A stretch of DNA of 64,000 bases from Spirochaetia bacterium (lineage in GTDB: Bacteria; Spirochaetota; Spirochaetia; UBA9216). Below are positions 1-64,000 of this stretch, piece by piece (within the stretch, counting starts at the first letter, position 1; the number at the start of each line of letters is the position of its first letter). The stretch is from positions 1,120,001 through 1,184,000 of the forward strand of contig CAXXYH010000004.1 of the NCBI GenBank assembly GCA_963677925.2, written 5' to 3'. Position numbers and translations under genes: made by a program. Below the pieces are notes generated by a model. It ran no database searches. It saw only the letters and a program-made list of their open reading frames with translations, and was not told the DNA's origin.

Positions 1-924
1 GCTCAGACAGGCAAGCCAATCCTTATCATTGCTGAAGATGTTGAAGGCGAAGCACTTGCAACACTCGTTGTAAACAACATGAGAGGAACTCTTAATGCTG
101 TAGCAGTTAAGGCTCCCGGTTTCGGCGACAGAAGAAAAGCAATGCTTGAAGATATTGCTATTCTTACCGGCGGTGAAGTTATTTCTGAAGATATCGGACT
201 TAAGCTCGAATCTGCAGAGATGGAACAGCTTGGTACAGCAAAAACTGTCAAGGTTGAAAAAGAAAACACAACAATCATCAATGGTGCAGGCAAGGCTTCT
301 GACCTCAAAGACAGAATCGGCCAGATTAAGAACCAGATTGAAGATACTTCAAGCGATTACGACAGGGAAAAGCTTCAGGAAAGACTTGCAAAGCTTGCAG
401 GCGGTGTTGCAGTTATCAACGTAGGTGCAGCAACTGAGGTTGAGCTCAAAGAGAAGAAGCACAGAGTTGAAGATGCACTTTCAGCTACAAGAGCAGCTAT
501 CGAAGAGGGAATTATCCCCGGCGGCGGACTTACTCTTATTCAGGCTGTATCATCACTTGAAAAAGCAGATGAAACCGGTCTTGCTGATGACGAACTTGTT
601 GGATTTAAGATTGTTAAGAGAGCTCTTGAAGAACCTATCAGACAGATCGCTGAAAACGCAGGTCTTGACGGTGCTATCGTTGCCGACAAGGCTAAGAATG
701 AAAAGAAAGGCATCGGGTTCAATGCTGCATCAATGGTATGGGAAGACATGATTAAAGCAGGTATTATTGACCCTGCTAAGGTTACAAGAAGCGCACTTCA
801 GAATGCAGCTTCTATTGCAAGCCTCCTTCTTACTACAGAATGTGCAATCACCGACCTTCCTGCCGATGAACCTGCAATGCCTGCAGGCGCTCCCGGAATG
901 GGCGGAATGGGCGGAATGATGTAA
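1..924 (+). CDS. groEL: Chaperonin GroEL, 5'-truncated by the window edge
   Basis: [29 protein letters not shown] and a C-terminal GGM tail; frame is open from position 1. Confidence 0.99.
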
Positions 925-1004
925 TCAAAAGAGCGGAGCTCTTTTGATTCTGCAGTTTCACCTAAGAAGGTGAAACATGCATATGTTTCAATGATTATTT
1001 ATAC

Positions 1005-1034
1005 AGCCCTGCCCGGTTTTGGGCGGGGCTTTTT
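1005..1034 (+). terminator. Rho-independent terminator after groEL
   Basis: agccctgccc-ggtttt-gggcggggct followed by a T run. Confidence 0.85.
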
Positions 1035-1051
1035 ATTAAAAGGGTAAAAGT

Positions 1052-1348
1052 ATGACCAGAGAAGAATTTGTGTTTTCAATCGGGTTCCAGGGTGAATCGG
1101 CAATCATCGACGGAAAGGCTAAAAAGGAATATGGACGGCTCGGCACTAAAGAGCTGGCCGATAAGGGCCTGTACCGTGCCGCTTTCTGTTCAGCGCTTTA
1201 TGAGGATAACGGGGACGATCTTAAATATGTCCTGAATGCCTACAACGAAAAAAGCGGAGCTACCCTTACAGAAATTGATGATATGAAGAAACTGCTTGGT
1301 GTTTATACCGTTCCCGACGGTATAAAGAAGATTTCTGTTATCAGTTAA
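1052..1348 (+). CDS. Hypothetical protein
   Basis: 98-aa ORF with host-like composition; no motif recognised. Confidence 0.7.
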   Translation: MTREEFVFSIGFQGESAIIDGKAKKEYGRLGTKELADKGLYRAAFCSALYEDNGDDLKYVLNAYNEKSGATLTEIDDMKKLLGVYTVPDGIKKISVIS

Positions 1349-1350
1349 GT

Positions 1351-3042
1351 TCAGATTCGCTGGTTATAGGTTCCCAGATTGAGCCGGATGATACATGAAA
1401 AGTGAACATCGTCCGGAAATATAAGATTTCCGTTAAGCTGAGATGTTACAAGATTATTAATTATTGACAGGCCGAGCGATTCGGTTTTTTCTATATCAAA
1501 TCCGGCAGACAGCCCCTGTCCGTTATCCCGGTACCGGACTTCCAGAATGTTATCTTCGCAGATTTTTACCTCTATCTCTATCAATCCATTATCTGTTTCA
1601 TCAAAAGCATATTTAAGACTGTTCATAGTCAGCTCATTAATTACCAGTCCAAGCGGAATGGCGTAATCAATGAGCAGCTGCAGCTCTTCCGAATTAATAT
1701 GATACTTTATCTGCTTTGCCGGTGGGGTAAAGCTGTAAATCAGAATGGGAACAAGCTCTGTGATATAGTTTTTAAAATTTATATGAGAAAGCTCTGCTGA
1801 ATTATAAAAATTTTCATGTACAAGGGCTATGGATTCAATTTTGGATTTTACTTTTTTCAGAATCTGCTGAGGATCTGCATCAGGGTACTGATTTTCATAG
1901 AGCTGCATCAGTGCTATTATCATCTGCATGTTATTCTTTGTCCGGTGATTCAGCTCTGAAAGCAGTGTTTCTCTTTCTGAGATTGCCTCATTAAGCGAAG
2001 TTTCCCTGCTTTGAATTTTACTAATCATTTTTGAGAAACTGTCGGCCAGGGACTGAAATTCCCTGTAGGCTGCGGGTTTCATCTGATCGTATCTGCCTGA
2101 GGCGGCGCTGCTCATCGAGGCCTGAAATTCTGAAAGAGGCAGAAAAAATCTCCTTATAATAAGAAGTGCTATAGTTGTAAAGACTGCTGCAATGAAAATA
2201 ATTGATAGGAGCAGTGAGGTCGTAACGATATATATTTTACGGTACATCAGATCATAATCCTTGAAGACAAGGATCATATATCCGCTGATATCTGCCTTTT
2301 TTACACTGACCAGACCTTTTTTATTGAAGAGATAGTTAATTGAGGTTCCATAATTCCCCCTTATTGAGTTCTGGATCGCAGGCAGGTTGTTAAGGTTTCC
2401 GATAAGTTTGTCTGAATTCTTTGACTGGGTAACAATATTCCCCCTGCTGTCAAGGATAGCAATGAAATCAGACTCATATTCGACCTGTATGGATATATAC
2501 TGCTCCAGCTGTTTCATATTATAGAAGGCTATCAGGATGCCGGCATCACATCTTGTGGACATGGCAATTGTAGGGGCTCCGGAAATAAGTGATAGAAAGC
2601 TGCCCGACCAGTATACTTCATCGGGTTTAAGGTTCTTTTTGTAGAAGGGCTGGTTGGTAATATCAATTCCGAGATAGTTCTCTTCAAAGGGCCACATATC
2701 AGATACTTTTCCGTTCTCATCTACAAGAGCAATTGCCTCAAAAGTCTGCGTATATTCTATCATGTCTGAAATAAAGCAGGGTTCATTGGAACTCCGACCA
2801 GCCTCATTATGATCATTGAAGTAGGTCCTGATTCCTCTAAGATAATTGACCGGTATATAAAAGTTATGATCAATACTTTGAGTCACTATTTCAGTCAGAC
2901 TGTCGATTTCAGACATCATCCGCTTTTTATAAATCCTGTCTGTTGAAATTACCAGCACAAGTGAGATTAGAACTGCAAAAAATGAGAACAGTATCATTCC
3001 TGTCAGAAGCTGAAGCCTGAAACTTTTTACGATTCTTTGCAT
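1351..3042 (-). CDS. Membrane sensor histidine kinase (Cache-like, HAMP, HisKA_2, HATPase)
   Basis: Two TM segments; ELNHRTKNNMQ H-box; ELTMNSLKYAF, DNGQG and SLGL boxes. Confidence 0.9.
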   Translation of the reverse strand: MQRIVKSFRLQLLTGMILFSFFAVLISLVLVISTDRIYKKRMMSEIDSLTEIVTQSIDHNFYIPVNYLRGIRTYFNDHNEAGRSSNEPCFISDMIEYTQTFEAIALVDENGKVSDMWPFEENYLGIDITNQPFYKKNLKPDEVYWSGSFLSLISGAPTIAMSTRCDAGILIAFYNMKQLEQYISIQVEYESDFIAILDSRGNIVTQSKNSDKLIGNLNNLPAIQNSIRGNYGTSINYLFNKKGLVSVKKADISGYMILVFKDYDLMYRKIYIVTTSLLLSIIFIAAVFTTIALLIIRRFFLPLSEFQASMSSAASGRYDQMKPAAYREFQSLADSFSKMISKIQSRETSLNEAISERETLLSELNHRTKNNMQMIIALMQLYENQYPDADPQQILKKVKSKIESIALVHENFYNSAELSHINFKNYITELVPILIYSFTPPAKQIKYHINSEELQLLIDYAIPLGLVINELTMNSLKYAFDETDNGLIEIEVKICEDNILEVRYRDNGQGLSAGFDIEKTESLGLSIINNLVTSQLNGNLIFPDDVHFSCIIRLNLGTYNQRI

Positions 3043-3087
3043 AATCTAAATTATCATACTATTATTAAAGTAAATCTACGTTAAGGA

Positions 3088-4190
3088 ATGTATTTACGAA
3101 AAAGTTAACAATTTTTATAATTCTGATTCTTCTGTTCTCAGGCTGTTCCGGTGAACGGACTCTAAATATTGGAATGGTTGTAAGCTTGAGCGGAAAATAT
3201 TCATCCCTGCTGACCTCTGCCAGAAACGGGGCTCTGCTTGCAGTAGAAGAGATAAACAATGAAAATGAACTGAAAATTGCATTGACTATTAAAGATGACG
3301 AAAGTGATTGGGATATTATTGAAGGCAGGGTTAAAGAGCTTCTTGAAGAGGATGTTAAGTTGCTGGTTATGGCGGTTGTAAGTTCAAACTATGGAGAGGC
3401 CGCCGATCTGATTGACCGAAGCGATGTTCTGGCGCTTTCATCAACGGTGTCTTCAGAGGTCTTTACAGGAAAGGATGATAATCTTATACGAACAGAGGTT
3501 TCGTCTTCTACCTTTGGTACTGTTCTTGGAAAGTATGCTTCAGAGAAAGGAGTCTCACACGCATTAATAATTGCTGACGGCAGTAATCAGATGTATTCAC
3601 AAAGCCTTTCCGACAGCTTTGTCAAACAGCTGAATGGTTCAGGACTCCCAAAAACGATATCCCGGATTAACTACAATACGCTGAACAATCCGAATTTTAA
3701 AAATATTGCTGCAGAGGCCTCCGATATTTTGCCGGATGCTGTTCTTGTTATCGCCAATCCATTTGATTCAGCCCTGATTTTTCAGCACCTGAGTCCCCGC
3801 CCCAGGCTTAAGCTGATTGCCCCCTGGGGCTTTTCCCATGAATTTATTGAAAACGGCGGTCAGGCAGTAGAAGGGGTTGTTGCGATTGTTTCGAACGGCG
3901 GCGATTCGGAATCTGATGCATATGCCGATTTTGTGAATGCATACCATGAAAGATTCGGTACAGAACCGACCTTTCAATCTGTTAAAAACTATGATCTGGT
4001 AAAGCTTCTTTACCAAACAGCGGTTTCTGAAAAAAAGATGGAGCCCGGCAGGATTAAGAGTGAAATAATCAGTAAAGGTCGATACAGCGGTGTGAATCTT
4101 GAATACTTTTTCGATAGGTATGGTGATTGCACAAGCGGAATGACTGCCTACACAATAATTGACGGTGAGATTCAGCTTCTGGATTATTGA
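3088..4190 (+). CDS. Branched-chain amino acid-type ABC substrate-binding lipoprotein, apparently frameshifted near its start
   Basis: NIGMVVSLSG...RNGALLAVEEIN resembles Peripla_BP_6. The signal peptide and lipobox (LLFSGC) are in frame with 3174, but ATG 3088 is out of frame by 1 nt. Confidence 0.75.
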
Positions 4191-4230
4191 TTGTCTTGAC
4201 ACTTTGGATTCAAATGAGCATATTATAAAT

Positions 4231-4600
4231 AACAGCACAGACGGAGACGAGTAAGCGGTTACAGCTGCCAATAGAGAAAGCGCCCAAAGGCTGGAAGGTG
4301 CTGATAGCTGCCCGCCCAAAACCACTCCCGAGCTGCCCGCAGGAACGCGGAAAAATTCGGCAAAAGTCCTTAGAGACTCAGCCCTTTTATTTCTGTAATT
4401 ATTCCGGGCCGTGGACGACACGTTAAAATCTTCCATAAGGTGCGTGGATAAAAACAAGTTTTCTTAAACCTGTTTTTATCTGTCGAAGTAAGGTGGAACC
4501 GCGGATGGCGCAAAAGCAATTAAGCTTTACGGCTTAAAGAGCTCTTATGCTTTTCGTCCTTGCATAATAAGTAAGGATGGCAGGCGTAAGGGCTTTTTTA
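4231..4600 (+). promoter_or_regulatory. Threonine T-box riboswitch leader of thrS
   Basis: Stem I motifs (GAGTA, AGAGA, GCTGGAAG); specifier codon ACC (Thr) at 4321-4323; T-box AAGGTGGAACCGCG at 4490-4503 can pair with downstream CGTCCTT; ends in a T run; TTGACA at 4196. Confidence 0.88.
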
Positions 4601-4633
4601 AATTTTATACCCTTGCCTGCCGGGGAGATAAAT

Positions 4634-6376
4634 ATGGCAGAAGAAAAAAATGAAAAACTTGAATTAATAAGGCACTCTACAGCGCATGTCATGGCCGAGG
4701 CAGTTTTAAAGCTGTTTCCCGAAGCCAAAATAGCAATCGGACCGTCAATAGAAAACGGATTCTATTATGACTTCGATCTGCCGCGCTCAATCGGTCCGGA
4801 TGATCTTGAAGAAATCACCAAGGTCATGCAGGAAATAATCAAAGAGAAAAAAGAGTTTGTACGCGCTGAAGTTTCTAGAGCGGAAGCCCTTGAGCTTTTC
4901 AAGGATCAGCCCTACAAGGTTGAGCTGATCAATGACCTTCCTGAAGATGCAGTCATTACAACCTACAACCAGGGCGGATTTACAGATCTTTGCCGCGGAC
5001 TCCATGTTGAAAATACAGGCAAACTCAATCCTCAGTCATTCAAGCTTCTTTCCATAGCCGGTGCGTACTGGCGCGGCGATGAAAGCAGGCCCATGCTTCA
5101 GCGTGTATACGGTACGGCCTGGAGCAATCCGAAGGAACTGAGGATGCATCTGCAGCATCTTGAAGAGATGGAAAAACGGGACCACAGAAAGCTCGGAAAA
5201 GAACTGGAACTGTTCAGTCTTCATGAAGAGGCTGGCCCGGGAATGGTTTACTGGCATCCGAAGGGCGCACGCATCAGGCTTGCAATAGAGGATTTCTGGA
5301 GACGGGAACACTACAAAAACGGCTATGAGATGATCTACACTCCGCATATCGGTAAATCCTGGCTCTGGGAAACCTCCGGCCATCTTGATTTCTATAAAGA
5401 GGGGATGTTCAACTCCATGGAAATGGATGCAAGCGATTACTACGCCAAGCCGATGAACTGTCCCTTTCATATTATGATCTACAACAACAAGAAGCACAGT
5501 TACCGTGATCTTCCCTGCAGATGGGCGGAGCTTGGAACTGTTTACCGTTATGAGAAATCAGGAGTTCTTCACGGACTGATGCGTGTCCGCGGATTTACCC
5601 AGGATGATGCGCACATTTTCTGTACACCGGATCAGATGGAAGATGAGATTGCAGAAACTCTGCGCTTCTCGCTTTACATGCTTAAATCTTTCGGCTTTAC
5701 CGAGTTCAAAGCCTACCTGTCTACCAAGCCGGGAGGCGGAAAGAGCGTCGGTGATGAATCCAAATGGGAAGCAGCAACTGAATCACTGCGGAAGGCTATT
5801 GTCAAAGAAGGTCTTGAGTATGAGGTTGATGAGGGCGGCGGAGCATTCTATGGTCCGAAAATCGATATCAAAATTAAGGATGCGATGGGACGCGCCTGGC
5901 AGCTGTCAACAATTCAGTTTGACTTCAACCTTCCTGAAAGGTTTAAAATGACCTTCGTAGATCAGGATGGAAAAGAAAAACAGCCCTACATGATTCACCG
6001 TGCACTGCTGGGTTCAATCGAAAGGTTCTTCGGCGTGCTTATCGAACACTTCGGCGGAGCCTTCCCTGTATGGCTTGCTCCAGTCCAGGTTGAAGTTATT
6101 CCTGTAGCTGAGGCCTTTGATGCTTATGCGAAGAAGATTACAGCTGAACTGAAGGCTGCCGGAATCAGGGTTGAGGCGGATCTCTCCGACGACCGCATGA
6201 ATGCCAAAATCAGAAATGCCCAGAACCAGAAGATTCCGTACATGCTTGTTCTTGGCGAGAAGGAAGAGGCTGAAGGTGCTGTCTCCGTCAGACTGCGCTC
6301 AGGAAAGCAGACCAATGGTGTTCCTTTTGCCGATTTTATGAGTCAGCTGAATGAGGCAATTGAGAGTAAGAGCTGA
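4634..6376 (+). CDS. thrS: Threonine--tRNA ligase (short form without the N-terminal TGS domain)
   Basis: RHSTAHV, DLCRGLH, RDHRKLG, KPMNCP, RVRGFTQDDAH, MIHRALLGSIERF; RBS ggggag before ATG 4634. Confidence 0.98.
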   Translation: MAEEKNEKLELIRHSTAHVMAEAVLKLFPEAKIAIGPSIENGFYYDFDLPRSIGPDDLEEITKVMQEIIKEKKEFVRAEVSRAEALELFKDQPYKVELINDLPEDAVITTYNQGGFTDLCRGLHVENTGKLNPQSFKLLSIAGAYWRGDESRPMLQRVYGTAWSNPKELRMHLQHLEEMEKRDHRKLGKELELFSLHEEAGPGMVYWHPKGARIRLAIEDFWRREHYKNGYEMIYTPHIGKSWLWETSGHLDFYKEGMFNSMEMDASDYYAKPMNCPFHIMIYNNKKHSYRDLPCRWAELGTVYRYEKSGVLHGLMRVRGFTQDDAHIFCTPDQMEDEIAETLRFSLYMLKSFGFTEFKAYLSTKPGGGKSVGDESKWEAATESLRKAIVKEGLEYEVDEGGGAFYGPKIDIKIKDAMGRAWQLSTIQFDFNLPERFKMTFVDQDGKEKQPYMIHRALLGSIERFFGVLIEHFGGAFPVWLAPVQVEVIPVAEAFDAYAKKITAELKAAGIRVEADLSDDRMNAKIRNAQNQKIPYMLVLGEKEEAEGAVSVRLRSGKQTNGVPFADFMSQLNEAIESKS

Positions 6377-6406
6377 TTGAGCAGCTTTAGATAATGCATA
6401 ATAATC

Positions 6407-6437
6407 ACCGGGTCCAAAATGGACCCGGTTTTTTTTT
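6407..6437 (+). terminator. Rho-independent terminator after thrS
   Basis: accgggtcc-aaaat-ggacccggt plus a long T run. Confidence 0.9.
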
Positions 6438-6481
6438 GATTTGATGAACGGTGTATTCTGAAGTATATTTGATTAATATCC

Positions 6482-7126
6482 GTGAAGGATATTACCAAGG
6501 AGATAAAATTGTCAGTACCTGTTTTTGAAGTTGGACCCATTGATCATACCATTGTATATTCCTTTGCTGTCGGGTTTATTCTTGCCTGGCTGATATTCGG
6601 AATCAGGATACTGGTACTCAAATCCCGCAGTAAAAAGGCAATCCGGGGGCTTAAACATACGCTTACCAGCAGAATTGACCTTGATTCCGAGTCGATCGAC
6701 CGGATGCGGAAGGAAATTGAATTACTGCGGAAGAAGAATGCAAACCTTCAGTCTTCTATTTCAAACCTTTCACAGAAGTCCGGCCGGAAGGAAAACCTCC
6801 AGCTTAGGATTTATCAGGATGCTGTGGAGAAGATGTCACTTCAGGCTCCCGGCTTTGCGCCGGCCTGGCAGATAGTGCTTCGTGAATGTGAAGAGGAAAA
6901 CGGCCGAAGCCTTGACGGTTCAAAGGTTTTTACAAAAAGGATTACTCCGGCCGCCGGAAGCGGCTGGATAACTGATGCCGGCAGCCGGGAACCTCGTGAG
7001 GCCCGTTCCGCAGAGACTGTAATTGAGCATGATTCCCAGCTTTCCGGTTCACCGTCGGCGGGTGCTTCAGCTAAACCGGAAAAGGCTGCAAAGCAGGGCC
7101 TTCTTGCTAAGCTGCGGAATCGATGA
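6482..7126 (+). CDS. Hypothetical membrane-anchored coiled-coil protein
   Basis: One N-terminal TM helix, a coiled coil and a low-complexity tail. Confidence 0.7.
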   Translation: MKDITKEIKLSVPVFEVGPIDHTIVYSFAVGFILAWLIFGIRILVLKSRSKKAIRGLKHTLTSRIDLDSESIDRMRKEIELLRKKNANLQSSISNLSQKSGRKENLQLRIYQDAVEKMSLQAPGFAPAWQIVLRECEEENGRSLDGSKVFTKRITPAAGSGWITDAGSREPREARSAETVIEHDSQLSGSPSAGASAKPEKAAKQGLLAKLRNR

Positions 7127-7139
7127 ATACGATCAGTCT

Positions 7140-7865
7140 CTATGAGACGAAACTCATTACAAAGCCGATAAGGCCGCCGAATACTCCGCCCCAGACTACA
7201 AGCCATCCAAGATGCCTTCTCATCATTTCTTTTACAAGTTCCTTAACCATCTTCGGTGTAAGTTCATCCAGTCTGCCCTGAACGATACCGTCAACCTTGT
7301 CTTTTATTACTGCGGAGAGGTCGAAATTCCCGGATTCGAGAATACCCTTGATAAACTTGGGATGTGCAACTTCTTCAAGAAGATATTCCCTGATTTTTTC
7401 CTTAAATTTGCCCCGGTATTTCTCAAACAGACCGTCGCCCCCGAACATTGAGAGCATGCTGCCGAATCCGCTTGAGAGAATCTCTTTCTTAACTGTGTCG
7501 TAGATCTTGTCATAGTCGACCTTGTCAACTGCAGACTCAAAGTCTATCGATTCAAGGATCATATCCTGACCCTCGCTGAAATACTTGTGGAGATTTTCAG
7601 TCGTAAAAAACTGGTCCATCACAAGTTCCTTGATCCATACCTTTATCTCGATAAAATGGGCCGGGATTACACCGGAACCGTAGAGTCCGGGAACCTTTTC
7701 AAACAGCATGAAAATCGCAAGCCAGTTTGTAAGAGCTCCAGAAAGAGCAAAGAAGCCTATGCTTCTGATTCTTTCACCCCACACCGGATCAAGGCGGGCG
7801 GCTATGATGTATCCCGCAGCAATTACAGCTGCAGCAATAAGGTTTGTTACAGAGCTTTTGTTCAT
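7140..7865 (-). CDS. DUF445-family membrane protein
   Basis: GALTNWLAIFMLF and a C-terminal HLGWLVVWGGVFGGLIG. Confidence 0.85.
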   Translation of the reverse strand: MNKSSVTNLIAAAVIAAGYIIAARLDPVWGERIRSIGFFALSGALTNWLAIFMLFEKVPGLYGSGVIPAHFIEIKVWIKELVMDQFFTTENLHKYFSEGQDMILESIDFESAVDKVDYDKIYDTVKKEILSSGFGSMLSMFGGDGLFEKYRGKFKEKIREYLLEEVAHPKFIKGILESGNFDLSAVIKDKVDGIVQGRLDELTPKMVKELVKEMMRRHLGWLVVWGGVFGGLIGFVMSFVS

Positions 7866-7985
7866 TAATACCTCTAAAAATTTGTATTTTTACGAATTTA
7901 TCAGTAAAATATACATACGCTTCAGCCCTCCGGCAATACCTATTTGAGAATACCGGAAAAGAGGGCATGTGTATCGGAGATTGAG

Positions 7986-9509
7986 ATGAAAGAGAGCCTG
8001 TCAAACCTTAAACAGCTAGGGCGAGAGATTTATTTAATGCAGCATGCCCAGGCCGTACTTGAATGGGACATGGAAACCCAGATGCCTGAAGACGGCGCCG
8101 AAGAACGTGCCGAACAGCTTGCACTTTTTGAAGGATTAACACACAGAAAAATAACTTCCCCTGAAATTGGACGTCTGCTGTCGTTTCTCGGCGCAGAGGA
8201 AGGTAAACCCGAGGGAAAGGGTGATTTCGATACCGCAGACAAGGCCTTCGTCCGTGAAATGTTCCGGATGTACAGTCATGCTTCCAAGCTGCCTGAAAGC
8301 CTTGTAACTGAACTTGCAAAACAGACCGGAATTTCCCACCAGGTATGGGTTGAGGCGAGAAAGAAGGCTGATTTCAGTATATTTGAAGATTCTCTTACAA
8401 AGATATATGAACTGAACCATCAGAAGGCTGAGAAACTCGGCTATAAAGAACATCCCTATGATGCCCTGCTTGATGAATATGAACCCTGGATGACTGCGTC
8501 CGAGGTTGAAAAGGTTTTTACCCCCCTTGCTGCTGAACTTTCCGCCCTGGTTGCGGATATTAAAAAGGCGGGTGCTCCTGACTCATCGTTTCTGGAAAAA
8601 AGCTACCCGACAGACCTGCAGGATAAGTTCGGCCGTATGCTTATCGACCGGATGGGATACCCGGAAAAGAGGGGCAGGCTGGATATATCGGCACATCCGT
8701 TTACAACGACCCTGGGTGCAGATGATGTAAGAATAACCACCCGCTACGATGAAAAACTCGTAATGAGCGGGGTATTCAGTAATATTCACGAATGCGGACA
8801 CGCCCTCTATGAGCTCGGTGTAGGAGATAATCTGAAAGGCGGAATCCTCGGTACCGGTGTGTCGCTTGGTATCCATGAATCACAGTCACGTTTCTGGGAA
8901 AACCTTGTAGGCCGCAGCCTTCCGTTCTGGAAGCATTTTTATCCTGAGTTTTCAAAGCTCTTTCCAGAGCAGACTAAGGGTGTCGATGTGGAAACCTTCT
9001 ATAAAGCCGTTAACAAGGTGACTCCGTCATTCATACGTATTGAAGCCGACGAGGTTACTTACAGTCTCCATGTGGTTCTCCGCTTTGAGCTTGAAAAGGA
9101 AGTTCTTTCCGGAAACCTCAAGGTTTCAGATCTTCCTGATGAATGGAACAGAAGGATGAAGAAATTTCTGGGTATAACCCCTGCCAACGATTCCGAAGGC
9201 GTGCTCCAGGATGTACACTGGTCTGCGGGGCTGATAGGTTATTTTCCGACCTATGCTCTTGGAAACCTCTACGGCGCCCAGTTTCTCAACAGCATGAAAA
9301 AGCAGCTGGGAGATGTGGACGGAATATTAGAATCAGGCGATCTGGGTACAATACTCGGGTGGCTGCGTGAGAATATCCACAGTCACGGTATGGTTTACCC
9401 CGCCTCCGAGCTCTGCAGAAGAGTCACAGGAGAGGATTTGAACGCCGCCTACTTTACAGACTACCTTCGGGATAAATTCGGCGGAATATATGGACTTCGC
9501 GGGAATTAA
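7986..9509 (+). CDS. Carboxypeptidase M32 (Taq-type)
   Basis: HPF, DVRITTRY, HECGH zinc motif, HESQSRFWEN, IRIEADE, GVLQDVHW. Confidence 0.96.
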   Translation: MKESLSNLKQLGREIYLMQHAQAVLEWDMETQMPEDGAEERAEQLALFEGLTHRKITSPEIGRLLSFLGAEEGKPEGKGDFDTADKAFVREMFRMYSHASKLPESLVTELAKQTGISHQVWVEARKKADFSIFEDSLTKIYELNHQKAEKLGYKEHPYDALLDEYEPWMTASEVEKVFTPLAAELSALVADIKKAGAPDSSFLEKSYPTDLQDKFGRMLIDRMGYPEKRGRLDISAHPFTTTLGADDVRITTRYDEKLVMSGVFSNIHECGHALYELGVGDNLKGGILGTGVSLGIHESQSRFWENLVGRSLPFWKHFYPEFSKLFPEQTKGVDVETFYKAVNKVTPSFIRIEADEVTYSLHVVLRFELEKEVLSGNLKVSDLPDEWNRRMKKFLGITPANDSEGVLQDVHWSAGLIGYFPTYALGNLYGAQFLNSMKKQLGDVDGILESGDLGTILGWLRENIHSHGMVYPASELCRRVTGEDLNAAYFTDYLRDKFGGIYGLRGN

Positions 9510-10227
9510 TCCCGAAAATCAGTACCTGTGGCTGACTCTGGCCGGTTTTGCTCTGGGCAGCGGAATCAGTTTTTTCAGCCACAGAAAGCCGCGCAGGCAT
9601 CCGGCGGCGGCTGTACTATTTATCAGTTTATCAATTCTCTTTCTTACTTTCGGAATATTTTTAAGCAGCTACAGCTTCTGGAATTACAAGGTGCTGCTTG
9701 TATGGTTCGGAGCACTCACAGTTTCCGGCTTCCTCTGTGTCAGGTTCTGGCGCTTTGTAGGTATTCCTGTATTCTCCCTGTTTTTTGCGGCTCTTTTTAT
9801 TTTTTATTACAGTTTCGCCTCCTGGTCGCCGGTTCAGCCGGGACAAAATCTGTGCAGTTTTACACTTCTTTCAGGCGGCGGCGATAAAACTACAATTTTG
9901 AGTGAAGATACGCAAAATAATCAGGATGTACTTGAATTCGGCGCCGGAGGGATCTATCCTGAAATCAGGATGCTTGAACTTCCGCACTGGTTTTTCCTGT
10001 CCAGAACAGGGGCCATATATGAGCCTCTGCATTCACAGTTTGCAGCAGAGGAAAACGGAGATTCTGAGAGCGCTCCGGCGGTTAAGATCAGGCAGCTTTT
10101 CGGACGGATTCCGGGCTTTATTTTTGTAACTGAAAGTGCAGGACCCCTCTATCCGGTTCCCGGAGTCCGATATGATTTGTCATTCAATTCCGACGGTCTG
10201 CCGGCCATAAAAAAAAGAATTGACTGA
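9490..10227 (+). CDS. Hypothetical membrane protein
   Basis: Four N-terminal hydrophobic segments; overlaps the upstream stop. Confidence 0.7.
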   Translation: MDFAGINPENQYLWLTLAGFALGSGISFFSHRKPRRHPAAAVLFISLSILFLTFGIFLSSYSFWNYKVLLVWFGALTVSGFLCVRFWRFVGIPVFSLFFAALFIFYYSFASWSPVQPGQNLCSFTLLSGGGDKTTILSEDTQNNQDVLEFGAGGIYPEIRMLELPHWFFLSRTGAIYEPLHSQFAAEENGDSESAPAVKIRQLFGRIPGFIFVTESAGPLYPVPGVRYDLSFNSDGLPAIKKRID

Positions 10228-10274
10228 TAAAATGATGCTCACGCTATTGAGGAGCGTGCCCGATACAGTAATAT

Positions 10275-10568
10275 ATGCTGATAACATTCTACAAACCAGA
10301 AGAAGACGGAAGTCTCAGATACTACTCGGTCCATGACCGTCAGCCTACATTGTTCAGTAAGTATTCATTCACTTCGATCTACGGTATGAATCAGGGAAGC
10401 GGACGCGAACGCGTTTATTCTTTTACAACCCGGCGTGAAATGGATAAAAAGATGAGAGAAATATTCAACGAAAGAGTGAAAGACGGCTACAAGGTCCTGT
10501 ACTCGTTTGCAAGAAACAAGAAGTACGTCAGCATGTTCGATGAAGTCTCGAAGATGAACGCCGGATAG
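10275..10568 (+). CDS. Small WGR-domain-like protein
   Basis: RYYSVHDRQPTLF...YG...G...KDGY pattern resembles a WGR domain. Confidence 0.55.
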   Translation: MLITFYKPEEDGSLRYYSVHDRQPTLFSKYSFTSIYGMNQGSGRERVYSFTTRREMDKKMREIFNERVKDGYKVLYSFARNKKYVSMFDEVSKMNAG

Positions 10569-10602
10569 AGTATACTGCTCAACCGGTTTTCTGGCTCTCC
10601 GC

Positions 10603-11379
10603 TCAGATACTCCCGATATTCTTTGCAATTTCCTCTGCGGTTTTAATAGTAGCTTTTTTCAGCTCTTCCGTTTCAAGAGCCCTGTTCAGCTGCGACTCTA
10701 TGCAGCATAGCGAAAGCGCCGCTTTCAGCGGGGCAGAATCAGAACCTATGATAACCGCAATATCCGTAACTCCGGCTGTTAGAGTGCTTTTTCTAACTAT
10801 ATAGCGGTTTTTATTGATCTCGTCTATCAGCTTAAGCTCTTGCAGCTTTGCTTCTTCGGACATGTTCTGATATTCATTTAACTGTTGGAGAATTTGTAAT
10901 CGGTTTTCCGGATTGTACTGGGCCAGGAGAGTTCTGCCTGAGGTTGTAGCCAGAAGCGGATATGTTCTTCCTTCTTCCATCGATACGGAAATCGGTCCCG
11001 GGCTCAGTGTAGGGGCTACAATCATAATCTGATTTTCATGCATGACTGTAATGTGACTGGCCTGATTTGCAAATGCTGAAAGTTTTTTCATCAGCGGTCT
11101 GGCCGCTTCTCTAAGTTTTTCAATAGGTGAGTGGCAGTGCGAGAGGTTGTACAGTTTGAGCGTCATCTGGTAGCAGCCTGTTGCCGAATCCCTGCTTATG
11201 TATCCCCGCTCATCAAGACACATCAGCATTCTGTAGATTTCGTTAGGATTGCGGTTTGTGCCCTTTGCTATATCGGTCTGTGTAAGGGGTTCGGCTGATG
11301 ACGCCAGGAACTCAAGGATTTCCAGGCCCTTCTCAAGGGCGGGAGCGCTGTACTTCATCTTCTTATCATCTGTACTCAT
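10603..11379 (-). CDS. IclR-family transcriptional regulator
   Basis: YSAPALEKGLEILEFLA HTH; TTSGRTLLA effector-domain motif; divergent from the sugar-acid operon. Confidence 0.93.
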   Translation of the reverse strand: MSTDDKKMKYSAPALEKGLEILEFLASSAEPLTQTDIAKGTNRNPNEIYRMLMCLDERGYISRDSATGCYQMTLKLYNLSHCHSPIEKLREAARPLMKKLSAFANQASHITVMHENQIMIVAPTLSPGPISVSMEEGRTYPLLATTSGRTLLAQYNPENRLQILQQLNEYQNMSEEAKLQELKLIDEINKNRYIVRKSTLTAGVTDIAVIIGSDSAPLKAALSLCCIESQLNRALETEELKKATIKTAEEIAKNIGSI

Positions 11380-11467
11380 GCTTCATGATATCCGGTTACT
11401 GCAATATTGAAAATAGCTGATTGACAGGAATCAAATTAGAAGTCAATATTTGTAAATAAAAATATTA

Positions 11468-11479
11468 TTCATATATGAA
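11468..11479. promoter_or_regulatory. Candidate IclR operator
   Basis: Perfect palindrome TTCATATATGAA between the divergent genes. Confidence 0.5.
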
Positions 11480-11505
11480 ATATGTATAATTACCCAGGAG
11501 CTGCT

Positions 11506-12546
11506 ATGAAAGCATTCAGAATATTTGAACCGGGGATAACAGGCATTACTGAAGAGCCTGAAATTGATATAATTGAAGATGATGAAGTTCTTCTGAGGCT
11601 GGTTAAGGTCGGGTTCTGCGGAAGCGATTTGAGCACCTTCAGGGGGCTGAACCCTAATGTAAGTTATCCGCGAATTCCCGGGCATGAGATAGCCGCAGTG
11701 GTCATCAGGAAAGGGAAGGATGTGCCGGACTCAATAACCGGTGGGCAGCGGGTTTCTGTTCTTCCATACACAAGCTGCGGAAAGTGTTCATCCTGCCTGT
11801 GCGGCCGGACTAATGCCTGTAAAGACAATCAGACCCTCGGCGTCCAGCGTGAGGGAGCTATGACAGAGTACATCACCGCCCCGTATACAAAATTGATAAC
11901 TGGTGTGGATGAACTGAGTTTTTCAGATATCGCACTTATTGAACCCCTGTCGGTCGGTTTTCATGCGGCCAGGCGGGCAGAAGTAAGCTCCGGTGAATAT
12001 GTCCTGGTTTTCGGCTGCGGCCTTGTCGGTCTGGGCGTAATTTCCAGAGCTGCAGGTGCGGGAGGCCGGGTAATAGCAGTCGATATTGATGATGACAAGC
12101 TGAAGCTGGCTGAAGCGATGGGTGCATCCTATGTGATCAACAGCAGAACTGAAAAACTTATAGGACGGGTTTCGGCCATAACAGGCGGGCATGGACCTGC
12201 CGCTGTTATTGAAGCCATTGGACTTAATGAAACCTATCTTGCATCTATAGAACTCGCTGCATACTGCGGGAGAGTCGTCTATGTGGGATATGCGAAGATG
12301 CCGATTGAATATGACACAAAGCAGTTTATACTCAAGGAGCTTCAGATTCGGGGCTCACGAAATGCCGAACGTAAAGATTTTGAGGATGTCCTTTCATATA
12401 TTGCCGATGGAAAGATTCCGGTAAATAAACTGGTTTCAGATGATGTTACAATGGAACAGGCTGGAAAAGCCCTGGTAGACTGGTCTGCGGATCCCGGGTC
12501 TGTTTCAAAGATCCTGGTAACAATAGCCGATGAGAAAAGCATTTGA
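11506..12546 (+). CDS. Zn-dependent dehydrogenase, L-galactonate 5-dehydrogenase (LgoD/YjjN)-like
   Basis: CGSD, GHE, CxxCxxC-x7-C, GCGLVG; clustered with uxaB and uxaA. Confidence 0.85.
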   Translation: MKAFRIFEPGITGITEEPEIDIIEDDEVLLRLVKVGFCGSDLSTFRGLNPNVSYPRIPGHEIAAVVIRKGKDVPDSITGGQRVSVLPYTSCGKCSSCLCGRTNACKDNQTLGVQREGAMTEYITAPYTKLITGVDELSFSDIALIEPLSVGFHAARRAEVSSGEYVLVFGCGLVGLGVISRAAGAGGRVIAVDIDDDKLKLAEAMGASYVINSRTEKLIGRVSAITGGHGPAAVIEAIGLNETYLASIELAAYCGRVVYVGYAKMPIEYDTKQFILKELQIRGSRNAERKDFEDVLSYIADGKIPVNKLVSDDVTMEQAGKALVDWSADPGSVSKILVTIADEKSI

Positions 12547-14035
12547 GGTTATACAAATGGATTTCCTGAACAGAAAAGATCTGAATATATCACAGCATCC
12601 AGAGAGGATTCTTCAGTTCGGCGAGGGTAATTTCCTGCGCTGCTTTTTCGACTGGCAGATAGATATCCTCAACGAGAAGTGCGGACTTGATGCCGGGGTT
12701 CTTGTAGTAAAGCCCCGGAATACTCCGCGTCCGCTTGATCTGAACAGCCAGGACGGACTCTATACATCCATTATCAGGGGATATGATGATGAGGGTTTGC
12801 TTCGCAATGAAAAGCGTCTTATTACCTGTATAAACCGGGAGATTTCAGTCTACAGTCAGTTTGATGAATATCTTGCAGCAGCGGCCAATCCAAAGCTTCG
12901 CTTTATCATTTCAAATACCACCGAGGCTGGAATTGTTTTCAATCCTGATGACAAATATGAGGACCGGCCCCAGTCTTCTTTTCCGGCAAAACTTACAAGG
13001 TTTCTGCATCAGCGGTATCTTGATTTCAAAGGTTCCGCAGGGTCGGGACTTATCCTGATACCCTGTGAACTGATTGATTATAACGGAGAAGCGCTTAAGG
13101 AAATTGTGCTTAAATATGCCGGTATATGGGAATTAGAAAAAGGATTCACAAACTGGCTTTTAAGCTCAAATACATTCTGTTCGACTCTCGTAGACCGTAT
13201 TGTAACAGGATATCCGGATGACGAGGTTCAGGTACTCACGGATGAGCTTGGATATAAAGATAATTTCATAACGGCCGGCGAATATTTTCATCTTTTTGTT
13301 ATACAGGGGCCGGCAGAGGTCCAGGAAGCACTTAAACTTTCAGGCAGCGGACTTGATGTAAGGTTTGCGGATGATTTAAAGCCTTATAAACAGAGAAAGG
13401 TTGGAATTCTAAACGGATGTCATACTGCCCTGGTTCCGGTTGCCTGGCTTTGCGGCTTTGAGACCGTAGGGGCCGCGGTTGCAGACAGCAGACTTTCAGA
13501 GTTTTTAAGCCGCCTTCTTGAAGCTGAAATCATCCCCGGACTCGTCTCTCCGGTTGCAGGACTGACTGAAGCGGAGCTGATGCAATACGCGGAGAGTGTG
13601 ATTGCCAGATTCAAAAACCCGTTTATAAACCATCAGCTTCTATCCATTTCACTTAATTCAATGACCAAGTTCAAGACGAGGCTTTTACCGCAGTTTCTTG
13701 AATACAACCTTACGAACGGCAAGCTTCCGCCTCTTATCTCCCTGTCTCTTGCTGCACTTGCCGTGTTTTACAGGGGAGAACTTGACGAAAGGACATGGCC
13801 GGTAAGCGATGATGAGGAGTTTATTGAGCTTTTCAGCCGCCTATGGAAGGATGGTGCTCAGCCGAATGAAGATCCCTCACTCAGGGCGGCTTCTGTTGCT
13901 TCCGGTATACTTGGACTCGATGCACACTGGGGGGTATCTCTAGGAAGCATGGCCGGACTGCAGGAAAAGTTGACTGAGAATATACTGAGCATATTGCGCA
14001 ATGGAATGCGGGAAACCCTGGAGGCCTGCCTGTGA
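12530..14035 (+). CDS. uxaB: Tagaturonate reductase (altronate oxidoreductase)
   Basis: ILQFGEGNFLR, SNTTEAGI, LVDRIVTGYP, RFKNPFINHQLLSISLNS. Confidence 0.95.
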   Translation: MRKAFEVIQMDFLNRKDLNISQHPERILQFGEGNFLRCFFDWQIDILNEKCGLDAGVLVVKPRNTPRPLDLNSQDGLYTSIIRGYDDEGLLRNEKRLITCINREISVYSQFDEYLAAAANPKLRFIISNTTEAGIVFNPDDKYEDRPQSSFPAKLTRFLHQRYLDFKGSAGSGLILIPCELIDYNGEALKEIVLKYAGIWELEKGFTNWLLSSNTFCSTLVDRIVTGYPDDEVQVLTDELGYKDNFITAGEYFHLFVIQGPAEVQEALKLSGSGLDVRFADDLKPYKQRKVGILNGCHTALVPVAWLCGFETVGAAVADSRLSEFLSRLLEAEIIPGLVSPVAGLTEAELMQYAESVIARFKNPFINHQLLSISLNSMTKFKTRLLPQFLEYNLTNGKLPPLISLSLAALAVFYRGELDERTWPVSDDEEFIELFSRLWKDGAQPNEDPSLRAASVASGILGLDAHWGVSLGSMAGLQEKLTENILSILRNGMRETLEACL

Positions 14036-15510
14036 AAAAGGAGCTGTTCATCCTTGATAAATCCGACAATGTCGGGGTAACCTTCACAGCTCTGCAGTCG
14101 AGGCAGGAGTCTTCAGCCATAATCCCTGCAGGACATAAAGTTGCTTTATGTGACATTCCCGCCGGCGCCGCCGTAATAAAGTACGGGGCAGTTATAGGCT
14201 ATGCGACTGTCGATATATATGAAGGCGGCCACGTTCATATCCATAACCTGAAAACCGGACTGTCCGACAAATCAGTCTATGAAAAACATGACTACCGTCA
14301 GCCCGACGCAGCCCTTCCCGTATCAGGCCGTCCGCTCATGCTTTACCGACGCGGCAAGACGAAATGTGGAATACGAAATGAGCTCTGGGTTGTTCCGACA
14401 GTCGGCTGTGTCAACGGAACTGCCGCCAGTATTGTCCGCAGGTTTATTGACCGGTACAATGAAAACGGGCTGCCGGGAATTGACGGGGTTTTCAGCTTCC
14501 CCCATCCCTATGGCTGTTCCCAGCTTGGTGATGATCATACCCGTACCAGAACACTGCTTCAAAACCTGGTTCTGCACCCTAATGCGGGAGGAGTTATTGT
14601 GCTGGGGCTCGGCTGTGAGAATAACCAGATAAAAACTTTCAGGGAAACCCTGCCGGATGATGCCGATTTTGAGCGGCTTGAGTTTCTTGAATCACAGTCG
14701 GTGGAGGATGAGATTGAGGCCGGAGTTGAAGCGCTCAGCCGCCTGTATGAGAAGGCCAAAGATGATAAAAGAACCCAAGGGCAATGGTCTGATCTTGTCA
14801 TCGGTCTTGAATGCGGGGGGTCGGATGCACTCTCGGGAATTACGGCTAACCCCTTAATCGGAAGAGTCAGTGACAGGATTATTGCCTCCGGCGGCAGCAC
14901 TGTACTCACCGAAGTTCCGGAGATGTTCGGAGCTGAAAATGTACTGTTAAAACAGTGTCCTGATGATGAACTGTTCAGCCGTACTGCAGAAATGATAAAT
15001 CAGTGGAAGACTTATTATACCGCGCACAATCTGCCTGTTTATGAAAACCCCTCTCCGGGCAATAAAGCCGGCGGAATTACCACGCTTGAAGAGAAATCGC
15101 TTGGATGCATCAGAAAAGCGGGAAGTTCTGCAATAGTGGATGTAGCAGGAATGGAGGAACGGATTTCAAGGCAGGGACTTAATCTTCTGCATGCTCCGGG
15201 GAATGACATAGTTGCAACCACCCTGCTCGGCACCGCGGGCTGCCAGCTTGTGCTTTTTTCAACAGGAAGAGGAACTCCGCTTGGCGGGTTTATTCCCACC
15301 CTCAAGATTTCAAGCAGCACTGAGCTATATGGGCGTAAAAAACACTGGATAGATTTTAATGCCGGCATAATTGCCGAAGGAATCCCCGCCGAAAAGGCTG
15401 CAGAACTCCTGCTTGACCGGCTGGCTGCAGTTGTAAACGGAGAAGAAACAGCCGCCGAGCAAAACGGAATCAGGGAAATTGCACTGTTCAAAGACGGCGT
15501 TACTCTTTAA
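14032..15510 (+). CDS. uxaA: Altronate dehydratase
   Basis: SAF domain (GHKVAL), PTVGCVN, HPYGCSQLGDD, NPSPGNKAGG. Confidence 0.95.
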   Translation: MKKELFILDKSDNVGVTFTALQSRQESSAIIPAGHKVALCDIPAGAAVIKYGAVIGYATVDIYEGGHVHIHNLKTGLSDKSVYEKHDYRQPDAALPVSGRPLMLYRRGKTKCGIRNELWVVPTVGCVNGTAASIVRRFIDRYNENGLPGIDGVFSFPHPYGCSQLGDDHTRTRTLLQNLVLHPNAGGVIVLGLGCENNQIKTFRETLPDDADFERLEFLESQSVEDEIEAGVEALSRLYEKAKDDKRTQGQWSDLVIGLECGGSDALSGITANPLIGRVSDRIIASGGSTVLTEVPEMFGAENVLLKQCPDDELFSRTAEMINQWKTYYTAHNLPVYENPSPGNKAGGITTLEEKSLGCIRKAGSSAIVDVAGMEERISRQGLNLLHAPGNDIVATTLLGTAGCQLVLFSTGRGTPLGGFIPTLKISSSTELYGRKKHWIDFNAGIIAEGIPAEKAAELLLDRLAAVVNGEETAAEQNGIREIALFKDGVTL

Positions 15511-15577
15511 CGCAGAAGTAACACAGCAGCCCGCCCCCCGCGTTGACAATATATGAAAATACGAATACCCTCATATC

Positions 15578-16159
15578 ATGAATCTTCCAACTAAAATAAC
15601 CGTTTTCAGAATCATATTAGCGCCGGTATTTATCATTATCTACATGCTCCCCGAACAGACCGGCAGTTTCATGGGATTATCGGTTGCAATTATGCTTCCG
15701 CTGTTTGTCCTCATGGAGATATCCGATGCTCTGGACGGACACATCGCCAGAAAATACAACATGGTTACAGATCTCGGCAAGATCCTCGACCCGTTTTCGG
15801 ACGTAATAAGCCGGGTAACCTTCTTTATATGCTTTACCTTTACCGGAATCATGCCCCTCTGGGCCTTTGTAATTATCATCTACCGTGAGCTCGGAATCAC
15901 ATTCCTTCGTATGATGATGATGGGCAAGGGAACTGCAATGGCGGCAAGCATCTGGGGCAAGGCCAAGGCAATCACCTATACAATAGCCGGTATAGCAGGA
16001 CTTCTTGTTACATCGTTCAACAGGCTTGAATACTATCCCGACTGGATGCCTCTGTTCGGAACTGTAACCTATATACTTTTTGCGCTGGCAGCTATCTCCT
16101 CAGCTCTTTCTTTTCTTACCTATTTTGCAAGTGCCCGGAAAGTCCTGAAGGGCAGCTGA
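15578..16159 (+). CDS. pgsA: CDP-diacylglycerol--glycerol-3-phosphate 3-phosphatidyltransferase
   Basis: DALDGHIARKYNMVTDLGKILDPFSD CDP-alcohol phosphotransferase motif. Confidence 0.92.
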   Translation: MNLPTKITVFRIILAPVFIIIYMLPEQTGSFMGLSVAIMLPLFVLMEISDALDGHIARKYNMVTDLGKILDPFSDVISRVTFFICFTFTGIMPLWAFVIIIYRELGITFLRMMMMGKGTAMAASIWGKAKAITYTIAGIAGLLVTSFNRLEYYPDWMPLFGTVTYILFALAAISSALSFLTYFASARKVLKGS

Positions 16160-16276
16160 AGCACAAGGGCTGAACAGCTGCAGAGCAGCAGCCGTCCAGT
16201 CCGGAACACTGAACCCGCAGCCCTGCATCGCTGCGGGGAGCTGGGTACAAATCCCTGCACAAGGAAATGCATCAAA

Positions 16277-17065
16277 GTGAAAAATGTAAAAGAGTTTCTT
16301 TCAGACTGCCCTCAAAAGATAAAGTATGTACTTACCGATATCGATGATACCCTGACAGAGGAAGGAAAACTTGGCGCAGATGCATATTCAGCCCTGTGGA
16401 GGCTGCATGATGCGGGCTTTACAGTGATCCCTGTAACCGGACGTCCGGCAGGCTGGTGCGATATGATAATCCGCCAGTGGCCTGTTGATGCAGTAATAGG
16501 TGAGAACGGCGCCTTTGTCTACTATTTTGAAGACCATCAGCTTAAGACCTACACACACCCCTCAGTTGCTGATACCGATGTGAGAAAGAAGCTTGATGAT
16601 GTATACGATGCAGTAAAGACTGAAATTCCCCTGGTCCGGAAGGCAAAAGATCAGTTTGCAAGAATCTATGATCTTGCAATTGATTTCAACGAGGATCCTC
16701 CGCGGCTCGGCTATGAAGCGGCCGGACGGATTAAGGATATATGTGAGGCCCAGGGCGCGATAGCCAAGGTCAGCTCGATTCATGTAAACACCTGGTTCGG
16801 TGATTATTCAAAGATAGGAATGGCAGAGCTCTTTATGAAATACCGCTACGGCCTTGATTCTGATGCTTTTAAACAATCCTCCGTCTTCTGCGGTGACTCT
16901 CCCAACGATGAGCCTATGTTCAACTTCCTGCCTTACTCCTTCGCCGTAGCCAATATCCGCGACTTTGATGATATGCTCGTCCACCGTCCTGCCTACATCG
17001 CAGACTCAAGAGGAGGAAGCGGCTTTGTAGAAATTTCTGATGTGCTTATAAACAGCATCAGCTGA
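16277..17065 (+). CDS. HAD-superfamily subfamily IIB hydrolase
   Basis: DIDDTL, VTGR, GDSPND motifs. Confidence 0.9.
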   Translation: MKNVKEFLSDCPQKIKYVLTDIDDTLTEEGKLGADAYSALWRLHDAGFTVIPVTGRPAGWCDMIIRQWPVDAVIGENGAFVYYFEDHQLKTYTHPSVADTDVRKKLDDVYDAVKTEIPLVRKAKDQFARIYDLAIDFNEDPPRLGYEAAGRIKDICEAQGAIAKVSSIHVNTWFGDYSKIGMAELFMKYRYGLDSDAFKQSSVFCGDSPNDEPMFNFLPYSFAVANIRDFDDMLVHRPAYIADSRGGSGFVEISDVLINSIS

Positions 17066-17067
17066 CT

Positions 17068-18000
17068 GTGACGGGAGGATATGAAGTGGATGAGATAATC
17101 AGATGGCTTCTTGAAGGCGATGCCTCGATCGCGTATCAGACCTGCCGTGACCTTCTTGATACAGACAGACCTGAACTTCAGATAAAAGCCGCTGGCGAGG
17201 GGTGGGGTAAAATTCTTCTTGATGCACAGCGTCCCGACGGTCACTGGGGCCTGAAGTTCTATCAGCCCAAATGGACATCTACCCACTATACGCTGCTGGA
17301 TTTACGCAACCTGTGCATTCCTGCTGAAACTCCAGCAGTGCAGGAAACTGTTGAAATGCTTCTGGAGCAGGAGAAGGGTGTGGATGGAGGAATAAATCCG
17401 CCCGGATCTGTAAAACAGAGTGACGTCTGTTTAAACGGAATGTTTCTGAATTATGCCTGCTATTTTAATGCTGATCCTGAAAAGCTTGTATCAGTAATTG
17501 ATTATATGCTTGATCAGAGACTTCCAGACGGCGGATATAACTGTCAGTTTAACCGCAAAGGTGCTGTTCACAGCTCACTGCATTCCAGTCTTTCCGTAGC
17601 CGAAGGCTTCACCGAATACCTGAAAAACGGCTACTCCTACCGAGCCGATGAAATCAAAAGCTCTCTCGGCGGGATTCGTGATTTTATCTTTCGGCACAGA
17701 CTGTTCCGTTCAGATCGAACCGGTGAAATAATTAAGAAAGATTTCCTCCGTTTTCCGTATCCGCCGAGATGGCGTTATGACATTCTGCGGGCAATGGATT
17801 ATTTCAGGTATTCGGAAACGCTTTACGCCCCGGCTATGGATGAAGCAATAGCTATAATCAAAAGCAAGCAAAAACCTCCCGGTCACTGGAACGCCCAGGC
17901 CTCCCTGCCGGGGCAGGTTCACATTCATTTTGAACAGGCTGGCACCCCCGGCAGGTGGAATACGCTGCGGGCTCTTCGTCTACTTAAATTTTATTGCTGA
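17068..18000 (+). CDS. Hypothetical protein with a prenyltransferase/squalene cyclase-like fold
   Basis: Repeated QxxDGxW-like motifs (QRPDGHW, QRLPDGGY); conserved YDILRAMDYF. Confidence 0.7.
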   Translation: MTGGYEVDEIIRWLLEGDASIAYQTCRDLLDTDRPELQIKAAGEGWGKILLDAQRPDGHWGLKFYQPKWTSTHYTLLDLRNLCIPAETPAVQETVEMLLEQEKGVDGGINPPGSVKQSDVCLNGMFLNYACYFNADPEKLVSVIDYMLDQRLPDGGYNCQFNRKGAVHSSLHSSLSVAEGFTEYLKNGYSYRADEIKSSLGGIRDFIFRHRLFRSDRTGEIIKKDFLRFPYPPRWRYDILRAMDYFRYSETLYAPAMDEAIAIIKSKQKPPGHWNAQASLPGQVHIHFEQAGTPGRWNTLRALRLLKFYC

Positions 18001-18042
18001 TTCGTCACAGGTCTGCTAATATAAAATAAAACGGATAAAGTA

Positions 18043-19116
18043 TTGGCAGTTGAAATCGTTTATGAAGAAAATAATAAAATTGGTATAATTTTCCCTTTTG
18101 ATGCCCAGATTCTGGATATTGTACGCACAATACCCGGAAGACAATGGCAGCCCGCAAATAAAAAATGGACATTTCCGGATACTGATGCAAATATGCAGCA
18201 TTTTCTCTTATCATTATATAAAACCGGCAGGTTTAATGTGGATGAGAAGGCTCTCGAAAATCAGGAACCGTCTCATAGCCGCTATTTGGAAAAAATGCTT
18301 CAGTATCTAAAGCTTAGAGACTATAGTCCTCATACTATTGAAACGTATAAGATGCAGCTCAAGTGGTTCTTTGATAGAACAGAACTTTCTCCTTCAGAAG
18401 TCACGACCGAGGATATCAAATTATATCTGGAGAAAATGCGGACACTGGCGGGGTGTTCAAGAACATACTTTGTACAATGTGTGAGCGCCCTGAAAAGCTT
18501 CTATAAGTATGGTTATCCCGGCGGTCTGTTTAATCCTGCAGCATCGATTCCCATGCCGAAAAAAGAAAAGAAGTATCCGGATATTCTATCCAGGGAAGAA
18601 GTGAAGAAGATAATAACATCTCCGTCGAATATTAAGCACCGATTGCTATTATCATTAATATACTCTGCAGGTCTCCGAGTAAGCGAAGCCGTTATAATAC
18701 AGTTGCAGGATATTGATACCGATAGGAAAGTAATTCATATCAGGCAGGCAAAAGGACGAAAAGATAGATATGTAATGCTTTCAACTGAGATTATTAATAT
18801 GATTAATCAATACAGATCCAAAGTGATGGTGCATACATGGCTTTTTCCTGGCAGTGCAGGTGCGGATACCCATCTTGCTACAAGATCTGCACAGAATGCC
18901 TTTTATAAAGCTATAGAAGCAACAGGTATCGAAAAAAATGTAAGTATACATTCTTTAAGACATGCCTTTGCCACTCATCTGTTGGAAAACGGTACAGACC
19001 TGAGATATATTCAGGAGCTCTTAGGTCACCGTGATCCAAAAACAACACAGATTTATACACATGTAAGTACTAAAGACCTAAAAAATATAAATAGTCCACT
19101 GGACGGGTTATTATGA
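18043..19116 (+). CDS. Tyrosine recombinase, putative non-canonical integron integrase
   Basis: SAM-like domain (YSPHTIETY); catalytic R (GLRVSE), K (AKGRKDR), HxxR (HSLRH), H (LLGH), Y (TQIYTHV); directly abuts the cassette array. Confidence 0.93.
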   Translation: MAVEIVYEENNKIGIIFPFDAQILDIVRTIPGRQWQPANKKWTFPDTDANMQHFLLSLYKTGRFNVDEKALENQEPSHSRYLEKMLQYLKLRDYSPHTIETYKMQLKWFFDRTELSPSEVTTEDIKLYLEKMRTLAGCSRTYFVQCVSALKSFYKYGYPGGLFNPAASIPMPKKEKKYPDILSREEVKKIITSPSNIKHRLLLSLIYSAGLRVSEAVIIQLQDIDTDRKVIHIRQAKGRKDRYVMLSTEIINMINQYRSKVMVHTWLFPGSAGADTHLATRSAQNAFYKAIEATGIEKNVSIHSLRHAFATHLLENGTDLRYIQELLGHRDPKTTQIYTHVSTKDLKNINSPLDGLL

Positions 19117-19190
19117 ATAACAGGTTTATAAGGATTTAAGCTGGAGGGTTATATGAATGATATACCAGTTTATAATTCTGAGTTTATATG
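19105..19190 (+). promoter_or_regulatory. Putative attI-like primary recombination site
   Basis: Repeated GTT(T)ATA motifs (gggttattatgaat..gtttataa and gggttatatgaat..gtttataa); the first cassette left end TTATATGCAATGGACCCGAC starts at about 19184. Confidence 0.6.
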
Positions 19191-19265
19191 CAATGGACCC
19201 GACAAGAGGAAGACGCCCGGACCTCCGGCCGACGGGCGAAGAGACATAAAGGTGGGGGATTTTTT

Positions 19266-20735
19266 ATGCAAGATTTATATATAAAATATAATAAGAAAGA
19301 TAATAAAATTGATTTTGGGCAAACAAAAGGCTCAATAATCGAGATTACTATAAAGCCACCTTCAATCGTTAAAGAAACAAAAGAAACAGGCATAACGAGA
19401 ATATCTGCTATTCAAGAAGATTTTGATAATCTAATTTCGGGAAAGAAGATGATTGACGTTAATAAAACGACTCTCGAACATTGTTATATCTTGGATAAAA
19501 AGGATCCTTACCGATTAGCGGCGACAAATTTTATTTTAAAAAATGAAAAGGATATTGAAGAATATAGTGAAATTCCAAAAGAAAATGATGCTGGTATATA
19601 TAAAAACTATGTAAAAGCATTTTTAGAAGAATTTACAAGATGTACGAAACACATTCCGTTTGCTGAAAAAATTAAAGTCTATCCTTTACCATTGTTGACT
19701 CCATGTAATGTGGAAGTATTAGTAGGTAAAGATGGTGTGTGCTTTATTTTCTCATCAGAAAGTAGACCTGAAAAAGTAAGTGTTTCCTTAGATATAAATA
19801 AAATAATAGAGGAACTTCTTCTGCCTCATCCTACTAATAGAAGATATTCATCATATGGACCTAATACTATTTTTAATTTTATCTGCTCAGATGAGAATTT
19901 TATACATGTGGTAGGGGATGGGAATGCGTTTTTAGATTCTATGCTAGGGAATCCAGTATTTTTGATTTTTGAAAAATCGTTTCATGGTTATTATTCCAAT
20001 ATGAATTTTATAAGAAATTATCCTGATACGGGACTTCAAGTTAAAAAGAAAGTTGAATATTGTGAAATATTTGGTAATAACCATATCTCTAACTTTTCAC
20101 TTGAAAACGCAAGGAGTAGAGCTAGGATAGTTGCGTATAAATCAATTTTGAGTAGTGTTACAGGAAATGTTAATAAAGTAGAAGAACTTAAAAATGTCTT
20201 GATAGAATTGAAAAACAAAATAAACAATGATGTCGGTGAAATAGAAATTGAGAAATTTATTGATTCAAATAAATGGATTTTAGAGAAAGGGATAGGGTGT
20301 CAAAAATATTTTTCACAAATTTCGATACCGAAAGATTTATTATATGATGCTGATGGTGGAATTAAACCTGATAAATATATGATGAATAATGACGGATATT
20401 GTGATATTTTAGATTTAAAAAAACCATCAGCCAAACTAATTGTAATAAAGAATAACCGCAGTCATCAATCTAGTTCTTTAACCGAAGCGGAGGCACAAAT
20501 TGATAAATATATTGATTTCTCTCGTGAACCAAAGGTTAGAGATTATTTATTAACGCTTAATATAAAAATTACGAAACCTGATGGAATTGTATTGATTGGG
20601 AGAACCCCGAAGGAATATTTAAAAGAATGGATTGATATAAAAAAGAGATTACAAATAAAAGTATATACTTATGATGATTTAGTTAATAATTTGGATAATT
20701 TAATTGATTGGATAGATAAGATTCTTACAATTTGA
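19266..20735 (+). CDS. Cassette 1: Shedu (SduA/DUF4263)-like anti-phage nuclease
   Basis: C-terminal EKFIDSNKWIL...KPD...ILDLKKP...LTEAEAQ...PDGIVLIGR...VYTYDDL; RBS ggtggggg before ATG 19266. Confidence 0.75.
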   Translation: MQDLYIKYNKKDNKIDFGQTKGSIIEITIKPPSIVKETKETGITRISAIQEDFDNLISGKKMIDVNKTTLEHCYILDKKDPYRLAATNFILKNEKDIEEYSEIPKENDAGIYKNYVKAFLEEFTRCTKHIPFAEKIKVYPLPLLTPCNVEVLVGKDGVCFIFSSESRPEKVSVSLDINKIIEELLLPHPTNRRYSSYGPNTIFNFICSDENFIHVVGDGNAFLDSMLGNPVFLIFEKSFHGYYSNMNFIRNYPDTGLQVKKKVEYCEIFGNNHISNFSLENARSRARIVAYKSILSSVTGNVNKVEELKNVLIELKNKINNDVGEIEIEKFIDSNKWILEKGIGCQKYFSQISIPKDLLYDADGGIKPDKYMMNNDGYCDILDLKKPSAKLIVIKNNRSHQSSSLTEAEAQIDKYIDFSREPKVRDYLLTLNIKITKPDGIVLIGRTPKEYLKEWIDIKKRLQIKVYTYDDLVNNLDNLIDWIDKILTI

Positions 20736-20788
20736 ATTAAGAATCCAGACCTAACTCCGTTGAACGGTCTGGATGTCGGGTCCAAAGC

Positions 20789-20882
20789 ATAAAACAGGGG
20801 CTATGTGTATCGTCGCTATGCGCTCCTCGGGCTGCGCCACATACGGCTACGCCGTACGTCACATAACACCGGGACGTTATGA
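20789..20882 (+). repeat. attC-like site 1
   Basis: ataaaac-aggggctatgtg...cacataacacc-gggac-gttatga. Confidence 0.88.
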
Positions 20883-20993
20883 GCAATAAGCCCGACAAGT
20901 AAAAGACGCCCGGACCTCCGGCCGACGGGCAAAGAGAGACAGTGTGATAAAATATTATACTAAAAAAGTAAATATAGAATTAAGGGTTTTCAT

Positions 20994-21587
20994 ATGAAAA
21001 AAATAATATGTGTTCTAATCCTTTACATATTATCTATTTTTAGTTGTGTTACAACAGAAACTGTAAATATCAAGAAAGATAGTATGGAAAAGAGTGATTC
21101 TGTCTCTAAAGAAGAATTCAAAATTAGCATAAAAGAATTTGATGATATTTCAAAATATAAAAAGCTTATAAATTTATATGCATTTAAATATAGTGATGAG
21201 AGCAATACAGAATTTCGAGTTTTTACAGGTAGATGTTCAGCTTTTGTCAGGGACAATGGATATTCATCAATATTGCTGAACAATTCTGATGAGAGAGAAA
21301 TAATAAATAGTTATGAAGGTGATTATGAAAAAATTGCTATTATAAATGTCCATACAGTTGATTTAGATAAAGAAAATGGGAAAATTATAATAATCATGTT
21401 TGGAATAAATGATGATGATAAAGAAAAAATATTGTATGTACCTTTTTGGATTGCTACAGCAGAAGGTAAAAGTGTTGAGATTTTGAAATTAAAAAGTAGA
21501 GAAGAAGTTGGAAAATACATGATAGATTGTTTTTTTAATAATATGGAAATTTCTAATGAGTTGATTTATACATTAAGTGGAAATTAG
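20994..21587 (+). CDS. Cassette 2: hypothetical lipoprotein
   Basis: MKK + hydrophobic core + IFSC lipobox. Confidence 0.8.
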   Translation: MKKIICVLILYILSIFSCVTTETVNIKKDSMEKSDSVSKEEFKISIKEFDDISKYKKLINLYAFKYSDESNTEFRVFTGRCSAFVRDNGYSSILLNNSDEREIINSYEGDYEKIAIINVHTVDLDKENGKIIIIMFGINDDDKEKILYVPFWIATAEGKSVEILKLKSREEVGKYMIDCFFNNMEISNELIYTLSGN

Positions 21588-21660
21588 ATTATTCATAACA
21601 ATGAAGGATAAAGAATCCAGCCCTAACTCCGTTGGACGGTCTGGATGTCGGGCTTAAAGC

Positions 21661-21755
21661 TCATAACAGGGGCTATGTGCTTCGTCGCTATACGCTCCTC
21701 GGGCTGCGCCACATACGGCATTCGCCGTACGTCACATAACCCCGGGACGTTATAG
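21661..21755 (+). repeat. attC-like site 2
   Basis: tcataac...cccgggac-gttatag. Confidence 0.9.
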
Positions 21756-21848
21756 CGCAATGAGCCTGACAAGATGAAAATCGCCCGGACCTCCGGCCGA
21801 CGGGCGAAGATATATATATGCTAAGTATCCAAAAAAGGTGATATGTAA

Positions 21849-22385
21849 ATGAATTATCAAACAGTCTATGATATTTCTAAATCTTCTTATAATTGGGTAT
21901 TCCCCTTTTTAGGAATACTTATAACCATTTTATTAATAATTTTTACTAAAGTGGTAAGAAGAAACTTGAAAGTTTTAAATAGGATAGAGGCAGAAAAAGA
22001 AAAAAAGGAAATTTTCTATAATTTTAATAATCCATATGTGAGTAATATGTTGAGACGATTACCCATGGTTTTCACGATATTGGCTTCTATAGCGACCGTT
22101 TTTATAACTTATGGATCTATAAATTATTATGTGAAATTAAATGAAGTGATTCAAAATCAAGAGTATTCAGTTGTTGAAGATAAAATAAAAATTATTAATA
22201 AGTTTGAAACAAATAGAATTCAAAATTTCAAAGTTGGAAAATTTATTTTTAATGTTGCGGATATAAACTCCATCAGAATCTCATTTTGGAAATCTGGAAC
22301 ATATGAAGATTTTTTAGTTGAAGGTCAAGATGTTAAAGTTTATTTTTATGGAAAGTATATTTTGCGTGTTGATTTAATGAAATGA
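21849..22385 (+). CDS. Cassette 3: hypothetical two-TM membrane protein
   Basis: Two hydrophobic segments; RBS aggtga. Confidence 0.75.
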   Translation: MNYQTVYDISKSSYNWVFPFLGILITILLIIFTKVVRRNLKVLNRIEAEKEKKEIFYNFNNPYVSNMLRRLPMVFTILASIATVFITYGSINYYVKLNEVIQNQEYSVVEDKIKIINKFETNRIQNFKVGKFIFNVADINSIRISFWKSGTYEDFLVEGQDVKVYFYGKYILRVDLMK

Positions 22386-22520
22386 ATATGCATGCAAAAT
22401 TTCTATTCATATAGTTACTATTAAAGAGTAATTACTAAGAAATTTGAGTATTATTTTAGCATATAAGAGTGGGAATCCAGACCTAACTCCGTTGAACGGT
22501 CTGGATGTCAGGCTCAAAGC

Positions 22521-22843
22521 GCATAACAGGGGCTATATGCTCGTCGCTAAACGCTCCTTGGGCTTCGCCACATTTTTATTTTCTGAATTGGGTAATTGGG
22601 TACAGCATTTAACAAGAGATTTGGAGTAGTCAAAACCTTTGTCACAGTTCTGGCTAAAGACACTCCGCGCTGATCGCGCTACGTTCCAGAACTGCGCCAA
22701 GCCTCGGAGACTCGGCCGGTTTCGCTACTCAAATCGTCGTTAAATGCACAGAAATGTGCCAATAGTTTATGATTGAGAAATACGGGTAAGTGGTGGTAAA
22801 ATTAAGAAAAATAAAAACGTCATATAACCCCGGGGCGTTATGA
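22521..22843 (+). repeat. Long attC-like site 3 with a nested attC
   Basis: Same outer stem as the short sites; contains gcatttaac (22605)...gttaaatgc (22747). Confidence 0.88.
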
Positions 22844-22960
22844 GCAATGAGCCCAACAAGAGGAAGACGCCCGGACCTCCGGCCGACGGGCGAAGAATCG
22901 ATTGGTTTGATTTTTATAACTGATAAGTGATGTCAAAAGTAATATAAAGAATAGGTTGGT

Positions 22961-23680
22961 ATGGATATACAAGAGGATAAAGTAAATAATAATTTGATTG
23001 CGCAAGATTTAGAATTAGGAGTAATAACTATGGGGGCAGCAACGATTGATCAAAGACATAATTTTGCATACCAACATATGCACTCAGCTATTGAATTTAG
23101 GAATCAAACTTATAAAATTGAAGAAGATAATAAAAACGAAAAATTTGGATATTTTTTTGAGTTGATTAGAACATATGTAAGTGGTTGTATATTCTTTTCA
23201 GTGGCTTCAGTAGAGGCAAATATAAATGAAATTATATGTGATATTATTGAAAATAAAATAAAATTAGGTGAGTTTGAAAAAAAGAAAATTATTGAAATAA
23301 ATGATAGAGAGTCTACTCTTAAAAAATACGAAATCATATTAAACGAGGTAATGAAGTTTGAATTATCAAAAGATAAAGAAATTTATCAAAATATGAAAAT
23401 TTTAATAGATGTAAGAAATGCTTTTACTCATTTCAAACCAGAATGGGAATCAAATCAGAAATGGCATGATAAAATTGGAAGAAAATTATCTGGGAAAATC
23501 AAGATGACTCCATACATAGAAGATAGCAGTCCGATTTTTCCGATGCGTTGCATGACTTATGATTTTTGTTGTTGGTCCACAATATCAAGTTATAATTTTA
23601 TGAAAGAAATTTTTAGTTTACTATCAATAAGAAATAAATTTGAGAAATTTGAAGAAACAATTTATAAGGGTAGTAATTAA
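22961..23680 (+). CDS. Cassette 4: putative HEPN-domain protein
   Basis: Helical protein with SVEANIN and an RNAFTH (Rx4H) motif. Confidence 0.6.
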   Translation: MDIQEDKVNNNLIAQDLELGVITMGAATIDQRHNFAYQHMHSAIEFRNQTYKIEEDNKNEKFGYFFELIRTYVSGCIFFSVASVEANINEIICDIIENKIKLGEFEKKKIIEINDRESTLKKYEIILNEVMKFELSKDKEIYQNMKILIDVRNAFTHFKPEWESNQKWHDKIGRKLSGKIKMTPYIEDSSPIFPMRCMTYDFCCWSTISSYNFMKEIFSLLSIRNKFEKFEETIYKGSN

Positions 23681-23761
23681 TATAATTATATAGCTTATTT
23701 TTATAGTGTAAGGGAATCCAGACCTATCTCCGTCGAACGGTCTGGATGTTGGGCTCAAAGC

Positions 23762-24085
23762 GCATAACAGGGGCTATATGCATCGTCGCTAAATGCTCCT
23801 CGGGCTGCGCCACATTTTTATTTTGTAATTGGGTTAATAGGGTATAGCATTTAACAAAAGATTTGGAGTAGTCACAACCTTTGTCACAGTTCTGGCTAAA
23901 GACACTCCGCGCTGATCGCGCTGCGTTCCAGAACTGCGCCAAGCCTCGGTGACTCGGCCGGTTTCGCTACTCAAATCGTCGTTAAATGCACAGACATGTG
24001 CCAATAGTTTATGATTGTGAAATACGGGTAAGTGGTGGTAAAATTAAGAAAAATAAAAACGTCATATAACCCCGGGACGTTAGCT
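23762..24085 (+). repeat. Long attC-like site 4 with a nested attC
   Basis: Near-identical to site 3; inner element at 23847-23989. Confidence 0.88.
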
Positions 24086-24213
24086 GCAATTTCGGTCATG
24101 GTAATTATCTAATTAGTAGGAGCCCGCCTTCCATGGCGGTCAGGATAGAAGAAGTAAATATCTACATTTTGATACATTTTTTAAATAAACAATCTAAATA
24201 ATAAGGAATTTTA

Positions 24214-24933
24214 ATGAAAAAAAAGAGAATTATATCAATACTTCTATGTCTTTTTTCAACATCGGTCTATGCAGAAACAAATGATGTTCCAAATGGAATG
24301 ATCATAGAATCATCTTCTAATAATGGACAATCAATTCTTGTAAGAAAACATGACCAAGTTTTGACGATTGATTACTCTGCGCACGATTTTCAAATGGTTA
24401 TTTATGATTCTCCAATAAATAAAGAAAAAATTGGGGAATTGAAAAAGAAGGATGTAATACGAATAAAAGAAATACATATTATTGATGATAACGAAATGTG
24501 GTTTAAAATTTCTGCTTCTGAGAAAAATGGTTATATCTTATTTAAAATTGGTGAAAATATTTATGATTTCTACGCTGATAATTTATGGCAACCAGTAGAA
24601 ACTATTCAGAGTGGGGAGCAAACTTGGCATACATTAAAATGTAATCAGAGTTTTATTGTTTATACTAATTTGTTTATTCGTGATAAACCTGGATTTGGTG
24701 GGGAAAAAATAGGAATGATAACTGCAAATAATAGCAATTCCGAAATAGTAAGCACTTCAGAAGTTACTGTTGAAAAAGAGAAGATTGATGGAAAAACTGA
24801 ACGCTGGGCTAAAATTGAATATTAAGGACTAATTGGTTGGGTATTTGCAGGTTATTTGAGTTATGAAAGAGGTGGGCCTAGGTTTAATACTCCCGAATCA
24901 ATGATAGCAATGAGTCTTGGCGCAGGTATTTAA
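24214..24933 (+). pseudogene. Cassette 5: secreted SH3b-domain protein with an in-frame stop
   Basis: Signal peptide; IRDKPG...WAKIEY*GLIGWVFAGYL reads through TAA 24823-24825 to a stop at 24933. Confidence 0.8.
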
Positions 24934-25040
24934 ATTTTTAGATATTATTATAATTCGTGGAAATTTAAATTGTTTTACAGAGTCAAATACATCCTTGTAT
25001 TTGACAGAATTAATCACTTGACAACCATGACGGAAACAGC

Positions 25041-25367
25041 AGCTAACAGGGGTTATTTGCTTCGTCGCTATGTGCTCCTCGGGCTTCGCAACATTTTTAT
25101 TTTTGTAAATGGACGATATGACAAAAGGCATTTAACAATGATTTGCAGCAGTCCTGGCTATTTTCACGGTTTTAGCTAAAGACGTTCCGCGCTGATCGCG
25201 CTGCACTCTAAAACCGAGCCAATGCCGTAGGAGACTACGGCCGCCAGGCAGCTGAAATCGGCGTTAAATGCACAGACATGTGCCAATAGTTTATGATTGA
25301 GAAATACGGGTAAGTGGTGGTAAAATTAAGAAAAATAAAAACGTCATATAACCCCGGGACGTTATAC
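25041..25367 (+). repeat. Long attC-like site 5 with a nested attC
   Basis: agctaac...gttatac; inner element at 25128-25271. Confidence 0.88.
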
Positions 25368-25399
25368 GACATATCACATATCTAAAATGGAGTAAAAAA

Positions 25400-25807
25400 G
25401 TGAGTGAAAGACCGTTTAAAGAAAAATCGAATGAACCTACAAACGAAAAAATAAATGAAGCACTCGGTGCTGTTTCCGAATATTATCATGATTTAAATAA
25501 ATTGACAAAAGATTTTCAACACACCTGGAATCATTCAAAATCCAGTGGCTGGATGGAAAAAGTAGAAGATAATAAAAAAGCTCTTTACTATTTTATTCCG
25601 TTGAATGATTCCTTTATTCTGAGTATGGCTATTAGAGAAAATGAAAAAGAATATTTTGAGTCTAAAGAGGGTATGGTAAAATATAAAGATATAGTATCAA
25701 CCGCCAGAAAATATTCGGAAGGATATAATATAAAATTTGAGGTAGAAAACTCTGAGCAATACGATTTTTCAAAAGAGTTTGTAAAAGAAATAATTGCTCA
25801 AAGGTAG
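25400..25807 (+). CDS. Cassette 6: DUF3788-like protein
   Basis: PTNEKINEALG...W...GW...KKALYYFIP pattern; GTG start with RBS ggag. Confidence 0.7.
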   Translation: MSERPFKEKSNEPTNEKINEALGAVSEYYHDLNKLTKDFQHTWNHSKSSGWMEKVEDNKKALYYFIPLNDSFILSMAIRENEKEYFESKEGMVKYKDIVSTARKYSEGYNIKFEVENSEQYDFSKEFVKEIIAQR

Positions 25808-25821
25808 ATATGTGAAACGTC

Positions 25822-25915
25822 GTATAACAGGGGCTATGTGCTTCGTCGCTATACGCTCCTCGGGCTGCGCCACATACGGCTTCGCCGTACGTCACATAAC
25901 CCCGGAACGTTATCT
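25822..25915 (+). repeat. attC-like site 6
   Basis: gtataac...cccggaac-gttatct. Confidence 0.9.
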
Positions 25916-25977
25916 GACATACCCAGAAAAGTTCCGACCCTCACCATCCGTGGTTCGGGTTTTAAGAAGAAGAGAAA

Positions 25978-26724
25978 ATGAATATTGAATGTATTATTAA
26001 AGAAGCTGGAAGAAAGTTAAAGAACGAATATTTGGAAACGCCTCTTGTCTCAGTTAAAGAAAGATATGATTTAGTAAGTCAAAGTGATAAGAGGATTGAA
26101 GAGGAATTAATAAAAGAGATTATAAAGTTGTTTCCAAATGATGATATTTATTCAGAAGAAATTGGAGAAATTAAGAATGAAGGAAGATCAAGATGGATTA
26201 TAGATCCAATTGATGGAACCGCTGATTTTATTTTTGGAGTCCCGTACTTTGCAATATCAATCGCAAAAGAAGTAGATGGGATAATTGAAGAAGGTTATGT
26301 ATATAATCCAATATCGGAAGAGTTTTATAAATCAATTAAAAATGAAAGAAAATCCTACCTCAATGATGTAGAAATAAAAGTTTCAGAAAAAAATGTAATT
26401 GAAGAATCTTTAATTGCTTTCGGATTTAGTGCCAATGAAGAGAATATGAATTTATATCTTTCTGAATGGTCTAATCTCATGAATGATTGTAGAAAGGCAA
26501 TGCCATTAATCACTCCTGCATTAACAATTTGTAATGTCGCAAGAGGAAGGATCGACGCTTACATAGATTTTGGTTCAAGTATGGAAGGAAAAGCTGCTGC
26601 CAGTATGATATTGCTGAATGCAGGAGGAAGTATTCGGAATTATTATAGAGAGGGTTTTGATCATAGAGAAAAAGGACATATATGTAGCAATGGAAGATTG
26701 GATCTTGAAGAAGGAAGAGGTTAG
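25978..26724 (+). CDS. Cassette 7: inositol monophosphatase family protein
   Basis: SEE and WIIDPIDGT motifs; VARGRIDAY. Confidence 0.9.
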   Translation: MNIECIIKEAGRKLKNEYLETPLVSVKERYDLVSQSDKRIEEELIKEIIKLFPNDDIYSEEIGEIKNEGRSRWIIDPIDGTADFIFGVPYFAISIAKEVDGIIEEGYVYNPISEEFYKSIKNERKSYLNDVEIKVSEKNVIEESLIAFGFSANEENMNLYLSEWSNLMNDCRKAMPLITPALTICNVARGRIDAYIDFGSSMEGKAAASMILLNAGGSIRNYYREGFDHREKGHICSNGRLDLEEGRG

Positions 26725-26783
26725 GAAGAAAAATAAGTACATCCCTGTACTTATTTTAGAGGTATAATAAAAATGGGTACGTC

Positions 26784-26875
26784 AGATAACAAGGGTTACA
26801 CGCTCCGGCCATACGGCCTGCGGGCTGAGCCACATTCGGCTACACCGAACGTCGTGTAACCCTGGAACGTTATCT
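26784..26875 (+). repeat. attC-like site 7
   Basis: agataac-aagggttacac...gtgtaaccct-ggaac-gttatct. Confidence 0.88.
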
Positions 26876-26990
26876 GCAATGTTTCCGCCAAGAGGAAGAT
26901 GCCCGGACCTCCGGCCGACGGGCGAAGAAGAATGAGGTTTGAATATACTAATTAGTGAGATAAGATAAAATAAAAAAATGAGGTAGCATT

Positions 26991-27560
26991 ATGAAAGTGT
27001 TTATTTTAACTGTTTTAGGAGTAGTCTCAACAAGAATTTTGGATTTATTCACTACATATAAAATTACTCCGGATTTAGAGAAAGAAAGTAATTTATTTGT
27101 AAAGTTGCTTGGGGAAACTGGAGGTTGGGCAGCGATTTGGATATTTCAAGCAATTGTAGTAATTTTACTTCTCTATTTAGAATATTTAAGAATAAAAAGT
27201 CCAACCGTCGAATATGTAGAAGATGAGGGTTTGAAATTTAAAGAATATTTTTCATTAAATTATTCGAGTAAGAAAGATGATTTAATAAAATCAGTAATGA
27301 ATTTACCATTAAAGAAGAGGTTGATGATCGATCTATTAGGATATATTGGTACAAGAACTTTACTATTTGGAACAATTCCTGTCTGTTTATCAAGTCTGTT
27401 TGCGATTTTAAACTCTTCTTATCGAAGTTTCTATGTAGATAATAGTTTATGGAGAATACTGTATTTAATAATGGCAGTAGTATTAGTGAGTTTTTATATA
27501 AGATTTTTTTGGATAAGATTTAAGGATTATGAGAAGAAAGATATTTTAAAGAAAATGTAA
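26991..27560 (+). CDS. Cassette 8: hypothetical multi-TM protein
   Basis: Four hydrophobic segments; RBS gaggt. Confidence 0.75.
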   Translation: MKVFILTVLGVVSTRILDLFTTYKITPDLEKESNLFVKLLGETGGWAAIWIFQAIVVILLLYLEYLRIKSPTVEYVEDEGLKFKEYFSLNYSSKKDDLIKSVMNLPLKKRLMIDLLGYIGTRTLLFGTIPVCLSSLFAILNSSYRSFYVDNSLWRILYLIMAVVLVSFYIRFFWIRFKDYEKKDILKKM

Positions 27561-27637
27561 GAAAGAGAGAAAGAGAGAAAGAGAGAAACCAGCCCTGGCT
27601 CCGCCGTACGGTCTGGCTGAAGAGGCGGAAACACAGC

Positions 27638-27816
27638 AGATAACAGCGGCTATGTGCGGCGTCGCTAAACGCTCCTTGGCCTACGGCATATTTTGTTTTG
27701 GCATCGCTTTTGCGAAGAGGTAGAAAAATATAGGGTAAAGGCGTCGAATGCAAAAGTGCTGCCAATCGGCCTGTAGGGCCGACCACAAAACATCACATAA
27801 CCGCGGGACGTTATAG
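27638..27816 (+). repeat. attC-like site 8 (extended apical arm)
   Basis: agataac-agcggctatgtg...cacataaccgc-gggac-gttatag. Confidence 0.85.
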
Positions 27817-27930
27817 GAAATATTTTGGCTAAGAGAAAGACGCCCGGACCTCCGGCCGACGGGCAATAAGGAAAAAAAGAATAAATTTTAAAATTGATAT
27901 ATTATGTCAATATATAAGAAATGAAACGTA

Positions 27931-29057
27931 TTGAAAAGGATTCTATTATTTTTATTATTATTAGGAATAACCTCATGTAAAAACTTTTTTCCATATTATC
28001 AAAATGGATACCATTTCAATCAAATATTTTCTAAAGATACAAAACTTATTTTAGATGAAAAAGCAGATTCATTCTCTGCGTTTATATCTGAGACTTCTAA
28101 AGTTTTAGTATATTATAGTACTGATGGGATGGTGCACTTGATAGATTTGGAAGGATTGATTGAAGTTTCCACCATCCCTTGGGTTGATAATTCAAATTAT
28201 TATAATGATATTGTTCCTGATTTTAAACAATTGTATATTTATGAAAATTATTTGTATCTTCTAGGGTCAACAGATTGTCTGGTATATTTGATTGAGGATA
28301 TATCAAATCCATCTTTTAAATATTCTATTAGTGAAAATAATACCTATAATTTAAACACTACCTATTATTTAAGTTTAAGATGTATGGATAATAAAATATA
28401 TATTTTAGATTCTAATTCATTTTCATACTATAAACTATTATTAATTTTGGATGCAGATAATATGCTAGAAATTGAAAGACATTATTTAGATTCTTTTGAA
28501 GGAGTAATTGATAAAGAAATTTACTTAAATTCAAATTATTTATACACTTTTTCAAGTGAGCTTAAAATTGATAAAGATGGTAATCCTTTTACAATAACAA
28601 ATCAAATGATTGTTTATGATATTACTGATATTTCTAATAATTATGAATTGGTCGATATAAATTCTATCAGTTTAGAGGACAATGGATTTAATATATATAA
28701 TGATATTATAGTAAGTGATGGAGCAATAGGTTTAAATTCAGAAGAGTATTTTTGGAGCATAATAAAATTAGATAGTGAAAAAAATATGAATTTCTACAAA
28801 AATGTAATTCAACAGATGAAATAAACTTGTTTAGTTATTTTGATTTAGATTTTGATTTTAATAATATTTTAATCGGGAATTATTTTGTTTATGATATAAG
28901 AGAGTTAAATAGTCCAAGATGGATTGGGACTATTGATGAGGATTTGAAAGACATCGAAGTTGTAAGAAAACTTCAAACTGGAGATAACTTATTTTTATTT
29001 GAAAAAGGTAGTGATAGTGAGAATGAAATAGCTTTAGTGAAGTATGCTTTTAATTGA
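27931..29057 (+). pseudogene. Cassette 9: LVIVD-repeat-like lipoprotein split by a frameshift
   Basis: ITSC lipobox; DISNP, YDITDI and YDIRELNSP repeats; the frame changes near the A run at about 28798-28802. Confidence 0.7.
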
Positions 29058-29156
29058 TAAAGTTTGTTTTGGGATACTGTTAAAGTTGAAAGTTGTATGT
29101 TTAAGAGTCCAGCCCTATCTCCGATGTACGGTCTGGCTCAAGAGCCAAAATACTTC

Positions 29157-29479
29157 CTATAACAGGGGCTATATGCTCAGCCCATTCGGGCTTCGGGCTG
29201 CGCCACATTTTTATTTTATGGATTGGGCTATTTGGGTATAGCATTTAACAAAAGTTTTGGAGCAGTCCTGGCTATTGTCATGATTCTGGCAGAGACGTTC
29301 CGCGCTGATCGCGCTGCACTCCAGAATCACGCCAATGCGCGCGAAGACACGCGCCGCCATGCAGCTCAAAACGTCGTTAAATGCACAGACATGCGCCAAT
29401 AGTTTGTGATTGGTAAATACGGGTAAGTGGTGGTAAAATTAAAAAAATAAAAACGTCATATAACCCCGGGACGTTATGC
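29157..29479 (+). repeat. Long attC-like site 9 with a nested attC
   Basis: ctataac...gttatgc; inner element at 29241-29384. Confidence 0.88.
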
Positions 29480-29950
29480 GGACATCGCCGGAGCATGGTT
29501 ATGGGGTGGAGAAAGTTCCGAACAAGAAGTGATTACCAAATAGTTTGCAATATTCAATTCGCCCTAGATTGAGGAAGATTTTTGATTTTGATTTGGATGT
29601 TGTTGGAAGAAGGTCGTTAAAATTGACGAAGCTTGTTCTGGCGTGAAAGAAAAAGTATTGTCTTAAAATTATCAAAATCTTTTTTGAAGATGGAGCAGGT
29701 TTTACCATTTTGCAAGTCTGATTCACTCGCATAGCTCGTTGACTTGCGACTTAATAAAAATGATTGTTTTACTTGCAAAGGGCGAATAGAATATTGAGAA
29801 GAAATAGAAAGAGAAGATTGTATAGATTATTTGATTGATCGGAATCTTTCTCTAATAAAGGCGACGTCGCATAACAGGGCACATGCGGCTACGGGGTCAA
29901 GCCCCTTCGCCCAAATTGGCCTGCGGCCAACTTCGCATATGCCCGGGACG
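29474..29950 (+). other. Cassette 10: ORF-less structured cassette (includes attC-like site 10, 29869-29956)
   Basis: No credible + strand ORF; nested inverted repeats; diverged tandem copy follows. Confidence 0.8.
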
Positions 29951-30426
29951 TTATGCGGACATCGCCGTAGCATGATCTTGGGGTGGAGAAAGTTCCGAAC
30001 CAGAAGTGATTACCAAATAGTTTGCAATATTCAATTCGCCCTGGATTGAGGGAGATTTTGGATTTTGATTTTGTGGTTGTCAGAAGAAAGCCGTTGCATC
30101 TGACGAAGTTTATTCTGACGTGGAAAAAAGTATTGTTTTATAATTATCAAAATCTGCTTCGTGGACTTGGCAGGGTTTTCCGTTTGGCAAGTCTGCCTCA
30201 CTCGCTTTGCTCGTTGACTTGCAGGTGAAATAAAAATGATTGTGAAAGTCGCAAAGGGCGAATAGAATATTGGGTAGAAATGGTAAGAGGAGATTTGTTA
30301 GGTCATTTGATTGATCGGAATCTTTCTCTAATAAAGGCGACGTCGCATAACAGGGCACATGCGGCTACGGGGGCAAGCCCCTTCGCCCAAATTGGCCTGC
30401 GGCCAACTTCGCATATGCCCGGGACG
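29951..30426 (+). other. Cassette 11: ORF-less structured cassette, paralogue of cassette 10 (includes attC-like site 11, 30345-30432)
   Basis: 476 bp versus 477 bp; stems conserved while linkers have diverged. Confidence 0.8.
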
Positions 30427-30500
30427 TTATAGGAAATGCCCATCAAAATCTTTGAAAGATCCTCGCCATCCATGGCTCGGTTTAGAAGAATAGAAAGAAG

Positions 30501-30529
30501 TTGACAATCCACTACAATGTAATTACAGT
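30501..30529 (+). promoter_or_regulatory. Sigma70 promoter of the brnT-brnA cassette
   Basis: TTGACA-17 bp-TACAGT, overlapping palindrome tgtaattaca. Confidence 0.7.
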
Positions 30530-30535
30530 ATAAAT

Positions 30536-30820
30536 ATGGAACATATCCAGTTTGAATGGGATAATAAGAAAGATGAGCTAAATCAGAAGAAGCATAAGAT
30601 AGGTTTTGACGAGGCAAAAACTGTATTTTATGATCCATCTGCATTGTTGATTCATGATCCAGATCATTCTGAAGATGAAGAAAGATTCATAATTATGGGG
30701 ATGAGTCAAAGCTTGAAGATCTTAGTTGTTTGTCATTGTTATAGATCTAATGATGAAGTTATACGAATAATATCTGCTAGAAAAGCAGAGAAAGAAGAGA
30801 TTAGGCAATATGGAGGATGA
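30536..30820 (+). CDS. brnT: Cassette 12: BrnT-family toxin
   Basis: FEWDNKK...NQKKHKIGF...EERFIIMG...IRIISARKA. Confidence 0.93.
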   Translation: MEHIQFEWDNKKDELNQKKHKIGFDEAKTVFYDPSALLIHDPDHSEDEERFIIMGMSQSLKILVVCHCYRSNDEVIRIISARKAEKEEIRQYGG

Positions 30821-30824
30821 AGAT

Positions 30825-31040
30825 ATGAGAGATTCATATGATTTTTCGAATGCAAGAAAGAATCCTTACATTACAAAATTAAAGAAGCAAATCACAATCA
30901 GATTGGATGAAGAAACCATAGATTATTTTAAAGAGATGTCAGAAGAATCAGGGATAAAATATCAGCAATTAATAAATCTTTATCTGGCTGATTGTGCAAA
31001 GAAAAATCTAAAATTAAATATAAATTGGAAAGCCTCTTAA
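30825..31040 (+). CDS. brnA: Cassette 12: BrnA-family antitoxin
   Basis: YDFSNARKNPY...KKQITIRLD...YQQLIN. Confidence 0.9.
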   Translation: MRDSYDFSNARKNPYITKLKKQITIRLDEETIDYFKEMSEESGIKYQQLINLYLADCAKKNLKLNINWKAS

Positions 31041-31093
31041 AGCCCAAAGTACGTCCTGTACTTTGGGTAAATAATAAAAGTGATGGGCACTTC

Positions 31094-31188
31094 CTATAAC
31101 AGGGGCTATGTGCTTCGTCGCTATGCGCTCCTCGGGCTGCGCCACATACGGCTTACGCCGTACGTCACATAACCCCTGGACGTTAGCT
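31094..31188 (+). repeat. attC-like site 12
   Basis: ctataac...gttagct. Confidence 0.9.
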
Positions 31189-31313
31189 GAAATGCCCCCG
31201 CGAAGAGAAAGACGCCCGGACCTCCGGCCGGCGGGCGATAAGGAAATTATAATATGCATAATTGATTTACAAGTCTAAATATAGTACTATATAAGCACTA
31301 ATAGGAGTTTATT

Positions 31314-31598
31314 ATGAATTTAAGAGAAGATATTAAGCCGATTTCATATATTAAAACAAACGCAGCAGACATGTTAAAACGTGTTAATGATACTCACAAC
31401 CCGATTGTAATAACCCAGAATGGTGAAGCAAAAGCAGTTTTGATGGATACTGAATCATATCAAGAAATGAGGAATAGTCTTGGAATTTTAAAATTGCTTG
31501 CAGAAGGTGAACGTGATATCGAAAAGGGAGATATCTATACACAAGATGAAGTTTTTGAAGAAATTGAAGCAAAACTGTTAAATATGAAGAAGAAATAA
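31314..31598 (+). CDS. Cassette 13: Phd/YefM antitoxin
   Basis: IKPISYIK...PIVITQNGEAKAVLMD. Confidence 0.92.
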   Translation: MNLREDIKPISYIKTNAADMLKRVNDTHNPIVITQNGEAKAVLMDTESYQEMRNSLGILKLLAEGERDIEKGDIYTQDEVFEEIEAKLLNMKKK

Positions 31599-31602
31599 TG
31601 AT

Positions 31603-31917
31603 ATGGAAGTTATTTGGACTAAAACAGCAAAAAATGATTTAAATGAGATAGTTGAATATATAGCAAATGACTCTGTAGAAATAGCATTAAATAAATTTTA
31701 TGAAATTAGAGAAAGTACTAAACCCTTAGAGAAATTTCCTGAACAAGGAAGACTGATTCCAGAATTAAGAAATGAAAACATCTTGCGATATAGGGAAATT
31801 ATAATAAACCCATGGCGGATAATGTATAAAATAGAAGATAAGAAAGTTTATATTATAGCAGTCATAGATGGAAGAAGAAATGTTGAAGATGTTTTAATGA
31901 AAAGGCAACTTCGTTAA
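31603..31917 (+). CDS. Cassette 13: RelE/ParE-family toxin
   Basis: VIWTKTAKNDLNEIVEYIA...FPEQGR...WRIMY...VIDGRR. Confidence 0.9.
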   Translation: MEVIWTKTAKNDLNEIVEYIANDSVEIALNKFYEIRESTKPLEKFPEQGRLIPELRNENILRYREIIINPWRIMYKIEDKKVYIIAVIDGRRNVEDVLMKRQLR

Positions 31918-31982
31918 AGAAACATTAAAAGAATCCAGACCTAACTCCGTCGAACGGTCTGGATGAAGAGCGGGGGCACTAC

Positions 31983-32075
31983 AGCTAACAGGGGCTATGT
32001 GCATCGTCGCTATACGCTCCTCGGGCGCGCCACATACGGCTTCGCCGTACGTCACATAACCCCGGGACGTTAGAC
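31983..32075 (+). repeat. attC-like site 13
   Basis: agctaac...gttagac. Confidence 0.9.
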
Positions 32076-32128
32076 GAAATCACGAACCTAAGAGAAAGAG
32101 GATGCTTGCCATCCTTGGCAAGCAAAGA

Positions 32129-32157
32129 TTGACAAATTTATGTAATTACTATATAAT
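32129..32157 (+). promoter_or_regulatory. Consensus sigma70 promoter of the mazEF cassette
   Basis: TTGACA-17 bp-TATAAT overlapping gtaattac palindromes. Confidence 0.85.
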
Positions 32158-32176
32158 TACAATAAAGAGGTGTATT

Positions 32177-32425
32177 ATGTTAGTTTCAGTGGTTCCTATA
32201 GGCAATTCAAAAGGAATACGAATTCCGAAGAGCATTTTGCAACAGTTAAATATTGAAGAAAAAGTTGAATTAGAAGTGCATAATACAGAAATACTGATTA
32301 GACCAATAAAGAAAAAGCCAAGGGAAGGATGGTCCGAAGAGTTTATGAAGATGCATCAAAATGGGGATGATTCATTACTTTTAGACAATTTGACTGAACA
32401 GGGTGATTTTGAATGGGAATGGTAA
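32177..32425 (+). CDS. mazE: Cassette 14: AbrB/MazE antitoxin
   Basis: IGNSKGIRIPK motif; RBS gaggtg. Confidence 0.9.
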   Translation: MLVSVVPIGNSKGIRIPKSILQQLNIEEKVELEVHNTEILIRPIKKKPREGWSEEFMKMHQNGDDSLLLDNLTEQGDFEWEW

Positions 32426-32742
32426 TTCATCAATATGAGGTATATTTAATAAACTTAGATCCAACAGTTGGCCATGAAATAAAAAAGACAAGACCTTGTT
32501 TAGTGATTTCACCAAATGAAATGAATGAAACAATCCAGACTATTATTATCGCTCCAATGACAACAAAATCACATACATATCCTACTCGTGTAGCTGTTAA
32601 GTTTCAAAATAAAGATGGATGGATTGTTTTAGATCAATTAAGAACTGTTGATAGGAAGAGATTAATTAAAAAGATTGGTAAAATAAATAGAAAAGAAGTA
32701 GATCTCGTCAAGAATGTGCTACAGGAAATGTTAATAGATTAA
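32413..32742 (+). CDS. mazF: Cassette 14: PemK/MazF toxin
   Basis: LDPTVGHEIKKTRPCLVIS...DQLRTVD. Confidence 0.94.
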   Translation: MGMVIHQYEVYLINLDPTVGHEIKKTRPCLVISPNEMNETIQTIIIAPMTTKSHTYPTRVAVKFQNKDGWIVLDQLRTVDRKRLIKKIGKINRKEVDLVKNVLQEMLID

Positions 32743-32791
32743 AGCCAAACAACATCCATGTTGCTTGGCTTTGAAGAAGGTTCGTGACATC

Positions 32792-32882
32792 GTCTAACAA
32801 GGGTTATTCGCTCGTCACTACGCTCCTCGGGCTGCGCCACATACGGCTTCGCCGTACGTCACATAACCCCGGAACGTTATCC
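32792..32882 (+). repeat. attC-like site 14
   Basis: gtctaac...gttatcc. Confidence 0.88.
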
Positions 32883-32973
32883 GAAATATTGTGGCTTGAA
32901 GAAACTCGCCTTCCTTGGCTCGTTAGAAAGAATTAAGATTGATAAAAATTAAAAAGTGTTGTACAATGTACAT

Positions 32974-33366
32974 ATGAGCATATTGGTAGATGCAAACATA
33001 TATTTAGCAGTAATTCTCGATGAGCCGGAAAAAAGCAAAATTATTGGATTAACTCAGGAAGATGATCTGATATCACCGGTTGTTTTACCTTTCGAAGTGG
33101 GAAACGCTCTATCTGCAATGTATAAAAGAAATAGATTAGATAAAAGTCAAATAATTGATTGTTATTCAATATTTCAGAAAATACCAGTGCGTTTGATTGA
33201 TGTTAATATTCAAAACTCATTAGTAATAGCAGCAGATTATGGAATATATGCCTACGATGCGTATTATTTGGAGATAGCAAAACGATACAAATGCAGTTTG
33301 TTGAGTTTGGATAATAGAATGAAAGAAGTGGCTAATGATTTAGGAGTTCACTTATTGGAGGTCTGA
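32974..33366 (+). CDS. vapC: Cassette 15: PIN/VapC toxin (toxin-first order)
   Basis: ILVDAN, EVGNAL, YDAYYL, SLD acidic PIN residues. Confidence 0.9.
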   Translation: MSILVDANIYLAVILDEPEKSKIIGLTQEDDLISPVVLPFEVGNALSAMYKRNRLDKSQIIDCYSIFQKIPVRLIDVNIQNSLVIAADYGIYAYDAYYLEIAKRYKCSLLSLDNRMKEVANDLGVHLLEV

Positions 33367-33591
33367 ATGAGAGTTTTTAATTATTCAGAAGCAAGGCAGA
33401 ATTTCGCTTCAATATTGAATATGGCAGCAGAAGAAGATGTCATAATAGCAAAGAAGGATGGAAGCAGATTTAAGATTGTACCGCTTACTAAAAATGAAAG
33501 CAAATCACCATTTGATGTTCCAGGAATTAAAAGTAAAGTTACAACCAAAGAAATTCTTGATGTAATTAGAGAAACTCGAGAGTTATCGTAG
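33367..33591 (+). CDS. Cassette 15: Phd-like antitoxin
   Basis: FNYSEARQNFASILN...VIIAKKDG. Confidence 0.85.
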   Translation: MRVFNYSEARQNFASILNMAAEEDVIIAKKDGSRFKIVPLTKNESKSPFDVPGIKSKVTTKEILDVIRETRELS

Positions 33592-33643
33592 AGAAGAAAG
33601 CCGTAATTACGTCCTGTAATTACGGCTTAAGCCACAATACTTC

Positions 33644-33725
33644 AGATAACAAGGGTTACACGCTCCGGCCATTCGGCCTACGCCCAAATTGCTGCGCAAC
33701 TTCGCTTAACCCTGGAACGTTAGCT
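33644..33725 (+). repeat. attC-like site 15
   Basis: agataac-aagggtta...taaccct-ggaac-gttagct. Confidence 0.88.
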
Positions 33726-33846
33726 GAAATGCAACCGCTAAGAGAAAGACGCCCGGACCTCCGGTCGACGGGCGATCATGAAGAGAAAGAATATAAAAAT
33801 TGACATGATATATATCAAGGTATATACTTAAAATAGAGGTGGGTAT

Positions 33847-34077
33847 ATGCAAACGGCAAAAATTTTTCAAAATGGAAGATCTCAAGCTATTAGGATACCG
33901 AAAGAATATCAGTTTAAAGGTGATGAAGTATACATTCAAAAGCATGGCGATGCTGTACTGTTGATTCCGCATGAAAAAGCTTGGGAAGTCTTTATGGAAG
34001 GCATAAATGAGTTCACAGAAGATTTTATGAAAGATGGAAGAGAACAAGGCGAAGTACAAGAGAGAGAAGCATTTTAA
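33847..34077 (+). CDS. vapB: Cassette 16: VapB antitoxin
   Basis: AKIFQNGRSQAIRIPKEY; promoter TTGACA-17-TATACT upstream. Confidence 0.94.
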   Translation: MQTAKIFQNGRSQAIRIPKEYQFKGDEVYIQKHGDAVLLIPHEKAWEVFMEGINEFTEDFMKDGREQGEVQEREAF

Positions 34078-34475
34078 TGTATTTACTTGATACTAATATT
34101 TGTATATTCGCGATTAAACGTAAGCCTTCAAAAGTATTTGAATTAATAAAAGAAAGATCTAAAGAAGGAATATATATTTCATCATTAACAGTAGCAGAGT
34201 TGGAATTTGGTGTTCAAAATAGTGAACGAGAAGAGCAAAACAGAATAGCTCTTCTAAAATTTCTTTCTGTATTCAATATTTTAAATTTTGATGATTCAGA
34301 CGCAATAGATTATGGGAGGATGAAAGTAGATTTAAGAAAGAATGGTAATGTAATTGGACCAATTGATATGTTATTGGCTGCGCAAGCTTTGAATAAAGAT
34401 ATGATATTTGTAACCAATAATGTAAAAGAATTTGAAAGAGTAAAAGGTTTAAGAATAGAAGATTGGAGTGTTTAG
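34077..34475 (+). CDS. vapC: Cassette 16: VapC toxin
   Basis: YLLDTNICI, AELEFG, IGPIDMLLAAQA, VTNNVKEFERV. Confidence 0.95.
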   Translation: MYLLDTNICIFAIKRKPSKVFELIKERSKEGIYISSLTVAELEFGVQNSEREEQNRIALLKFLSVFNILNFDDSDAIDYGRMKVDLRKNGNVIGPIDMLLAAQALNKDMIFVTNNVKEFERVKGLRIEDWSV

Positions 34476-34529
34476 AAGAATCCAGCCCTAACTCCGTCGA
34501 ACGGTCTGGATGAGGAGCGGTGGCACTAC

Positions 34530-34623
34530 AGCTAACAGGGACTATGTGCTCGTCGCTTTATGCTCCTCGGCCTTCGCCACATACGGCTTACGCCGTACGT
34601 CACATAACCCCGGGACGTTATGT
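34530..34623 (+). repeat. attC-like site 16
   Basis: agctaac...gttatgt. Confidence 0.88.
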
Positions 34624-34686
34624 TCAATGCCCGGCTTAAGAGCTTAATAGTCCTCGGCAATCCGTGGCCTCGGGAAGGAAGAAGAA

Positions 34687-35676
34687 ATGAAAAGTAATGC
34701 AGAAAAAACAATACAATCTCTTAGAAAGATTAATGATTTCCCTTTTTATATCGCAAAATATTATGGTGACTATAAAATTACTGAATATAAGAATGGAGCG
34801 ATAAAAAGTCCAAATGATATAGTTCCTTTTTTTAAAAATCTTTTTTCAGAATTAGGACAACCAACAGAGTTAAGTTTTCCAAAGCCTCCTGAAATCAATT
34901 TAGGTTGTAGTGCTTTTTTCTGCCGCGATAAAAAAAACTCTGCTATCATTGGTAAAAACAATGACTGGAAAAGAGATCCAATTCTTTTACTCAAGACAAC
35001 ACCAGATGAAGGCTATACATCATTTTCTATGGTTAATTTGAGTTTCTGTGATTTATTTCAATTAGGTTCTTTTGATCACAATCTATTATTATCACCTTAT
35101 GTTCCACTCGATGGTATGAATGAGATTGGGCTTGTTGTAACAACATTGGCTGTTCATGAAGGTTCAGAATATCCGCTAAAATCAAATCATTTATCAGTTG
35201 GTGATTTTAATTTAGTAAGAATTATCCTTGATACATGTGCCAATATAGATGAAGCAATCGTTATAATTGATCAGTATAATATAATGCAAACAGGTCCGCT
35301 TCCAATACATCTTCTTATCGCTGATAAAAGTGACTCTTGTATAGTTGAATTCTTTGATGGAAAGAAACATATAAAAAGAGATCAAGATTTAAACTACTTA
35401 ACAAATTTTCTTAAACTGAAAACTTCTGATTATGAGAATCAAAGGAATCTTTGTAATCGGTATCAGACTATAGAAAGACGGTTTAAGCAAGATAAAATTA
35501 TCATTAAAATTCATGAAGCAAAGAAAATTTTTTCAGAAGTATCAGTTTGTACTGGAAATTTTCAAATTCCAAGTACCATCTATTCAACAATATATTGTCC
35601 GAATGATTTAAGTCTGAAAATAAAGATAGGTGATGAATCAAAATATTACTCGTTATCGCTACAGGAGAGTAAATGA
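34687..35676 (+). CDS. Cassette 17: Ntn hydrolase (C45/choloylglycine hydrolase-like)
   Basis: GCSAF nucleophile, GKNNDW, DGMNEIGL, HLLIAD, LTNF. Confidence 0.85.
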   Translation: MKSNAEKTIQSLRKINDFPFYIAKYYGDYKITEYKNGAIKSPNDIVPFFKNLFSELGQPTELSFPKPPEINLGCSAFFCRDKKNSAIIGKNNDWKRDPILLLKTTPDEGYTSFSMVNLSFCDLFQLGSFDHNLLLSPYVPLDGMNEIGLVVTTLAVHEGSEYPLKSNHLSVGDFNLVRIILDTCANIDEAIVIIDQYNIMQTGPLPIHLLIADKSDSCIVEFFDGKKHIKRDQDLNYLTNFLKLKTSDYENQRNLCNRYQTIERRFKQDKIIIKIHEAKKIFSEVSVCTGNFQIPSTIYSTIYCPNDLSLKIKIGDESKYYSLSLQESK

Positions 35677-36239
35677 CAGATATTGAAATCCTGGGGCTAA
35701 ATAATAGCTTCTCTTTTGAAGAATTAAAGAGAGCTTTCAGACAAAAATCAAAACAATTTCATCCTGATAAAAATCAGGATAACTTGAATAGCCATCTTGC
35801 GATGATTCAATTGAATCAAGCATATTCAAATCTTCAGAAGAAAATCAAAGAAAAGCCTGTTTTGAATAATCGGGACCTATCCATAGATACTGCATATTCA
35901 ATATATAAAGATGGAATCTCAAAGTTTCAGAGTATCCATCCTTCCAAATGGAAATCATATTCTATCGATGGACTTTTTGATCCAAGTGCAATTAACACTC
36001 ATTCTGAAACACCTTTAATTTTACAATCTTTAATAACACTGATGGCAGAAGCTTATCATCGTTTTTCAACTGTAGTGAACGAACATGAAAATAGTTCTTG
36101 GTATTCAGATTCAATAACGAAAATGAAAGAAATTGAGAAAATGACACAACGGTATATCAAGATAAAGGAATCATATGAAATAGAAATGAATGATAGAAAG
36201 CGGATCAGAAAATCTGTCCATGGACTTTCTGAAAATTGA
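35673..36239 (+). CDS. Cassette 17: J-domain protein
   Basis: ILGL...LKRAFRQKSKQFHPDKN...LNQAY. Confidence 0.88.
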   Translation: MTDIEILGLNNSFSFEELKRAFRQKSKQFHPDKNQDNLNSHLAMIQLNQAYSNLQKKIKEKPVLNNRDLSIDTAYSIYKDGISKFQSIHPSKWKSYSIDGLFDPSAINTHSETPLILQSLITLMAEAYHRFSTVVNEHENSSWYSDSITKMKEIEKMTQRYIKIKESYEIEMNDRKRIRKSVHGLSEN

Positions 36240-36261
36240 AACCAAACCTGCCGGGCAATAA

Positions 36262-36408
36262 ACATAACAGCGAATATGCGGTTGCGCTTCGCTCCACCCA
36301 AATTGCTTCTTTGATAAAATCTGAAAAAAGTATGTTATACTTTTTCCAGATTTTATCAAGCCCCGCAAGGGGGCTGAAGCAACTTCGCATATTCGCGAAA
36401 CGTTATAT
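36262..36408 (+). repeat. attC-like site 17 (extended)
   Basis: acataac-agcgaatatgcg...cgcatattcgc-gaaac-gttatat. Confidence 0.87.
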
Positions 36409-36557
36409 GATATAATTGAGCAGGCGGCAAATAGACACTCGCCGTCCTGGCTTGTGTGTAAGAGAATATAAATGATTTAACAATTAATAAATGATTAAAA
36501 ATTTCAAATAGAATATAAAATCATTTAGGTTTATTTTTAGGAGAAGAAAGAAGAAGA

Positions 36558-37043
36558 ATGAAAAAATATCATTTAAATAATCGTCCAAACCGTGAATTAA
36601 CAAATGAGATTGATATTACAGCAATTTTAGAAAGTGGGAAATATGCTGTAATTGCTATGTGTCGTGATAATGAACCATATATTGTTACTTTAAGTTATGG
36701 TTATGATTCATTAAAAAAATGTTTATATTTTCATTGTTCACCTATTGGGCTAAAGCTCGATTTTATAAAATATAATGCGAAAGTTTGTGCGACAGTAATT
36801 GAAGATGGTGGATATATAGTTGATGAATGTGGTCATAATTATAGAACAGCAGTTTTCTGGGGTAATATAAATATAGTTTTAGATTTAGATGAAAAAAAGC
36901 ATGGAATGAAAATGATACTAAATCATCTTGAGGAAAATCCATCAATAATTAAGGATAAGTTATTAAAGTCAGGCGACTTTTATTCAAAGATGGAAATATT
37001 AAGGCTTGATATTTCTCAGATTCATGGGAAAGCAGGAAGATGA
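36558..37043 (+). CDS. Cassette 18: pyridoxamine 5'-phosphate oxidase/Nim-like flavin-binding protein
   Basis: PYIVTLSYGY, LYFHC, GLKL, KVC motifs. Confidence 0.85.
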   Translation: MKKYHLNNRPNRELTNEIDITAILESGKYAVIAMCRDNEPYIVTLSYGYDSLKKCLYFHCSPIGLKLDFIKYNAKVCATVIEDGGYIVDECGHNYRTAVFWGNINIVLDLDEKKHGMKMILNHLEENPSIIKDKLLKSGDFYSKMEILRLDISQIHGKAGR

Positions 37044-37116
37044 TTTTAAGAGAAGTCGAAAGGCCCAAAAAACGTCCATATATTTGGGGGGGTAAATGAT
37101 AGTGCTCAAGTACGTC

Positions 37117-37211
37117 ATATAACAGGGGCTATGTGCTTCATCGCTGTGCGCTCCTCGGGCTGCGCCACATACGGCTTGCGCCGTACGTCACATATCCCCG
37201 TGAAGTTAGAT
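37117..37211 (+). repeat. attC-like site 18
   Basis: atataac...gttagat; slightly degenerate. Confidence 0.82.
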
Positions 37212-37229
37212 TCAATATGTCAATAAACA

Positions 37230-37880
37230 ATGAAAAAGGAGATTCCTATGACACAATTTGGTAAACCAACAGGGAAAATGGGCAAAATACTGGCAAAAGG
37301 ATTTGCTTTTGGTCATAAGGATTTTTATAAGAACACAGCATTCATTGCTGGATTAACAGAATCTGATGAATTGCTGGAAATCGGGTTTGGTTCCGGAATG
37401 TTTATTAATAAATATGCAAAGCATATAAAACATATTGCCGGATTAGATATTTCACCGGATATGGTTGAATTAGCAAAAGAGATTAACAGTAAATTGCTTG
37501 ATGAAAAAAAGCTAGAACTTATAGAAGGAAACATTTTATCATTACCTTGGAATGATAATTCTTTTTCAGTCATCATTAGTATAGAATCATTTTTCTTTTG
37601 GGAAAATGTCGAAAAAGCCGTGTTAGAAATTTATCGTGTTCTAAAACCGGGAGGAAGGATTGTTATAGAAATGGCATTTAATTTGGAAGACGGTCAAGAT
37701 CATACAAAAGATATAAAGAAAATTGGATTTCAACTTTATGAGGAGAAGAATATCCGGAATCTTTTGAACGAATCAGGTTTTATTGATGTTTCTTTCAATT
37801 ATTATAAAGCATTTTGGATTCCTATTAAGGGATATATTGTCACAAAAGGTATGATCTTTAAGGCTTGTAAGCCCCATTGA
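37230..37880 (+). CDS. Cassette 19: class I SAM-dependent methyltransferase
   Basis: LLEIGFGSG, GLDIS, RVLKPGG. Confidence 0.9.
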   Translation: MKKEIPMTQFGKPTGKMGKILAKGFAFGHKDFYKNTAFIAGLTESDELLEIGFGSGMFINKYAKHIKHIAGLDISPDMVELAKEINSKLLDEKKLELIEGNILSLPWNDNSFSVIISIESFFFWENVEKAVLEIYRVLKPGGRIVIEMAFNLEDGQDHTKDIKKIGFQLYEEKNIRNLLNESGFIDVSFNYYKAFWIPIKGYIVTKGMIFKACKPH

Positions 37881-37888
37881 CATACTAC

Positions 37889-37967
37889 AGCTAACAGGGG
37901 CTATACGCTCCTCGGGCTGCGCCACATTCGGCTGCGCCGAACGGCACATAATCCCGAAACGTTATGT
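37889..37967 (+). repeat. attC-like site 19 (internally deleted)
   Basis: agctaac-aggggctatacgctcc lacks one arm; ends gttatgt. Confidence 0.8.
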
Positions 37968-37992
37968 GTCATCTGTTGAAATATCTGGAGGT

Positions 37993-38472
37993 ATGATGAA
38001 TATAAATAAGGGAGTTGAATTAAGAAAAGAAGGCAAACTAATAGAATCAAATAACTTCTTTATAAAACTTGCAATTGAATACCCTAATGATGCCATAGTT
38101 CAGTATCAATGTGCATGGAGCTTTGATGTTTTAGAGAAAGAGACAGAAGCGATCTATTATTATGAGAAAGCAATAGAACTTGGTCTGCAAGATAATGATC
38201 TGAAAGAAGCATTGCTAGGTTTGGGTAGTACTTACCGGTCAATTGGTGAATATGAGAAATCAAAACAGACATTTGAGAAGGGAATCTCATTATTCAATGA
38301 TAATTCCTTAAAGGTTTTTTATGCGATGACCTTATACAATTATGGAGAATATTCCAGGTCTATGGATTTATTACTCAATATTATTGCGAACACAACCCAA
38401 GATAAATCTATATTAACATATAAAAAGGCAATAAAGTTTTATTCAGGGAGATTGGATGAGGTATTTAACTAA
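37993..38472 (+). CDS. Cassette 20: TPR protein
   Basis: EAIYYYEKAIELG...LGLGSTYRSIGEY; RBS ggagg. Confidence 0.88.
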   Translation: MMNINKGVELRKEGKLIESNNFFIKLAIEYPNDAIVQYQCAWSFDVLEKETEAIYYYEKAIELGLQDNDLKEALLGLGSTYRSIGEYEKSKQTFEKGISLFNDNSLKVFYAMTLYNYGEYSRSMDLLLNIIANTTQDKSILTYKKAIKFYSGRLDEVFN

Positions 38473-38484
38473 GGAAAGAATGAC

Positions 38485-38560
38485 ACATAACAGCGAATAT
38501 ACGGTTCCGCTTTGATTCACCCAAACTGGCCGTTGACCAGCTTCGCATATTCGCGGGATG
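38485..38560 (+). repeat. attC-like site 20 with its GTT crossover deleted
   Basis: acataac-agcgaatat...atattcgc-ggga is followed directly by tggcaataagcac. Confidence 0.8.
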
Positions 38561-38629
38561 GCAATAAGCACTATATTTATTGAGAAAAGCTGAATCTGCC
38601 ATCCATGGCAGATAAAAGGATTTAAATGC

Positions 38630-39454
38630 ATGATTTATGAATTGGACAAAGCAGATTATTATAGGGCCGAGAATCTTTTTACCAAGTTGAAAACAAACAC
38701 AGCAATTGAGTCAATTTTTAACCATAAAAACGAAGCTCGTCTGTTTGTTGATAATCCAAGTAAACCGAAAAGCATCTTCATTCTTAATTCATGGGCTTAC
38801 TACTATCTGGCTGGTGAATCCGAAAATGAAAAATTTAATTCTTCATTAGTTAAGTTTCTTGAAAATGATTTTTTTCCAGAATGTCTCAAAACAAATTCTA
38901 ATACAGTTTTCGCATTTTATCCCGATAGTAACCAGTGGTGTAAAAAATCTGAAGAAATATTTTCTCATTTGAATATTGAAAAATCGGGAAAAACCTATTT
39001 TAACTATGATGAAAAACGTTTCAATAAAAACTGGAGAGAAAATATTCCTGAAGGTTTCAGTGTAAAAAGAATCAGCTCGGAAATTATTAATTCAATTGAA
39101 AATAATGAAGAATTTGTAAATTACATAAAATTTGCCTGGACAACAACTGATCAGTATTTTGACAAAGGATTGGGATACTGTGCTATTGATGCAAATGATT
39201 TTGCAACAATTTGTATTTCTGTTTTTGCTTCTGAAAATGAGCGAGAAGTGGGGATTAAAACATTTCCTGACTTTCAAAGAAAGGGATTGGCATATGTTAC
39301 AGCCTGTGCCTATATTGAAGAATGTTTAAAAAATAATTTTGTTCCTGTCTGGTCATGTTTTAGCGAAAATAAAGTATCAATAAGATTAGCAGAAAAACTT
39401 GGCTACAAAATCGAAGCCTCGCATCCGATTTATTTTGCGAAGATTGGTGATTGA
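38630..39454 (+). CDS. Cassette 21: GNAT acetyltransferase
   Basis: EVGIKTFPDFQRKGLA...PVWSC...NKVSIRLAEKLGY. Confidence 0.9.
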   Translation: MIYELDKADYYRAENLFTKLKTNTAIESIFNHKNEARLFVDNPSKPKSIFILNSWAYYYLAGESENEKFNSSLVKFLENDFFPECLKTNSNTVFAFYPDSNQWCKKSEEIFSHLNIEKSGKTYFNYDEKRFNKNWRENIPEGFSVKRISSEIINSIENNEEFVNYIKFAWTTTDQYFDKGLGYCAIDANDFATICISVFASENEREVGIKTFPDFQRKGLAYVTACAYIEECLKNNFVPVWSCFSENKVSIRLAEKLGYKIEASHPIYFAKIGD

Positions 39455-39514
39455 AGAAAACGTATCGCTGGGCATCCATGCCTCTCTACAGGCTTGCATT
39501 CCTGTGCTTGCTGC

Positions 39515-39663
39515 CTATAACAGAGAATATACACTGCGGCTCGCCTTGGCATTCTGCAAATCGCCTTTGACAAATACCTGATGAAATGTGATACAATTTC
39601 CCATATATTTATTACCCCTATAGGGGTGCCAGGCGACTTTCGTATATTCGAGGAACGTTAGGC
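39515..39663 (+). repeat. attC-like site 21 (extended)
   Basis: ctataac-agagaatatac...gtatattcga-ggaac-gttaggc. Confidence 0.8.
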
Positions 39664-39682
39664 CATAATTTATGGAGAAAAA

Positions 39683-40141
39683 ATGGATGTACATATAAGT
39701 AAATTAAACTCCAATACGGATGTTCCTATGGATTTATTGCTACTTGCCGATCCATCGGAAGAATTAGTTAAAAGTTATCTTAAAAAGGGAACATGCTATA
39801 TCGCTGAATTTGATGAAGAAACAGTTGGCGTTATTCTTATTGTGGAGACAAAACCACATACTGTTGAAGTTATGAATCTTGCGGTTAAAGAAGAACTGCA
39901 TAATAACGGTATAGGCAAAAAACTCCTCTTGCACGTTATTGAAGAAATAAAAAAAAGTGATACAAAAACAATTGAAATCGGAACTGGAAATCCCGGAGTA
40001 GTACAAATGTTATTGTATCAAAAGTGTGGTTTCCGTATCGTAGGGATAGATTTTGATTTTTTTAGAAGGACGCATCCTGAACCGATATATGAGAATGGAA
40101 TAGAATGCCGTGATATGATAAGAATGAGAATTGAGTTATAG
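39683..40141 (+). CDS. Cassette 22: GNAT acetyltransferase
   Basis: LLLLADPS, HNNGIGK, LYQKCGFR. Confidence 0.92.
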   Translation: MDVHISKLNSNTDVPMDLLLLADPSEELVKSYLKKGTCYIAEFDEETVGVILIVETKPHTVEVMNLAVKEELHNNGIGKKLLLHVIEEIKKSDTKTIEIGTGNPGVVQMLLYQKCGFRIVGIDFDFFRRTHPEPIYENGIECRDMIRMRIEL

Positions 40142-40175
40142 TATGGAGGGTCTTAACGGTTTTATCCATAAACAG

Positions 40176-40257
40176 CCCTAACAGCGAATATGCGGTTCTA
40201 CATGGCTTCAACCAAATTAGCCTGCGGCCAACTTCGCATATTCGCGGGACGTAATCT
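40176..40257 (+). repeat. attC-like site 22 (last site; GTT mutated to GTA)
   Basis: ccctaac-agcgaatatgcg...cgcatattcgc-gggac-gtaatct. Confidence 0.8.
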
Positions 40258-40375
40258 GAAATGCCACCGCGAAGATGTAGCTGCCCGGGTCTCCGGCCGG
40301 CGGGTGATTCTGCAGAGAAAGAATTAAAAACTGTCACGATATATCAAGGTCTATACTTTAAGTAGAGCTGAGTAT

Positions 40376-40860
40376 ATGTAAAACTGCAAAAATATTTCAG
40401 AATGGAAGATCTCAAGCCATTCAAATCCCGATAGAATATCAGTTTAAAGGTTATGAAGTATACATTAAAAAACATGGTGATGCTGTATTGCTGATTCCAC
40501 ATGAAAAAGTATGTGAATTAATAAAAGAAAGATCGAAAGAATATAATCCGGTTTATGATGGTCCTCAATTTAAAAATATTAATATCAAACCTTTCAGAAT
40601 AAATGAGTCTGCATCTGAAGAACTCTTTAAGATTAGATATTTTTTCAATCAAAATAAAAATACATTTTACTTTCTTTTCAAGAAAAAAGAGTTAATTGGT
40701 GCAACTCTATATCTGTGAAATTATATTCAATCGCTCTGCATTAACCGAAAGTACCAAAGAATGGGATATGGTGCTAAGCTAACAAAATTCGTTGTAAATA
40801 AAATACTATCAGATGGTCATGACAAGGTTACATTAAAAGTTGTAATTGAAAATATTCATA
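40376..40860 (+). pseudogene. Cassette 23 remnant: broken vapB-vapC copy fused to a GNAT fragment
   Basis: DNA similar to 33847-33978 joined to 34129-34170, then LYL*NYIQSLCINRKYQRMGYG. Confidence 0.8.
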
Positions 40861-40923
40861 ATTAATGTTATTAATTATAAGTTTGTCTTTTGTGACAGGC
40901 TAATTCAAAAGTAGGAGAAACGT

Positions 40924-41391
40924 ATGAGTTTCAAAAGCAAAAATGAATTAGGTCTATCTGACGTATGTTGTAAGAATTTTTTAAATGATTTAGAAACCGA
41001 AAATGTTTGGAGTTTTTTTCAAAGATTTGAAAAAGATTCAGACCCCACCGATTTAACTGTAGCCGAAGAGTCTTATTTTGATAATTTTCTGTTTTGTGAT
41101 CCAAGTAGTGCTAATTCAATTAAGAAAGAAGATTTCTTGAAATTTTTACCAATTATGACAACTAAATATAAAGAGTTGGGGTACAAAGATAAAAAGTTAA
41201 AAGGACTAGATGTCATCAAATTGAATGATTATTATCTATTAGTCAATGTTACCTGGAATATGATATTTGTAAAGAATGATTTATTAAATGAATATGATGA
41301 TATTAAAGCTACTTATATTTTAAAAAAAGAAAAAAATGGGCATAAAATTATATTTCATTTGGATCATCAAAAATTAAGTGAGATTGTCTAA
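40924..41391 (+). CDS. NTF2/SnoaL-like hypothetical protein
   Basis: LVNVTW...ATYILKKEKNGHKI pattern; RBS aggag. Confidence 0.6.
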   Translation: MSFKSKNELGLSDVCCKNFLNDLETENVWSFFQRFEKDSDPTDLTVAEESYFDNFLFCDPSSANSIKKEDFLKFLPIMTTKYKELGYKDKKLKGLDVIKLNDYYLLVNVTWNMIFVKNDLLNEYDDIKATYILKKEKNGHKIIFHLDHQKLSEIV

Positions 41392-41538
41392 AAAAAGATA
41401 AGAAATGAAGATAAATCCGTGACTCTTAATAATTAAAATTTCCTCAATCTTTTAAAGATAAAAAGTGAGAAAAATTCTTGCAAATCATGTAATAACATAG
41501 TAAGCTATATGTAATTACATCAATATTTAGGGGCCTCA

Positions 41539-41952
41539 ATGCGTATACCAATAATTAATATCGGAAATTCTAAGGGGATAAGGATTCCTCAGGCAATTCT
41601 TAAACAGGTTAGCTTTAGTGGTGAGATTGACTTAGAAATTGATAATGGAAAAATTGTTTTAAACAGATCCAATAGTCCCGATATAGTACCGGATTTTGAT
41701 TCAATACCGGAAATGGATGATATTACTATACAAAGAATGTTAAGAAAAATAACCGGTATGGATCTGATCACTTCCTTAATAGATGCAGATCAAAGTATTA
41801 AAGAAGCTGTCTATAGAAATCTATCAGAACGCGTTAGAAATTATGTGGTTTTAAAAGTAGAAAAGTTGGAGAAGGGAGATGCTAAAGATTTAATTATTGA
41901 GCAAAGCCGTAATGCTATAAGTGAAGCCTTTATGGATTTAAAAAATGAATAA
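41539..41952 (+). CDS. AbrB/MazE DNA-binding domain fused to a FliG C-terminal-like domain
   Basis: IGNSKGIRIP followed by FDSIPEMDDITIQRMLR...VYRNLSER. Confidence 0.75.
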   Translation: MRIPIINIGNSKGIRIPQAILKQVSFSGEIDLEIDNGKIVLNRSNSPDIVPDFDSIPEMDDITIQRMLRKITGMDLITSLIDADQSIKEAVYRNLSERVRNYVVLKVEKLEKGDAKDLIIEQSRNAISEAFMDLKNE

Positions 41953-42148
41953 AGTAAAGGAGGCTTTAATGGAGAATTTGAATAAGATAATGGAAATGAG
42001 TGACGGGCAAATTCAGGAATCTTTCGACTTATGCAAGGTCTGCAATTGAAAATTCTGTTAATAAATTTAAAAAAGCAGAAATAAAGATTTAGAGATACAA
42101 ACGAGTATTCAATTAATTAAAAGTTTAATTGAAAAAAAGGCAATTGCT

Positions 42149-42505
42149 ATGGATATTTTTAAAGCCATAAAAAATGGAAATATAGAATTTATTCGCAATT
42201 ACATTAAAAGTGGAAATGATTTAAGCATAAGAGATTAATATGAAATGACTCCACTGATTGTAGCAACTGATGAAGGTAGATTAGAGCTTGTTAAATTGCT
42301 GATAGAAGCCAAGGCTGATATAAATGATCAAGACACAGTCGGGCAGACTGCTTTGCATTTAGCTGCAGGCAGAAATTACACTGAAATCATAAAACTTTTA
42401 ATAAAAGCAAAAGCAAGAATAGATATTAAAGCTGTTAATCGTTTGACAGCATTTGAATATGCTACGGAAAATGGAATGAAAGAAGCTGCACTGCTTTTAA
42501 AGTAG
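42149..42505 (+). pseudogene. Ankyrin-repeat protein with an in-frame stop
   Basis: MDIFKAIKNGN...RD*YEMTPLIVA...GQTALHLAA; TAA at 42236-42238. Confidence 0.75.
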
Positions 42506-42662
42506 GTAGAGAAAATGAGAAATATGTGTATTCATTCCTTGGAACGGTTTATAATATGAGTCGGGATAAATTGATATCAGGCACTATTTAGAATTGTTAA
42601 AAAAAGAGGAATCCATAGCCGTATAGAAAGCTCTTGTTGTATATGCGGTTTTGAGTTATCTA

Positions 42663-43454
42663 ATGAAGATTGAAAACTTAATAAATTCATATGATTCAAC
42701 AGCTGAAGTTTATGATGAAGAAACAAGTACTTTTCATCATAAAATTTGTGAATTTCTCACAATAAAAAACATGCTTTTAGAATTACCTGAAGATACAAAT
42801 ATAAAAATATTAGATGCTGGCGGCGGCACGGGTAAATATTCAATTATTCTGAATGATTATGGATACTCTCCTGAACTAATTGATATAAGCAGTAAAAGTG
42901 TCGAGGTATTTAATAAGAAAATGGAACAAAGAGGACTGGCTCTCAAGTCGTTTGTATGCAATGCAGAATCAACTCCTTTTAAAAGAGAACGGTTTGATTT
43001 TATTATGATGAACGGCGGGGTGATTGGTTATACTCTTAATCCTTCAATGTTGCTCAAAGAAGTTCATAGAATTTTAAAAGCAGATGGTAAGCTCTGGTTT
43101 GATTTTCCTAACACATTAGGCTGGGCAATTGAAGTACAAGATCCGGGTTTGAAAATTGAATTATCTAAGGCTGATGATAAAATGATTCAGATGCCTGACT
43201 GGGATTATCCAGTAAGACTGTTTAGCTTGAGGAAGATTGAAAAGATGCTGAATGATGCAGGATTTGAGATAAAATCAAAATACGGATTAATTTTTTTGTC
43301 TAATTCCCTTCCTTTGAAAGAAAGATATTCAAAAAAATATAATCTTGAGTTGCTTGAAAAATATAAAATAGCCGAGCTGGAATTAAGCAGAAAAAAAGAT
43401 TGCGTAAGGGCCTCTTGGGCGTGTTCCATTTGTGCAAAAAAAATATTCCATTGA
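42663..43454 (+). CDS. Class I SAM-dependent methyltransferase
   Basis: ILDAGGGTG, IDIS, RILKADG. Confidence 0.88.
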   Translation: MKIENLINSYDSTAEVYDEETSTFHHKICEFLTIKNMLLELPEDTNIKILDAGGGTGKYSIILNDYGYSPELIDISSKSVEVFNKKMEQRGLALKSFVCNAESTPFKRERFDFIMMNGGVIGYTLNPSMLLKEVHRILKADGKLWFDFPNTLGWAIEVQDPGLKIELSKADDKMIQMPDWDYPVRLFSLRKIEKMLNDAGFEIKSKYGLIFLSNSLPLKERYSKKYNLELLEKYKIAELELSRKKDCVRASWACSICAKKIFH

Positions 43455-43486
43455 ATCACCTTGCGTTTCAGTAAAAGAGAGGTCTT

Positions 43487-43969
43487 ATGAGTAATGCAGT
43501 TTTAATTTTTTTTGCAATAGCAATAATAATGATTGTTGGTTTTTATAAAAATAAAAAATCAAAAAGCATCAGTACCCATGAAAGATTAGAGGATGAAGCG
43601 CTTGATTATAATCAGGAATTTATTGAAAATTCAGAGGGTAAAGATATTATCCCGTTTGTTCGAATTTTTGCACAATCAGATAAACTGATGCTCCGATCTC
43701 TGCTTTCTTCAGAAGGTGTATGCACATACATTACAAATGAAAACACAAACAATCTGTTTCCAGGCAGAATGGTACAGGGCTATACTGATACTGTAATATA
43801 TATTTTCAAAGAGGATCAGGCTATGGCTCGACCAATAATTGAAGACTATATTTTGAATCTTATTGAAAATATAAATCCGGAAATTAAAACAAAGGCAATA
43901 GATTTGGTTGCGGCAATGGCTTTGCTGCCTACCAGTATGAATCAGATATTACCGGAGTTTATTGATTGA
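43487..43969 (+). CDS. Membrane-anchored DUF2007-like protein
   Basis: N-terminal TM; LRSLLSSEGV..ITNEN pattern. Confidence 0.55.
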   Translation: MSNAVLIFFAIAIIMIVGFYKNKKSKSISTHERLEDEALDYNQEFIENSEGKDIIPFVRIFAQSDKLMLRSLLSSEGVCTYITNENTNNLFPGRMVQGYTDTVIYIFKEDQAMARPIIEDYILNLIENINPEIKTKAIDLVAAMALLPTSMNQILPEFID

Positions 43970-44826
43970 GTACTGAAATTTATTATTTTTCCGGTACAGG
44001 AAACTGTCTGTACACAGCCAGAATGATAGGGACAGAAAATAATTTTAAAGTAATCTCAATACCTCAGTTCCTGAAGAGCTCTGATAATACTGTACAGGCC
44101 GAACGGATAATTATTGTCTTTCCGTCATATCTGGCTGCTGCTTGCGGAGTTCCTCTGATTGTAGAAAGGTTCGTTAGGGCAATTGAGGATATTGAACTGA
44201 AAAAGATAACCGCTGTCTGTACATGCGGGGGGTATGAAATAGTAAACGCCAATCCTTCATTGATAAAGCTGAAAAAAATAATTGAATCGGCTGGGGGCAG
44301 GTTGGAAACAAGGTTTTCACTGCGGCTTCCGATGAATAACCTTGATTATGAACATATCCCGGTTCCTATAGAAAAAAGAACCGAGCATATATTAACGCAA
44401 GCCGAGTCAAAATTACAAAAAATCAGTAAACAAATTGGAAGCAGCACAGGGGGGCAATTTGAAATTTCGAATACATTATTCAATTTTATAATACAACCCC
44501 TTTTTAAAATAATGAAAAATGCTACATTAAACAGCTTGAGAGGATATGCAGAAGAGGTTAACCCTTCTTTAAGCTGTAATGAATTATTACCTCTGACAGA
44601 TAGAAGAATTAAAGTTAAGGAAAATTGTAACGGCTGTGGAGTCTGTGCAAGGATATGTCCTGTAGAAAATATTGAATTAATAAATGGAAGTCCCCAATTC
44701 ATGCACAAGTGTGAAGTGTGTTTTGCCTGTGATGAATGGTGTCCGCAGGGCGCTATACAGCACTGGGGCAGATCCCGCGGCGTTAAATACCATCATCCAA
44801 AGATAAAAATAAACGATATGTTTTAG
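43966..44826 (+). CDS. EFR1-type flavodoxin plus 4Fe-4S ferredoxin protein
   Basis: YFSGTGN; two CxxCxxCxxxCP motifs. Confidence 0.9.
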   Translation: MSTEIYYFSGTGNCLYTARMIGTENNFKVISIPQFLKSSDNTVQAERIIIVFPSYLAAACGVPLIVERFVRAIEDIELKKITAVCTCGGYEIVNANPSLIKLKKIIESAGGRLETRFSLRLPMNNLDYEHIPVPIEKRTEHILTQAESKLQKISKQIGSSTGGQFEISNTLFNFIIQPLFKIMKNATLNSLRGYAEEVNPSLSCNELLPLTDRRIKVKENCNGCGVCARICPVENIELINGSPQFMHKCEVCFACDEWCPQGAIQHWGRSRGVKYHHPKIKINDMF

Positions 44827-44872
44827 TTTCCTGCGAAGCAGGAACTTAGTATTATTCAATCAGGAGTGAATT

Positions 44873-45166
44873 ATGGGAATGCATTGTGTTGTCTTTCATT
44901 ATCCAGGACCAAAATGGCAGGATGAATATGATTTTAGAAATCAGCCTGGAATTATGGAACATGTGGAGCATTATTCAAAACTGATGGAGTCAGGGAAACT
45001 TCGAATGGGTGGACCCTTTTCTGATGCAGATTCCGGAGGGATGATGATTGCAGAAGATGGTGTTTCCATGGAAGAAATTGAAAAGTTTGCCTCCGACGAT
45101 CCAGCTGTAAAGAAAGGCCTGCTTACTTTTAAAGTAAGATTGTGGTATGTTCCTATGAGTAAATGA
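44873..45166 (+). CDS. YCII-related protein
   Basis: EHVEH...GGPF...DPAVKKG. Confidence 0.85.
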   Translation: MGMHCVVFHYPGPKWQDEYDFRNQPGIMEHVEHYSKLMESGKLRMGGPFSDADSGGMMIAEDGVSMEEIEKFASDDPAVKKGLLTFKVRLWYVPMSK

Positions 45167-45906
45167 AAAGAATAATTATCGCCGGTCTTCTGACTGTATT
45201 TGTTCTCGTAATAGCTGCAGCTGCTTCATTTCAGTACAGCAGGTCTTGGCAGAATGCCCTGTTTGTACACCCATTGTACCGGCTTCCGGGAGATGAAAAA
45301 GTTGTGGCACTTACCTTTGATGACGGGCCGTCTGAGAAAAGAACGCCGGCTCTTTTAGCTATGCTTGAAGAAAATAATGTTAAAGCTTCTTTTTTTATGC
45401 TTGGCGAAAATATTGAAAGATATCCTGATATCGCCCGGCAGGTGTATGAAAAGGGACATCTCATAGGAAATCACTCTTATGACCATCCGCGAATGATTTT
45501 TAAATCTTTCAGTTTTGTCAGAAATCAGATAACCAGGACCGACGGTCTTATTAAATCAGCAGGCCAGATTAATATTCAGTATTTTCGGCCGCCATATTCT
45601 TCAAAATATATTGTTCTGCCGCTGGTTCTTAAAGCAATGGATAAAACTCTTGTGACCGGTTCCTATGATCCGCCCTCTGAATATATCAGACCGTTTGATG
45701 CGGAAAAAGTTGCAGCCGAGGTTATTGAAAATGCAGAACCAGGTGCTGTGATCTATCTTCATGACGGCAAAGATTCTGATGTGCAAGAGTTTATTGAATC
45801 CGTTAGACTAATCATAAGCGGTCTTCGAGCTGAAGGTTATAGATTTGTAAGGCTTGATTATCAGAATGAGCATTTAAAAGAAAGCTTTGCACTTGAGATA
45901 CACTAA
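45163..45906 (+). CDS. Polysaccharide deacetylase (NodB family)
   Basis: LTFDDGP, NHSYDH, FRPPY, YLHD. Confidence 0.93.
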   Translation: MKRIIIAGLLTVFVLVIAAAASFQYSRSWQNALFVHPLYRLPGDEKVVALTFDDGPSEKRTPALLAMLEENNVKASFFMLGENIERYPDIARQVYEKGHLIGNHSYDHPRMIFKSFSFVRNQITRTDGLIKSAGQINIQYFRPPYSSKYIVLPLVLKAMDKTLVTGSYDPPSEYIRPFDAEKVAAEVIENAEPGAVIYLHDGKDSDVQEFIESVRLIISGLRAEGYRFVRLDYQNEHLKESFALEIH

Positions 45907-45947
45907 GCAGAACCGTATACTGGAGCCGGCAATCAAGGAGTACAATT

Positions 45948-46193
45948 ATGAAAATAGATAAAAATGAAATAATCAGACTGCTTAATGAAAAAAAGGCACT
46001 GCTTCCATGTCATAGATGTGGAACAGAAAACTTTACTGTAATGAACAGTTTTTCAAAGGTAATATTGCAGGATGATATAAACAGCGAGACTGATATAGAA
46101 GGAGCCTCTGTGCCCGTGGCAATAATTGCGTGCAGGAACTGTGGTGCTATTACTTTTCATGCCCTCGGCGCTCTCGGTGTTCTTCAGGGTTAA
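45948..46193 (+). CDS. Small zinc-ribbon protein
   Basis: CHRC and CRNCG; RBS aggag. Confidence 0.7.
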   Translation: MKIDKNEIIRLLNEKKALLPCHRCGTENFTVMNSFSKVILQDDINSETDIEGASVPVAIIACRNCGAITFHALGALGVLQG

Positions 46194-46202
46194 TAACTTT
46201 AA

Positions 46203-46643
46203 GTGATGATAAAAACAGCAGGAAAGGATGACCTGCATGATGTCCTGAAACTGTATTCACAGCTGCATCCTGATGAGGATTATTCTATTCCAGACCATTA
46301 TGCAGATACCTGGCTGCAGATTATTAAAGACCCTAAAATCAGCTGCCTGATAGCCTATTCTGATGAACAGCCGGTTTCCTCCTGTACGGTCTCTGTTATT
46401 CCCAACATCACCAGAAGCCAAAGACCCTTCGCTGTAATTGAGAATGTGGTAACCGACCAAGCTTTCCGCAGACAGGGCTACGCCCGGAGCATAATAATAA
46501 AAGCTGTTGAGCTTGCCCGTGAACAGAACTGCTATAAGGTTATGCTTCTCAGCAGTTCGGAACGTGAAGATGCACACCGGTTTTATGAGAAAATAGGATT
46601 TGACGGAAACTCCAAGAAGGGCTATCAGATGCGTCTTGCCTGA
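46203..46643 (+). CDS. GNAT acetyltransferase
   Basis: IENVVTDQAFRRQGYA...CYKVML...FYEKIGF. Confidence 0.92.
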   Translation: MMIKTAGKDDLHDVLKLYSQLHPDEDYSIPDHYADTWLQIIKDPKISCLIAYSDEQPVSSCTVSVIPNITRSQRPFAVIENVVTDQAFRRQGYARSIIIKAVELAREQNCYKVMLLSSSEREDAHRFYEKIGFDGNSKKGYQMRLA

Positions 46644-46664
46644 AAACACTAAAAAGGTTATTTC

Positions 46665-47177
46665 ATGGAAAAAGTTATATTTCATAAAGAAGGATTAAAT
46701 GTTGACGGGAAGGGGCATATAAGAACAGCAGTCAGGGCCGTAATTGTTCGGAACCGCAGTATCCTTGTGATTCACTCCGGCGTTAACGGAGATTATAAAT
46801 TTCCAGGCGGAGGACTGGAAACAGGTGAGAGCCATGAGCAGGCACTTACTCGGGAAGTAAGTGAAGAGTGCGGACTTGACGGCACTGAAGTTGGCGAACT
46901 GCTCGGGCATATTGCCGAGTATGATGCTCCTGTGGAAGAAGCCCTTGATTTTTTCAGGATGGATTCTTTCTATTACCGCTGCGGTATATCAAATACAATG
47001 ACCTCAGGACAAAATCTGGACCAATACGAAAAAGAGCTGGAGTTTACTCCGATCTGGGTGGATATTGAAACAGCCGTTAAAAACAATAAAAGAATAATTG
47101 AATCAAAAAACGATTTCCCCCGCTGGGTCATCAGAGATACTATGTTTCTAGAGTATCTTTTAAAACAGATAATTTAA
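46665..47177 (+). CDS. NUDIX hydrolase
   Basis: GGGLETGESHEQALTREVSEECG Nudix box. Confidence 0.92.
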   Translation: MEKVIFHKEGLNVDGKGHIRTAVRAVIVRNRSILVIHSGVNGDYKFPGGGLETGESHEQALTREVSEECGLDGTEVGELLGHIAEYDAPVEEALDFFRMDSFYYRCGISNTMTSGQNLDQYEKELEFTPIWVDIETAVKNNKRIIESKNDFPRWVIRDTMFLEYLLKQII

Positions 47178-48134
47178 AAGGTAAATCATCGCTGTCGAGA
47201 ATACGATCTGTCCGCCGAAAGTTATGAATCCTGTAAGCAGGGCTTTTTTGCCGCTTGTAAGCAGTGTCTTAAACCTGATATTCATTCCTGTCGCCGCCAT
47301 TGCAGTTATCAGGCTAAACTCCGAAATCCACTTTAAAATTGAAATTAACCGGGCAGGAATTATTCCGGTTGACGATACAATGGAAAATATTATAAACAAA
47401 ATGATGTAAACAGGAATTCCCGGAATCCTGCCTGTAGTTTTTGTTTTACCGGTTTTTCGAAAATTGAGAAGAATAACTATCGGAGATATCAGCAGAACCC
47501 TGCCCATTTTAACTATAGTTGCAATCTTGCCCGGTTCATCACCTATCGAAAATCCGGCAGCAGTAACCTGGCCTACCGCCTGAAGTGTATTGCCGATCAG
47601 CATTCCTGATTCCCTGTCGGAAAAACCCGGAAGTATAAGAGCAAGGAATGGCAGCAGGAAGATGCCAAGGGTTCCAAGCAGATTAATGATTCCTATCGAT
47701 ATGCCTGCGTACTCATCTTTTGTTTTAATGACGCCCTGGGCCGCCGCAATTGCAGAGCTCCCGCAGACTGCGTTGCCGATTCCTACCAGAAGGTTAAGCT
47801 CTCTATCCATTCCAAGCAGTTTTCCTGTAAACATTGAAAAGCTTATGGTAAAGGCAACACCGCATATAATCATGATGATGACCGGCAGTCCAAGTTCTAT
47901 GAGTATTGTGTAATTAAGACTGAAGCCCATTAGGGCAATTGCCACAGGAAGGAGTTTTTTTTCAGAGAATTTTATTCCGCCTGAAAGAGCATCAGGTATC
48001 TTTATCAGGTTTCCGATTATAATTCCTGCCAGTATGGCAATTGTGACACCGCCGATAATAAAAAAATCTGAGGTGATAAGCGCAAGCAGGGCAATGACAA
48101 GACAAAGGCCAAGCCCCGGCAGTATATTCAGCAT
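47160..48134 (-). CDS. YeiH-family membrane protein
   Basis: GNAVCGSSAIAA, QVTAAG, VKMGRV; many TM segments. Confidence 0.9.
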   Translation of the reverse strand: MLNILPGLGLCLVIALLALITSDFFIIGGVTIAILAGIIIGNLIKIPDALSGGIKFSEKKLLPVAIALMGFSLNYTILIELGLPVIIMIICGVAFTISFSMFTGKLLGMDRELNLLVGIGNAVCGSSAIAAAQGVIKTKDEYAGISIGIINLLGTLGIFLLPFLALILPGFSDRESGMLIGNTLQAVGQVTAAGFSIGDEPGKIATIVKMGRVLLISPIVILLNFRKTGKTKTTGRIPGIPVYIILFIIFSIVSSTGIIPARLISILKWISEFSLITAMAATGMNIRFKTLLTSGKKALLTGFITFGGQIVFSTAMIYLLNYLF

Positions 48135-48170
48135 GTATGTCTCCTCTCTGCATTATGATATAATTTTTAA

Positions 48171-48695
48171 ATGAAATATACAGCACTCTTAAGAGGAATA
48201 AATGTTGGCGGGAAACGTAAAGTTGATATGAAGATTCTCCGCAAACTTTTTGAAGAGGCATCGCTTAACGATGCCGAGACATATCTTAACTCGGGGAATG
48301 TGATTTTTAACTCTGACAGGGAAGCCTGTGAACTTACCGGGATTATTATGAAGCTGATTGAGGACGGGTTCGGCTTTGAGGTGCCGACTCTGGTTATTTC
48401 ACAGGATGAGATTAAGCGCATTGTGTCTCAAATTCCGGAATCATGGCAGAATGACTCAGAGCAGAAAACAGATGTAGCCTTTCTTTTCTCAGCTATCGAT
48501 TACCCGGAGATTATTGATGAACTTCCGGTTAAGAAGGATTATCTTGATATCTGCTACACGCCCGGCGCAGTTATCTTGCATGTGGAGCGTCAGGATCAGA
48601 ATAAAAGTCAGCTCAGCAAGCTGGCCGGTCACAAACATTACCGGCAGATGACTGTACGCAATATCAACACTGCAAGATATCTCTCCGGATTGTGA
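48171..48695 (+). CDS. DUF1697-family protein
   Basis: YTALLRGINVGG, TYLNSGNVIF, TVRNINT. Confidence 0.9.
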   Translation: MKYTALLRGINVGGKRKVDMKILRKLFEEASLNDAETYLNSGNVIFNSDREACELTGIIMKLIEDGFGFEVPTLVISQDEIKRIVSQIPESWQNDSEQKTDVAFLFSAIDYPEIIDELPVKKDYLDICYTPGAVILHVERQDQNKSQLSKLAGHKHYRQMTVRNINTARYLSGL

Positions 48696-48729
48696 TATTA
48701 TTATATCAAATGAAAACGGAGGATTAAAA

Positions 48730-49686
48730 ATGAGGATTAAAAATGTAGTATCACTATGCCTGCTTGCCGTGACTACGGTCTCAGCTTTCGGCACTGATGT
48801 ATTTTCATCGAAGGATTCGTTTCTGTTTGAATGCGGAACGGGAATGAACTATACATTTGATCAGAGTTCCGGTGAGTTTAATACCAATCCTGATTTTACT
48901 TTTTACTTTGGCAGGGTTGAACGGAATGGAGCCCCTTCGGAAGAAGCCGCCTTTCTCAACCAGATCGGATGGGCTGATATTCAGGCGCAGTTTTTTACCA
49001 ATCTCAAACAGACTTCAATCGATGGTACCGTCAACAGCCTGGACAATACAACAGTCGGTTTTGATCTTGATCTGCGGTGGGTCTATGACGGCTTTCCTTT
49101 AATTATTGAAATACCCCTGGAAGACAAGCGGATAAGGTGGAAAACAGATGAAACCACTGTAGCTGTCCTAAGGTATCATATCCTTGCTCTTAGGGCCGGG
49201 TATTATATCTTTCCGGAAACCGAAATTTCTCTTGGATGGGGATATCTGCAGCCTGATCTTTTTTACAAGACAGACTGGGATTCGACCATATATTCCTACC
49301 TTGCCGCCGACGTGGGTATAATCACAGCAAGGATGAAATCTGTAATGGATCTCTCAAACGGAATGTGGCTTTCGACAACCCCCGAAATTGCAGTTCTCTA
49401 TGATGATAACGGAAACCTCCTTTATAACTATGCAGCAGAACTTGCTTTTTATCCGGTAGACTCACTGCGTATAGGTTTGAATGCTTCCTCCTCCGACTTT
49501 GTTGAAGGGGATTCTTCGGTTAATCCATTTATTGAAGTTCTTGGTGCAAGCAGTCTTGCCGCCTCGGTGAAAACTGACCTCTTTGATATTTTTTCGCTTG
49601 AAGTTATGGGTTCTGTAAAGATTGCAGCGGATCCGGAATATGATCCGGTATTTGAAGCCGGGGGAGTAATTTCGGCAAGATACTGA
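48730..49686 (+). CDS. Secreted or outer-membrane beta-rich protein
   Basis: Signal peptide, alternating beta-strand pattern, C-terminal aromatic residue. Confidence 0.65.
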   Translation: MRIKNVVSLCLLAVTTVSAFGTDVFSSKDSFLFECGTGMNYTFDQSSGEFNTNPDFTFYFGRVERNGAPSEEAAFLNQIGWADIQAQFFTNLKQTSIDGTVNSLDNTTVGFDLDLRWVYDGFPLIIEIPLEDKRIRWKTDETTVAVLRYHILALRAGYYIFPETEISLGWGYLQPDLFYKTDWDSTIYSYLAADVGIITARMKSVMDLSNGMWLSTTPEIAVLYDDNGNLLYNYAAELAFYPVDSLRIGLNASSSDFVEGDSSVNPFIEVLGASSLAASVKTDLFDIFSLEVMGSVKIAADPEYDPVFEAGGVISARY

Positions 49687-49712
49687 GATATTTTTCTGGT
49701 ATACTTTTAGCC

Positions 49713-51062
49713 ATGAGAAAGAATGTTTTTGCCGGTTGTTTTGTCCTGGCCTGTGTAATAATTTTAAGCGCCTGCGCCGGCTTTCAGTGGCAGGTTTACA
49801 GCCTTCCTGTTGATGCAGATCTGAGTGTTTCTCCGGAGGCTGCTCCGCTTGATAACCCGCTTAAAGGTTTCATGCCTTATTACGACCAGGATTTTAACTT
49901 CCCCTGCAGCCTTGAGTGGTTTTATGTTCCAATGAATGCCATCATGGACGGGCCGTCAAGCTTTACATTTGACAGCGGAATAGAACCGCTTCTTGATGAT
50001 ATTGCAGGCCGGGGACATCAGGCGGTTTTCAGGGTTTATCTTGATTATCCTGATCTTGAAACCGGTATCCCTGCCTTTATTCTTTCTGATATTGCAACAA
50101 ATACCTACACTGATTACGGCGGAGGAATTTCTCCGGATTATGATGATGAAGATTTAATTGGACCTGTGGAGGATTTAATTGAGGAACTGGGCCGGGTATA
50201 TAACGGCGACCCGCGTATAGGGTTTATCACAATTGGAATTCTTGGTTTCTGGGGAGAATGGCACACCTATCCGCATGATGACTGGTTTGCTTCACGGGAT
50301 ACCCAGCTCAGGGTCATTACCGCCATGAATGACGCTTTTCCTGATACTGAGATCCTGCTGCGGTATCCAGGGCATAAGGCTGACGGCATATCAACCGGTT
50401 ACCACGATGACAGCTTTGCTTATGAAACACTCCCGGAGGAGGACTGGAGTTTTCTTCAGATAATGGCTGATTCAGGTGAGATTAATGCATGGAAAACAAA
50501 ACCAATCGGGGGCGAACTTTACCCTGATATTCAGGCTGATATATTTAACCTGCTGCCGCCGCTCAACTCAGAAAATTATACGAAATGTGTTGAACAGACA
50601 CATGCTTCCTGGCTTCTCAATTATGAAGTATTTGAAAGTTTCCCGTCCTGGAGTTCTGCAAAGCAGGAGAGGGCGGAGAATGGTGCGGCTAAGCTCGGAT
50701 ATACAATATCAGTCAAGCATATACAGATAGGTAACTCAGGCACGGGGCTGTCGGTTGCCTGCAGATTTATAAACACAGGTGTCGCTCCGTTTTACTACCG
50801 GTGGCCGGTTACAATTAAGGTTTTAGATGCTGCCGGAAATACAGTTGCAGAAAAAAACGCTGACTGGGATATAACAACAATCCTGCCCGGGGATTCAGGT
50901 TATGATTTTTCTGCTGAAATAGAATGGGATATTCCTGCTTCCGGAGAATATACTCTGGGAATCTCCGTGGATAACCCGATGGAAGGCGGAAAGCCCCTTG
51001 TTTTTGCGAATGATGAGTCTACAAGGGACGGTAAAACACTGATGATAGATTTTACACTTTAA
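49713..51062 (+). CDS. Glycoside-hydrolase-like lipoprotein (DUF4832-type)
   Basis: LSAC lipobox, [28 protein letters not shown]. Confidence 0.75.
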
Positions 51063-53136
51063 AGCGTCCGATTACATCTTCCATTTCGCTGATGTTTCTG
51101 TTCATTTCATCCGAAAGTGTTGATACTTCCTGCGATGACTGATTTATCTGCTGGGTCCCGGTAGCCATTTCATCCATACTGCCAAGCACTGTCGATGAAG
51201 TCTGCTTAAGATCCTGCATTGCACTGAGTGCTTCTCCGGCACTGCTGTTTACTCTTCCGGCCATGGTTTTAACTTCCTCGCCGATATCATTTATCTCGGT
51301 CAGAGCAATAAGGACCTGCTTTGAGCCTTCCCGCTGTTCGGCCATCGCTCTCTCAATCTGCTTTACAAGAATATCTGTCGTGTCTATTTCTGAGGTTATT
51401 GAAGCAAAGACTGTCTCCGACTCTCTGGAGGTTTCAACAACTTCGGCAATAGTTTCTGATATCTTGCTAAGCTCCGCCCCGATGCTTCTGGACTGTTCCG
51501 CAGAGGTTTCAGAGAGTCTTCTTATCTCATCTGCAACAACAGAGAATCCCTTTCCCGCCTCGCCGGCATGCGCAGCTTCAATTGCTGCATTCATTGCCAG
51601 CAGGTTCGTCTGTGAGGCTATTCCGGCAATAACTTCATTTGCTTCCATCAGCAGCTCGGACTGACTGGCAATCTCACGGACGCTTGAATCGACTGCGGAT
51701 TGTTTTACCTTGCCGATTGATGCTTCTTCTGTCAGCTTGCTGAACTTTGCAGCCATCTTCTCGACTGTATCGGTAACTGAGGCGATATTGCTCACCATCT
51801 GCTCAACGGCTGCGGATGATTCCACACTGCCGGAAACCTGACTGTCGATCATTGATTCAAGGCTGCTGATACTGTTTGCCATCTCACTGACAGCCTCCGA
51901 AGCTGAATTGGTGCTCTCTGCCTGGTGAGAGGACTGTCTTCTTACTCCTTCAATATTTGCAAGAATCTCACTGATTGCACTTGCGGTGTCATAGGAGCTG
52001 TTAGCAAGCCTTTCTCCTATACCTCCAAGCGCCTCCTGTGTCTGTTTGAGTGAGCTGACAATTTTATGGAGATTTTCAACAAAATGGTTGAAGCCGCCCG
52101 CAAGTCTGCCGATTTCATCCTTGCGGTCAATTTCAATTCTCTTTGTAAGATCTCCTTCCCCGCTGGCAATGCCCTTAATAGTCTCGGCGATGGTTTGCAC
52201 CGGTTTAGCAAATGCTGTTCCGACAAGAACAGAGATAAGTATGCCGGCGATTACCATAGTAAGTGATATTCCAATAAAAATATTCTTTAATCCGTCAACC
52301 GGAGCAAAAGCAACATCCTGGGGTGACCCTATTGATACACTCCAGTTATATTTCGGGATGGGGGAATATGCAGAAATTATAGAGATGCCGCTCATTTTAA
52401 TGGTCAGGATCCCCCGTTCTCCGGCTGTCATCTTTTCAGCCAGCTGGGACAGGGGCTGCATTGTGCTGTTTTCATCCGCTAGTTCAAAAATTGATTTCTG
52501 CAGCTGAACCATCTCCATGTCAGTACTGGCAATGGGTATTCCTTCCTCTGTAAGTACCATGTTGAGAGTCTCGTCGCCGTAGAAGATCGTATTTATTTTT
52601 TCACTGAGATATTCAGCGTTGCGCTGTCCTATAAGTGCTCCGAACAGTTTTCCGTCCTTATAGATTGGCGCTGCAAACAGAACGGTCAGAAGATCTTCTT
52701 CGCCCTTTACAGCACTGAATACCGGATTTGAAACAACTGATTTTCCGGTACTGAACAGTTTCTGAAGATAGGCACGATTGGAAATATCAATTACCGGACC
52801 TCCGGAAACATGGAGTTTTCCGAAAATATCTGCTGCCGACATTGAGTTGAAACCTAATCGTTCTGCCTCCTGAAGCAGTTTCTGTTCAATCTCAGGACTG
52901 AAGTCAAAATCAAAATTTGCGGCTACAACTTCAAGCTGCCCAAGCTGAAGGTCTACCCATGATTCATAGGTTTGTGCCATAAGGTCGGCTTCCCGCTGAA
53001 GGGTATTGCTTACTTCACTTTCCAGAATACGAATTGAACCGATATAAGCTGCTGTGCTCATTATCAGGCTTATGACTACCGCCATGCCTGCATACGAAAA
53101 TATGTGTTTATTTTTAACAGATGATGATAAAAACAT
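51052..53136 (-). CDS. Methyl-accepting chemotaxis protein (Cache, HAMP, MCP signal)
   Basis: [33 protein letters not shown]. Confidence 0.97.
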
Positions 53137-53212
53137 CTTTTCTCCTATTTATTCCTTTCTAATTAAATCTTAGTAAAGGCCCAGGAGAATAGCAAATTCC
53201 AGAATTGGAAAA

Positions 53213-55453
53213 TTATTTTCTATGTTTTATTTTCCAGCTTCTGTGGATGCGGTAATTCCTTTTAAAATCCGGATCTATGGTCTGTTCCGAGATCTCTTTT
53301 ATGTCCAAATCGGAGGAAAGCTCCTCATCCATTTGAAATTTTCGATAATTATTGCAGAAGATCAGGGTTCCGTCAGAACTGAGCCGTGATGCAGTCAGCC
53401 GTATAAGATTTACGTGATCTCTTTGAATGTCGAATATATCATCCCTGTCCTTGGAGTTGGAGAAAGTTGGAGGATCCAGAAATATTAAATCATACTCTCC
53501 TATACTCGATTCAAGCCATTTCATACAGTCTTCCCGCACAAAACTGTGATTTCCTGAATCAAATTTGTTGAGTTTCATGTTCTCTTCCGCCCAGTCCAGA
53601 TATGTCCTTGAGGTGTCTACTGATGTTGTTGCGTAAGCTCCGCCTGCAGCTGCATACACAGAAGCTGTCCCTGTATAGCAGAAAAGATTCAGAAAGGTTT
53701 TACCATCGGCCAGTTCTCTGATACGCATACGGAGAGGCCGGCTGTCCAGGAAAATACCGGTATCAAGGTAGTTGTTCAGATCTATTAGAAACTTTAGTCC
53801 ATGTTCCTTTATAATGAGTTTTTGACTGCCGTATCGATTTTCATCTTTTTTGGTGTACTGGCTTGAGCCCTTCTGTCTTTTTCGCTGTTTCAGAATAACT
53901 GATTTCTCGGGCAGTTCAAGGTAGGCTGATACTGCGGAAAGCGCCTCACGCAGACGTCCGGCAGCTGCCACAGGATCGATTGTTTTCGGAGGTGCATATT
54001 CCTGAACAACAGCATTCGGCGGATATATATCAACCGCTACCGAATATTCGGGCATATCAGCGTCATACAGCCGGTAGCATTCAAGTCCTGTGTTCTTAAG
54101 CCACTTTTTCAGGTTCTTTGAGTTCTTTTTCAGCCGGTTGTACAGCATCTGTGCTCCGGGACTGAGCTCTTCAAATGAAGGCCAGGCAGTCTTTTTGGTG
54201 TTATTTTCCGGCTTTTTTGAGGCTGATTCAGCACCATCGGCAATCTGTGTGTCTTCCTGCTTTTCGTAAATCCTGAAATGCGAAAGAGAGCATCGGATTC
54301 CGCCGTTATACACAGTATTGATTTTATCAGCCTTTAGGCCGGTGGCTTCTGAAAGCTGTCTGTCTCCTGTCAGGATTGAAATGTTCCAGCCGGGAAAGCT
54401 GTTTTTAATATGTTCGCCAAGCCGTCCGTAGAACATCAGCATGTTCTGGTCTTTGCCCAGTCTTTCGCCATACGGCGGGTTTACCGCAAGAAGTCCGGGA
54501 TGCAGTATTACCGGTTTATCATCCTTGAAAAAATCTGCCTTTGATATGTCAAAATATCCGTCATTCCAGAGATCCGCAGCAGGGCTTGCCTTTATATTGT
54601 TGATTGCAGTCCGTACCGCAAAGCCCTCACTGTCCCTGCCGTAAAAAAGAGGAGTGCTGCATTTGCGAACAAATTCAAGTCCCTCGGCTCTTCGTTTCTG
54701 AGCAGCTGCTTTAATCTTTTCCCAGAGCGGGGCCTGGAAATTTTTAAGTTTCATGAATCCGAAGTATTTCCGGTCAATTGCCGGCGCCATGTCCGCCGCT
54801 ATCATCGCAGCTTCAATAAGCAGGGTTCCCGAGCCGCACATGGGATCAAGAAAGGGGCGGCATGATTCTTCTGCAGTGAAGGTGTTCCATCCTGCACGCA
54901 TAAGTACTGCGGCGGCTGTATTTTCACGTACAGCAGCCTTTGCGGCGCTGAGCCGGTAGCCGCGTCTGTGCAGCGGTTCGCCTGAAAGGTCTATGCTCAC
55001 TGATGCCTGCTTCAGTCTTATATGAAGGTGGAGGCGGGCATCCGGATTTTTTGTATCAACTGCGGGCCTGGTCCCTGTAAGGTTTCTTGCCCTGTCAACT
55101 ATTCCGTCTTTTACAAGCAGGGCGGAGTAATCGGGTGTACAGATTTTTGATTTTGATATTGTAGATGTAACGGCAATACTTGAAGTGAGATTAAAAAAAT
55201 CCTCCCATGCAAACTCTTCAACAGCCTTTTTAATGTCTTCAGGAGCAATCGCTTCAAAATCAAGAACAGGAAGCAGAAGCCGGTTGGCAGTCCGAGACCA
55301 CAGGCATATGCTGTATGCACTTTCAAGGCTTCCCTGAAACTCTACACCGCCGTGTACGACCTTTGGCTCTTTGCCGCCGAAGGTCAGAACTTCTTCTTTG
55401 AGCAGTTCCTCCAGGTAAACCGGGCAGGTTGCAAATAATCTGTGTTCACTCAT
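53213..55453 (-). CDS. rlmKL: Bifunctional 23S rRNA methyltransferase RlmKL
   Basis: THUMP domain, LHRRGYR, DPMCGSGT, NPPYGER, DTGIFLD, DPPTFSNSK. Confidence 0.95.
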   Translation of the reverse strand: MSEHRLFATCPVYLEELLKEEVLTFGGKEPKVVHGGVEFQGSLESAYSICLWSRTANRLLLPVLDFEAIAPEDIKKAVEEFAWEDFFNLTSSIAVTSTISKSKICTPDYSALLVKDGIVDRARNLTGTRPAVDTKNPDARLHLHIRLKQASVSIDLSGEPLHRRGYRLSAAKAAVRENTAAAVLMRAGWNTFTAEESCRPFLDPMCGSGTLLIEAAMIAADMAPAIDRKYFGFMKLKNFQAPLWEKIKAAAQKRRAEGLEFVRKCSTPLFYGRDSEGFAVRTAINNIKASPAADLWNDGYFDISKADFFKDDKPVILHPGLLAVNPPYGERLGKDQNMLMFYGRLGEHIKNSFPGWNISILTGDRQLSEATGLKADKINTVYNGGIRCSLSHFRIYEKQEDTQIADGAESASKKPENNTKKTAWPSFEELSPGAQMLYNRLKKNSKNLKKWLKNTGLECYRLYDADMPEYSVAVDIYPPNAVVQEYAPPKTIDPVAAAGRLREALSAVSAYLELPEKSVILKQRKRQKGSSQYTKKDENRYGSQKLIIKEHGLKFLIDLNNYLDTGIFLDSRPLRMRIRELADGKTFLNLFCYTGTASVYAAAGGAYATTSVDTSRTYLDWAEENMKLNKFDSGNHSFVREDCMKWLESSIGEYDLIFLDPPTFSNSKDRDDIFDIQRDHVNLIRLTASRLSSDGTLIFCNNYRKFQMDEELSSDLDIKEISEQTIDPDFKRNYRIHRSWKIKHRK

Positions 55454-56061
55454 ACAAGATTTGTCTTTATAAAGGCAGTAAGTACTTCAAGTGCTGTCTG
55501 GTTATATCCGCCTTCGGGGATTATGAGGTCCGCAAAGGTTTTTGTCGGTTCGATGAACTCTATATGTCCCGGACGGACCACTTCCATGTACTGGGTGATT
55601 ACTGATTCCATTGTACGGCCGCGTTCTTCTATGTCGCGCTTCATTCTGCGTATAAATCGGATGTCGCTCGGGGTATCAACAAAAAGCTTCAGATCGATAA
55701 GGTCCCGGACTTTTCTGTCGGAATAGATCATGATTCCTTCAAAAATAATTACTTTCCGCGGTTCAACCCTTACTGTTTCATCGGCTCTGCGGTGATGAAC
55801 AAAGTCATACTGGGGCATGTCCACGGCCTTGCCCTTTTTCAGATCTTTTAACTGGCTTATCAGCAGATCGTTGTCAAAGGCGTCGGGGTGGTCGAAATTG
55901 AAGGCTGTAATATTCTGGTTGTTGATATATTCAGCCGATTTATAATAATTATCCTGAGGTATAAAAACAAAATCCGGTACAATTTTCTCAATCTGTTTAA
56001 CGATTGTAGTCTTTCCGGAGCCTGAGCCTCCGCATATTCCAATAAGGTAAACTTTGTCCAT
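55450..56061 (-). CDS. udk: Uridine kinase
   Basis: GGSGSGKTT, QDNYY, NFDHPDAFD, RDIEERGR. Confidence 0.96.
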   Translation of the reverse strand: MDKVYLIGICGGSGSGKTTIVKQIEKIVPDFVFIPQDNYYKSAEYINNQNITAFNFDHPDAFDNDLLISQLKDLKKGKAVDMPQYDFVHHRRADETVRVEPRKVIIFEGIMIYSDRKVRDLIDLKLFVDTPSDIRFIRRMKRDIEERGRTMESVITQYMEVVRPGHIEFIEPTKTFADLIIPEGGYNQTALEVLTAFIKTNLV

Positions 56062-56199
56062 ATATGAAATATAGAATAATTAACATCCGGTTGTCGAGGG
56101 GAGAACTCATATATAGTCAATTTCATTTCGTTGTTGATTTTTTTTCACACTGAGCTTAATATAATCCTGACCGTTTAGTCGGATTAATCAATAAACTAT

Positions 56200-56847
56200 A
56201 TGAAATCTACTTTCGAAAGGCTCCCCCGGGAGAAAAAACAGCGTATCATAAACGCCTGTGTGAACGAGTTCGGCAGTTATTCCTACGAGAAAAGTTCTAC
56301 CGACAGAATCATTAAAAAGGCGGGCATCTCAAAGGGCGGCCTTTACGAGTATACCTCCAGCAAGGAAGAGCTTTTTCTTTACATCGTTAAATACGGTTAT
56401 GAGAGAATTTCAGCCCACCTTGCCTGGGAAGCCAGACATGAAGGAAAGGAACTTCCGGCGTCGCTGATTGACCGTATGTTTCTATATGCCAGCCTTGCCA
56501 TAGATTTCTATATCAGTAATCCCAAGTATGTATCGCTGATCGTAAATACCCATAAGATCAGCGACCGGAAGCTTGAGAAAAAGGTTCTCGAAATAGGCAG
56601 TACCCACTTCAGCCGGCTTTTCGACGACTGCGACTTTTCTTCGATAAATATACCGAAGAGACGGGCGATGGATTTAGTATCATGGTTCATTATGAAAACA
56701 AGGTATGATTTTATATCCGAAATCGAAACCGAAACGGATATCGAGAAGATAAAGGAAGATTACCTTAATGACTGGACCTACGTTGTTAGAATACTGCGTT
56801 ACGGAATAACCGGAATGACAGAAGGAGTAAGATATGATTTGGAATGA
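56200..56847 (+). CDS. TetR-family regulator
   Basis: [18 protein letters not shown]. Confidence 0.9.
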
Positions 56848-58135
56848 AAAAATGGAGACTATGCCCCAGGCTGAGCTTGAAAAAGTACAGACTGAAAGTC
56901 TCGCAAAACTTGCAGAGAACCTTTACGCAAAGGTTCCTTTCTATAAAAAGAAATTTGATGAACTTGGTGTTAAACCTTCTGACATCCAGGATATTAAGGA
57001 TATTTCAAAACTTCCTTTTACTACTAAGGATGAAATGCGTGAGACATACCCCTATGGGCTTCTTGCCGTAGATGAATCAGAAATTGTTGAGATACATCAG
57101 TCCTCCGGAACCACAGGAACTCCCGTTGTTGATGCCTACACACAGAAGGATATTGATATCTGGGGTGAATGCATGGCCCGCTGTCTTACCATGGCCGGTG
57201 CCGGAAAGAATGATGTAATTCAGAATGCCTACGGATACGGTCTTTTTACCGGCGGTCTCGGTGTGCACTACGGAGCAAGAACAATTGGTGCTAATGTTAT
57301 TCCCATCTCAGGCGGTAATACCGGACGGCAGCTTACCGTAATGAAAGACTTCGGAACGACCTTTCTTACCTGTACTCCGTCCTACTCGCTGTATATTGCC
57401 GAGTTTGCTGCAGAGAACGGCTTTTCAATGAAGGACATGAAGGTTAAGGCCGGATGTTTCGGAGCCGAGCCCTGGACTGAGGAAATGAGAAAGGAAATGG
57501 AGGCTCAGCTTCACCTGGATGCCTTTGATATCTACGGACTTACTGAAATTATCGGCCCGGGTGTTGCAAATGAATGCGAATGCAAGGACGGTCTCCACGT
57601 AAATGAAGACCTCTTTTATCCTGAAATTATCGATCCGGTAAGCGGAGAGGTTCTTCCCGACGGTGAGAAGGGTGAACTGGTTTTTACAACCCTTACAAAG
57701 CAGGGTACTCCCATTCTCCGTTACCGAACACGCGACATCACCTACCTTAGCAGAGGGAAATGTGCCTGCGGCAGAACATCGGTAAAAATGCATAGACTTA
57801 TGGGCAGGACCGATGATATGCTGATTATCAGGGGTGTGAATGTGTTCCCGACCCAGATCGAGGAAATCCTTGTTCAGATGGAGGAAACACAGCCGCATTA
57901 CCAGATAGTTGTTGACCGGGGACAGAAGCATCTTGATGAAGTTGAAGTCTGGGTGGAAGTGAAGGAACAGTTCTTCTCGGATGAAACCAAAAATATGGAA
58001 AGTCTTCGTTCAAAGATCAAGGGAGAGATGAAGAACAGGCTTGGGGTGAATGCGACAATCAAACTTGTTGAACCAAAGACTATTGAAAGAAGCATCGGTA
58101 AAGCCAAAAGAGTCATCGACAAGAGAAATCTATAG
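56834..58135 (+). CDS. paaK: Phenylacetate--CoA ligase family protein
   Basis: [42 protein letters not shown]. Confidence 0.92.
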
Positions 58136-58158
58136 GACAGCATATTTTAGGAGGCATT

Positions 58159-58575
58159 ATGGCTTTAAAGCAGATATCAGTTTTTCTTGAAAATAAATCA
58201 GGCCGTCTGGCCGAGGTATCCGGATTACTCGGAGAAGCGGGATTCAATCTTCGTGCAATAAGTATAGCCGACACCGCTGATTTCGGAATTCTCAGGATAA
58301 TTATAGACAAACCGGATGAAACCCTGGCTCTTCTTGAAAAGAACGGTTTCACAGCCAAGGAAAACCTTGTTTTAGGGGTTGAGGTCGGCGACACTCCGGG
58401 CGGACTTGCCCATGTTATGAAGATTTTCGATGAAAACGGGGTAAACATCGAGTACCTTTATTCATCACTTGAGAGTAATTCGGACAAGGCTGTGATTATC
58501 TTCAAGGTTGAGGATGTACAGCATGGTATTAAAATTCTTGAAAAATACAATGTAAGCAGGATTTCCCGGTTTTAA
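58159..58575 (+). CDS. ACT-domain protein
   Basis: QISVFLENKSGRL, DTADFGILR, NIEYLY; typical paaK neighbour. Confidence 0.92.
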   Translation: MALKQISVFLENKSGRLAEVSGLLGEAGFNLRAISIADTADFGILRIIIDKPDETLALLEKNGFTAKENLVLGVEVGDTPGGLAHVMKIFDENGVNIEYLYSSLESNSDKAVIIFKVEDVQHGIKILEKYNVSRISRF

Positions 58576-58576
58576 A

Positions 58577-59275
58577 ATGAAGCCGGGACTGCTTTTACTT
58601 TTAGTTTCCTTTCTTTTGCTGAGCTCCTGTTCGCTTGCGCCTGATTATTCCGATTCGGACCTTGCGGCAGGAGTTTCTGTTTCCGAACTCTCAGATTATT
58701 ACCTCATTGAACCTGACAGCGGTGCCGTTGATTCAAAGCTTCTCATCTTCTATCCCGGCGGACTTGTCGACGAGACTGCCTATCTGCCTGTTCTGACTAT
58801 GATTGCTGCTGAAGGTATAAGCATTGTACTTGTGAAGATGCCCTTCGACCTGGCTGTCTTTAAGCAGAATGCTGCCCTTGATGTTATAGAAGATTTTCCC
58901 GGAAGGGATTACTGGATAGCCGGACATTCACTTGGCGGTGCAATGGCTTCGGGGGTGGTTTTCCGCAATCCAGAGCTGTTCACAGGTATTGCCTTCTGGG
59001 CTTCCTACCCGTCAGCTGACTGGGACTTAAGCGGTAATACAGTTATTGATGTTCTTTCACTCCGGGGCAGCCTTGATGGTGTTGCTGCTCCGGAAGAAAT
59101 TGAAGATGCCGACTATCTTCTTCCCGAAGGATTTACTACTATAGTTATAGAAGGCGGAAATCACTCCGGCTTCGGTTCATACGGTCCGCAGAACGGCGAC
59201 AATGTGGCCTCTATAACAAAGGAAGAGCAGCACCTGCAGATTACTGAAGCTATGATTACTTTTCTTGGAGAATAA
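58577..59275 (+). CDS. Alpha/beta hydrolase lipoprotein
   Basis: LSSC lipobox, FYPGG, GHSLGG, GGNH. Confidence 0.9.
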   Translation: MKPGLLLLLVSFLLLSSCSLAPDYSDSDLAAGVSVSELSDYYLIEPDSGAVDSKLLIFYPGGLVDETAYLPVLTMIAAEGISIVLVKMPFDLAVFKQNAALDVIEDFPGRDYWIAGHSLGGAMASGVVFRNPELFTGIAFWASYPSADWDLSGNTVIDVLSLRGSLDGVAAPEEIEDADYLLPEGFTTIVIEGGNHSGFGSYGPQNGDNVASITKEEQHLQITEAMITFLGE

Positions 59276-60638
59276 AATGAATATTGAAAAAATAATGCAC
59301 AATGACGCCAGAGAAATCTTTATGGCGGGGCTTGATGTTGTAGATCCGGAAAAGCTGATCCATGACAGAATGAAACTTGAAGACGGTATTCTGAAGATTA
59401 CTGCTGACGGCAGGGAACTGAGCATTAATCTTGATGATTATTCCAGACTGCTGCTGCTTGGTGTGGGGAAGGCTTCGGCAAGAATGGCTCTTGCAGCGGA
59501 GGCGGTGCTCGGATGCCGGATAAGCGGCGGGCTGATTGTTGTAAAATACGGTCATACTGAAGAACTGAAATATGTGAGGCTTATTGAGTCCGGTCATCCG
59601 GTTCCCGATGAGAACAGTATTCAGGCTGCTGATGAGATAATAAAGCTCTGCTCCGATGCTGATGAAAATACCCTCATAATCAATCTTATATCCGGCGGAG
59701 GTTCAGCCCTGCTGTGCAAACCGTATAAGGATGAGGAATTCGCACTCAGCCTTGCTGAAAAGCAGGAAGTCACAAAGCAGCTTCTTGCCTGCGGAGCCGA
59801 GATCCAGGAGATTAACTGCTTCAGAAAGCACCTGTCCGGGGTTAAGGGCGGAAGACTTGCCGCTCTTATGTATCCTGCAAGATCTGTTAATCTGATCCTC
59901 TCCGATGTTGTCGGTGATGACCTGAGTTCAATAGCATCCGGAATGACGGCTCCGGATAATACTGCATATGATGATGTTTTTGATCTCATAAAAAAATATG
60001 ATCTTGAAGACGATCTTCCGAAGTCGGTTATCCGTTTTCTGCTGTCCGGACAGGCCGGGAACACTCCGGATACTCCAAAAGCCGGAGATGAGGTTTTCAG
60101 CAAAACCGATAATGTGCTTGTGGGTTCGAATTATCTTGCACTTAAAGCCGCATATAATAAGGCGGAGGAGCTGGGATACAATACTACAATCCTCTCTTCG
60201 AGGATTACCGGTGAAGCCCGGGAGGCCGCAAAATTCTACTTCGGAATAGCCTCTGATCTCACTGCTCATGATAATATCAGCGGTCTGCCTGCCTGCATTA
60301 TTGCCGGAGGTGAAACAACCGTAATTCTCCACGGAACAGGTCTCGGAGGACGCAATCAGGAGATGGCCCTTGCTTTTATGACAGAACTGAAGCAGAAACC
60401 CGAGCTGTGGAACAGGATTGCCTTTCTCTCCGGAGCAACTGACGGAAATGACGGTCCTACTGATGCGGCAGGCGGTCTTGTCTGCAGTGATATCCTTCAT
60501 AATGCTGAGCAGGTTGATCTTCTTTCCTTTTTGAAAGACAACGACAGCTACCATGCACTTGAACTTACGAATTCACTGCTTAAAACCGGTCCTACAAATA
60601 CAAACGTCTGTGATATTCAGGTTATTCTAGTAATCTAA
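59265..60638 (+). CDS. Glycerate 2-kinase (MOFRL/TtuD type)
   Basis: GHPVPD, ISGGGSAL, GGETTV, GGRNQE, TGPTNTNVCD. Confidence 0.93.
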   Translation: MENKMNIEKIMHNDAREIFMAGLDVVDPEKLIHDRMKLEDGILKITADGRELSINLDDYSRLLLLGVGKASARMALAAEAVLGCRISGGLIVVKYGHTEELKYVRLIESGHPVPDENSIQAADEIIKLCSDADENTLIINLISGGGSALLCKPYKDEEFALSLAEKQEVTKQLLACGAEIQEINCFRKHLSGVKGGRLAALMYPARSVNLILSDVVGDDLSSIASGMTAPDNTAYDDVFDLIKKYDLEDDLPKSVIRFLLSGQAGNTPDTPKAGDEVFSKTDNVLVGSNYLALKAAYNKAEELGYNTTILSSRITGEAREAAKFYFGIASDLTAHDNISGLPACIIAGGETTVILHGTGLGGRNQEMALAFMTELKQKPELWNRIAFLSGATDGNDGPTDAAGGLVCSDILHNAEQVDLLSFLKDNDSYHALELTNSLLKTGPTNTNVCDIQVILVI

Positions 60639-60785
60639 GTTACTCCTAATAAAATTAATCTTTAGCTTTACAGATATGATCTCCTGTTGTAAACTGTATA
60701 TATAAATCAATATATATCGATATAACATTATTAAAACACTAATATATGAGTGATTCTAATAAACTTATATCAGCAGGAGGCAGAA

Positions 60786-62480
60786 ATGTCAGGACCATAT
60801 GTAATAGTCGGCGGATCAGCTGCCGGCCCGAAGGCCGCTTCCAAGATCAGGAGAATGGACCCTGAAGCGGAAATAGTAATGATTCAGAAAGGAAATTTTC
60901 TTTCAATGGCATCATGCGGTTACCCGTATTTTGTCGGCGGAGTATTCGACGATCCGGGCCAGCTTATTGCAACGCCTACCGGAGTTCCCAGAGATCCGGG
61001 ATTTTTTATGAATGTGAAGAACATCAGGGCCATTACCGGAACCGAAGTTACCGATATTGACCGGAAGGCAAAAAAGCTCAGAATGATGAATGTTACCACC
61101 GGAGTTGAATCTACACAGGAGTATTCGAAACTTTTTCTTGCTACCGGAGCAAATCCGGTTGTTCCGCCTCTGCCCGGGAAGGAGCTTGAGGGGGTTACAA
61201 CACTTCAGAGCATGGAAGATGCAATGTATCTCAAAAAGCGTCTGAATGAAGGCAGCCTGAAAAAAGCTGTTATCGTCGGCGGCGGTTTGATCGGTATAGA
61301 AACATGTGAAGCCCTGGAACTTGCCGGAGTAGAGATAACTGTGGTTGAGATGATGGATCAGATTCTATCCTTCCTTGACTGGGAAATGGCAAAGCATGTT
61401 GAAAACCACATAAAAACAAAGGGCAGTGAGGTTATAACAGGAATCGGTGTTTCAGAGTTTCTTGGAGATGACGGAAAATTAACCGGTGTAAAACTGTCAA
61501 ACGGTGAGGAGCTTGAATGCGATCTTGCTGTTGTTTCAATCGGTGTACGGCCTAACTCTGCACTTGCTGCATCCGCCGGCCTTGAAGTAGGGCTTCGGGG
61601 CGGAATATCAGTTAATTCTTTCATGCAGACCTCTGATCCTGACATTTATGCCGGCGGCGACTGTGTTGAGGTGACAAACCTGGTTACGCATAACAAGTCG
61701 CACTGGCCGATGGGCGACGCGGCAAACCTTCAGGGCAGGGTGGCCGCCCAGAACATGGTGCTTGGAAACAATGCTGAATACAAGGGAATGATCGGTACCG
61801 GTATCTGCAAGGTTTTTGACTACACAGCCGGAAGCTCCGGCCTTTCTGTGAGTCAGGCGAAAAAACTCGGCTACTCAAACATCCTCACAGCCATTCAGGC
61901 TTCACCCGATAAGCCGGGATTCATGGGAGCGCTTCCTGTAATTATCAAGCTTGTTGCTGATAAGACAACCGGAAAGCTGCTTGGAATTCAGGCCGTGGGA
62001 ACCGGCGATGTTTCCAAGCGTATTTCAACGGGCGCCATGGCTATTCAGGCAGGGATGTGCGTGCATGATCTGGTCAATCTGGATCTTCCCTATGCACCGC
62101 CTTTCTCACCGGCAATCGATAACTTTATAGCGGCGGCCCATGTTCTTCAGAATAAATTTCTGGGCAGGATGACTGGCATCTCCGCCACAGAAGTTTATGA
62201 ACGCAGAAATGCAGGAGAAAAACTATACCTGCTCGACGTGAGAGGTCCCGATGAGTTTGAGCAGATGCGCCTGGGAATAGGCGAGACCCTTCTGCCGCTT
62301 GGAATGATCAGAAAGAAGGCTGATAGTCTCCCGAAAGATAAAAACCAGGAGATTATCCTCTACTGCAAGATTTCTCTGAGAGGTTATGAGGGAGCATGCA
62401 TACTTAAGGGGCTTGGATACACCAACGTAAAGGTTCTTGAAGGCGGTGTGATCGGATGGCCTTATCCGAGAGAAAAATAA
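60786..62480 (+). CDS. CoA-disulfide reductase/NADH oxidase with a C-terminal rhodanese domain
   Basis: GGSAAG, SCGYP, ATGA, GGGLIG, YAPPFS, LDVR and YCKISLRG; RBS ggagg. Confidence 0.92.
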   Translation: MSGPYVIVGGSAAGPKAASKIRRMDPEAEIVMIQKGNFLSMASCGYPYFVGGVFDDPGQLIATPTGVPRDPGFFMNVKNIRAITGTEVTDIDRKAKKLRMMNVTTGVESTQEYSKLFLATGANPVVPPLPGKELEGVTTLQSMEDAMYLKKRLNEGSLKKAVIVGGGLIGIETCEALELAGVEITVVEMMDQILSFLDWEMAKHVENHIKTKGSEVITGIGVSEFLGDDGKLTGVKLSNGEELECDLAVVSIGVRPNSALAASAGLEVGLRGGISVNSFMQTSDPDIYAGGDCVEVTNLVTHNKSHWPMGDAANLQGRVAAQNMVLGNNAEYKGMIGTGICKVFDYTAGSSGLSVSQAKKLGYSNILTAIQASPDKPGFMGALPVIIKLVADKTTGKLLGIQAVGTGDVSKRISTGAMAIQAGMCVHDLVNLDLPYAPPFSPAIDNFIAAAHVLQNKFLGRMTGISATEVYERRNAGEKLYLLDVRGPDEFEQMRLGIGETLLPLGMIRKKADSLPKDKNQEIILYCKISLRGYEGACILKGLGYTNVKVLEGGVIGWPYPREK

Positions 62481-62534
62481 AAGCTGTTTTTGATTAAATG
62501 CAGGGCTGAGACGGTTTCTTCCTCTCAGCCTTTT

Positions 62535-63506
62535 TTAATCTGTTATGGAGTTTACACGTATCATCAGCTGCAGTTTTCCCGAGACTTTCATCTTCTTGTA
62601 TATGTTCTGCAGATGAGTTTTAACCGTGTTGACGGAAATGAACAGTTTATCAGCAATGTTCTTGTGATCCTCTCCCTGTATAACCAGGTTGAGTACATCT
62701 TTTTCCCTGTCTGAAATACCGAACTTTTCACATATATGATCAAGGCGGTCGCTGTTTTGTATTTCCGATGCTTCCTTTGTTCCGGGTTTAGCCCTGAAAT
62801 CAAGAAAACTGATAATTACAAGAGGCATTATGGCTAAGTAGGAAAAACGTACATAAGCCTGAGCACTGCTGTTGGCAAGGACAATAATGTCAACGAGCGA
62901 CAGTATCAGATATGGAGCCAGAATTATCAGGCCTTTAAGGTTTTCCTTTTTCTTTTCGGGATCCTTTGTAACAAGGAAGGTTATAAAAAGGGTAACAGCC
63001 TGTGACCCGGCAACAAGACATGCAAGCGGGAATATGAACCCGTCTGTTACAGCTCCGGCGTTGAGGAACAGCTGGTCGGAAGCCTGTCTTTTAATAATTA
63101 TCAGGAAAATAAGCAGAAGAACAAAGATTACAAGAATAAATAGAAGTACAAGCTTGTTTCGGCGTTTGACCTGAATAGGCAGGAAATGCACTGTAAGGTG
63201 GTTTATTCCGTAAAGCATTATTGCAATAAGAGCCAGTTTGAAGAACGCGAATACAAGACTCCAGTAAGTATCATCATTAAAAAGTTTGAGACTGCTGTCG
63301 GCAAAGACTATATTGGCAAGCTGAAGGTAGTTTCCCAACAGTATTCCTGCTATGTATACAATTGTTGCGCTGCTTACAATCATAGTCCAGAAAAGTCTGG
63401 GGTGCTGTTGTCTTCTCCATGAGTTGATGCTTGAAATAATCACTGCGAACAATGTGGAAAAGATCAGTACTAAGGCTATGTCATAAATCATTCTGGTCTG
63501 GATCAT
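62535..63506 (-). CDS. Membrane-bound LuxR-family regulator
   Basis: Multiple TM segments plus ISDREKDV...IADKLFISVNTVKTHLQNIYKK. Confidence 0.9.
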   Translation of the reverse strand: MIQTRMIYDIALVLIFSTLFAVIISSINSWRRQQHPRLFWTMIVSSATIVYIAGILLGNYLQLANIVFADSSLKLFNDDTYWSLVFAFFKLALIAIMLYGINHLTVHFLPIQVKRRNKLVLLFILVIFVLLLIFLIIIKRQASDQLFLNAGAVTDGFIFPLACLVAGSQAVTLFITFLVTKDPEKKKENLKGLIILAPYLILSLVDIIVLANSSAQAYVRFSYLAIMPLVIISFLDFRAKPGTKEASEIQNSDRLDHICEKFGISDREKDVLNLVIQGEDHKNIADKLFISVNTVKTHLQNIYKKMKVSGKLQLMIRVNSITD

Positions 63507-63628
63507 GTACCCCCATTCTACAGTCTGAGTTATGCTTAGTCTACAATTGTATTGAAGAAATAATAGTGAATACAATATATAAAGTATGTTATTATTGAAT
63601 GCAGTCTATCAAAAAGGCGGATTTATAA

Positions 63629-64000
63629 ATGAATTTTCTTATCAAGCCTCTGGCGAAGCTTATTGCAGCTCTTAATTCAAACTCAAAACCTCAGTCTGTA
63701 GCCGCTGCGGTATCATTCGCGCTCCTTCTTGCAATGATGCCCGCATTTAACCTGACCTGGCTCTGCCTGTTTATTATCACAATGCTGTTCAGAATCAACT
63801 ATGGTCTGGAGTTTGCATTTCTAATACTGTTCAAGCTGATTATTCCCCTTGCAGATCCGCTTATTGAACCTGTCGGATGGAAGATAATGAATATTCCCGC
63901 TGTCTCGGCTCTTATATATGACTCGCTTGATATCCCGGTACTGATTCTTTTTGATTTTAATAATTCACTGCTTATCGGAGGCTTCGCCGCCGGTCTTGCG
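63629..64000 (+). CDS. TIGR03546-like membrane protein, 3'-truncated by the window edge
   Basis: Manual translation MNFLIKPLAKLIAALNSNSKP...FNNSLLIGG. Confidence 0.7.
   Translation, partial: MNFLIKPLAKLIAALNSNSKPQSVAAAVSFALLLAMMPAFNLTWLCLFIITMLFRINYGLEFAFLILFKLIIPLADPLIEPVGWKIMNIPAVSALIYDSLDIPVLILFDFNNSLLIGGFAAGLA

Follow-up and report, generated by a model that had tools for sequence, protein, structure and literature searches.

The window, by which we mean the whole 64,000-nucleotide stretch that was analysed, contains a tyrosine recombinase gene followed on the same strand by an attI-like region and an array of cassettes. Its features are given below; each attC was placed by box mapping, and CM marks a covariance-model match.

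18043..19116, +, tyrosine recombinase, 357 aa, TTG start, TGA stop at 19114-19116 (translation)
19117..19187, +, attI-like region (sister-genome homology break, recurrent motif)
19148-19152, +, attI-like box, first GTTAT
19167-19173, +, attI-like box, AGTTTAT repeat
19182-19184, +, attI-like box, crossover GTT
19183..40251, +, array of 22 co-oriented cassettes (boundaries from R' GTTs; 476-1785 nt each after the first)
20789..20882, +, attC 1, A-type, CM
21661..21755, +, attC 2, A-type, CM
22521..22843, +, attC 3, composite: A-type with B-type attC 22607-22745 in loop (R2 153.2 bits)
23762..24085, +, attC 4, composite: A-type with B-type attC 23849-23987 in loop (147.4 bits)
25041..25367, +, attC 5, composite: A-type with B-type attC 25130-25269 in loop (115.7 bits)
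25822..25915, +, attC 6, A-type, CM
26784..26875, +, attC 7, A-type, CM
27638..27816, +, attC 8, A-type, long loop
29157..29479, +, attC 9, composite: A-type with B-type attC 29243-29382 in loop (148 bits)
29869..29956, +, attC 10, A-type, ends a non-coding cassette, CM
30345..30432, +, attC 11, A-type, ends the paralogous non-coding cassette, CM, also sister-genome comparison
31094..31188, +, attC 12, A-type, CM
31983..32075, +, attC 13, A-type, CM
32792..32882, +, attC 14, A-type, MazE/MazF cassette with a 99.76% copy in the canonical integron, CM
33644..33725, +, attC 15, A-type, CM
34530..34623, +, attC 16, A-type, CM
36262..36408, +, attC 17, A-type, extra loop hairpin, CM
37117..37211, +, attC 18, A-type, CM
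37889..37967, +, attC 19, A-type, short, CM
38485..38565, +, attC 20, A-type, R' degenerate, without GTT, CM
39515..39663, +, attC 21, A-type, long loop
40176..40257, +, attC 22, A-type, R' = GTAAT, last in array, CM

The cassette array and its attI-like site

An earlier note on this DNA had described 22 AAC...GTT sites delimiting co-oriented cassettes that begin about 70 bp past the recombinase stop. Mapping by the R'' (..AAC) and R' (GTT..) boxes recovered every one of these sites, from 20789-20882 to 40176-40257; every cassette ORF is on the + strand, and the first cassette is bounded by the GTT at 19182-19184, which lies 66 nt past the stop. As expected of an integron, R''/L''/L'/R' boxes bound the cassettes at all 22 sites, which fold with an R box, an unpaired spacer, a mismatched L box, and a variable loop; R' is degenerate in two of them (attC 20 and attC 22). 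The prevailing form, here termed A-type, is 80-100 nt long, with a spacer of 1 nt on the R'' side and 5 nt on the R' side, and the composite attC 3, 4, 5 and 9 (~323 nt each) hold a second attC within their loop.

When the 15 short sites were aligned, 12 of 19 predicted pairs were found to keep pairing through two-sided changes. A covariance model of the kind proposed in the earlier note, trained on these 15 sites, gave 17 matches in the 5.04-Mb genome, of which 16 fall in the window array (15 being the training set) and 1 elsewhere. This covariation, together with the concentration of matches in the array, shows that the sites are not chance palindromes. Complementarity chains were also seen between R' of one site and R'' of the next, using a detector that is strand-blind and of low sensitivity and that linked only 5 window sites in one chain.

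The first cassette encodes a Shedu SduA_C protein. Further along are toxin-antitoxin-type pairs (BrnT/BrnA, Phd/ParE, MazE/MazF, PIN/Phd, and MazE/PIN), GNAT acetyltransferases, a methyltransferase, and an inositol monophosphatase, and two cassettes are non-coding.

Comparison with the sister genome G001 places the probable insertion point precisely. The two genomes share 94% homology over 17698-19184, ending at the GTT, past which G001, having kept the recombinase and downstream site, carries a different first cassette that begins at its own GTT. A break at GTT 19182-19184 is as expected of attI, and first cassettes that differ exactly there point to turnover at that site; position 19184, named beforehand as the point of insertion, is indeed where the cassette content of the sister diverges. 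In further close homologues, too, the stop codon is followed by a two-box motif, 'GGTTATATG...ATAAnT..GAGTT'. The region with GTT 19182-19184 as its crossover is a putative attI adjoining the gene of the presumed integrase. A candidate for a resident promoter of the cassettes, Pc (9/12 match), lies at 18982-19011 (+), inside the 3' end of the recombinase gene, in a region where such sites number 15 against 13.0 +/- 3.6 in shuffles.

The recombinase lacks the IntI-specific domain

The recombinase consists of an N-terminal HARP-like domain (residues 1-66), a SAM-like core-binding domain, and a catalytic domain, in that order, with Pfam matches to Phage_integrase, SAM_4, and, weakly, HARP. Its catalytic set of R, K, H, R, H, Y is complete, the residues R212, K237, H303, R306, H329, and Y338 being invariant in an 11-member family alignment, and the gene has a dN/dS of 0.07 against G001. 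The additional domain of IntI (~35-40 aa, with the I2 helix and ALxxKY region, after the KGxKxR strand and before xLFP/HxLRH) is absent. The span from KGxKxR to HxLRH is 60 aa; it is 100 aa in IntI1 and likewise in the canonical IntI of this genome, and E. coli XerC/XerD have 62-66 aa. Pairwise alignment shows gaps of 31 and 8 aa. The short distance from KGRKDR to WLFP that was remarked on earlier comprises 23 residues rather than the 21 or so first counted.

Profile searches agree that the protein is without the IntI signature, as had been claimed: the integron-integrase profile TIGR02249 scores it at 194.2 bits, below the cut-off of 265, and its match falls into two stretches, which leave out model positions 181-235. 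NCBIfam NF040815, whose product name is 'site-specific tyrosine recombinase/integron integrase', scores it at 232.5 bits, above the cut-off of 220. The top Foldseek match is 2A3V (E 1.6e-16), and XerA is matched at E 3e-16. A C-terminal SP[LIMFV][DE] motif is common to the recombinase and IntI (11/11) and is found in 0/12 Xer proteins.

A careful maximum-likelihood tree of 50 rows (11 IntI, nine members of the recombinase clade, plus Xer) bore out the suggestion of a separate lineage. IntI (11/11) and the recombinase clade (9/9) each form a monophyletic group at 100/100, the latter outside the former, and a 100/100 branch unites the two apart from Xer, with inner nodes lacking resolution. Canonical IntIs that bear the N-terminal domain branch at the base of IntI.

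The genome also encodes a XerC/XerD-like pair (C4:2273242 and C4:2277961), which clusters with E. coli XerC/XerD. Because this pair is separate, and because, at E<=1e-60, just 32 of the 401 genomes in the class have the recombinase, we rejected the idea that the recombinase is the housekeeping Xer/XerA resolvase.

Homologues adjoin similar arrays in other genomes

Homologues at 36-96% identity adjoin such arrays, a linkage that the earlier note had offered as a check and that extends to distant clades and to Bacteroidota. Among close homologues (45-96% identity), a co-oriented A-type array lies directly downstream in 8/8 informative loci (the window genome G000, G001, G004, G006, G007, G012, G056, and G234); at four further close loci the sequence ends <350 bp from the gene. 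The same arrangement is seen with more distant homologues in G237, G261, and G177, and other domain-less relatives adjoin A-type clusters in G018, G054, G136, and G029. Seven extra A-type clusters included three, in G102, G032, and G078, for which no recombinase was found in the sequence stretch examined, and in a subclade (G005 and G002) the 0.9-1.5 kb downstream of the gene contained no array. The G012 homologue has an internal stop, and the G293 array lies on the strand opposite to its recombinase gene. Genome-wide, the A-type matches that lie beside the recombinase gene number 29/30 in G001, 9/10 in G007, 7/7 in G004, and 16/16 in G234.

Insertion-less IntI-related recombinases, most of which carry the HARP-like N-terminal domain, also occur in Flavobacteriaceae/Cyclobacteriaceae and at one Acidobacteriota MAG locus. 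The Bacteroidota (Flavobacteria-type) relatives, with a KGxKxR-HxLRH span of 58-63 aa and scores below the TIGR02249 cut-off, head classical arrays beginning 35-100 nt past the stop, and none of the five Bacteroidota array genomes, which are of unstated completeness, has a match above the IntI cut-off.

The canonical integron of the same genome

The only protein of the genome above the IntI cut-off lies on another contig (C3), with none in the window. This canonical IntI (TIGR02249 382.9 bits; 48.6% identical to IntI1) is intact, and purifying selection acts on it (dN 0.13, dS 1.35). It heads its own ~75-kb array, whose attC sites are of a different kind, the B-type, with ~138 nt, 4/3 spacers, and a bulged G. 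The earlier note was unaware of this IntI, and its having an array of its own favours, instead of refuting, the separate att architecture that had been proposed for the window enzyme. Among the 41 B-type matches listed of 43 in the genome, 37 are in the canonical-intI array and four in the window, the latter all inside composite sites. Over 89 kb surrounding the canonical intI in G001, G007, and G012, a search with filters off found no A-type matches. The A-type cassettes of the canonical array of our genome form one block bounded by B-type crossovers, and the block includes the 99.76% copy of window cassette 14. Segregation of the A-type and B-type sites between the arrays is almost complete, and the four composite sites appear to allow cassette exchange between the arrays.

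Discussion

We consider it probable that the window holds a second, non-canonical integron, in which the adjacent domain-less recombinase is the cognate integrase of A-type attC. This reading is based on what was observed of the locus anatomy and its crossover point, of the enzyme's phylogeny, of the way attC types segregate, and of the linkage that recurs from genome to genome. The platform would be a tyrosine recombinase of a separate but IntI-related lineage, without the IntI insertion and its I2 helix and with a HARP-like N-terminal domain. Cassettes with A-type attC would enter the attI-like site at GTT 19182-19184 and then be shuffled. The adjacent recombinase would catalyse these reactions, attI x attC and attC x attC on a folded single strand, as the crossover at GTT 19182 and the linkage to arrays indirectly suggest, perhaps by reading the asymmetric spacer rather than the extrahelical bases that IntI reads through its insertion. 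The canonical IntI would run a separate classical integron of B-type attC on the other contig, and composite sites, with a B-type attC inside an A-type loop, may let cassette blocks pass between both systems. Several points count against this reading: the insertion is deemed necessary for IntI activity, a view credited to Messier & Roy 2001 in the available text; the intact canonical IntI could act in trans; one A-type cassette is inside the canonical array; and there are the exceptions given above, namely the clusters of G102, G032, and G078, the internal stop in G012, the opposite strand in G293, and the subclade of G005 and G002.

The second of these points raises the possibility that the array is a CALIN-type store served in trans by the canonical IntI, with the adjacent recombinase doing something other than recombining attC, such as binding or protecting the attI-like site, regulating, or resolving local dimers. 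Canonical intI is intact here and in G001, G006, G007, G012, and G237, the 99.76% cassette is common to both arrays, and IntI enzymes are known, in the accounts available, to accept diverse attC sites. We nevertheless regard service in trans as unlikely, as it leaves unexplained both the exclusion of A-type sites from canonical arrays and the B-type crossovers of the transferred block, and gives no account of arrays that start at a conserved site beside the gene across genera, of Bacteroidota arrays without IntI above the cut-off, or of genomes in which intI is broken.

Alternatively, recombination might require both enzymes in a mixed synapse, with the domain-less recombinase bound to the attI-like site as double-stranded DNA and the canonical IntI to folded attC. 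In G000 and G001 each gene is intact and shows purifying selection, the two genes occur together in 6/11 of the array-bearing genomes examined, and their products have the C-terminal SPLD tail in common. We hold a mixed synapse to be quite improbable, however, given that arrays and recombinase gene persist in the other five genomes, where canonical intI is split or carries stops (G004, G234, and G261) or was not found (G177 and G293), that five Bacteroidota genomes without IntI above the cut-off carry arrays, and that the two attC types are segregated. Least credible is that the recombinase is a genomic-island integrase with an old array as cargo, its adjacency historical rather than functional: the gene opens a low-GC block (0.33 vs 0.46; 18.0-44.8 kb) and positions 17992 and 40486 carry a 12-nt direct repeat, but such 12-mers are within chance in AT-rich DNA (four found, one expected), the flanks do not align, the sisters' first cassettes show turnover exactly at the GTT, and gene and array follow each other in the same order at loci of 36-58% identity as well as in a second phylum.

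The occurrence of relatives of the recombinase beside similar arrays in other bacteria suggests that a second integron of this sort belongs to an unrecognised kind of integron, and we found no prior description in the literature of one with a domain-less integrase. It is tempting to go further and speculate, with the chances for and against about evenly balanced, that insertion-less IntI relatives are a widespread and possibly ancestral integrase class, which uses its own folded attC with an asymmetric spacer, needs no I2 helix, and coexists with canonical IntI as an orthogonal second integron, composite attC serving as adapters. The IntI insertion would then be a later addition, with which the position of N-domain-bearing canonical IntIs at the base of IntI is consistent, and many arrays that are at present overlooked or classed as CALINs would be complete integrons.

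The IntI-specific domain underlies integron detection and integron theory alike: tools recognise the integrase by this domain, which is also held to enable a tyrosine recombinase to read folded attC hairpins. If a conserved domain-less lineage runs its own arrays, the integron census is too low, notably in Bacteroidota, in which surveys, in the text available, report almost no integrons; part of the unexplained abundance of CALINs would have a simple cause; there would be a second structural solution for attC recognition; and the origin of integrons could be tested by comparing both enzyme types. Two segregated attC classes with composite bridges would, in addition, amount to natural orthogonal recombination systems, which are of interest to synthetic biology.

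Comparison with known systems

As in classical integrons (IntI1; VchIntIA, PDB 2A3V), the recombinase adjoins an attI-like site with a G|TT crossover and the cassettes end in folded attC with R''/L''/L'/R' boxes, and the cargo of toxin-antitoxin pairs and defence genes resembles that of sedentary integrons. The enzyme shares its C-terminal SPLD tail with IntI, from which it differs in its shorter span, its TIGR02249 score, and its position outside the IntI clade. Further departures from classical integrons are the extra N-terminal domain, the co-orientation of gene and array, and the asymmetric 1/5 spacer of attC.

The 'inverted' integrons of the Treponema denticola group and archaeal integrons likewise have an integrase co-oriented with the cassettes and an attI just downstream of the gene, the archaeal attI position being as given in the text available. 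Some canonical IntIs of this class, in G012 and G022, share the N-terminal domain of the window recombinase, and the G012 canonical array lies downstream of its intI. Integrases of the Treponema denticola group are reported to carry the IntI-specific domain, as are archaeal integron integrases in the text available, and the window recombinase does not have it.

Under the published definition of CALIN, in the text available, by which IntI is known by its extra domain, the window array would be filed as a CALIN with IntI encoded elsewhere, since it has at least two attC and no window protein above the IntI cut-off. It differs from CALINs, as there described, in that an attI-like site and a recombinase related to IntI, intact and conserved, stand at its head, a linkage that recurs across genomes. 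XerA/Xer proteins (NF040815; PDB 5HXY, 4A8E) resemble the recombinase in core size and domain order, but it groups with IntI (100/100), has an SPLD tail that Xer lacks, and sits beside a cassette array rather than in a dif context. In the available part of their paper, Smyshlyaev et al. 2021 (PMC8138268) call the insertion essential for integron function and do not tie insertion-less members to attC arrays. Their account of an 'Integron-like' subgroup of simple tyrosine recombinases is nonetheless in keeping with an IntI-relative clade that has no insertion.

Results

The recombinase and its cassette array

The recombinase gene opens a low-GC block at 18.0 to 44.8 kb of the window (GC about 0.33, against 0.46). 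Downstream of it, the ..AAC and GTT.. boxes place 22 attC sites between 20789 and 40257, and the 22 cassettes delimited by these sites are all co-oriented, which bears out what the earlier note had observed beside the recombinase. That note had also put the start of the array about 70 bp past the recombinase stop, and the distance from KGRKDR to WLFP at about 21 aa; a downstream start and a short gap were both found, with measured values of 66 nt (from a TGA stop) and 23 residues, respectively.

Features of the recombinase and first cassette (window coordinates)
18043-19116, + strand: recombinase gene, 357-aa tyrosine recombinase
19188-20735: cassette 1 product, 515 aa, with a Shedu SduA C-terminal domain (SduA_C), E 1.9e-12

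The short sites of the array (A-type attC) fold so that a 7-bp R box is followed by a spacer without pairing, then by an L box containing a single mismatch and by a variable loop, and an alignment of 15 of them contains changes on both sides with pairing kept in 12 of 19 predicted pairs. R1, a covariance model built from 15 short window sites, has 17 matches in the 5.04-Mb genome, of which 16 fall in the window array (15 being the training set) and one elsewhere. Detection of generic hairpins, defined by AAC...GTT and complementary L boxes, was strand-blind and noisy, with 49 versus 48 matches per window strand, and looser chain or link detectors had a background of 880 links per Mb. Only a strict version was used, which requires every R' to be reverse-complementary to the R'' that follows and has a background of one two-link chain per Mb. 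No plasmid was matched in BLASTN with an A-type attC as the query.

The cargo is of the sort usual in sedentary chromosomal integrons. The SduA_C domain of the first cassette places a candidate anti-phage gene at the position closest to attI, and the other cargo includes five toxin-antitoxin pairs, GNAT acetyltransferases, a methyltransferase and two non-coding cassettes. The latter (29473-29950 and 29950-30426) are paralogous, about 476 nt each, and have no consistent ORF; look-alikes occur at at least six places within 20 kb of the array of the sister genome (G001), one of them being its first cassette. A search of the window against Rfam, at gathering thresholds and at E<=0.1, gave no match, including for these paralogs. 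Two hairpins also recur in the array.

Hairpins in the window
19216, 20909, 21784, 22870, 26902, 27843, 31215, 33752: CCCGGACCTCCGGCCGACGGGC, cassette 5' ends; conserved, GC-rich, CCTCC loop
20745, 21617, 22477, 23718, 31935, 34482: CCAGACC..GGTCTGG, conserved, immediately preceding attC at some cassette 3' ends

All 15 genome copies of the first hairpin, which may be a 5'-UTR element, lie within two arrays (eight in the window, seven on contig C3), while six of the seven genome copies of the second are in the window. Past the last attC, a further stretch of about 4.5 kb of low-GC DNA (40258-44830) holds six ORFs, among them a FliG_C-like protein, a methyltransferase and a ferredoxin-like protein; it has no recognisable attC, and its ORFs may be decayed cassettes. 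Promoter scanning yielded sites not above shuffles, and Logan contigs searched against the array gave many repeat-driven joints, which are unable to show excision. Flanking direct repeats were considered as island att sites and rejected, the sole candidate being the 12-mer TATTGCTGATTC (17992-18003 and 40486-40497, on either side of recombinase and array), which is within chance and has unalignable flanks.

An integrase-like protein lacking the IntI insertion

The recombinase carries Phage_integrase and SAM-like domains, and its six catalytic residues are invariant across its family. It scores 232.5 bits with NF040815 ('site-specific tyrosine recombinase/integron integrase'), above that model's cut-off of 220, and fails the integron-integrase model TIGR02249 (194.2 versus 265), which it matches in two stretches with model positions 181-235 skipped. 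The KGxKxR-to-HxLRH span measures 60 aa in the recombinase and 58-63 aa in its relatives, as compared with 62-66 aa in E. coli XerC/XerD and 100 aa in both IntI1 and the canonical IntI of the same genome. Family members (10/10 and 16/16) and IntI (11/11) share a C-terminal SP[LIMFV][DE] motif that follows the catalytic Tyr, and no Xer (0/12) has it. Top Foldseek matches to the full-length model (pLDDT 83.5) were VchIntIA (2A3V, E 1.6e-16) and XerA (5HXY, E 3.1e-16). The gene has a dN/dS of 0.07 between the window's genome and the sister genome.

Residues 1-66 form a beta-beta-alpha-beta-beta-alpha domain (model pLDDT 87.8). In six of 11 members it has a weak match to Pfam HARP, with a best E of 2.3e-6, and the top Foldseek match is the HARP substrate-recognition domain of SMARCAL1 (4O66; E 0.043, probability 0.98, TM 0.58); a HARP-like identity is suggestive, not proven, for the modelled domain. 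The matches from a Protein Atlas search with it, scoring 0.85-0.86, serve only as leads. The same N-domain is carried by some canonical IntIs of the class (genomes G012 and G022). One of these, at L137 (G012:C5, 437-1618; 454 bits), has a four-link cassette chain directly downstream, an arrangement intermediate between the two types.

A careful maximum-likelihood tree was built on 50 rows, 25 having been dropped from a 75-row set to make the search feasible, and insertion columns were absent from the columns kept. IntI (11/11; 100/100), the clade of the recombinase (9/9; 100/100) and Xer (99/93) were each monophyletic. A 100/100 branch separates XerC/D from a group made up of IntI, the recombinase clade and other clades without the insertion, and the inner nodes of this group lack resolution. 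The quick tree of all 75 rows agrees.

Conservation of the gene-array arrangement

The sister genome encodes a protein 96% identical to the recombinase, and its DNA homology to the window (94%) extends over 17698 to 19184, ending at the GTT at 19182-19184. Beyond this GTT it carries a different cassette, which begins at its own GTT. By sequence comparison, this break is the signature expected of cassette turnover at attI. A two-box motif akin to that of the window follows the stop codon in other close homologues.

Homologues at E<=1e-60 were found in 32 of 401 genomes of the class, 12 of them close. R1-type sites lie directly downstream on the same strand in 8/8 close loci with enough flank (G000, G001, G004, G006, G007, G012, G056, G234); in the remaining four, the sequence runs out no more than 350 bp from the gene. 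The same arrangement occurs at more distant homologues in G237, G261 and G177, G293 has its array on the opposite strand, and G039 has a two-link chain downstream of a distant homologue. Nothing was found in the 1.5 kb downstream of the G005 homologue. Genome-wide, the R1-type sites located in the array beside the recombinase gene were 29/30 in G001, 9/10 in G007, 7/7 in G004 and 16/16 in G234. In the reverse scan, 24 of 151 genomes of the class contained R1-type sites. Four of seven further clusters adjoin an insertion-less relative, some divergently (G018, G054, G136, G029), and within the stretches fetched no relative was near the other three (G102, G032, G078).

Beyond the class, the matches listed gave at least 80 loci around more distant relatives in other phyla, and no close relatives. 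The strict detector found chains in 12 of 80 such loci, again among the matches listed, six starting just downstream of the gene (L052, L054, L058, L064, L065, L113). The first GTT is about 40-70 nt past the stop in Winogradskyella ursingii (L058) and Flavobacteriaceae bacterium S0862 (L064), where every R' is complementary to the following R'' over 9 nt without a mismatch. At L068, gene and array are divergent. The array-heading proteins lack the insertion and all fail TIGR02249; in the five genomes that encode them, whose completeness was not given, no IntI scored over the cut-off. Spacers here are also asymmetric, being (3,6) in 7/12 sites. R1 matched (E<0.01) only one of the 80 loci listed because these phyla use other attC sequences. 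An Undinarchaeales MAG (L045, 8472-11041) encodes two tandem full-length relatives (38% and 33% identity, N-domain included), and its contig ends 34 bp past the second.

A canonical integron in the same genome

Contig C3 of the window's genome encodes a true IntI (382.9 bits; 48.6% identity to IntI1).

Canonical integron
C3:128199-129455, + strand: canonical intI, heading a classical sedentary integron, C3:52346-129455 (loci L009, L010)

Its array comprises at least 37 B-type attC over about 75 kb, divergent from intI. These sites measure about 138 nt, have 4/3 spacers and contain a bulged G. The spacers are (4,3) in 16/18 B-type sites; among A-type sites they are (1,5) in 15/22, and the R'-side spacer is 3-4 nt longer than the R''-side in 19/22. 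R2, a model built on B-type attC, has 43 matches in the genome; among the 41 listed, 37 fall at C3:52346-126781 and four in the window, all within composite sites. In G001, G007, G004 and G237, large B-type arrays likewise lie beside canonical intI, and the other array has one or two B-type matches only. This distribution indicates that the attC types are almost fully segregated by recombinase. The idea that canonical IntI loci lack arrays was discarded: R1 is blank there owing to its specificity, and the strict detector and R2 found the arrays. Among array-bearing genomes, canonical intI is intact in G000, G001, G006, G007, G012 and G237, split or interrupted by stops in G004, G234 and G261, and was not found in G177 (92% complete) and G293 (99% complete).

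Composite sites (#3, #4, #5, #9)
22521-22843, 23762-24085, 25041-25367, 29157-29479: full B-type attC inside an A-type loop

Each insert is a B-type attC flanked by about 40 nt on the left side and about 100 nt on the right. The three cassettes closest to canonical intI form one block bounded by half-composites.

Order of the block
about 100 nt + A-type right half
MazE/MazF cassette + A-type attC
344-aa ORF
A-type left half + B-type attC

Window 32049-32880 and the MazE/MazF cassette of this block share 99.76% identity, and B-type R' boxes stand at both block ends. On the simplest reading, the block would be a segment between two composite sites that moved by B x B recombination, which would be consistent with IntI acting on B sites and not on A sites.

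Discussion

Judged from sequence, the window probably contains a second integron, with the insertion-less recombinase as its cognate integrase. This enzyme would have a separate attI and a separate class of attC as its substrates, and the second integron would coexist with the canonical one while remaining largely insulated from it. The main rival explanation is that canonical IntI services both arrays. However, this would leave unexplained the segregation of attC types, the conserved place of the recombinase at the head of the array, and the arrays in genomes without IntI.

The searchable full text, which leaves subscription journals and supplementary tables outside, yielded no account of attC arrays headed by recombinases without the insertion, and an earlier description may exist. 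In this literature, the extra domain is what defines IntI, CALINs (attC clusters with no nearby IntI) stand as clusters without explanation, and almost no integrons are reported from Bacteroidetes. One paper describes an 'integron-like' subgroup of recombinases whose insertion 'is not fully conserved' (Smyshlyaev et al. 2021, PMC8138268).

What the first reader, a model, noticed from the sequence alone, without database searches (positions are those of the whole stretch)
18043..18270. Extra N-terminal HARP-like domain on the recombinase
Seen: about 75 aa precede the SAM-like domain, including IFPFDAQILDIVRTIPGRQWQPANKKWTFP. From memory, the pattern (F.Y/FD..++..++.IPGR.W....K.W.FP) resembles the HARP domain of SMARCAL1-type annealing proteins, which engage ss/dsDNA junctions. 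Inference: it may replace the missing IntI insertion by recognising or annealing the branched ssDNA att structures.
Basis: inference. Interest (0 to 1): 0.78.

Follow-up and report, generated by a model that had tools for sequence, protein, structure and literature searches.

The report
HARP domain on an integron-type recombinase
The recombinase at the head of this gene-cassette array carries a genuine HARP-type DNA-binding domain at its start but lacks the insertion that defines classical integron integrases, which suggests a second, undescribed way of building an integron enzyme.

Summary
Observation confirmed. ORF 18043-19116 (+, 357 aa) has about 80 residues before its SAM-like domain, and the quoted peptide is residues 16-45.

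The HARP reading is supported by four results. Pfam HARP matches the isolated domain (E 1e-5). HARP matches 32 of 66 family members. A profile built only from recombinase N-domains retrieves SNF2 helicases with tandem HARP domains. The AlphaFold model's best Foldseek PDB hit is the SMARCAL1 HARP domain.

The enzyme is a XerA/IntI-like tyrosine recombinase without the IntI insertion. It sits before an attI-like site and an array of at least 18 attC-like sites on the same strand.

The same domain heads collinear recombinases in 61 of 401 genomes of the phylum. Many of these are followed by attC arrays. None of 22 checked genomes with the short form has a canonical IntI.

The idea that the domain "replaces the missing insertion" is weakened: four true IntIs, insertion included, carry the domain too. 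DNA-structure recognition by the domain remains an inference. A rival also stands: this genome holds a canonical IntI elsewhere with the same attC family.

Four literature searches found no description. I rate it a new variant of a known kind.

The parts
18043..19116 (+). Tyrosine recombinase gene, 357 aa, TTG start. Layout: HARP-like domain, linker, SAM-like core-binding domain, catalytic domain.
   Evidence: ORF list. Pfam Phage_integrase 2.3e-42 and Phage_int_SAM_4 7.9e-12. NCBIfam NF040815 XerA-type 232.5 bits (cut-off 220); TIGR02249 integron integrase 194.2 bits (cut-off 265), in two stretches. Columns R212, K237, H303, R306, H329 and Y338 are invariant in A4.
18043..18270 (+). The flagged N-terminal region (residues 1-76). 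The folded HARP-like domain is residues 3-60 (18049-18222). The Pfam HARP match is residues 17-48 (18091-18186).
18223..18285 (+). Linker, residues 61-81. Low model confidence; variable in length and sequence among homologues.
   Evidence: Mean pLDDT of the 10-residue blocks is 81, 64 and 55. These columns are gappy in A1 and A2.
18286..18510 (+). SAM-like core-binding domain, residues 82-156.
   Evidence: Pfam PF13495 and PF02899.
18586..19071 (+). Catalytic domain, residues 182-343. It lacks the IntI-specific insertion of about 31+10 residues.
   Evidence: Pfam PF00589. In alignment A4 the four IntI-type relatives have the insertion, while the window protein and L010, L011, L023 and L025 do not.
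19117..19184 (+). attI-like region directly after the stop codon. It holds repeated GTTTATA/GTTATA boxes and ends in GAGTT.
   Evidence: Sequence read. Against the 96%-identical relative L001, 85 of 95 columns are identical up to window position 19184 and unrelated beyond it. Related genomes of another genus show the same kind of break.
19185..40256 (+). Same-strand, low-GC cassette array with attC-like sites of 75-91 nt. Some sites have loops of 143-333 nt. First site 20792-20881; last site found 40179-40256.
   Evidence: Repeat families. GC of 0.24-0.43 against 0.39-0.51 in the flanks. 18 distinct sites by a box regex, plus 37121-37207. Bottom-strand consensus fold has 13 of 28 pairs with compensatory changes.

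Best explanation
Residues 1-60 are a true HARP-family domain. This is the small strand-strand-helix-strand-strand-helix nucleic-acid-binding module known from SMARCAL1-type SNF2 annealing helicases. A flexible linker of about 20 residues joins it to an intact XerA/IntI-like tyrosine recombinase.

The recombinase lacks the IntI-specific insertion. Even so, it occupies the place of an integron integrase: an attI-like site follows its stop codon, and a same-strand array of attC-like hairpin sites follows that.

My proposed mechanism has two parts. The core (SAM-like plus catalytic domains) carries out attI x attC and attC x attC exchange. The tethered HARP domain acts as an accessory DNA binder. 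It would recognise a structural feature of the folded, branched bottom-strand attC (the stem base or the three-way junction of the loop), or the ss/ds junctions where such sites fold. That would help recruit and orient the enzyme.

Shown here: the domain's homology, the conserved architecture, the genomic association with attI/attC arrays, and cassette turnover at attI between close relatives. Inferred: that this enzyme performs the exchange, and what DNA the HARP domain binds.
For: HARP homology:
- Pfam matches.
- A profile of recombinase N-domains alone retrieves proteins with tandem HARP plus SNF2.
- The top Foldseek PDB hit is 4o66, SMARCAL1 HARP.
- VIA-align gives T4 UvsW N-domain Z 5.7, MotA C-domain 5.4, XPB N-terminal half 5.2 and 4o66 Z 4.6 (rmsd 1.8 over 47 residues).
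- BFVD hits include a phage 'HepA-related protein' (rmsd 1.5 over 57 columns) and a 73-aa phage protein named after SMARCAL.

Architecture:
- The N-domain matched in 61 of 401 genomes of the phylum and 29 of 153 genera.
- In all 29 loci fetched it is collinear with a recombinase core: 28 in a single tblastn piece, L007 in three.

Integron role:
- attC-like sites with covariation.
- An attI break at 19184/19185 against a relative whose enzyme is 96% identical, and similar breaks in another genus.
- Of 17 short-form contexts with at least 10 kb downstream, 9 have three or more repeated attC-like sites. One more (L039) has heterogeneous attC-like hairpins.
- 0 of 22 genomes with the short form have a TIGR02249 match over the cut-off. 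Ten of these are the array-bearing genomes.
- Among 5 metagenomic N-domain loci with at least 3 kb downstream, 4 show paired attC-like repeats.
Against: - No binding or recombination was tested. The DNA target of the domain is pure inference.
- The structural matches are middling: Foldseek E 0.03, and VIA Z below 6 where unrelated small alpha/beta folds (eIF2D, Z 5.9) score as high.
- The window's own genome has a canonical IntI on another contig (382.9 bits). The same attC family lies beside it, so that enzyme could service this array in trans.
- Seven of 17 short-form contexts show no array (L046, L050, L051, L056, L057, L060, L068, mostly one genus). The enzyme family is therefore not always array-linked.
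- Some of the 22 genomes have masked stretches that could hide a gene.
- A 'longer proteins' word search with residues 1-75 found nothing.
Confidence: 0.5

Rival explanations
1. The N-domain is an arm-type, sequence-specific duplex-DNA binder, like the N-terminal arm-binding domains of lambda-type integrases. It would recognise the repeated GTTTATA/GTTATA boxes of the attI-like region and so give directionality, rather than recognise DNA structure.
For: The domain sits where arm-binding domains sit, N-terminal to the core-binding domain. The attI-like region holds three to four direct repeats in the window, and paired repeats (GCGTTTATACG) in another genus. A fold relative, the T4 MotA C-domain, was solved bound to dsDNA according to its entry title (Z 5.4).
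Against: Sequence homology points to HARP domains of SNF2 annealing helicases, whose known role (recalled, not read here) is fork and junction binding. In classical attI sites, direct repeats are bound by the integrase core (recalled). Other recombinases carry 2-4 tandem copies of the domain, and no matching repeat count was examined.
Confidence: 0.2
2. One reading: the HARP-like domain functionally substitutes for the missing IntI insertion (the I2 helix that reads the extrahelical bases of folded attC).
For: The window enzyme and its short relatives lack the insertion yet sit at attI/attC arrays in genomes where no canonical IntI was found. Some other element must therefore give structure and strand selectivity.
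Against: Four of four IntI-type relatives tested keep the insertion and also carry the N-domain. Eight of nine long-form contexts have arrays. The two features therefore co-exist and are not alternatives. In the quick tree the insertion-bearing clade is nested among HARP-bearing short forms. That fits HARP preceding the insertion better than replacing it, although the backbone support is weak.
Confidence: 0.12
3. The recombinase is not the array's integrase. The canonical IntI on contig C3 moves the cassettes in trans, and the HARP recombinase does another job, such as resolving or inverting DNA, or mobilising itself.
For: The same genome has a canonical IntI (382.9 bits, cut-off 265). Six matches to the window's attC family lie on that contig's minus strand, five of them within about 21 kb upstream of that gene. 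In one metagenomic locus (L077), attC-like sites lie on both sides of the recombinase gene, as if it were itself a cassette. Seven short-form contexts have no array.
Against: No canonical IntI was found in 22 of 22 other short-form genomes, ten of them with arrays. The position at the array head is conserved, with an attI-like site that breaks exactly at GAGTT between relatives. The catalytic residues are intact.
Confidence: 0.13
4. The domain is mainly a protein-contact or targeting module. It might bring the enzyme to replication forks or help assemble the synaptic tetramer, without contacting att DNA.
For: HARP-bearing helicases act at forks (recalled). The flexible linker and the variable copy number of 1-4 are typical of recruitment modules.
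Against: No partner is indicated by any result here. The fold relatives listed are DNA-binding domains, according to their entry titles and my recall.
Confidence: 0.05

Closest known systems
HARP domain (Pfam PF07443) of SMARCAL1/HepA-related SNF2 annealing helicases; solved as PDB 4o66
   Same: The sequence motif and the fold order (strand-strand-helix-strand-strand-helix) agree. Pfam matches. A profile of the recombinase domains retrieves SNF2 proteins with tandem HARP. 4o66 is the top Foldseek PDB hit.
   Different: Here it is a single copy fused to a tyrosine recombinase instead of tandem copies before an SNF2 ATPase, so there is no motor and ATP-driven annealing is not expected. The Pfam score is borderline for this member (22.3 to 25.4 bits against a cut-off of 25).
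Integron integrases (IntI; NCBIfam TIGR02249), including the same-orientation Treponema-type chromosomal integrons (PMC3607928; I saw the search listing and one matched passage)
   Same: The tyrosine recombinase core is closest to the IntI/XerA group. It is followed by an attI-like site and an attC-like cassette array, with cassette turnover at GAGTT. Gene and cassettes lie on the same strand, as in the long-form relatives of the same class.
   Different: It lacks the IntI-specific insertion and scores 194 bits, below the 265-bit cut-off. It has an extra N-terminal HARP domain. That domain is absent from this genome's own canonical IntI. The 320-aa Vibrio IntI4 chain 2a3v matches query residues 277-354 at chain residues 241-318, leaving no room for an ~80-residue N-terminal extension.
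XerA-type recombinases (NCBIfam NF040815; solved relatives 4a8e and 5hxy)
   Same: This is the best-scoring curated model, at 232.5 bits over a cut-off of 220. The best PDB sequence matches are 4a8e (2e-40) and 5hxy (4.1e-35).
   Different: Those chains align only from query residue 74-78 onward, so they have no HARP domain. Their known job, chromosome dimer resolution at dif (recalled), does not fit a gene placed at the head of an attC array.
N-terminal arm-binding domains of lambda-type integrases
   Same: A small N-terminal DNA-binding domain ahead of the core-binding domain of a tyrosine recombinase.
   Different: No sequence or fold match to them appeared, which does not exclude similarity. 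The homology found is to HARP.

Membership tests
HARP domain (PF07443) | Match to the Pfam model at or above its gathering score | tested here: inconclusive
   The isolated 81 aa score 25.4 bits (cut-off 25, E 1e-5). In the whole protein the score is 22.3 bits, below the cut-off. 32 of 66 members scanned match at E<=0.01, best 4.1e-8.
HARP domain (PF07443) | Reciprocal homology: a profile of these domains finds accepted HARP proteins | tested here: met
   Profile A2 contains recombinase N-domains only. It found 5260 proteins at E<=1e-3 and 913 at <=1e-10. Of 30 that I picked from the best 150 for varied length, 14 are SNF2 helicases, and 13 of those have a Pfam HARP hit.
HARP domain (PF07443) | Fold like the solved HARP domain (4o66) | tested here: met
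   Model pLDDT 86.9. 4o66 is the top Foldseek PDB hit (prob 0.99, TM 0.51/0.60, E 0.03). VIA Z is 4.6 with rmsd 1.8 over 47 residues. The scores are moderate, as expected for a 60-residue domain.
HARP domain (PF07443) | Binds fork or ss/ds junction DNA | not testable with these tools
   Needs EMSA or a structure with DNA.
Integron integrase IntI (TIGR02249) | Score over the curated cut-off | tested here: not met
   194.2 bits against a cut-off of 265, split into two stretches. Relatives L006, L009, L013 and L016 score 400-426 bits in a single stretch.
Integron integrase IntI (TIGR02249) | IntI-specific additional domain (insertion between the KGxKDR and HxLRH motifs) | tested here: not met
   Alignment A4 shows the ~31+10-residue insertion in the four IntI-type relatives and a gap in the window protein.
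Integron integrase IntI (TIGR02249) | Catalytic R-K-H-R-H-Y residues | tested here: met
   R212, K237, H303, R306, H329 and Y338 are invariant columns in A4 and A5.
Integron integrase IntI (TIGR02249) | Adjacent attI site and array of attC sites | tested here: met
   attI-like region 19117-19184 with an identity break at 19184/19185. At least 18 attC-like sites with a covarying hairpin.
Integron integrase IntI (TIGR02249) | Recombines folded single-stranded attC | not testable with these tools
   Needs a recombination assay.
XerA-type recombinase (NF040815) | Score over the curated cut-off | tested here: met
   232.5 bits against a cut-off of 220, model positions 2-261 of 263. The model's own name covers 'site-specific tyrosine recombinase/integron integrase'.
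XerA-type recombinase (NF040815) | Acts at a chromosomal dif-like site for dimer resolution | not tested
   I did not search for a dif site. The genome has two other Xer-like genes on contig C4.

The most novel reading that the evidence does not exclude
HARP-bearing recombinases without the IntI insertion are a second, widespread class of integron integrase, possibly older than classical IntI. In them, a HARP domain rather than the I2 helix, or alongside it, supplies structure-specific recognition of folded attC DNA. This would extend working integrons to lineages thought to lack them. It would also show that single-stranded attC recombination does not require the I2 insertion.
Probability: 0.35. 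Interest if true: 0.85.

Novelty: new variant of a known kind. Interest (0 to 1): 0.74.

Why it matters
Current accounts tie the integron's ability to recombine folded single-stranded attC sites to the IntI-specific insertion. [quoted passage not shown]

Here an intact recombinase without that insertion, but with a HARP domain, sits at attI/attC arrays in several genera whose genomes show no canonical IntI. If this enzyme moves cassettes, three things follow:
- Surveys that define integrons by the IntI insertion will file such arrays as orphan attC clusters and undercount integrons.
- HARP gains a new functional context outside SNF2 motors.
- The order in which the integron's parts were acquired becomes testable.

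PMC3607928 states in its abstract that Treponema is the only spirochaete clade with integrons. The arrays found here in other families of the phylum bear on that statement.

Tried and rejected
- The second own-genome match to the N-domain (G000:C3:920831-920995, E 0.002) is spurious. It lies in an alternative frame over sensor-kinase and response-regulator genes and has a TAG inside.
- phmmer of the 81 aa against PDB sequences gave only chance-level hits (E 0.46 or worse).
- A word-indexed search for the domain in proteins longer than 625 aa found nothing. The exhaustive profile search later found many.
- Rfam at gathering thresholds gave no family in the window.
- My first attC scanner, based on fold energy, failed: DNA-parameter energies are too weak. 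The arm-complementarity scanner was specific but found only 9-10 window sites. At looser settings it was noisy, with 16 hits in a shuffled window. I therefore counted self-similar repeat sites instead and checked them by eye.
- The search for related loci with a single protein in genome contigs gave only one close relative with the domain.
- With the N-domain alignment, the search for related loci found no usable pattern. With A1 on viral contigs it confirmed none of 402 stretches, probably because confirmation used the 81-aa first row.
- The metagenome scan returned 80 loci. Only 11 had the N-domain, and most contigs were too short to judge.
- The N-extension of the genome's canonical IntI is not HARP-like (hhalign probability 0.15%; no Pfam match).
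- Literature: searches found no paper that links HARP to tyrosine recombinases or integron integrases. Searches found integron papers, but the two I probed (PMC2426708; PMC3607928) do not mention such a domain. The structural paper on the HARP domain and the 2011 paper on HARP function could not be opened. What I say about HARP biochemistry is therefore recalled.

Full report
**1. The observation**

The window has an ORF at 18043..19116 on the + strand. It encodes 357 aa and starts at TTG, the only start codon in the open frame.

Pfam places a SAM-like core-binding domain at residues 82-156 and the Phage_integrase catalytic domain at 182-343. So 81 residues precede the SAM-like domain, and the flagged span 18043-18270 covers residues 1-76.

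The region is conserved. I aligned the 81 residues with 65 full-length homologues taken from the 120 best hits of a 5.8-billion-protein search. Most of those 120 hits cover 97-100% of the query. In the alignment W42 is invariant, and G32, W35 and P45 are at least 90% conserved. The recurring pattern is PY..(x)..IR.IPGR.W.P..K.W..P.

AlphaFold2 with that alignment gives mean pLDDT 86.9 and pTM 0.71. The elements are strands 4-8 and 12-16, helix 21-28, strands 34-36 and 41-45, and helix 48-60. A low-confidence stretch follows at 61-81.

**2. Is it a HARP domain?**

Four lines of evidence agree.

(a) Pfam PF07443 (HARP) matches residues 17-48. The isolated 81 aa score E 1e-5 and 25.4 bits against a gathering score of 25. 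In the whole protein the score is 22.3 bits, just below the cut-off.

(b) I scanned all 66 rows of the alignment one by one. HARP is matched by 32 of 66 at E<=0.01, with a best E of 4.1e-8.

(c) I built a profile from N-domains only: 26 sequences of 75 aa, one from the window and 25 from spirochaete loci. I ran it against 1.84 billion representative proteins. It found 5260 proteins at E<=1e-3 and 913 at <=1e-10. The best 150 have one to four matched stretches and lengths of 73-1102 aa.

I picked 30 of those 150 for varied length; this is not a random sample. Their make-up:
- 14 are SNF2-family helicases, and 13 of these also have a Pfam HARP hit.
- 12 are tyrosine recombinases.
- 4 are short or unannotated proteins: two have a HARP hit only, one has HARP plus DUF5710, and one has no hit.

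So recombinase N-domains alone retrieve the classic tandem-HARP-plus-SNF2 architecture.

(d) Structure. The best Foldseek hit in the PDB is 4o66, the SMARCAL1 HARP substrate-recognition domain (prob 0.99, TM 0.51/0.60, E 0.03). The Foldseek-independent search lists:
- T4 UvsW N-terminal domain (Z 5.7)
- T4 MotA C-terminal domain (Z 5.4)
- XPB N-terminal half (Z 5.2)
- Mfd C-terminal domain (Z 5.0)
- 4o66 (Z 4.6, rmsd 1.8 over 47 residues)

An unrelated-looking eIF2D domain also scores Z 5.9. From memory, the paper that solved 4o66 grouped several of these DNA-binding domains with HARP. I could not open that paper.

In the viral structure library the hits include a 'HepA-related protein' of a Bacillus phage (rmsd 1.5 over 57 columns) and a 73-aa phage protein named after SMARCAL.

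The structural scores alone are middling. Together with (a)-(c), I put the homology at about 0.9.

**3. What the rest of the protein is**

The best curated model is NF040815, 'site-specific tyrosine recombinase/integron integrase', XerA type. It scores 232.5 bits against a cut-off of 220.

The integron-integrase model TIGR02249 scores 194.2 bits, below its 265-bit cut-off. The match splits into two stretches that skip the middle of the model.

Alignment A4 shows why. Four relatives have about 31+10 extra residues between the KGxKDR and HxLRH motifs. The window protein and four other short forms have a gap there. The catalytic R212, K237, H303, R306, H329 and Y338 are invariant.

**4. Surroundings**

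Directly after the stop codon lies a 68-nt region (19117-19184) with repeated GTTTATA/GTTATA boxes that ends in GAGTT.

After it comes a low-GC stretch, at least to 40.3 kb, in which nearly all ORFs of 120 aa or more lie on the + strand. These ORFs are separated by repeated elements. A box regex finds 18 distinct elements of the form TAAC...imperfect palindrome...GTTA. Most are 75-91 nt and some have loops of 143-333 nt. One more was found.

For eight sites folded on both strands, the bottom strand is the more stable in all eight.

RNAalifold on 13 bottom strands gives:
- a 5-bp outer stem (the AAC/GTT boxes)
- a 4-nt one-sided internal loop
- an 11-bp stem
- a branched loop

13 of 28 pairs have compensatory changes. 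This is the anatomy of attC sites.

Against L001, a relative whose recombinase is 96% identical, the intergenic region is identical in 85 of 95 aligned columns up to GAGTT (window 19184). Beyond that point the two are unrelated. The two genomes therefore carry different first cassettes joined at the same point, as expected of an attI site.

**5. Relatives elsewhere**

I searched 401 genomes of the phylum with the 81-aa N-domain. It matched in 61 genomes and 29 of 153 genera, at E<=1e-3. In all 29 loci returned, the match is collinear with a recombinase core. 28 align in one tblastn piece; L007 aligns in three pieces and looks broken.

Four long forms (396-411 aa; L006, L009, L013, L016), from a family in the same class, are true integron integrases. 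They score 400-426 bits on TIGR02249 in one stretch across the whole model, and they carry the N-domain ahead of it. Two short forms tested (L011, L023) behave like the window protein.

I fetched 38 contexts and counted self-similar repeat sites. 26 contexts have at least 10 kb downstream of the gene, and 17 of these have three or more repeated sites there. The 3 kb upstream have none or one.

Split by form:
- Long forms: 8 of 9 have arrays. The insertion was verified for only 3 of these 9 contexts (L036, L037, L038); for the other six it is inferred from the tblastn span.
- Short forms: 9 of 17 have arrays (L042, L044, L045, L049, L052, L053, L054, L055, L065).
- L039, also a short form, has heterogeneous attC-like hairpins.
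- 7 short forms have none (L046, L050, L051, L056, L057, L060, L068), six of them from one genus.

The repeats that I read are attC-like. They have ...CTAAC and GTTAG... boxes around long imperfect palindromes, and the bottom strand is usually the more stable.

In one genus, related genomes share the region after the recombinase gene up to ...TTTGAGTTA and then diverge.

22 genomes with the short form were searched with TIGR02249. None has a match over the cut-off, and the only matches are the HARP recombinases themselves. Ten of the 22 are the array-bearing genomes. Completeness is 89-100%, and some genomes have masked stretches.

A metagenome scan returned 80 loci, of which 11 have the N-domain. 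Five of those have at least 3 kb downstream, and 4 of the 5 show paired attC-like repeats.

**6. What argues against a simple story**

The window's own genome also has a canonical IntI on contig C3. It scores 382.9 bits, is 419 aa long, and has the insertion. Its N-terminal extension is unrelated to HARP.

Matches to the window's attC family lie on the minus strand of contig C3. Five of the six lie within about 21 kb upstream of that gene. That is a classical divergent integron. This enzyme could act on the window's array in trans.

The absence of arrays from seven short-form contexts shows that the family is not always array-linked.

**7. Evolution (tentative)**

I built a quick maximum-likelihood tree of the core only: window residues 82-355, with insert columns removed. 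It has 75 rows. I left out 30 of the 59 metagenome rows that lack the N-domain, plus one empty row. It is rooted on a long Xer outgroup.

The five insertion-bearing rows form one clade (SH-aLRT 100) nested among HARP-bearing short forms. The window protein groups with four HARP-bearing proteins (100).

The backbone is weakly supported. Several 'no HARP' rows start at contig ends, so their label is unsafe.

The tree is compatible with HARP being older than the insertion in this group. It does not prove that.

All 11 recombinases with two to four HARP copies that I checked have the same insertion-less core.

**8. Mechanism**

Shown:
- a HARP-family domain tethered to an intact IntI/XerA-like recombinase
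- a conserved position at attI/attC arrays
- cassette turnover at attI

Inferred: the core performs the exchange, and the HARP domain acts as an accessory binder of structured DNA.

The attC sites here are long and branched, which suits a domain family known (recalled) for binding forks and junctions.

Because true IntIs of this phylum carry both HARP and the insertion, I regard HARP as an added module and not a replacement. An arm-type role on the attI repeats is the main alternative.

**9. Novelty**

Pfam's HARP model already matches some of these proteins: PF07443 is listed among the precomputed domains for 14 of the 120 best hits. So the domain combination can be seen in databases.

Four full-text searches found no paper that links HARP with tyrosine recombinases or integron integrases. 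Two integron papers that I probed do not mention such a domain. Supplements were not consulted.

I rate it a new variant of a known kind.

Noticed in passing
window 19184-19242, 20877-20935, 21752-21810, 22838-22896, 26870-26928, 27811-27869, 31183-31241, 33720-33778, 40252-40310: A conserved ~59-nt leader follows the attC R' box of nine cassettes. It contains a GC hairpin (GACGCCCGG...CCGACGGGCG) just before the ribosome-binding site. Shorter hairpins sit in the same place in Treponema-type arrays (L036, L059, L063). It may control cassette translation or form part of the recombination site.
   Followed up: partly
G000 contig C3:128200-129459 (locus L160:3700-4959) and upstream: The same genome has a classical divergent integron. 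Its canonical IntI is 419 aa, scores 382.9 bits on TIGR02249, and has a ~110-aa N-terminal extension with no family match that is unrelated to HARP. Toxin-antitoxin-like small ORFs lie upstream on the minus strand. attC sites of the window's family occur at C3:125742, 124455, 120861, 119469 and 107532, and also about 75 kb away at 53455.
   Followed up: partly
window 23765-24084, 25044-25366, 29160-29478 (also 22524-22840): Four attC-like sites carry a conserved insert of about 230-240 nt inside their loop (repeat families D5 and D9, 70-94% alike). This could be a small mobile element or a structured RNA gene that targets attC loops.
   Followed up: no
window 20740-20780 and seven more copies (family D12): A 41-nt hairpin (CCAGACC...GGTCTGG) precedes the attC site in eight cassettes. 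It looks like a terminator or a second structured module of the cassette boundary.
   Followed up: no
window 29452-30430: Two tandem copies of a cassette of about 476 nt (families D15, D16, D20; 77-92% identity).
   Followed up: no
L077 (metagenome contig), 5446-5558, 8042-8182, 12522-12662, 13607-13636: attC-like repeats lie on both sides of a HARP recombinase gene, as if the gene sat inside an array or were itself a cassette.
   Followed up: no
G216 contigs C1, C6, C7 (and C2): One genome has three identical-scoring copies of the short HARP recombinase and a fourth related one. Several of the contigs end close to the gene.
   Followed up: no
L007 / L049 (G281:C5): This HARP recombinase aligns in three tblastn pieces in different frames, so it looks broken. 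Nine repeated attC-like sites persist downstream.
   Followed up: partly
proteins P0123, P0126, P0127, P0129, P0133, P0134, P0138, P0164, P0177, P0187, P0256: These tyrosine recombinases of 447-789 aa have two to four tandem copies of the HARP-like domain ahead of the same insertion-less core.
   Followed up: partly
L035, L040, L041, L043, L048, L061, L066, L069-L071: Many assemblies break within 0.1-3.5 kb downstream of the HARP recombinase gene. This is what repeated attC sites would cause, so arrays are probably undercounted.
   Followed up: no

Follow-up and report, generated by a model that had tools for sequence, protein, structure and literature searches.

A spirochaete gene-cassette array with long, cassette-specific terminal inverted repeats beside a Xer-like recombinase

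In a 64,000-nucleotide stretch of a Spirochaetia genome (the window), we find an array of 22 gene cassettes (positions 19182–40250) in which every left end is the reverse complement of the bases that precede the cassette's own R'' box. The sites between these cassettes, which we call type A, differ from the type B sites of a second, canonical integron on contig C3 of the same genome, and the array follows the gene for a Xer-like tyrosine recombinase. We lean towards a reading in which the terminal arms make up the outer portion of an exceptionally long attC palindrome that becomes complete in the excised circle, the folded circle being integrated at an attI-like site by the Xer-type enzyme. 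As self-pairing in canonical cassettes already reaches beyond the 7-nt boxes, the novelty is limited to the doubling of a known feature and a fixed mismatch within it, and is not the first appearance of own-end pairing.

Results

The 22 cassettes were delimited by hand from their R' (GTT) and R'' (AAC) boxes (Table 1). Including GTTAK, the arms span 12–26 nt (median 21) and contain 12–23 Watson–Crick pairs (median 19). All left arms were compared with the reverse complements of all right arms in an anchored alignment confined to positions 8–32, that is, beyond the 7-bp core. Own partners scored 9.05 on average and non-own partners 1.55 (s.d. 1.58); the own partner ranked top of 22 in all 22 cases, the two ties being the duplicated cassettes 10 and 11, and none of 20,000 partner permutations reached the observed mean. 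The original prediction that every cassette has its own co-varying terminal inverted repeat of about 12–24 bp is thereby borne out. At least 8 of the 10 positions 12–21 are paired in 17 of the 22 own pairings, against 9 of 462 non-own ones, and the arms around a single attC (right of cassette n, left of cassette n+1) are unpaired in the array, with a mean score of 2.5.

Table 1. Features of the window discussed in the text
Feature	Position	Strand	Left arm	Right arm	Pairs	Mismatches	Indels	Remarks
Xer-like tyrosine recombinase	18043–19116	+						P0001, 357 aa; same strand as cassettes; profile scores, BLASTP
attI-like region	19117–19183	+						Crossover G 19182 / TT; G000 versus G002 comparison
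Cassette 1	19182–20795	+	19182–19204	20774–20795	20	2	1	ORF with SduA_C domain
Cassette 2	20876–21667	+	20876–20897	21646–21667	20	2
Short type A attC (example)	21663–21753	+						R''-L''-loop-L'-R', 91 nt; the rest each separate a right arm from the following left arm
Cassette 3	21749–22527	+	21749–21771	22506–22527	20	2	1
Composite type A attC	22523–22841	+						From sequence; complete type B attC in loop; likewise 23764–24083, 25043–25365, 29159–29477
Cassette 4	22837–23768	+	22837–22858	23747–23768	19	3
Cassette 5	24079–25047	+	24079–24102	25024–25047	21	3
Cassette 6	25361–25828	+	25361–25384	25805–25828	22	2
Cassette 7	25909–26790	+	25909–25925	26774–26790	16	1
Cassette 8	26869–27644	+	26869–26889	27624–27644	19	2
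Cassette 9	27810–29163	+	27810–27830	29143–29163	20	1		Same-arm copy in C3 array
Cassette 10	29473–29875	+	29473–29489	29860–29875	15	1	1	No ORF
Cassette 11	29950–30351	+	29950–29966	30336–30351	15	1	1	Duplicate of 10
Cassette 12	30426–31100	+	30426–30445	31081–31100	19	1		BrnT/BrnA
Cassette 13	31182–31989	+	31182–31201	31970–31989	18	2		Phd/ParE
Cassette 14	32069–32798	+	32069–32089	32778–32798	19	2		MazE/MazF
Cassette 15	32876–33650	+	32876–32901	33626–33650	23	2	1	PIN/Phd
Cassette 16	33719–34536	+	33719–33739	34516–34536	18	3		MazE-type antitoxin/PIN
Cassette 17	34617–36268	+	34617–34635	36250–36268	17	2
Cassette 18	36402–37123	+	36402–36422	37103–37123	18	3
Cassette 19	37205–37895	+	37205–37224	37876–37895	16	4
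Cassette 20	37961–38491	+	37961–37972	38480–38491	12	0		Shortest arms
Cassette 21	38554–39521	+	38560–38571	39504–39515	13	4	2	R' box lost; outer arm kept
Cassette 22	39657–40182	+	39657–39681	40160–40182	20	3	2

Five arm pairs had been spelled out beforehand (cassettes 2, 6, 8, 12 and 14), and all are in their predicted places: each left arm occurs once on the + strand, with its partner on the − strand 440–770 bp downstream at 1–2 mismatches, whereas 100 shuffles gave a chance expectation of 0.00. A third match to the cassette 2 query is the related left arm of cassette 4. Arms are short or poor in three to five cassettes; those of cassettes 10, 11 and 20 measure 12–17 nt, and cassette 21 has lost its GTTATA. 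An identical copy of cassette 14 in the C3 array, in another context, maps the boundary between −1 and +5 of GTTAG, and the R' box after cassette 22 (at 40251) reads GTAAT. The purine tract and subterminal hairpins flanking the arms are near-identical in cassettes 8, 9, 13 and 16, while the arms themselves are cassette-specific and highly diverse.

Covariation was assessed on 38 unique arm pairs from five arrays in the source genome (G000), G002, G005 and G010, after 8 of 46 pairs scoring under 11 had been dropped; type A arrays come from a single small bacterial family and are hence not independent samples. Positions 12–21 are 94–100% paired, yet their columns hold all four bases, in agreement with the claim that the sequence varies while pairing is kept, and the differences between the related cassettes 2, 3 and 4 sit on both arms. 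The mismatch of 1–3 nt expected about 10 bp from the GTT can be placed more sharply: position 11 is non-Watson–Crick in 36 of the 38 pairs and position 10 in 11. At position 11 the top strand has A·C, and hence the bottom strand G·T, in 28 of 38, whereas wobble pairs elsewhere have no strand bias (8 bottom versus 6 top). The inner L''/L' stem, which covaries in an alignment of 15 short type A sites, pairs better within its own attC than with the neighbour in 15 of 21 comparisons, equally in 4 and worse in 2; mean L pairing is 8.64 between the two halves of one attC and 6.19 between L'(n−1) and L''(n). It follows from this within-site covariation that only the circle satisfies the inner and outer stems together.

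Canonical cassettes provide the baseline. Bouvier et al. (2009; PMC2727003) report self-pairing past the 7-nt boxes over 9–11 consecutive nt in most cassettes, and in the canonical IntI array of the source genome 13 of 20 cassettes pair over 9–10 contiguous nt, so the original statement that canonical end complementarity is confined to the 7-bp R boxes does not hold. None of these 20 has at least 8 pairs at positions 12–21, and in 53 cassettes from five canonical arrays of other genera own-end pairing covers 3–9 contiguous nt, with at most 6 pairs at those positions. Equally long pairing, had it been common in canonical cassettes, was to count against the idea; pairing continues through positions 12–21 in none of the 20 + 53 canonical cassettes and in 17 of the 22 in the window array. 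Long own-end pairing is specific to type A sites.

The recombinase P0001 scores 232.5 bits against NCBIfam NF040815 (cut-off 220) and 194 bits against TIGR02249 (cut-off 265), the latter in two stretches (model positions 2–180 and 236–315). Aligned by BLASTP with the IntI of its own genome, P0001 is 30% identical and skips 31 and 8 residues at the IntI extra domain; it has about 80 additional N-terminal residues and lacks the integron-integrase insertion. Its catalytic residues R212, K237/K240, H303, R306, H329 and Y338 are invariant across 20 homologues. The attI-like junction lies 66 nt past the stop codon: G000 and the same-genus G002 are homologous up to ...ccagtttataattctgaG, have the TT in common and then run into different first cassettes.

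Of 10 other genomes in the order, 6 carry an orthologue, at 53–96% identity, and a sample of 400 further genomes from the phylum yielded none at E ≤ 1e-85; all those found belong to one family. Type A sites lie downstream of the orthologue in all four relatives whose flanks were fetched (G002, G008, G010 and G005). Long own-end arms were scored beside it in G002, G010 and G005, and no complete cassette interval was found in the 11-kb piece from G008. BLAST matches to type A attC fall in the orthologue-adjoining array in 12 of 15 cases in G000, 20 of 20 in G002, 5 of 5 in G010 and 1 of 1 in G005, and matches to type B fall in IntI arrays (for example, 30 of 34 in G000).

The IntI on C3 scores 383 bits (cut-off 265), and IntI is present in 8 of the order's 11 genomes. 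Wherever the Xer-like gene has a clear orthologue, the genome also encodes a canonical IntI (in G005 split into two frames), so presence and absence cannot tell the two enzymes apart. Type A and type B sites, the latter being the site type of the C3 array, are nested in each other, and type A cassettes also lie within the C3 array, where those read are embedded between composite-site halves and never joined directly to a type B site. The Xer-like neighbour in place of an adjacent integron integrase, the second, canonical integron and the nesting of site types all go beyond the original prediction.

Predicted type A bottom strands fold with a one-sided 4-nt bulge; single extrahelical bases appear in none of them and are present in the predicted type B ones. 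Because the two arms terminate the same cassette, formation of the outer stem requires either the excised circle or a looped-out single strand, as originally argued. The proposed check of circularising and folding cassettes in silico was carried out as minimum-free-energy predictions on the 17 of 22 cassettes with an attC under 150 nt, and circular junctions came out more stable than array-context sites on both the bottom strand (−34.1 versus −25.3 kcal/mol) and the top strand (−28.9 versus −22.2 kcal/mol). Even in the array context the predicted hairpins are stable (−25 kcal/mol); folding as such thus does not require the outer stem.

Discussion

The circle-based reading that we favour would involve a helix comprising an outer stem of about 10 bp, the fixed non-Watson–Crick spot at positions 10–11, an R stem of 9–10 bp, and a 4-nt bulge with the L stem. 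The type A crossover (G|TT of R') would lie about 21 bp inside this stem and not at its base, so that the full stem would require the cassette's two ends to be brought together, as they are in the excised circle. On integration, the outer 3' arm (TTAK and some 16 further nt) would be split off to become the first bases of the cassette and the outer 5' arm would remain ahead of R'' at its far end; being parts of one mobile unit, both arms would travel and co-vary together. The sequences show the geometry, the covariation, its restriction to type A sites, the conserved link between site type and recombinase, and the attI junction; which strand folds and which enzyme acts we infer. A folded strand would be the substrate for integration of the circle at the attI-like site, just downstream of the Xer-type recombinase gene. 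Lacking the insertion by which integron integrases grip extrahelical bases, such an enzyme would be expected to require a hairpin resembling a complete duplex half-site; extrahelical bases and the I2 domain are reported to have co-evolved (Escudero et al. 2016; PMC4792948). The outer stem may promote folding or recognition and bias the reaction towards integration of the circle.

The same structure could instead serve the canonical IntI of C3, which would make the window array a satellite cluster (CALIN, in IntegronFinder's terms), the Xer-like neighbour incidental or otherwise tasked, and the outer stem merely a stabiliser of the folded site. A bona fide IntI in the source genome and most genomes of the order, type A cassettes inside the IntI array and the reported tolerance of integron integrases for widely differing attC sites (Cury et al. 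2016; PMC4889954) all speak for this. We nevertheless consider it unlikely, because the array has a conserved starting junction, 66 nt past the end of the Xer-like gene, with first cassettes that differ between two species, and because this linkage persists down to 53% identity; in addition, the C3 type A cassettes read sit between composite-site halves and never directly on a type B site, predicted type A folds lack the extrahelical bases used by IntI, and type A cassettes with 20–26-nt arms persist in G005 despite an IntI that reads in two frames. It is rather improbable that pairing takes place within the array, where both arms of a cassette would meet in single-stranded DNA with the body looped out and a full duplex R arm built from R'(n−1) and R''(n), the arm sequence acting as a cassette-specific address by which single cassettes are excised from matched neighbouring sites. 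Arms that are cassette-specific and very diverse amid near-identical flanking modules (cassettes 8, 9, 13 and 16) would suit such an address, as would the rarity of pairing between non-own arms (9 of 462), and by our reasoning the strand path would yield the same products as canonical excision. However, the inner stem it requires, L'(n−1)/L''(n), is the more poorly paired one (6.19 versus 8.64; own better in 15 of 21), and 0.4–1.7 kb of single strand would have to be closed by a 20-bp stem. The circle topology is favoured over the looped-out strand because the inner stem covaries within the same cassette and not with the neighbouring attC.

Two further readings would take the arms out of recombination. 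They might pair in a read-through transcript and mark cassettes for processing or insulation, like the stems that flank rRNAs: they flank every ORF, subterminal hairpins adjoin them, and the array and its upstream gene are co-directional. Yet the fixed mismatch is A·C on the sense strand and a wobble only on the antisense strand (28 of 38), and in toxin–antitoxin cassettes the left arm is followed by strong promoter-like sites (12/12 matches at 32129–32157 and 11/12 at 33800–33828, in an overall count not above shuffles), so that their own mRNAs would miss the left arm. Rfam families gave no match, even at E ≤ 1, and we hold this reading to be very improbable. We give scarcely more than passing credence to the arms having no present function, as a relic of cassette making (from one long palindrome, for example) kept by hitch-hiking. 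The origin of cassettes is unknown in general and a single bacterial family supplies all type A arrays, which would be compatible with a relic, but positions 13–21 hold all four bases and are still 94–100% paired in the 38 unique pairs, and the related cassettes 2, 3 and 4 have changed on both arms, which together point to selection on pairing; the position-11 mismatch, being fixed, points to constraint as well.

The array resembles canonical integrons in its R'' (..TAAC) and R' (GTTA..) boxes with the boundary G|TT, in its inner imperfect L''/L' palindrome with a variable loop, in its one-directional order of mostly single-gene cassettes with a tyrosine recombinase and attI-like junction beside it, and in its typical cargo of toxin–antitoxin pairs, a Shedu-like protein and acetyltransferases; own-end pairing past the 7-nt boxes is likewise known there, over 9–11 nt (PMC2727003). 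It differs in its longer own-end pairing (median 21 nt), which includes a fixed non-pair at positions 10–11, in a predicted folded strand with a one-sided 4-nt bulge in place of two extrahelical bases, and in a recombinase that lacks the IntI-specific insertion, falls under the IntI cut-off and is co-directional with the cassettes.

The Xer-recombined hairpin of CTXφ is described as having no extrahelical bases and mimicking duplex DNA (PMC4792948). Like attP(+) of CTXφ with the host XerCD, the present system combines a Xer-type enzyme lacking an I2-like domain with a predicted folded strand free of extrahelical bases, and the long near-perfect stem of the circularised type A site would fit the duplex-mimic logic. 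Here, however, instead of the chromosome-dimer system that works at dif we find a dedicated third paralogue with an attI-like site and a cassette array of its own, and the mobile element is a gene cassette rather than a phage. The reverse integrons of Treponema, in the same phylum, also have an integrase transcribed towards the cassettes, but those enzymes are treated there as integron integrases, and their attC sites measure 63–68 bp (PMC3607928); own-end pairing in the arrays fetched from other genera covers 3–9 nt. By the IntegronFinder definition, the window array, with no IntI nearby, would count as a CALIN (PMC4889954); unlike a CALIN, it adjoins a conserved recombinase gene and starts at an attI-like junction, and so looks like a complete platform and not an orphan cluster.

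Array architecture

As read from the sequence, the region is a one-directional array of AT-rich genes with GC-rich sites between them, and its 22 cassettes were delimited by placing the G of R′ and the C of R″ by hand. The sites of this array, which we call type A, have the form ..ATAAC-AGGGGCTATGTG...CACATAACCCCGGGAC-GTTAT..., that is, they are laid out R″-L″...L′-R′ like an integron attC. As expected of integron cassettes, 22 window sites carry R″ (RYYYAAC) and R′ (GTTRRRY) boxes, and the inner imperfect repeats L″ and L′ around a variable loop covary in 15 aligned short type A sites. This inner stem pairs better within its own site (8.64) than with the neighbouring one (6.19); in 21 comparisons the own partner scored higher in 15, the same in 4 and lower in 2. 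[quoted passage not shown]

A generic attC finder recovered the arrays beside canonical IntI genes; on type A it returned 0 sites with its terminal-pair rule and no more than 9 with a relaxed rule. Type A sites were delimited by hand and motif and control arrays by this finder, the arm metric being identical for both.

Coordinates of the features discussed (window positions, except where C3, another contig of the same genome, is named)
Feature	Position	Strand	Remarks
Xer-like tyrosine recombinase gene	18043-19116	that of the cassettes	ends 66 nt before the first cassette
Extra N-terminal segment of the recombinase	18043-18285		first ~80 residues
Cassette array	19182-40250		22 cassettes
First cassette	19188-20735		product with a Shedu SduA_C domain
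Subterminal hairpins (example)	20905-20930 and 21603-21636	+
Subterminal hairpins (example)	32103-32124 and 32739-32770	+
Long type A attC sites (four)	22523-22841; 23764-24083; 25043-25365; 29159-29477		315-320 bp long
Short purine repeat	27554-27590		GAGAGAAA type; directly before the right-end hairpin of cassette 8
ORF-less cassette, tandem duplicate	29473-29949 and 29950-30425
Five successive toxin-antitoxin cassettes	30536-34475		BrnT/BrnA, Phd/ParE, MazE/MazF, PIN/Phd, MazE-type/PIN
Decayed R′ box	38554-38560		GTTATA lost
Decayed R′ box	40251-40255		reads GTAAT
Remnant similar to cassette 16	after 40251
Canonical IntI gene	C3:128526-129455		383 bits

Cassette ends pair with their own partners

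We call the first bases of a cassette, from its GTT, the left arm and the bases up to its own R″ the right arm, and count positions from the G of the R′ GTT. The original prediction held that the two arms pair in a cassette-specific manner well beyond the 7-bp core, and our analysis confirms this. The five arm pairs that it quoted lie where it had placed them: the left arms are each present a single time on the + strand, and 440-770 bp downstream the − strand carries the partner with 1-2 mismatches, the chance expectation being none. Scored on positions 8-32 only, outside the 7-bp core, the best partner of the left arm is its own right arm in 22/22 cassettes, and the two ties in the ranking are the duplicated cassettes 10 and 11. 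The mean alignment score is 9.05 for own arms and 1.55 (sd 1.58) for non-own arms, and the observed mean was reached in 0/20000 sets of permuted partners. The two arms that flank one attC in the array (right of cassette n, left of n+1) do not match (mean score 2.5). Across the 22 cassettes arm length ranges from 12 to 26 nt (median 21), and the median number of pairs is 19.

A pooled arm set that took in the arrays of four relatives and the second array of the window's genome held 61 intervals and 46 unique pairs, although not as independent samples, all type A arrays coming from one bacterial family. We kept 38 pairs with a score of at least 11; the 8 dropped were mostly missed-site intervals or short arms. 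Among the 38, positions 12-21 are 94-100% Watson-Crick with all bases present in those columns, and the left arm follows the pattern GTTAK-NNN-M-A-A-T. The internal mismatch, which the prediction put about 10 bp from the GTT, falls at position 11 in 36 of the 38 (28 A.C and 8 A.A on the top strand, A.C there being a G.T wobble on the bottom strand), and position 10 is also a non-pair in 11.

Canonical cassettes as a baseline

The same prediction took canonical end pairing to be limited to 7 bp, which is too low. Passages of Bouvier et al. 2009 (PMC2727003) describe self-pairing that reaches 9-11 consecutive nt in most cassettes, and our controls agree: on C3, which bears a canonical IntI integron with 20 cassettes of another attC type (type B), 13 of the 20 have 9-10 contiguous complementary nt, the rest being long intervals that probably hide sites. 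Given this extent in the controls and in the parts of PMC2727003 cited, the first 9-10 bp of the window arms are ordinary, and what is unusual is that pairing resumes past a fixed non-pair for about 10 more bp. At least 8 pairs at positions 12-21 are present in 17/22 type A cassettes versus 0/20 type B cassettes of C3, and in 53 cassettes from other genera of the phylum, taken from five arrays that adjoin canonical IntI genes, contiguous pairing covers 3-9 nt and these positions hold no more than 6 pairs. End pairing as long as that of the window arms is absent from the 20 C3 cassettes and the 53 others, and with a median of 21 nt the window arms extend past the R boxes and the 7 nt, or up to 9-11 nt, of canonical ends.

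A predicted single helix in the circularised cassette

A second copy of cassette 14 lies on C3 in another context; the common sequence runs from GTTAG through the attC to the next GTTAT, and the copies first differ two bases before the G, which places the boundary between −1 and +5 of GTTAK. Position 5 (T or G) agrees with the cassette's own R″, and at the attI-like junction the window's genome (G000) and a genome of the same genus (G002) part right after ...ttctgaG|TT, their first cassettes being different. All three lines of evidence put the boundary inside GTTA, which fits a crossover at G|TT. It follows that at integration the outer 3′ arm is severed from its attC to form the 5′ end of the cassette. 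Because L″/L′ covaries and pairs better within its own attC, only circularisation of the cassette lets the inner and outer stems join in a single helix. The claim that the outer stem forms only in the circle, or in a looped-out strand, holds in its geometry; the interpretation as a whole is supported in part.

The suggestion that each cassette be circularised in silico and folded was followed for the 17/22 cassettes with an attC under 150 nt, using DNA parameters. The circular junction is predicted to be more stable than the array context on both strands, at −34.1 and −25.3 kcal/mol, respectively, for the bottom strand and −28.9 and −22.2 kcal/mol for the top strand. Predicted minimum free energy folds of the bottom strand have a 4-nt bulge on one side and lack single bulged bases in four type A sites; in four type B sites they have two single bulges plus a small spacer. 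Contigs of one sequencing run over the window show many joints at repeated attC sites, with short sides, none readable as a clean excision or circle junction.

An Xer-like recombinase beside the array

The product of the gene next to the array passes an XerA-type model and fails TIGR02249 (194 bits versus a cut-off of 265, model positions 181-235 unmatched). Aligned with the C3 IntI it has 30% identity, with 31- and 8-aa gaps exactly at the IntI extra domain; the window array is not accompanied by an adjacent integrase with the IntI-specific additional domain, as a complete integron would be. When 20 homologues are aligned, residues R212, K237/K240, H303, R306, H329 and Y338, which we take to be the tyrosine-recombinase catalytic set, do not vary. 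The extra N-terminal residues have no match among PDB sequences, Atlas scores staying below 0.9, and match HARP (PF07443) weakly, at 22.3 bits (cut-off 25) here and 25.6 bits in one homologue. Judging by this sequence match, a HARP-like domain, if real, might have branched or forked DNA at the stem base as its target.

Orthologues with 53-96% identity occur in 6/10 other genomes of the order, and none was found at E ≤ 1e-85 in 400 other genomes sampled across the phylum. A search of genome contigs with the 20-protein alignment gave, among the matches listed, distant relatives only (at most 43% identity). An 11-mer repeat screen of 80 listed distant loci, itself a weak guide to arrays in distant relatives, showed few repeat clusters, and a single-protein search of metagenome contigs yielded 16 loci, none above 40% identity. 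Type A sites lie downstream of the Xer-like gene in 4/4 relatives of the order with flanks examined (G002, G008, G010 and G005); the long arms and the position-11 non-pair recur in G002, G010 and G005, and the 11-kb piece of G008 has sites with no complete cassette interval. Type A BLAST matches fall in the array next to the Xer-like orthologue in 12/15 cases in G000, 20/20 in G002, 5/5 in G010 and 1/1 in G005. Type B sites follow the canonical IntI in G000, G002 and G010, and 30/34 type B matches, counted for G000, fall in the IntI array.

Interpretation

On the strength of sequence and predicted folds, we lean modestly towards a reading in which the type A outer stem is completed in the circle and used by the Xer-type enzyme for integration at an attI-like site. 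Excision of a cassette at G|TT would make its ends abut in the circle and complete a palindrome of ~130-140 nt, of which one strand, probably the bottom one, would fold into an almost uninterrupted helix. In it, the R arm would amount to a complete duplex half-site, marked at a spot one turn away from the crossover, and the Xer-type enzyme would recombine the folded strand with the attI-like site. As the outer stem is impossible in the array, excision would be disfavoured relative to integration.

The acting enzyme on type A sites could also be IntI, which is present in every genome with a clear Xer-like orthologue (read in two frames in G005), so that co-occurrence cannot separate the two enzymes; type A cassettes, moreover, are present within the C3 IntI array. 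Set beside the clustering of type A sites downstream of the Xer-like gene, IntI seems to us an unlikely candidate. Arms that pair across a looped-out cassette, and so match the correct ends, would share the cassette-specific pairing and would forgo the single helix predicted for the circle; we consider this somewhat less probable still. That the arms form an RNA stem, or that they are a relic without function, strikes us as very improbable in either case.

Type A cassettes resemble canonical integron cassettes in their R″/R′ boxes, G|TT crossover and L″/L′ inner repeats, and differ in the doubled own-end stem and in an adjacent recombinase without the IntI-specific domain. We regard them as integron-like cassettes whose own-end stem is doubled, on a platform that departs from the canonical integron in two defining respects; a literature search found no account of own-end pairing above 11 nt or of an Xer-type cassette platform, which is not proof of absence in print. 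Integron recombination is regarded as depending on unpaired bases in the folded attC together with an integrase domain that grips them. Sections of Escudero et al. 2016 (PMC4792948) describe extrahelical attC bases and the integrase I2 domain as co-evolved, acknowledge the origin of this pair as a chicken-and-egg problem, and present the Xer-recombined CTX-φ hairpin as a mimic of duplex DNA without extrahelical bases. The type A long-stem site, predicted to be a duplex-like hairpin, and its I2-less Xer-type neighbour fit this CTX-φ logic by analogy.

A wider reading is tentative, and we hold it at a little less than even: the I2-less Xer-type recombinase may run its own platform, with a duplex-mimic attC that only a cassette's own ends complete, as a living counterpart of a pre-domain stage of the integron integrase that shares the cell with the canonical integron, the two being interlocked by their nested sites. 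The window array joins attC-like sites seemingly without extrahelical bases to a recombinase without the gripping domain, with a long cassette-specific stem instead, so that one genome supplies two enzymes and two site types with which the question of how bases and domain arose can be put to a direct test. Own-end pairing, at 7-11 nt in canonical cassettes and ~21 nt here, emerges as tunable. Current attC models end at the R boxes, and the window platform would be classed as an orphan cluster.

Nested sites and further features

Four type A attC sites owe their length to a complete type B attC within the loop. On C3 the nesting is reversed: type B cassettes enclose type A cassettes, and the two ends of these type B cassettes are the halves of a composite site of this kind. 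Such nesting would allow cassette transfer between both arrays.

Rfam gave 0 families at gathering scores over the whole window and 0 at E ≤ 1 over 19000-41000, and with no match there the idea that the cassette ends carry a ribozyme or a known RNA motif is not supported. Three arrays beside canonical IntI in other genera (L152, L153 and L160) carry GAC or GAT at left-end positions 9-11, followed immediately by a small GC-rich hairpin, and their own-end pairing ends at 7-9 nt; a similar GAC-AT is present in type A cassettes 6, 7 and 10. The far end of the window array appears to be eroding. The ORF-less cassette has ~10 copies in the G002 array, and sequencing-run contigs break at the short purine repeat.

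Promoter-like sites lie downstream of the left arm in 4/5 toxin-antitoxin cassettes. About 15 of the 22 cassettes have + strand hairpins ~20-70 nt inside both ends, with TCC in their loops (ATCCAT, TCCT, CCTCCGG, ACTCCGT) and purine tracts (AAGAGRAAGA, GAAGAG) between them and the arms. Two of these hairpins scored terminator-like on the − strand; in the circle, the subterminal hairpins would border the long stem.

Follow-up and report, generated by a model that had tools for sequence, protein, structure and literature searches.

Integron attC sites are the best-known folded single-stranded DNA recombination sites, and the strand recombined by integron integrases is their bottom strand. To our knowledge, accessory hairpins beside attC and a 20-bp extension of its stem beyond the R box are absent from the textbook description of the site, and a full-text literature search found no accessory hairpins beside attC. 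Several families of structured elements resemble the hairpins reported here. Rfam TD-2 (RF03162, clan CL00124) is a candidate small RNA, initially identified in Treponema denticola, that Rfam models on the strand reading GGA, which is the bottom strand in the orientation used below. TwoAYGGAY (RF01731) likewise has AYGGAY loops on one strand and occurs in multiple copies, sometimes as doublets; it differs in that its two hairpins stand on a common basal stem, and in its hosts, which are Pseudomonadota and Bacillota. One preprint describes it as multi-copy, REP-associated and of unknown function (10.64898/2026.09.22.753630). The DUF1874 motif is similar in being multi-stem and recurrent in consecutive intergenic regions, and a complex attC-like single-stranded DNA structure has been proposed for it (Weinberg et al. 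2017, PMC5737381). REP/BIME elements and the subterminal hairpins of IS200/IS605 are, like the present hairpins, short, borne on one strand in direct orientation, and read through their structure and a few bases; REP/BIME elements are also intergenic and multi-copy, as TD-2 is.

The window analysed here is a stretch of 64,000 nucleotides of a Spirochaetia genome. It holds an integron, with an attC array in which R'' (..AAC) and R' (GTT..) boxes bound single cassettes. A tyrosine recombinase gene (18043–19116, + strand) adjoins the array on the same strand. Its product is Xer/IntI-like and lacks the IntI-specific insert: its match to TIGR02249 reached 194 bits, for a cutoff of 265, and fell in two stretches, and it is devoid of the 31-aa and 9-aa segments present in the canonical IntI that the same genome encodes at a second array (382.5 bits). 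The N-terminal domain of the window recombinase is HARP-like, with a borderline HARP match (25.2 bits, cutoff 25) and weak fold matches to the T4 UvsW N-terminus (Z 6.1), XPB (Z 4.9) and the SMARCAL1 HARP domain, every one of which is under the level that the tool takes as meaningful. These domains of UvsW, XPB and SMARCAL1 are branched-DNA binders. No homology was detectable between the N-terminal extensions of the two integrases. A 310-aa ORF upstream of the recombinase gene was considered as an accessory gene and dropped, its conservation being limited to the same genus.

Twenty-three cassette units were counted between positions 19184 and 40306. The cassette numbers of an earlier note on this DNA could be kept in general, except that its cassettes 18 and 19 each consist of two units. 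The same note had proposed that paired hairpins, with TCC at the tip, bracket the gene in most cassettes. This was borne out: 14 units have a clear pair, which is of type A in eight and of type B in six (cassettes 5, 7, 12, 14, 15 and 19b), and two more (17 and 18a) have degenerate type B versions. Six units (6, 10, 11, 18b, 19a and 20) contain neither hairpin, and of the last one, cassette 21, just a remnant with a variant 5' element is left. Apart from this truncated unit, no cassette of the window has a clear hairpin at a single end. The TCC is always on the coding strand. Cassette 1 (19184–20876, + strand), whose cargo gene is Shedu SduA_C-like and probably starts at 19266, illustrates the arrangement. 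The 5' arm of its terminal stem (19184–19205) pairs with 20774–20796, and its type 1 attC (20784–20879) runs from R'' ..AAAAC to R' ACG|TTA. The genes bracketed in this way were said to be unrelated, and an ORF comparison agreed, the same frame surrounding unrelated cargo in the 16 of 17 ORFs that were validly compared (the ORF of cassette 1 was left out). No clear case of reversed cargo was seen; the reverse ORF was the longer one in 4 of 67 type A brackets, all four of at least 2038 nt.

The eight cassettes listed earlier as type A (1, 2, 3, 4, 8, 9, 13 and 16) are the very ones that hold all eight 5' elements and all eight 3' hairpins of this type in the window, each of them on the + strand. 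In cassette 1 the two were found as described, the 5' element (CGCCCGGACCTCCGGCCGACGGGCG) at 19214–19238 and the two-tier 3' hairpin (ATCCAGACCTAACTCCGTTGAACGGTCTGGAT) at 20743–20774. The 5' and 3' members lie at 20907–20931 and 21615–21646 in cassette 2, at 21782–21806 and 22475–22506 in cassette 3, at 22868–22892 and 23716–23747 (inner stem ATC/GTC) in cassette 4, at 26900–26924 and 27587–27618 (GGC/GCC) in cassette 8, at 27841–27865 and 29107–29138 (ATC/GAT) in cassette 9, at 31213–31237 and 31933–31964 (AAC/GTC with an A.C) in cassette 13, and at 33750–33774 (one substitution) and 34480–34511 in cassette 16. The variant 5' element of the terminal remnant (40282–40306, + strand) has no attC after it.

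The type A 3' hairpin is well supported as a structure. Of its cells 88.7% were paired, versus 80.5% after shuffling, with none of 500 shuffles as high, and 7 of its 11 pairs had changed on both sides. Mismatches at the inner pair were A.C in seven cases and G.U in none. Its loop is preferred and not fixed as had been claimed, since TCC was contained in 39 of 46 distinct copies from relatives; the others had GTT (3), GGT (2), TTC (1) and CGCAT (1). For the 5' element, the sole fold is an outer stem of 6 bp topped by a 13-nt apex, the folding energy is ordinary (z −0.9 and −1.2) and covariation of the outer stem is limited. The statement that TCC sits at the tip of both hairpins is therefore, for the type A 5' element, an interpretation. 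The distance from the 5' core to the crossover was 30–34 nt in 46 of 169 type A contexts, these 46 being the contexts that fit a strict R' pattern. Automated tables of 5'/3' co-occurrence miss hairpins: with strict patterns a 3' partner was recorded for 67 of the 169 type A 5' contexts, a further 36 being truncated at the end of their locus. When 22 apparently partnerless cassettes were inspected by eye, a variant 3' hairpin was recognised in 18, and the other four either were mis-delimited or lacked one. The concordance of the two classes is not absolute, for in two of the 18, from loci L017 and L062, the 5' element is of type A and the 3' hairpin of type B. A kinship of the AAC/GTT inner stem with R''/R', as a mini R-box, was discarded because other copies have GGC/GCC, GAC/GTC, GCC/GGC or ATC/GAT, and a pseudoknot between the TCC loop and a purine-rich linker (GAGG), judged by eye, was unconserved across type A copies.

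Type B hairpins, also on the + strand, carry an A-run and a T-run in their arms. The 5' hairpins were located at 24122–24141 in cassette 5 (GCCCGCCTTCCATGGCGGTC), 32103–32124 in cassette 14, where the hairpin lies 3 nt upstream of a promoter-like TTGACA-17-TATAAT site, and 38594–38613 in cassette 19b, and by eye at 25934–25958 in cassette 7 (apex ACCATCCGTGGT), 30461–30480 in cassette 12 (apex GCCATCCATGGC) and 32905–32922 in cassette 15 (CTCGCCTTCCTTGGCTCG). Their 3' partners are at 24982–25005 (cassette 5), 26730–26757 (7), 31043–31067 (12), 32741–32772 (14) and 33598–33628 (15), and a type B-like 3' apex (GGGCATCCATGCC) is at 39470–39482 in cassette 19b. The stems had been described as varying freely. 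This does not hold for type B, of which the apex is conserved as GCC..GGC in 5' hairpins and as (G)TAC..GTA(C) in 3' hairpins. The linker varies from 0 to 19 nt.

Comparison with Rfam showed type B hairpins to be TD-2 hairpins 1 and 3 in reverse complement. Hairpin 1 of TD-2 (accgccAUGGAUggcggu) corresponds to the 5' hairpin of type B, and hairpin 3 (..gugcAcGGAUgcac.., with A-rich and U-rich arms) to its 3' hairpin. The AYGGAY-type loops and the conserved apexes of the outer TD-2 hairpins (gccAUGGAUggc; guAC/gugcAcGGAUg..) recur in type B as reverse complement, and the order on the TCC strand is also that of the cassettes, with the 3'-type hairpin, a middle element, and then the 5'-type hairpin. 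The middle element differs, being a GAGUUU..AAACUC hairpin in TD-2 versus an attC of 85–320 nt with its 20-bp extension in the cassettes and, unlike TD-2, the cassette module is split between two cassettes of the array. Membership in TD-2 is defined by a full-length match of at least 48.7 bits to the 98-position covariance model. With this model no match was found in the source genome among the candidates scored (150 of 576 and 36 of 547), and no Rfam family matched the window at its gathering score or at E≤1, so that the window hairpins are not the DUF1874 motif; TwoAYGGAY (cutoff 43 bits) gave no match in the window, and, at a TD-2 locus in a different genome, a weak one of 38.7 bits. Type B and TD-2 are kin. 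Type A, which is without an Rfam counterpart, is a second version of the hairpins, found so far in integron arrays only. The hairpins are a variant of a known element, one class being close to TD-2, and not a new kind of signal.

In related spirochaetes, TD-2 itself is dispersed. It was present in all four of the other genomes sampled from the family of the source organism, is multi-copy and sometimes tandem, ranges from none to at least 36 copies among related genomes, and is scattered along chromosomes far from integrons. In one TD-2-rich genome, integron cassettes were devoid of TCC hairpins. Within the four genomes of the same family, the TCC strand of dispersed TD-2 has the orientation of the genes: of 18 clusters, 14 start no more than 60 nt past the stop codon of a co-oriented gene, and only two face a convergent one. 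In these sister genomes a co-oriented gene often starts 8–82 nt downstream, and the 5'-type hairpin is followed by a T-tract, which resembles a terminator on the sense strand. In the TD-2-rich genus, orientation relative to genes looked mixed at 13 sites. Some tandem TD-2 units contained a Shine-Dalgarno sequence with ATG and a 38-codon ORF, with CCN at the loop; the idea of a small ORF was rejected by eye, other copies being without ATG or in another frame.

The source genome presents a different distribution. Among perfect hairpins with a stem of at least 8 bp, the loop contained TCC on the + strand in six of ten within the window array, and GGA in none; in the rest of the genome the figures were 39 and 37 of 1009. 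Hairpins bearing the type B apex C[AG]TCC(N)TG numbered 15 in the two arrays, always in cassette sense, and 24 elsewhere, and five control apexes were found zero times in the arrays and 9–27 times elsewhere. The type A 5' core occurred 16 times in the two arrays, and the three matches elsewhere had two mismatches each. Thus, in this genome the hairpins are confined to the two integron arrays and are at chance level elsewhere. Outside the arrays the type B motif followed a stop codon in sense orientation in 5 of 24 cases versus 9 of 78 controls, which is not clearly higher, and two solitary 3'-type hairpins, both in sense, are at −4 and +4 nt relative to a stop codon. Neither dispersed attC-centred modules nor copies of type 1 attC were found outside the arrays. 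The earlier note had called for a genome-wide catalogue of TCC hairpins and held that REP-like scattering would count against a link to cassette ends. The catalogue gives two answers, confinement to arrays in the source genome and, for type B, scattering as TD-2 in related spirochaetes.

The hairpins had been said to lie just inside the terminal repeats. They do adjoin the terminal stem, and this covarying stem is, in the circular form of a cassette, the 20-bp extension of the attC stem; the hairpins flank the extension and become contiguous with it in the excised circle. Positions 11–18 of the stem are Watson-Crick paired in 27–30 of 30 distinct cassettes, and at position 10 the top strand has A.C in 24 of the 30, equivalent to T.G on its complement. 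Isolated internal mismatches in type B and TD-2 hairpins taken together are A.C in nine cases and G.T in two; such counts are small and come from related copies, so they are not independent. Circularly permuted modules folded into attC, its extension and the two flanking hairpins, with the bottom strand more stable in nine of nine cassettes, by 2.7–8.1 kcal/mol; the hairpins on their own showed no strand difference in folding energy. The polarity of the mismatches favours folding of the bottom strand, on which the loops read GGA. The arms between attC and the hairpins vary from cassette to cassette, diverging with compensation as the hairpins stay near-identical, which speaks for a constraint on the hairpins at the sequence level. 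The hairpins co-occur with two types of attC, and how far they lie from the crossover differs between these. Beside a type 2 attC, about 85 nt separate the 5' element from the crossover, a conserved promoter-like block stands in between, and there is no long arm pairing; a conserved GGGTGTAAAAT block lies 9–19 nt upstream of the element. In cassettes 9 and 12–16 a promoter-like TTGACA/TATAAT site is downstream of the 5' hairpin, which would place this hairpin outside the transcript of its own cassette.

We tentatively favour, at somewhat less than an even chance, the view that the hairpins are accessory single-stranded DNA structures beside attC, recognised by a protein; the DNA level, the recognition and the effect on recombination are all points that we infer. 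The TCC-tip hairpins would be the outer two of a three-part module that spans the cassette junction in the order 3' hairpin of cassette n, extended attC, 5' hairpin of cassette n+1, with attC in the place of the middle hairpin of TD-2; in an excised circular cassette all three parts would be contiguous in that one cassette. The module would fold on the bottom strand, with AYGGAY-like GGA loops, and a protein would recognise the hairpins by their near-constant loop and apex. They may delimit as well as flank the 20-bp stem extension, and aid the folding or recombination of attC without being required for it. In favour of such a role are the confinement to arrays, the single orientation, the pairing, the covarying stems, the bottom-strand polarity and the HARP-like domain of the recombinase. 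The hairpins resemble attC in being strand-specific and structure-based, with little conservation of stem sequence, at cassette ends and with the same strand polarity; they differ from it in having no R and L boxes and in lying outside the R''–R' limits. The earlier proposal of single-stranded DNA signals fits the mismatch polarity and is weakened by the two attC types and by the 6 of 23 cassettes without hairpins, because of which they are not required sites. The variable type B linkers also speak against it, as do the unrelated N-terminal extension of the canonical IntI of the second array, the position of TD-2 far from integrons, the cassettes without hairpins in a TD-2-rich genome, and the RNA-level signature formed by the placement of TD-2 after stop codons and its T-tract in sister genomes.

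That signature would suit the main alternative, possible if rather doubtful to us, by which the hairpins belong to the untranslated ends of sense mRNAs. The 3' hairpin would shield its end of the cassette mRNA or fix where that end lies, and the 5' hairpin would either shield the opposite end or keep upstream read-through out of the cassette; an RNA-binding protein or a ribonuclease would read the UCC loop, and the frame would be one of expression. Such a role agrees with the invariable location of the hairpins between attC and start codon and between stop codon and attC, with TCC on the coding strand and no clear reversed cargo, as well as with their optional presence whatever the attC type, the GGGTGTAAAAT block that precedes the 5' element when attC is of type 2, the genes downstream of TD-2 in sister genomes and the two solitary hairpins at stop codons. 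It is at odds with the mismatch polarity, which favours the antisense strand, with the promoter-like sites downstream of the 5' hairpin in six cassettes, and with the mixed TD-2 orientation at 13 sites; outside the arrays the placement of type B after stops is close to that of controls, no sense-strand T-tract follows the hairpins of the window, and a plain stabiliser would not need an invariant 13-nt apex. If the hairpins were plain intrinsic terminators, which we consider barely credible, the T-tract after the 5'-type hairpin of TD-2 would be explained, and three window hairpins were called terminator-like, for their pyrimidine-rich tails, on the antisense strand. On the sense strand no terminator was called at any hairpin (19000–38900), a terminator has no need of a conserved loop, and ordinary hairpins with T-runs serve elsewhere, for instance downstream of the solitary hairpin C4:10263. 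The bottom-strand polarity could also reflect antisense transcripts of the array that display A(N)GGA loops, the array being a sponge or a target for CsrA. Bottom-strand apexes such as GUACAGGGAUGUAC and GCCAAGGAUGGC fit the CsrA/RsmE consensus RUACARGGAUGU / CANGGANG, in which a short hairpin closed by CA/UG pairs has A(N)GGA in its loop, and the source genome has a csrA gene (90.8 bits). This account is nevertheless very improbable: unlike known CsrA/RsmE sites it supposes antisense transcription, the two sites of a cassette are separated by 0.5–1.5 kb, in type A the loop is a bare GGA triloop, and no tie of TD-2 or TwoAYGGAY to CsrA was found in the texts consulted.

Two further explanations start from the dispersal of TD-2. 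The hairpins may be a REP- or MITE-like repeat family, kin to TD-2 and without a role in the integron, that persists by descent, by homologous exchange of cassette ends or by its own spread. The multiple, sometimes tandem copies of TD-2, the multi-copy and REP-associated TwoAYGGAY (as described in the preprint 10.64898/2026.09.22.753630) and the optional presence of the hairpins in cassettes are in line with it. We judge it unlikely, given that the source genome has the hairpins in cassettes only, in one orientation and as 5'/3' pairs, that they are kept when adjoining arms diverge with compensation, and that type 1 attC has no copies outside the arrays. In IS200/IS605, moreover, single-stranded DNA is read by a Y1 transposase, and no match to Y1 HUH transposases (PF01797) was found in the source genome (99.63% complete), where the hairpins are not dispersed; mobilisation of the IS200/IS605 type was ruled out there. 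It is also conceivable, if quite improbable, that the attC-centred module is a derivative of TD-2 that, as TD-2 does in sister genomes, lands after stop codons and ahead of the following gene, so that a gene caught between two modules becomes an excisable cassette equipped from the outset with both hairpins, and that the co-oriented Xer-like recombinase with its HARP-like domain reads the branched module. Such an origin would explain why one frame is common to unrelated genes.

The present analysis links two hitherto unconnected subjects, the integron attC and TD-2, an uncharacterised orphan motif of spirochaetes that is kin to the hairpins with AYGGAY loops. For now the practical gain is modest. 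If the hairpins act as DNA, they would be without described precedent as structured accessories of attC and would give a handle on the nature of TD-2. If they act as RNA, a standard untranslated-region frame can form part of the cassettes themselves in large chromosomal integrons. In both cases, the fact that unrelated genes share an identical frame is relevant to the long-standing question of how cassettes originate and, were the module indeed derived from TD-2, it would provide a concrete de novo route to integron cassettes.

The cassette array extends on the plus strand from 19184 to about 40306, with a tyrosine recombinase gene (18043-19116, +) as its upstream neighbour on the same strand. 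Twenty-three units were counted, cassettes 18 and 19 of the earlier note each resolving into two (18a/18b and 19a/19b). The observation made there, that paired hairpins with TCC loops on the coding strand frame the cassette genes, is confirmed with corrections. Type A pairs (in cassette 1 the 5' element spans 19214-19238 and the 3' hairpin 20743-20774) do co-occur: eight 5' elements and eight 3' hairpins fall in the same eight cassettes (1, 2, 3, 4, 8, 9, 13 and 16). Pairs of the second class, type B, are present in cassettes 5, 7, 12, 14, 15 and 19b, and are degenerate in 17 and 18a. Cassettes 6, 10, 11, 18b, 19a and 20 are hairpin-free and unit 21 is a remnant; this remnant aside, no window cassette has a clear hairpin at a single end.

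The framed genes are indeed unrelated, pairwise BLASTP among 16 ORFs giving no match. Their families include Shedu SduA_C-like, inositol monophosphatase, ParE, MazF/PemK and PIN, and several genes have no family. The Shedu-like defence gene (SduA_C) is the cargo of the first cassette (19266-20735), and the toxin-antitoxin cassettes (ParE, MazF/PemK and PIN; cargo at 31314-31917, 32102-32742 and 34077-34475) carry promoter-like sites of their own. Cassettes 10 and 11 (29474-30426) are near-identical tandem units of about 477 nt each, with no convincing ORF, no TCC hairpins and a longer, two-part terminal pairing. At the 19a/19b boundary (38540-38560) the GTTA core of R' is gone (..CGCGGGATGGCAAT..), and 19a and 19b have probably become a single, inseparable unit.

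The window recombinase, oriented like the cassettes, is missing the insert specific to IntI (31 aa plus 9 aa). Its N-terminal domain is borderline HARP-like, with weak fold matches to the T4 UvsW N-terminus, XPB and the SMARCAL1 HARP domain. Such a non-IntI recombinase may drive the array as an integron-like system. The same layout, recombinase gene then array, was found in three other genomes (G001, G006 and G007). The attC sites bounding the window cassettes form one family, type 1 (TAACAGGGGCTATGTG ... CACATAACCCCGGGACG|TTAT), which was found only in arrays; in G007 all seven lie at 3,516,947-3,529,142, a stretch that includes the array of the Xer-like recombinase. The source genome (5.04 Mb, 4 contigs), in which the window spans C4:1120001-1184000, has a second array, a canonical integron running on the minus strand from about C3:127400 downwards, with a divergent canonical IntI at C3:128199-129458 (13199-14458 of locus L005; TIGR02249, 382.5 bits). 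Its attC sites belong to a different family, type 2, of about 165 nt (ATAACAAGAGATTTGGAGTAGTC...GCTACTCAAATCGTCGTTA). Both arrangements, Xer-like and canonical IntI, were seen again in sister genomes. Both arrays contain hairpin-bearing cassettes; the two that they share are window cassettes 14 and 9, each with a near-identical copy on C3. Next to type 2 attC, some 85 nt separate the 5' element from the crossover, with a conserved block (..AATAAAAATGTTAG..GGGTGTAAAAT) in between. Since the hairpins accompany both attC types at differing distances, they are bound to no single attC type or geometry.

Four long "attC" sites in the window (22516-22837, 23757-24079, 25036-25361 and 29152-29473) are composites, each a type 1 attC whose loop encloses a complete type 2 attC (GCATTTAAC...GTTAAATGC) with its flanks. 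They carry a promoter-like TTGAGA-18-TAAAAT with extended TG, directed into the next cassette (e.g. 22773-22802 and 25297-25326). In the C3 array, the stretch of roughly 350 nt ahead of the first cassette recurs at about 117988-117242 (L004/L005), so that the attI-proximal region is duplicated internally.

Each cassette begins with ~20 nt that base-pair with the 20 nt immediately 5' of its own R'' box (19184-19205 with 20774-20796 in cassette 1). Because crossover occurs inside R', this "terminal stem" amounts, in the excised circle, to an attC stem extension of ~20 bp beyond the R box. Positions 11-18 of the arm stem are Watson-Crick in 27-30 of 30 distinct cassettes, and position 10 is conserved as non-Watson-Crick (top-strand A.C in 24 of the 30). 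The arms are cassette-specific and covary, whereas the adjoining hairpins are nearly identical across cassettes. In the excised circle, attC has an arm on each side, preceded by the 3' hairpin and followed by the 5' hairpin. Folding of circularly permuted modules reproduces this layout, and in each of 9 cassettes the bottom strand, on which the loops read GGA, is the more stable.

Good folding was obtained for type A 3' and type B hairpins (z of -3.0 to -6.4). For the type A 5' hairpin of the earlier note, the fold is a 6-bp stem carrying a 13-nt apex and is unremarkable (z of -0.9 and -1.2); slight covariation was detected in the outer stem (second pair C-G 33, A-T 6, G-C 2; n=56). A loop-blind search for the two-tier type A 3' hairpin returned 46 distinct sense copies from the source and related genomes, against 2 in the antisense control. 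In these, 88.7% of cells were paired, versus 80.5% after shuffling (0 of 500 shuffles reached the observed value), both sides had changed in 7 of 11 pairs, and slid registers were only 22-46% paired. The loop contained TCC in 39 of the 46; the others were GTT (3), GGT (2), TTC (1) and CGCAT (1). The loop is therefore preferred, and not fixed as had been claimed.

Among perfect hairpins of at least 8 bp, the loop was TCC in 6 of 10 in the window array and GGA in none. In the C3 array, with its minus-strand cassettes, plus-strand GGA was found in 5 of 28 and the opposite orientation in none, whereas the remaining genome was balanced (TCC 39, GGA 37, n=1009). The type B apex with its stem occurred 15 times in the two arrays together, always sense-oriented, and 24 times elsewhere, whereas five control apexes gave 0 copies in the arrays and 9-27 elsewhere. 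For the type A 5' core, 16 copies lie in arrays and the rest of the genome has three matches with two mismatches each. The source genome therefore does not carry the hairpins as genome-wide repeats. Two solitary type B 3'-like hairpins lie outside the arrays (C4:10263-10292, L110 1763-1792; C3:2060335, L111), both sense-oriented, with offsets of -4 and +4 nt relative to the stop codons of two ordinary genes, a TPR protein gene and a 174-aa ORF; a normal hairpin-plus-T-run terminator follows ~50 nt past the one on C4.

Type A was located in arrays in every genome inspected. Its 16-nt core was found in 14 of 41 relatives, only some matches being exact: exact clustered copies are in genomes of the same family, and matches outside it all have one mismatch. 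A 21-nt version matched 84 stretches in the genome collection. Among the 80 listed, 66 are from Spirochaet- records and 14 from other labels, mostly short MAG contigs plus three high-G+C actinobacterial records, the latter taken as chance. In the cassettes of a Treponema-like integron (L137; G043:C1:1221001-1241000, minus), R' is directly followed by a small G+C-rich hairpin, frequently with TTCG as its loop, and then by purine-rich AAGAAAGAAG; position and flanks resemble those of the 5' element, without TCC.

Of 151 genomes of the class, 25 contain the type B 3' apex (GTACATCCNTGTAC), controls giving 5 matches in total. Its copies are scattered over the chromosome in one genus (2.76-Mb genomes) and in G007, and 11 of 11 such loci score no lower than the gathering score of Rfam TD-2 (RF03162). 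In alignment, TD-2 hairpins 1 and 3 are the reverse complements of the type B 5' and 3' hairpins; TD-2 differs by an unrelated middle hairpin between them. For type B, array restriction holds in the source genome but not in related spirochaetes. Among 101 genomes sampled from the class, seven contain TD-2, and these seven include all four others of the source family (20, 9, 3 and 1 copies); a covariance-model search, in which a subset of candidates was scored, did not find it in the source genome. In a TD-2-rich genome, the cassettes of a canonical integron had no TCC hairpins over 60 kb. Together with the scattered copies, this indicates that, in spirochaetes, hairpins of this type are not exclusive to integrons. 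Tandem TD-2 arrays of 2-5 units, about 100-113 nt each with a conserved CAGGAGGAAT(G)A block between units, occur at four loci of G007 and G006 (L143, L144, L139 and L153).

Two lines of evidence on the strand and level at which the hairpins act are in conflict. The polarity of mismatches favours the bottom strand, with its GGA loops, the strand recombined by integron integrases and also used by Rfam for TD-2: inner pairs of type A 3' hairpins have A.C seven times and G.U never, type B and TD-2 hairpins have A.C nine times and G.T twice, and arm position 10 agrees. In contrast, TD-2 gene context in sister genomes points to the sense strand: of 18 clusters, 14 start at most 60 nt past the stop codon of a co-oriented gene and just 2 face a convergent gene, with a T-tract 3' of the 5'-type hairpin. 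A sense-RNA frame, which this context favours and mismatch polarity opposes, is a close rival of the best reading given below and only slightly less likely. In the window, none of the sense-strand terminator-like sites coincides with a hairpin, and a promoter-like site lies downstream of the 5' hairpin in six cassettes. Our best reading, a tentative one, takes the hairpins as accessory elements next to attC that fold in the single strand and would be recognised by a protein.

The proposal of a single-stranded signal is partly supported. The reusable frame also proposed stands only as a low-probability hypothesis, in which cassettes would arise from TD-2-like intergenic modules; no attC-centred modules were found outside arrays. 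TD-2 is not discussed in the main text of its source paper (Weinberg et al. 2017), and the related family TwoAYGGAY (RF01731) is described as multi-copy, REP-associated and unexplained (10.64898/2026.09.22.753630). The hairpins belong, as a new variant, to an already known, uncharacterised motif family, and their special feature in the source genome is that they bracket attC.
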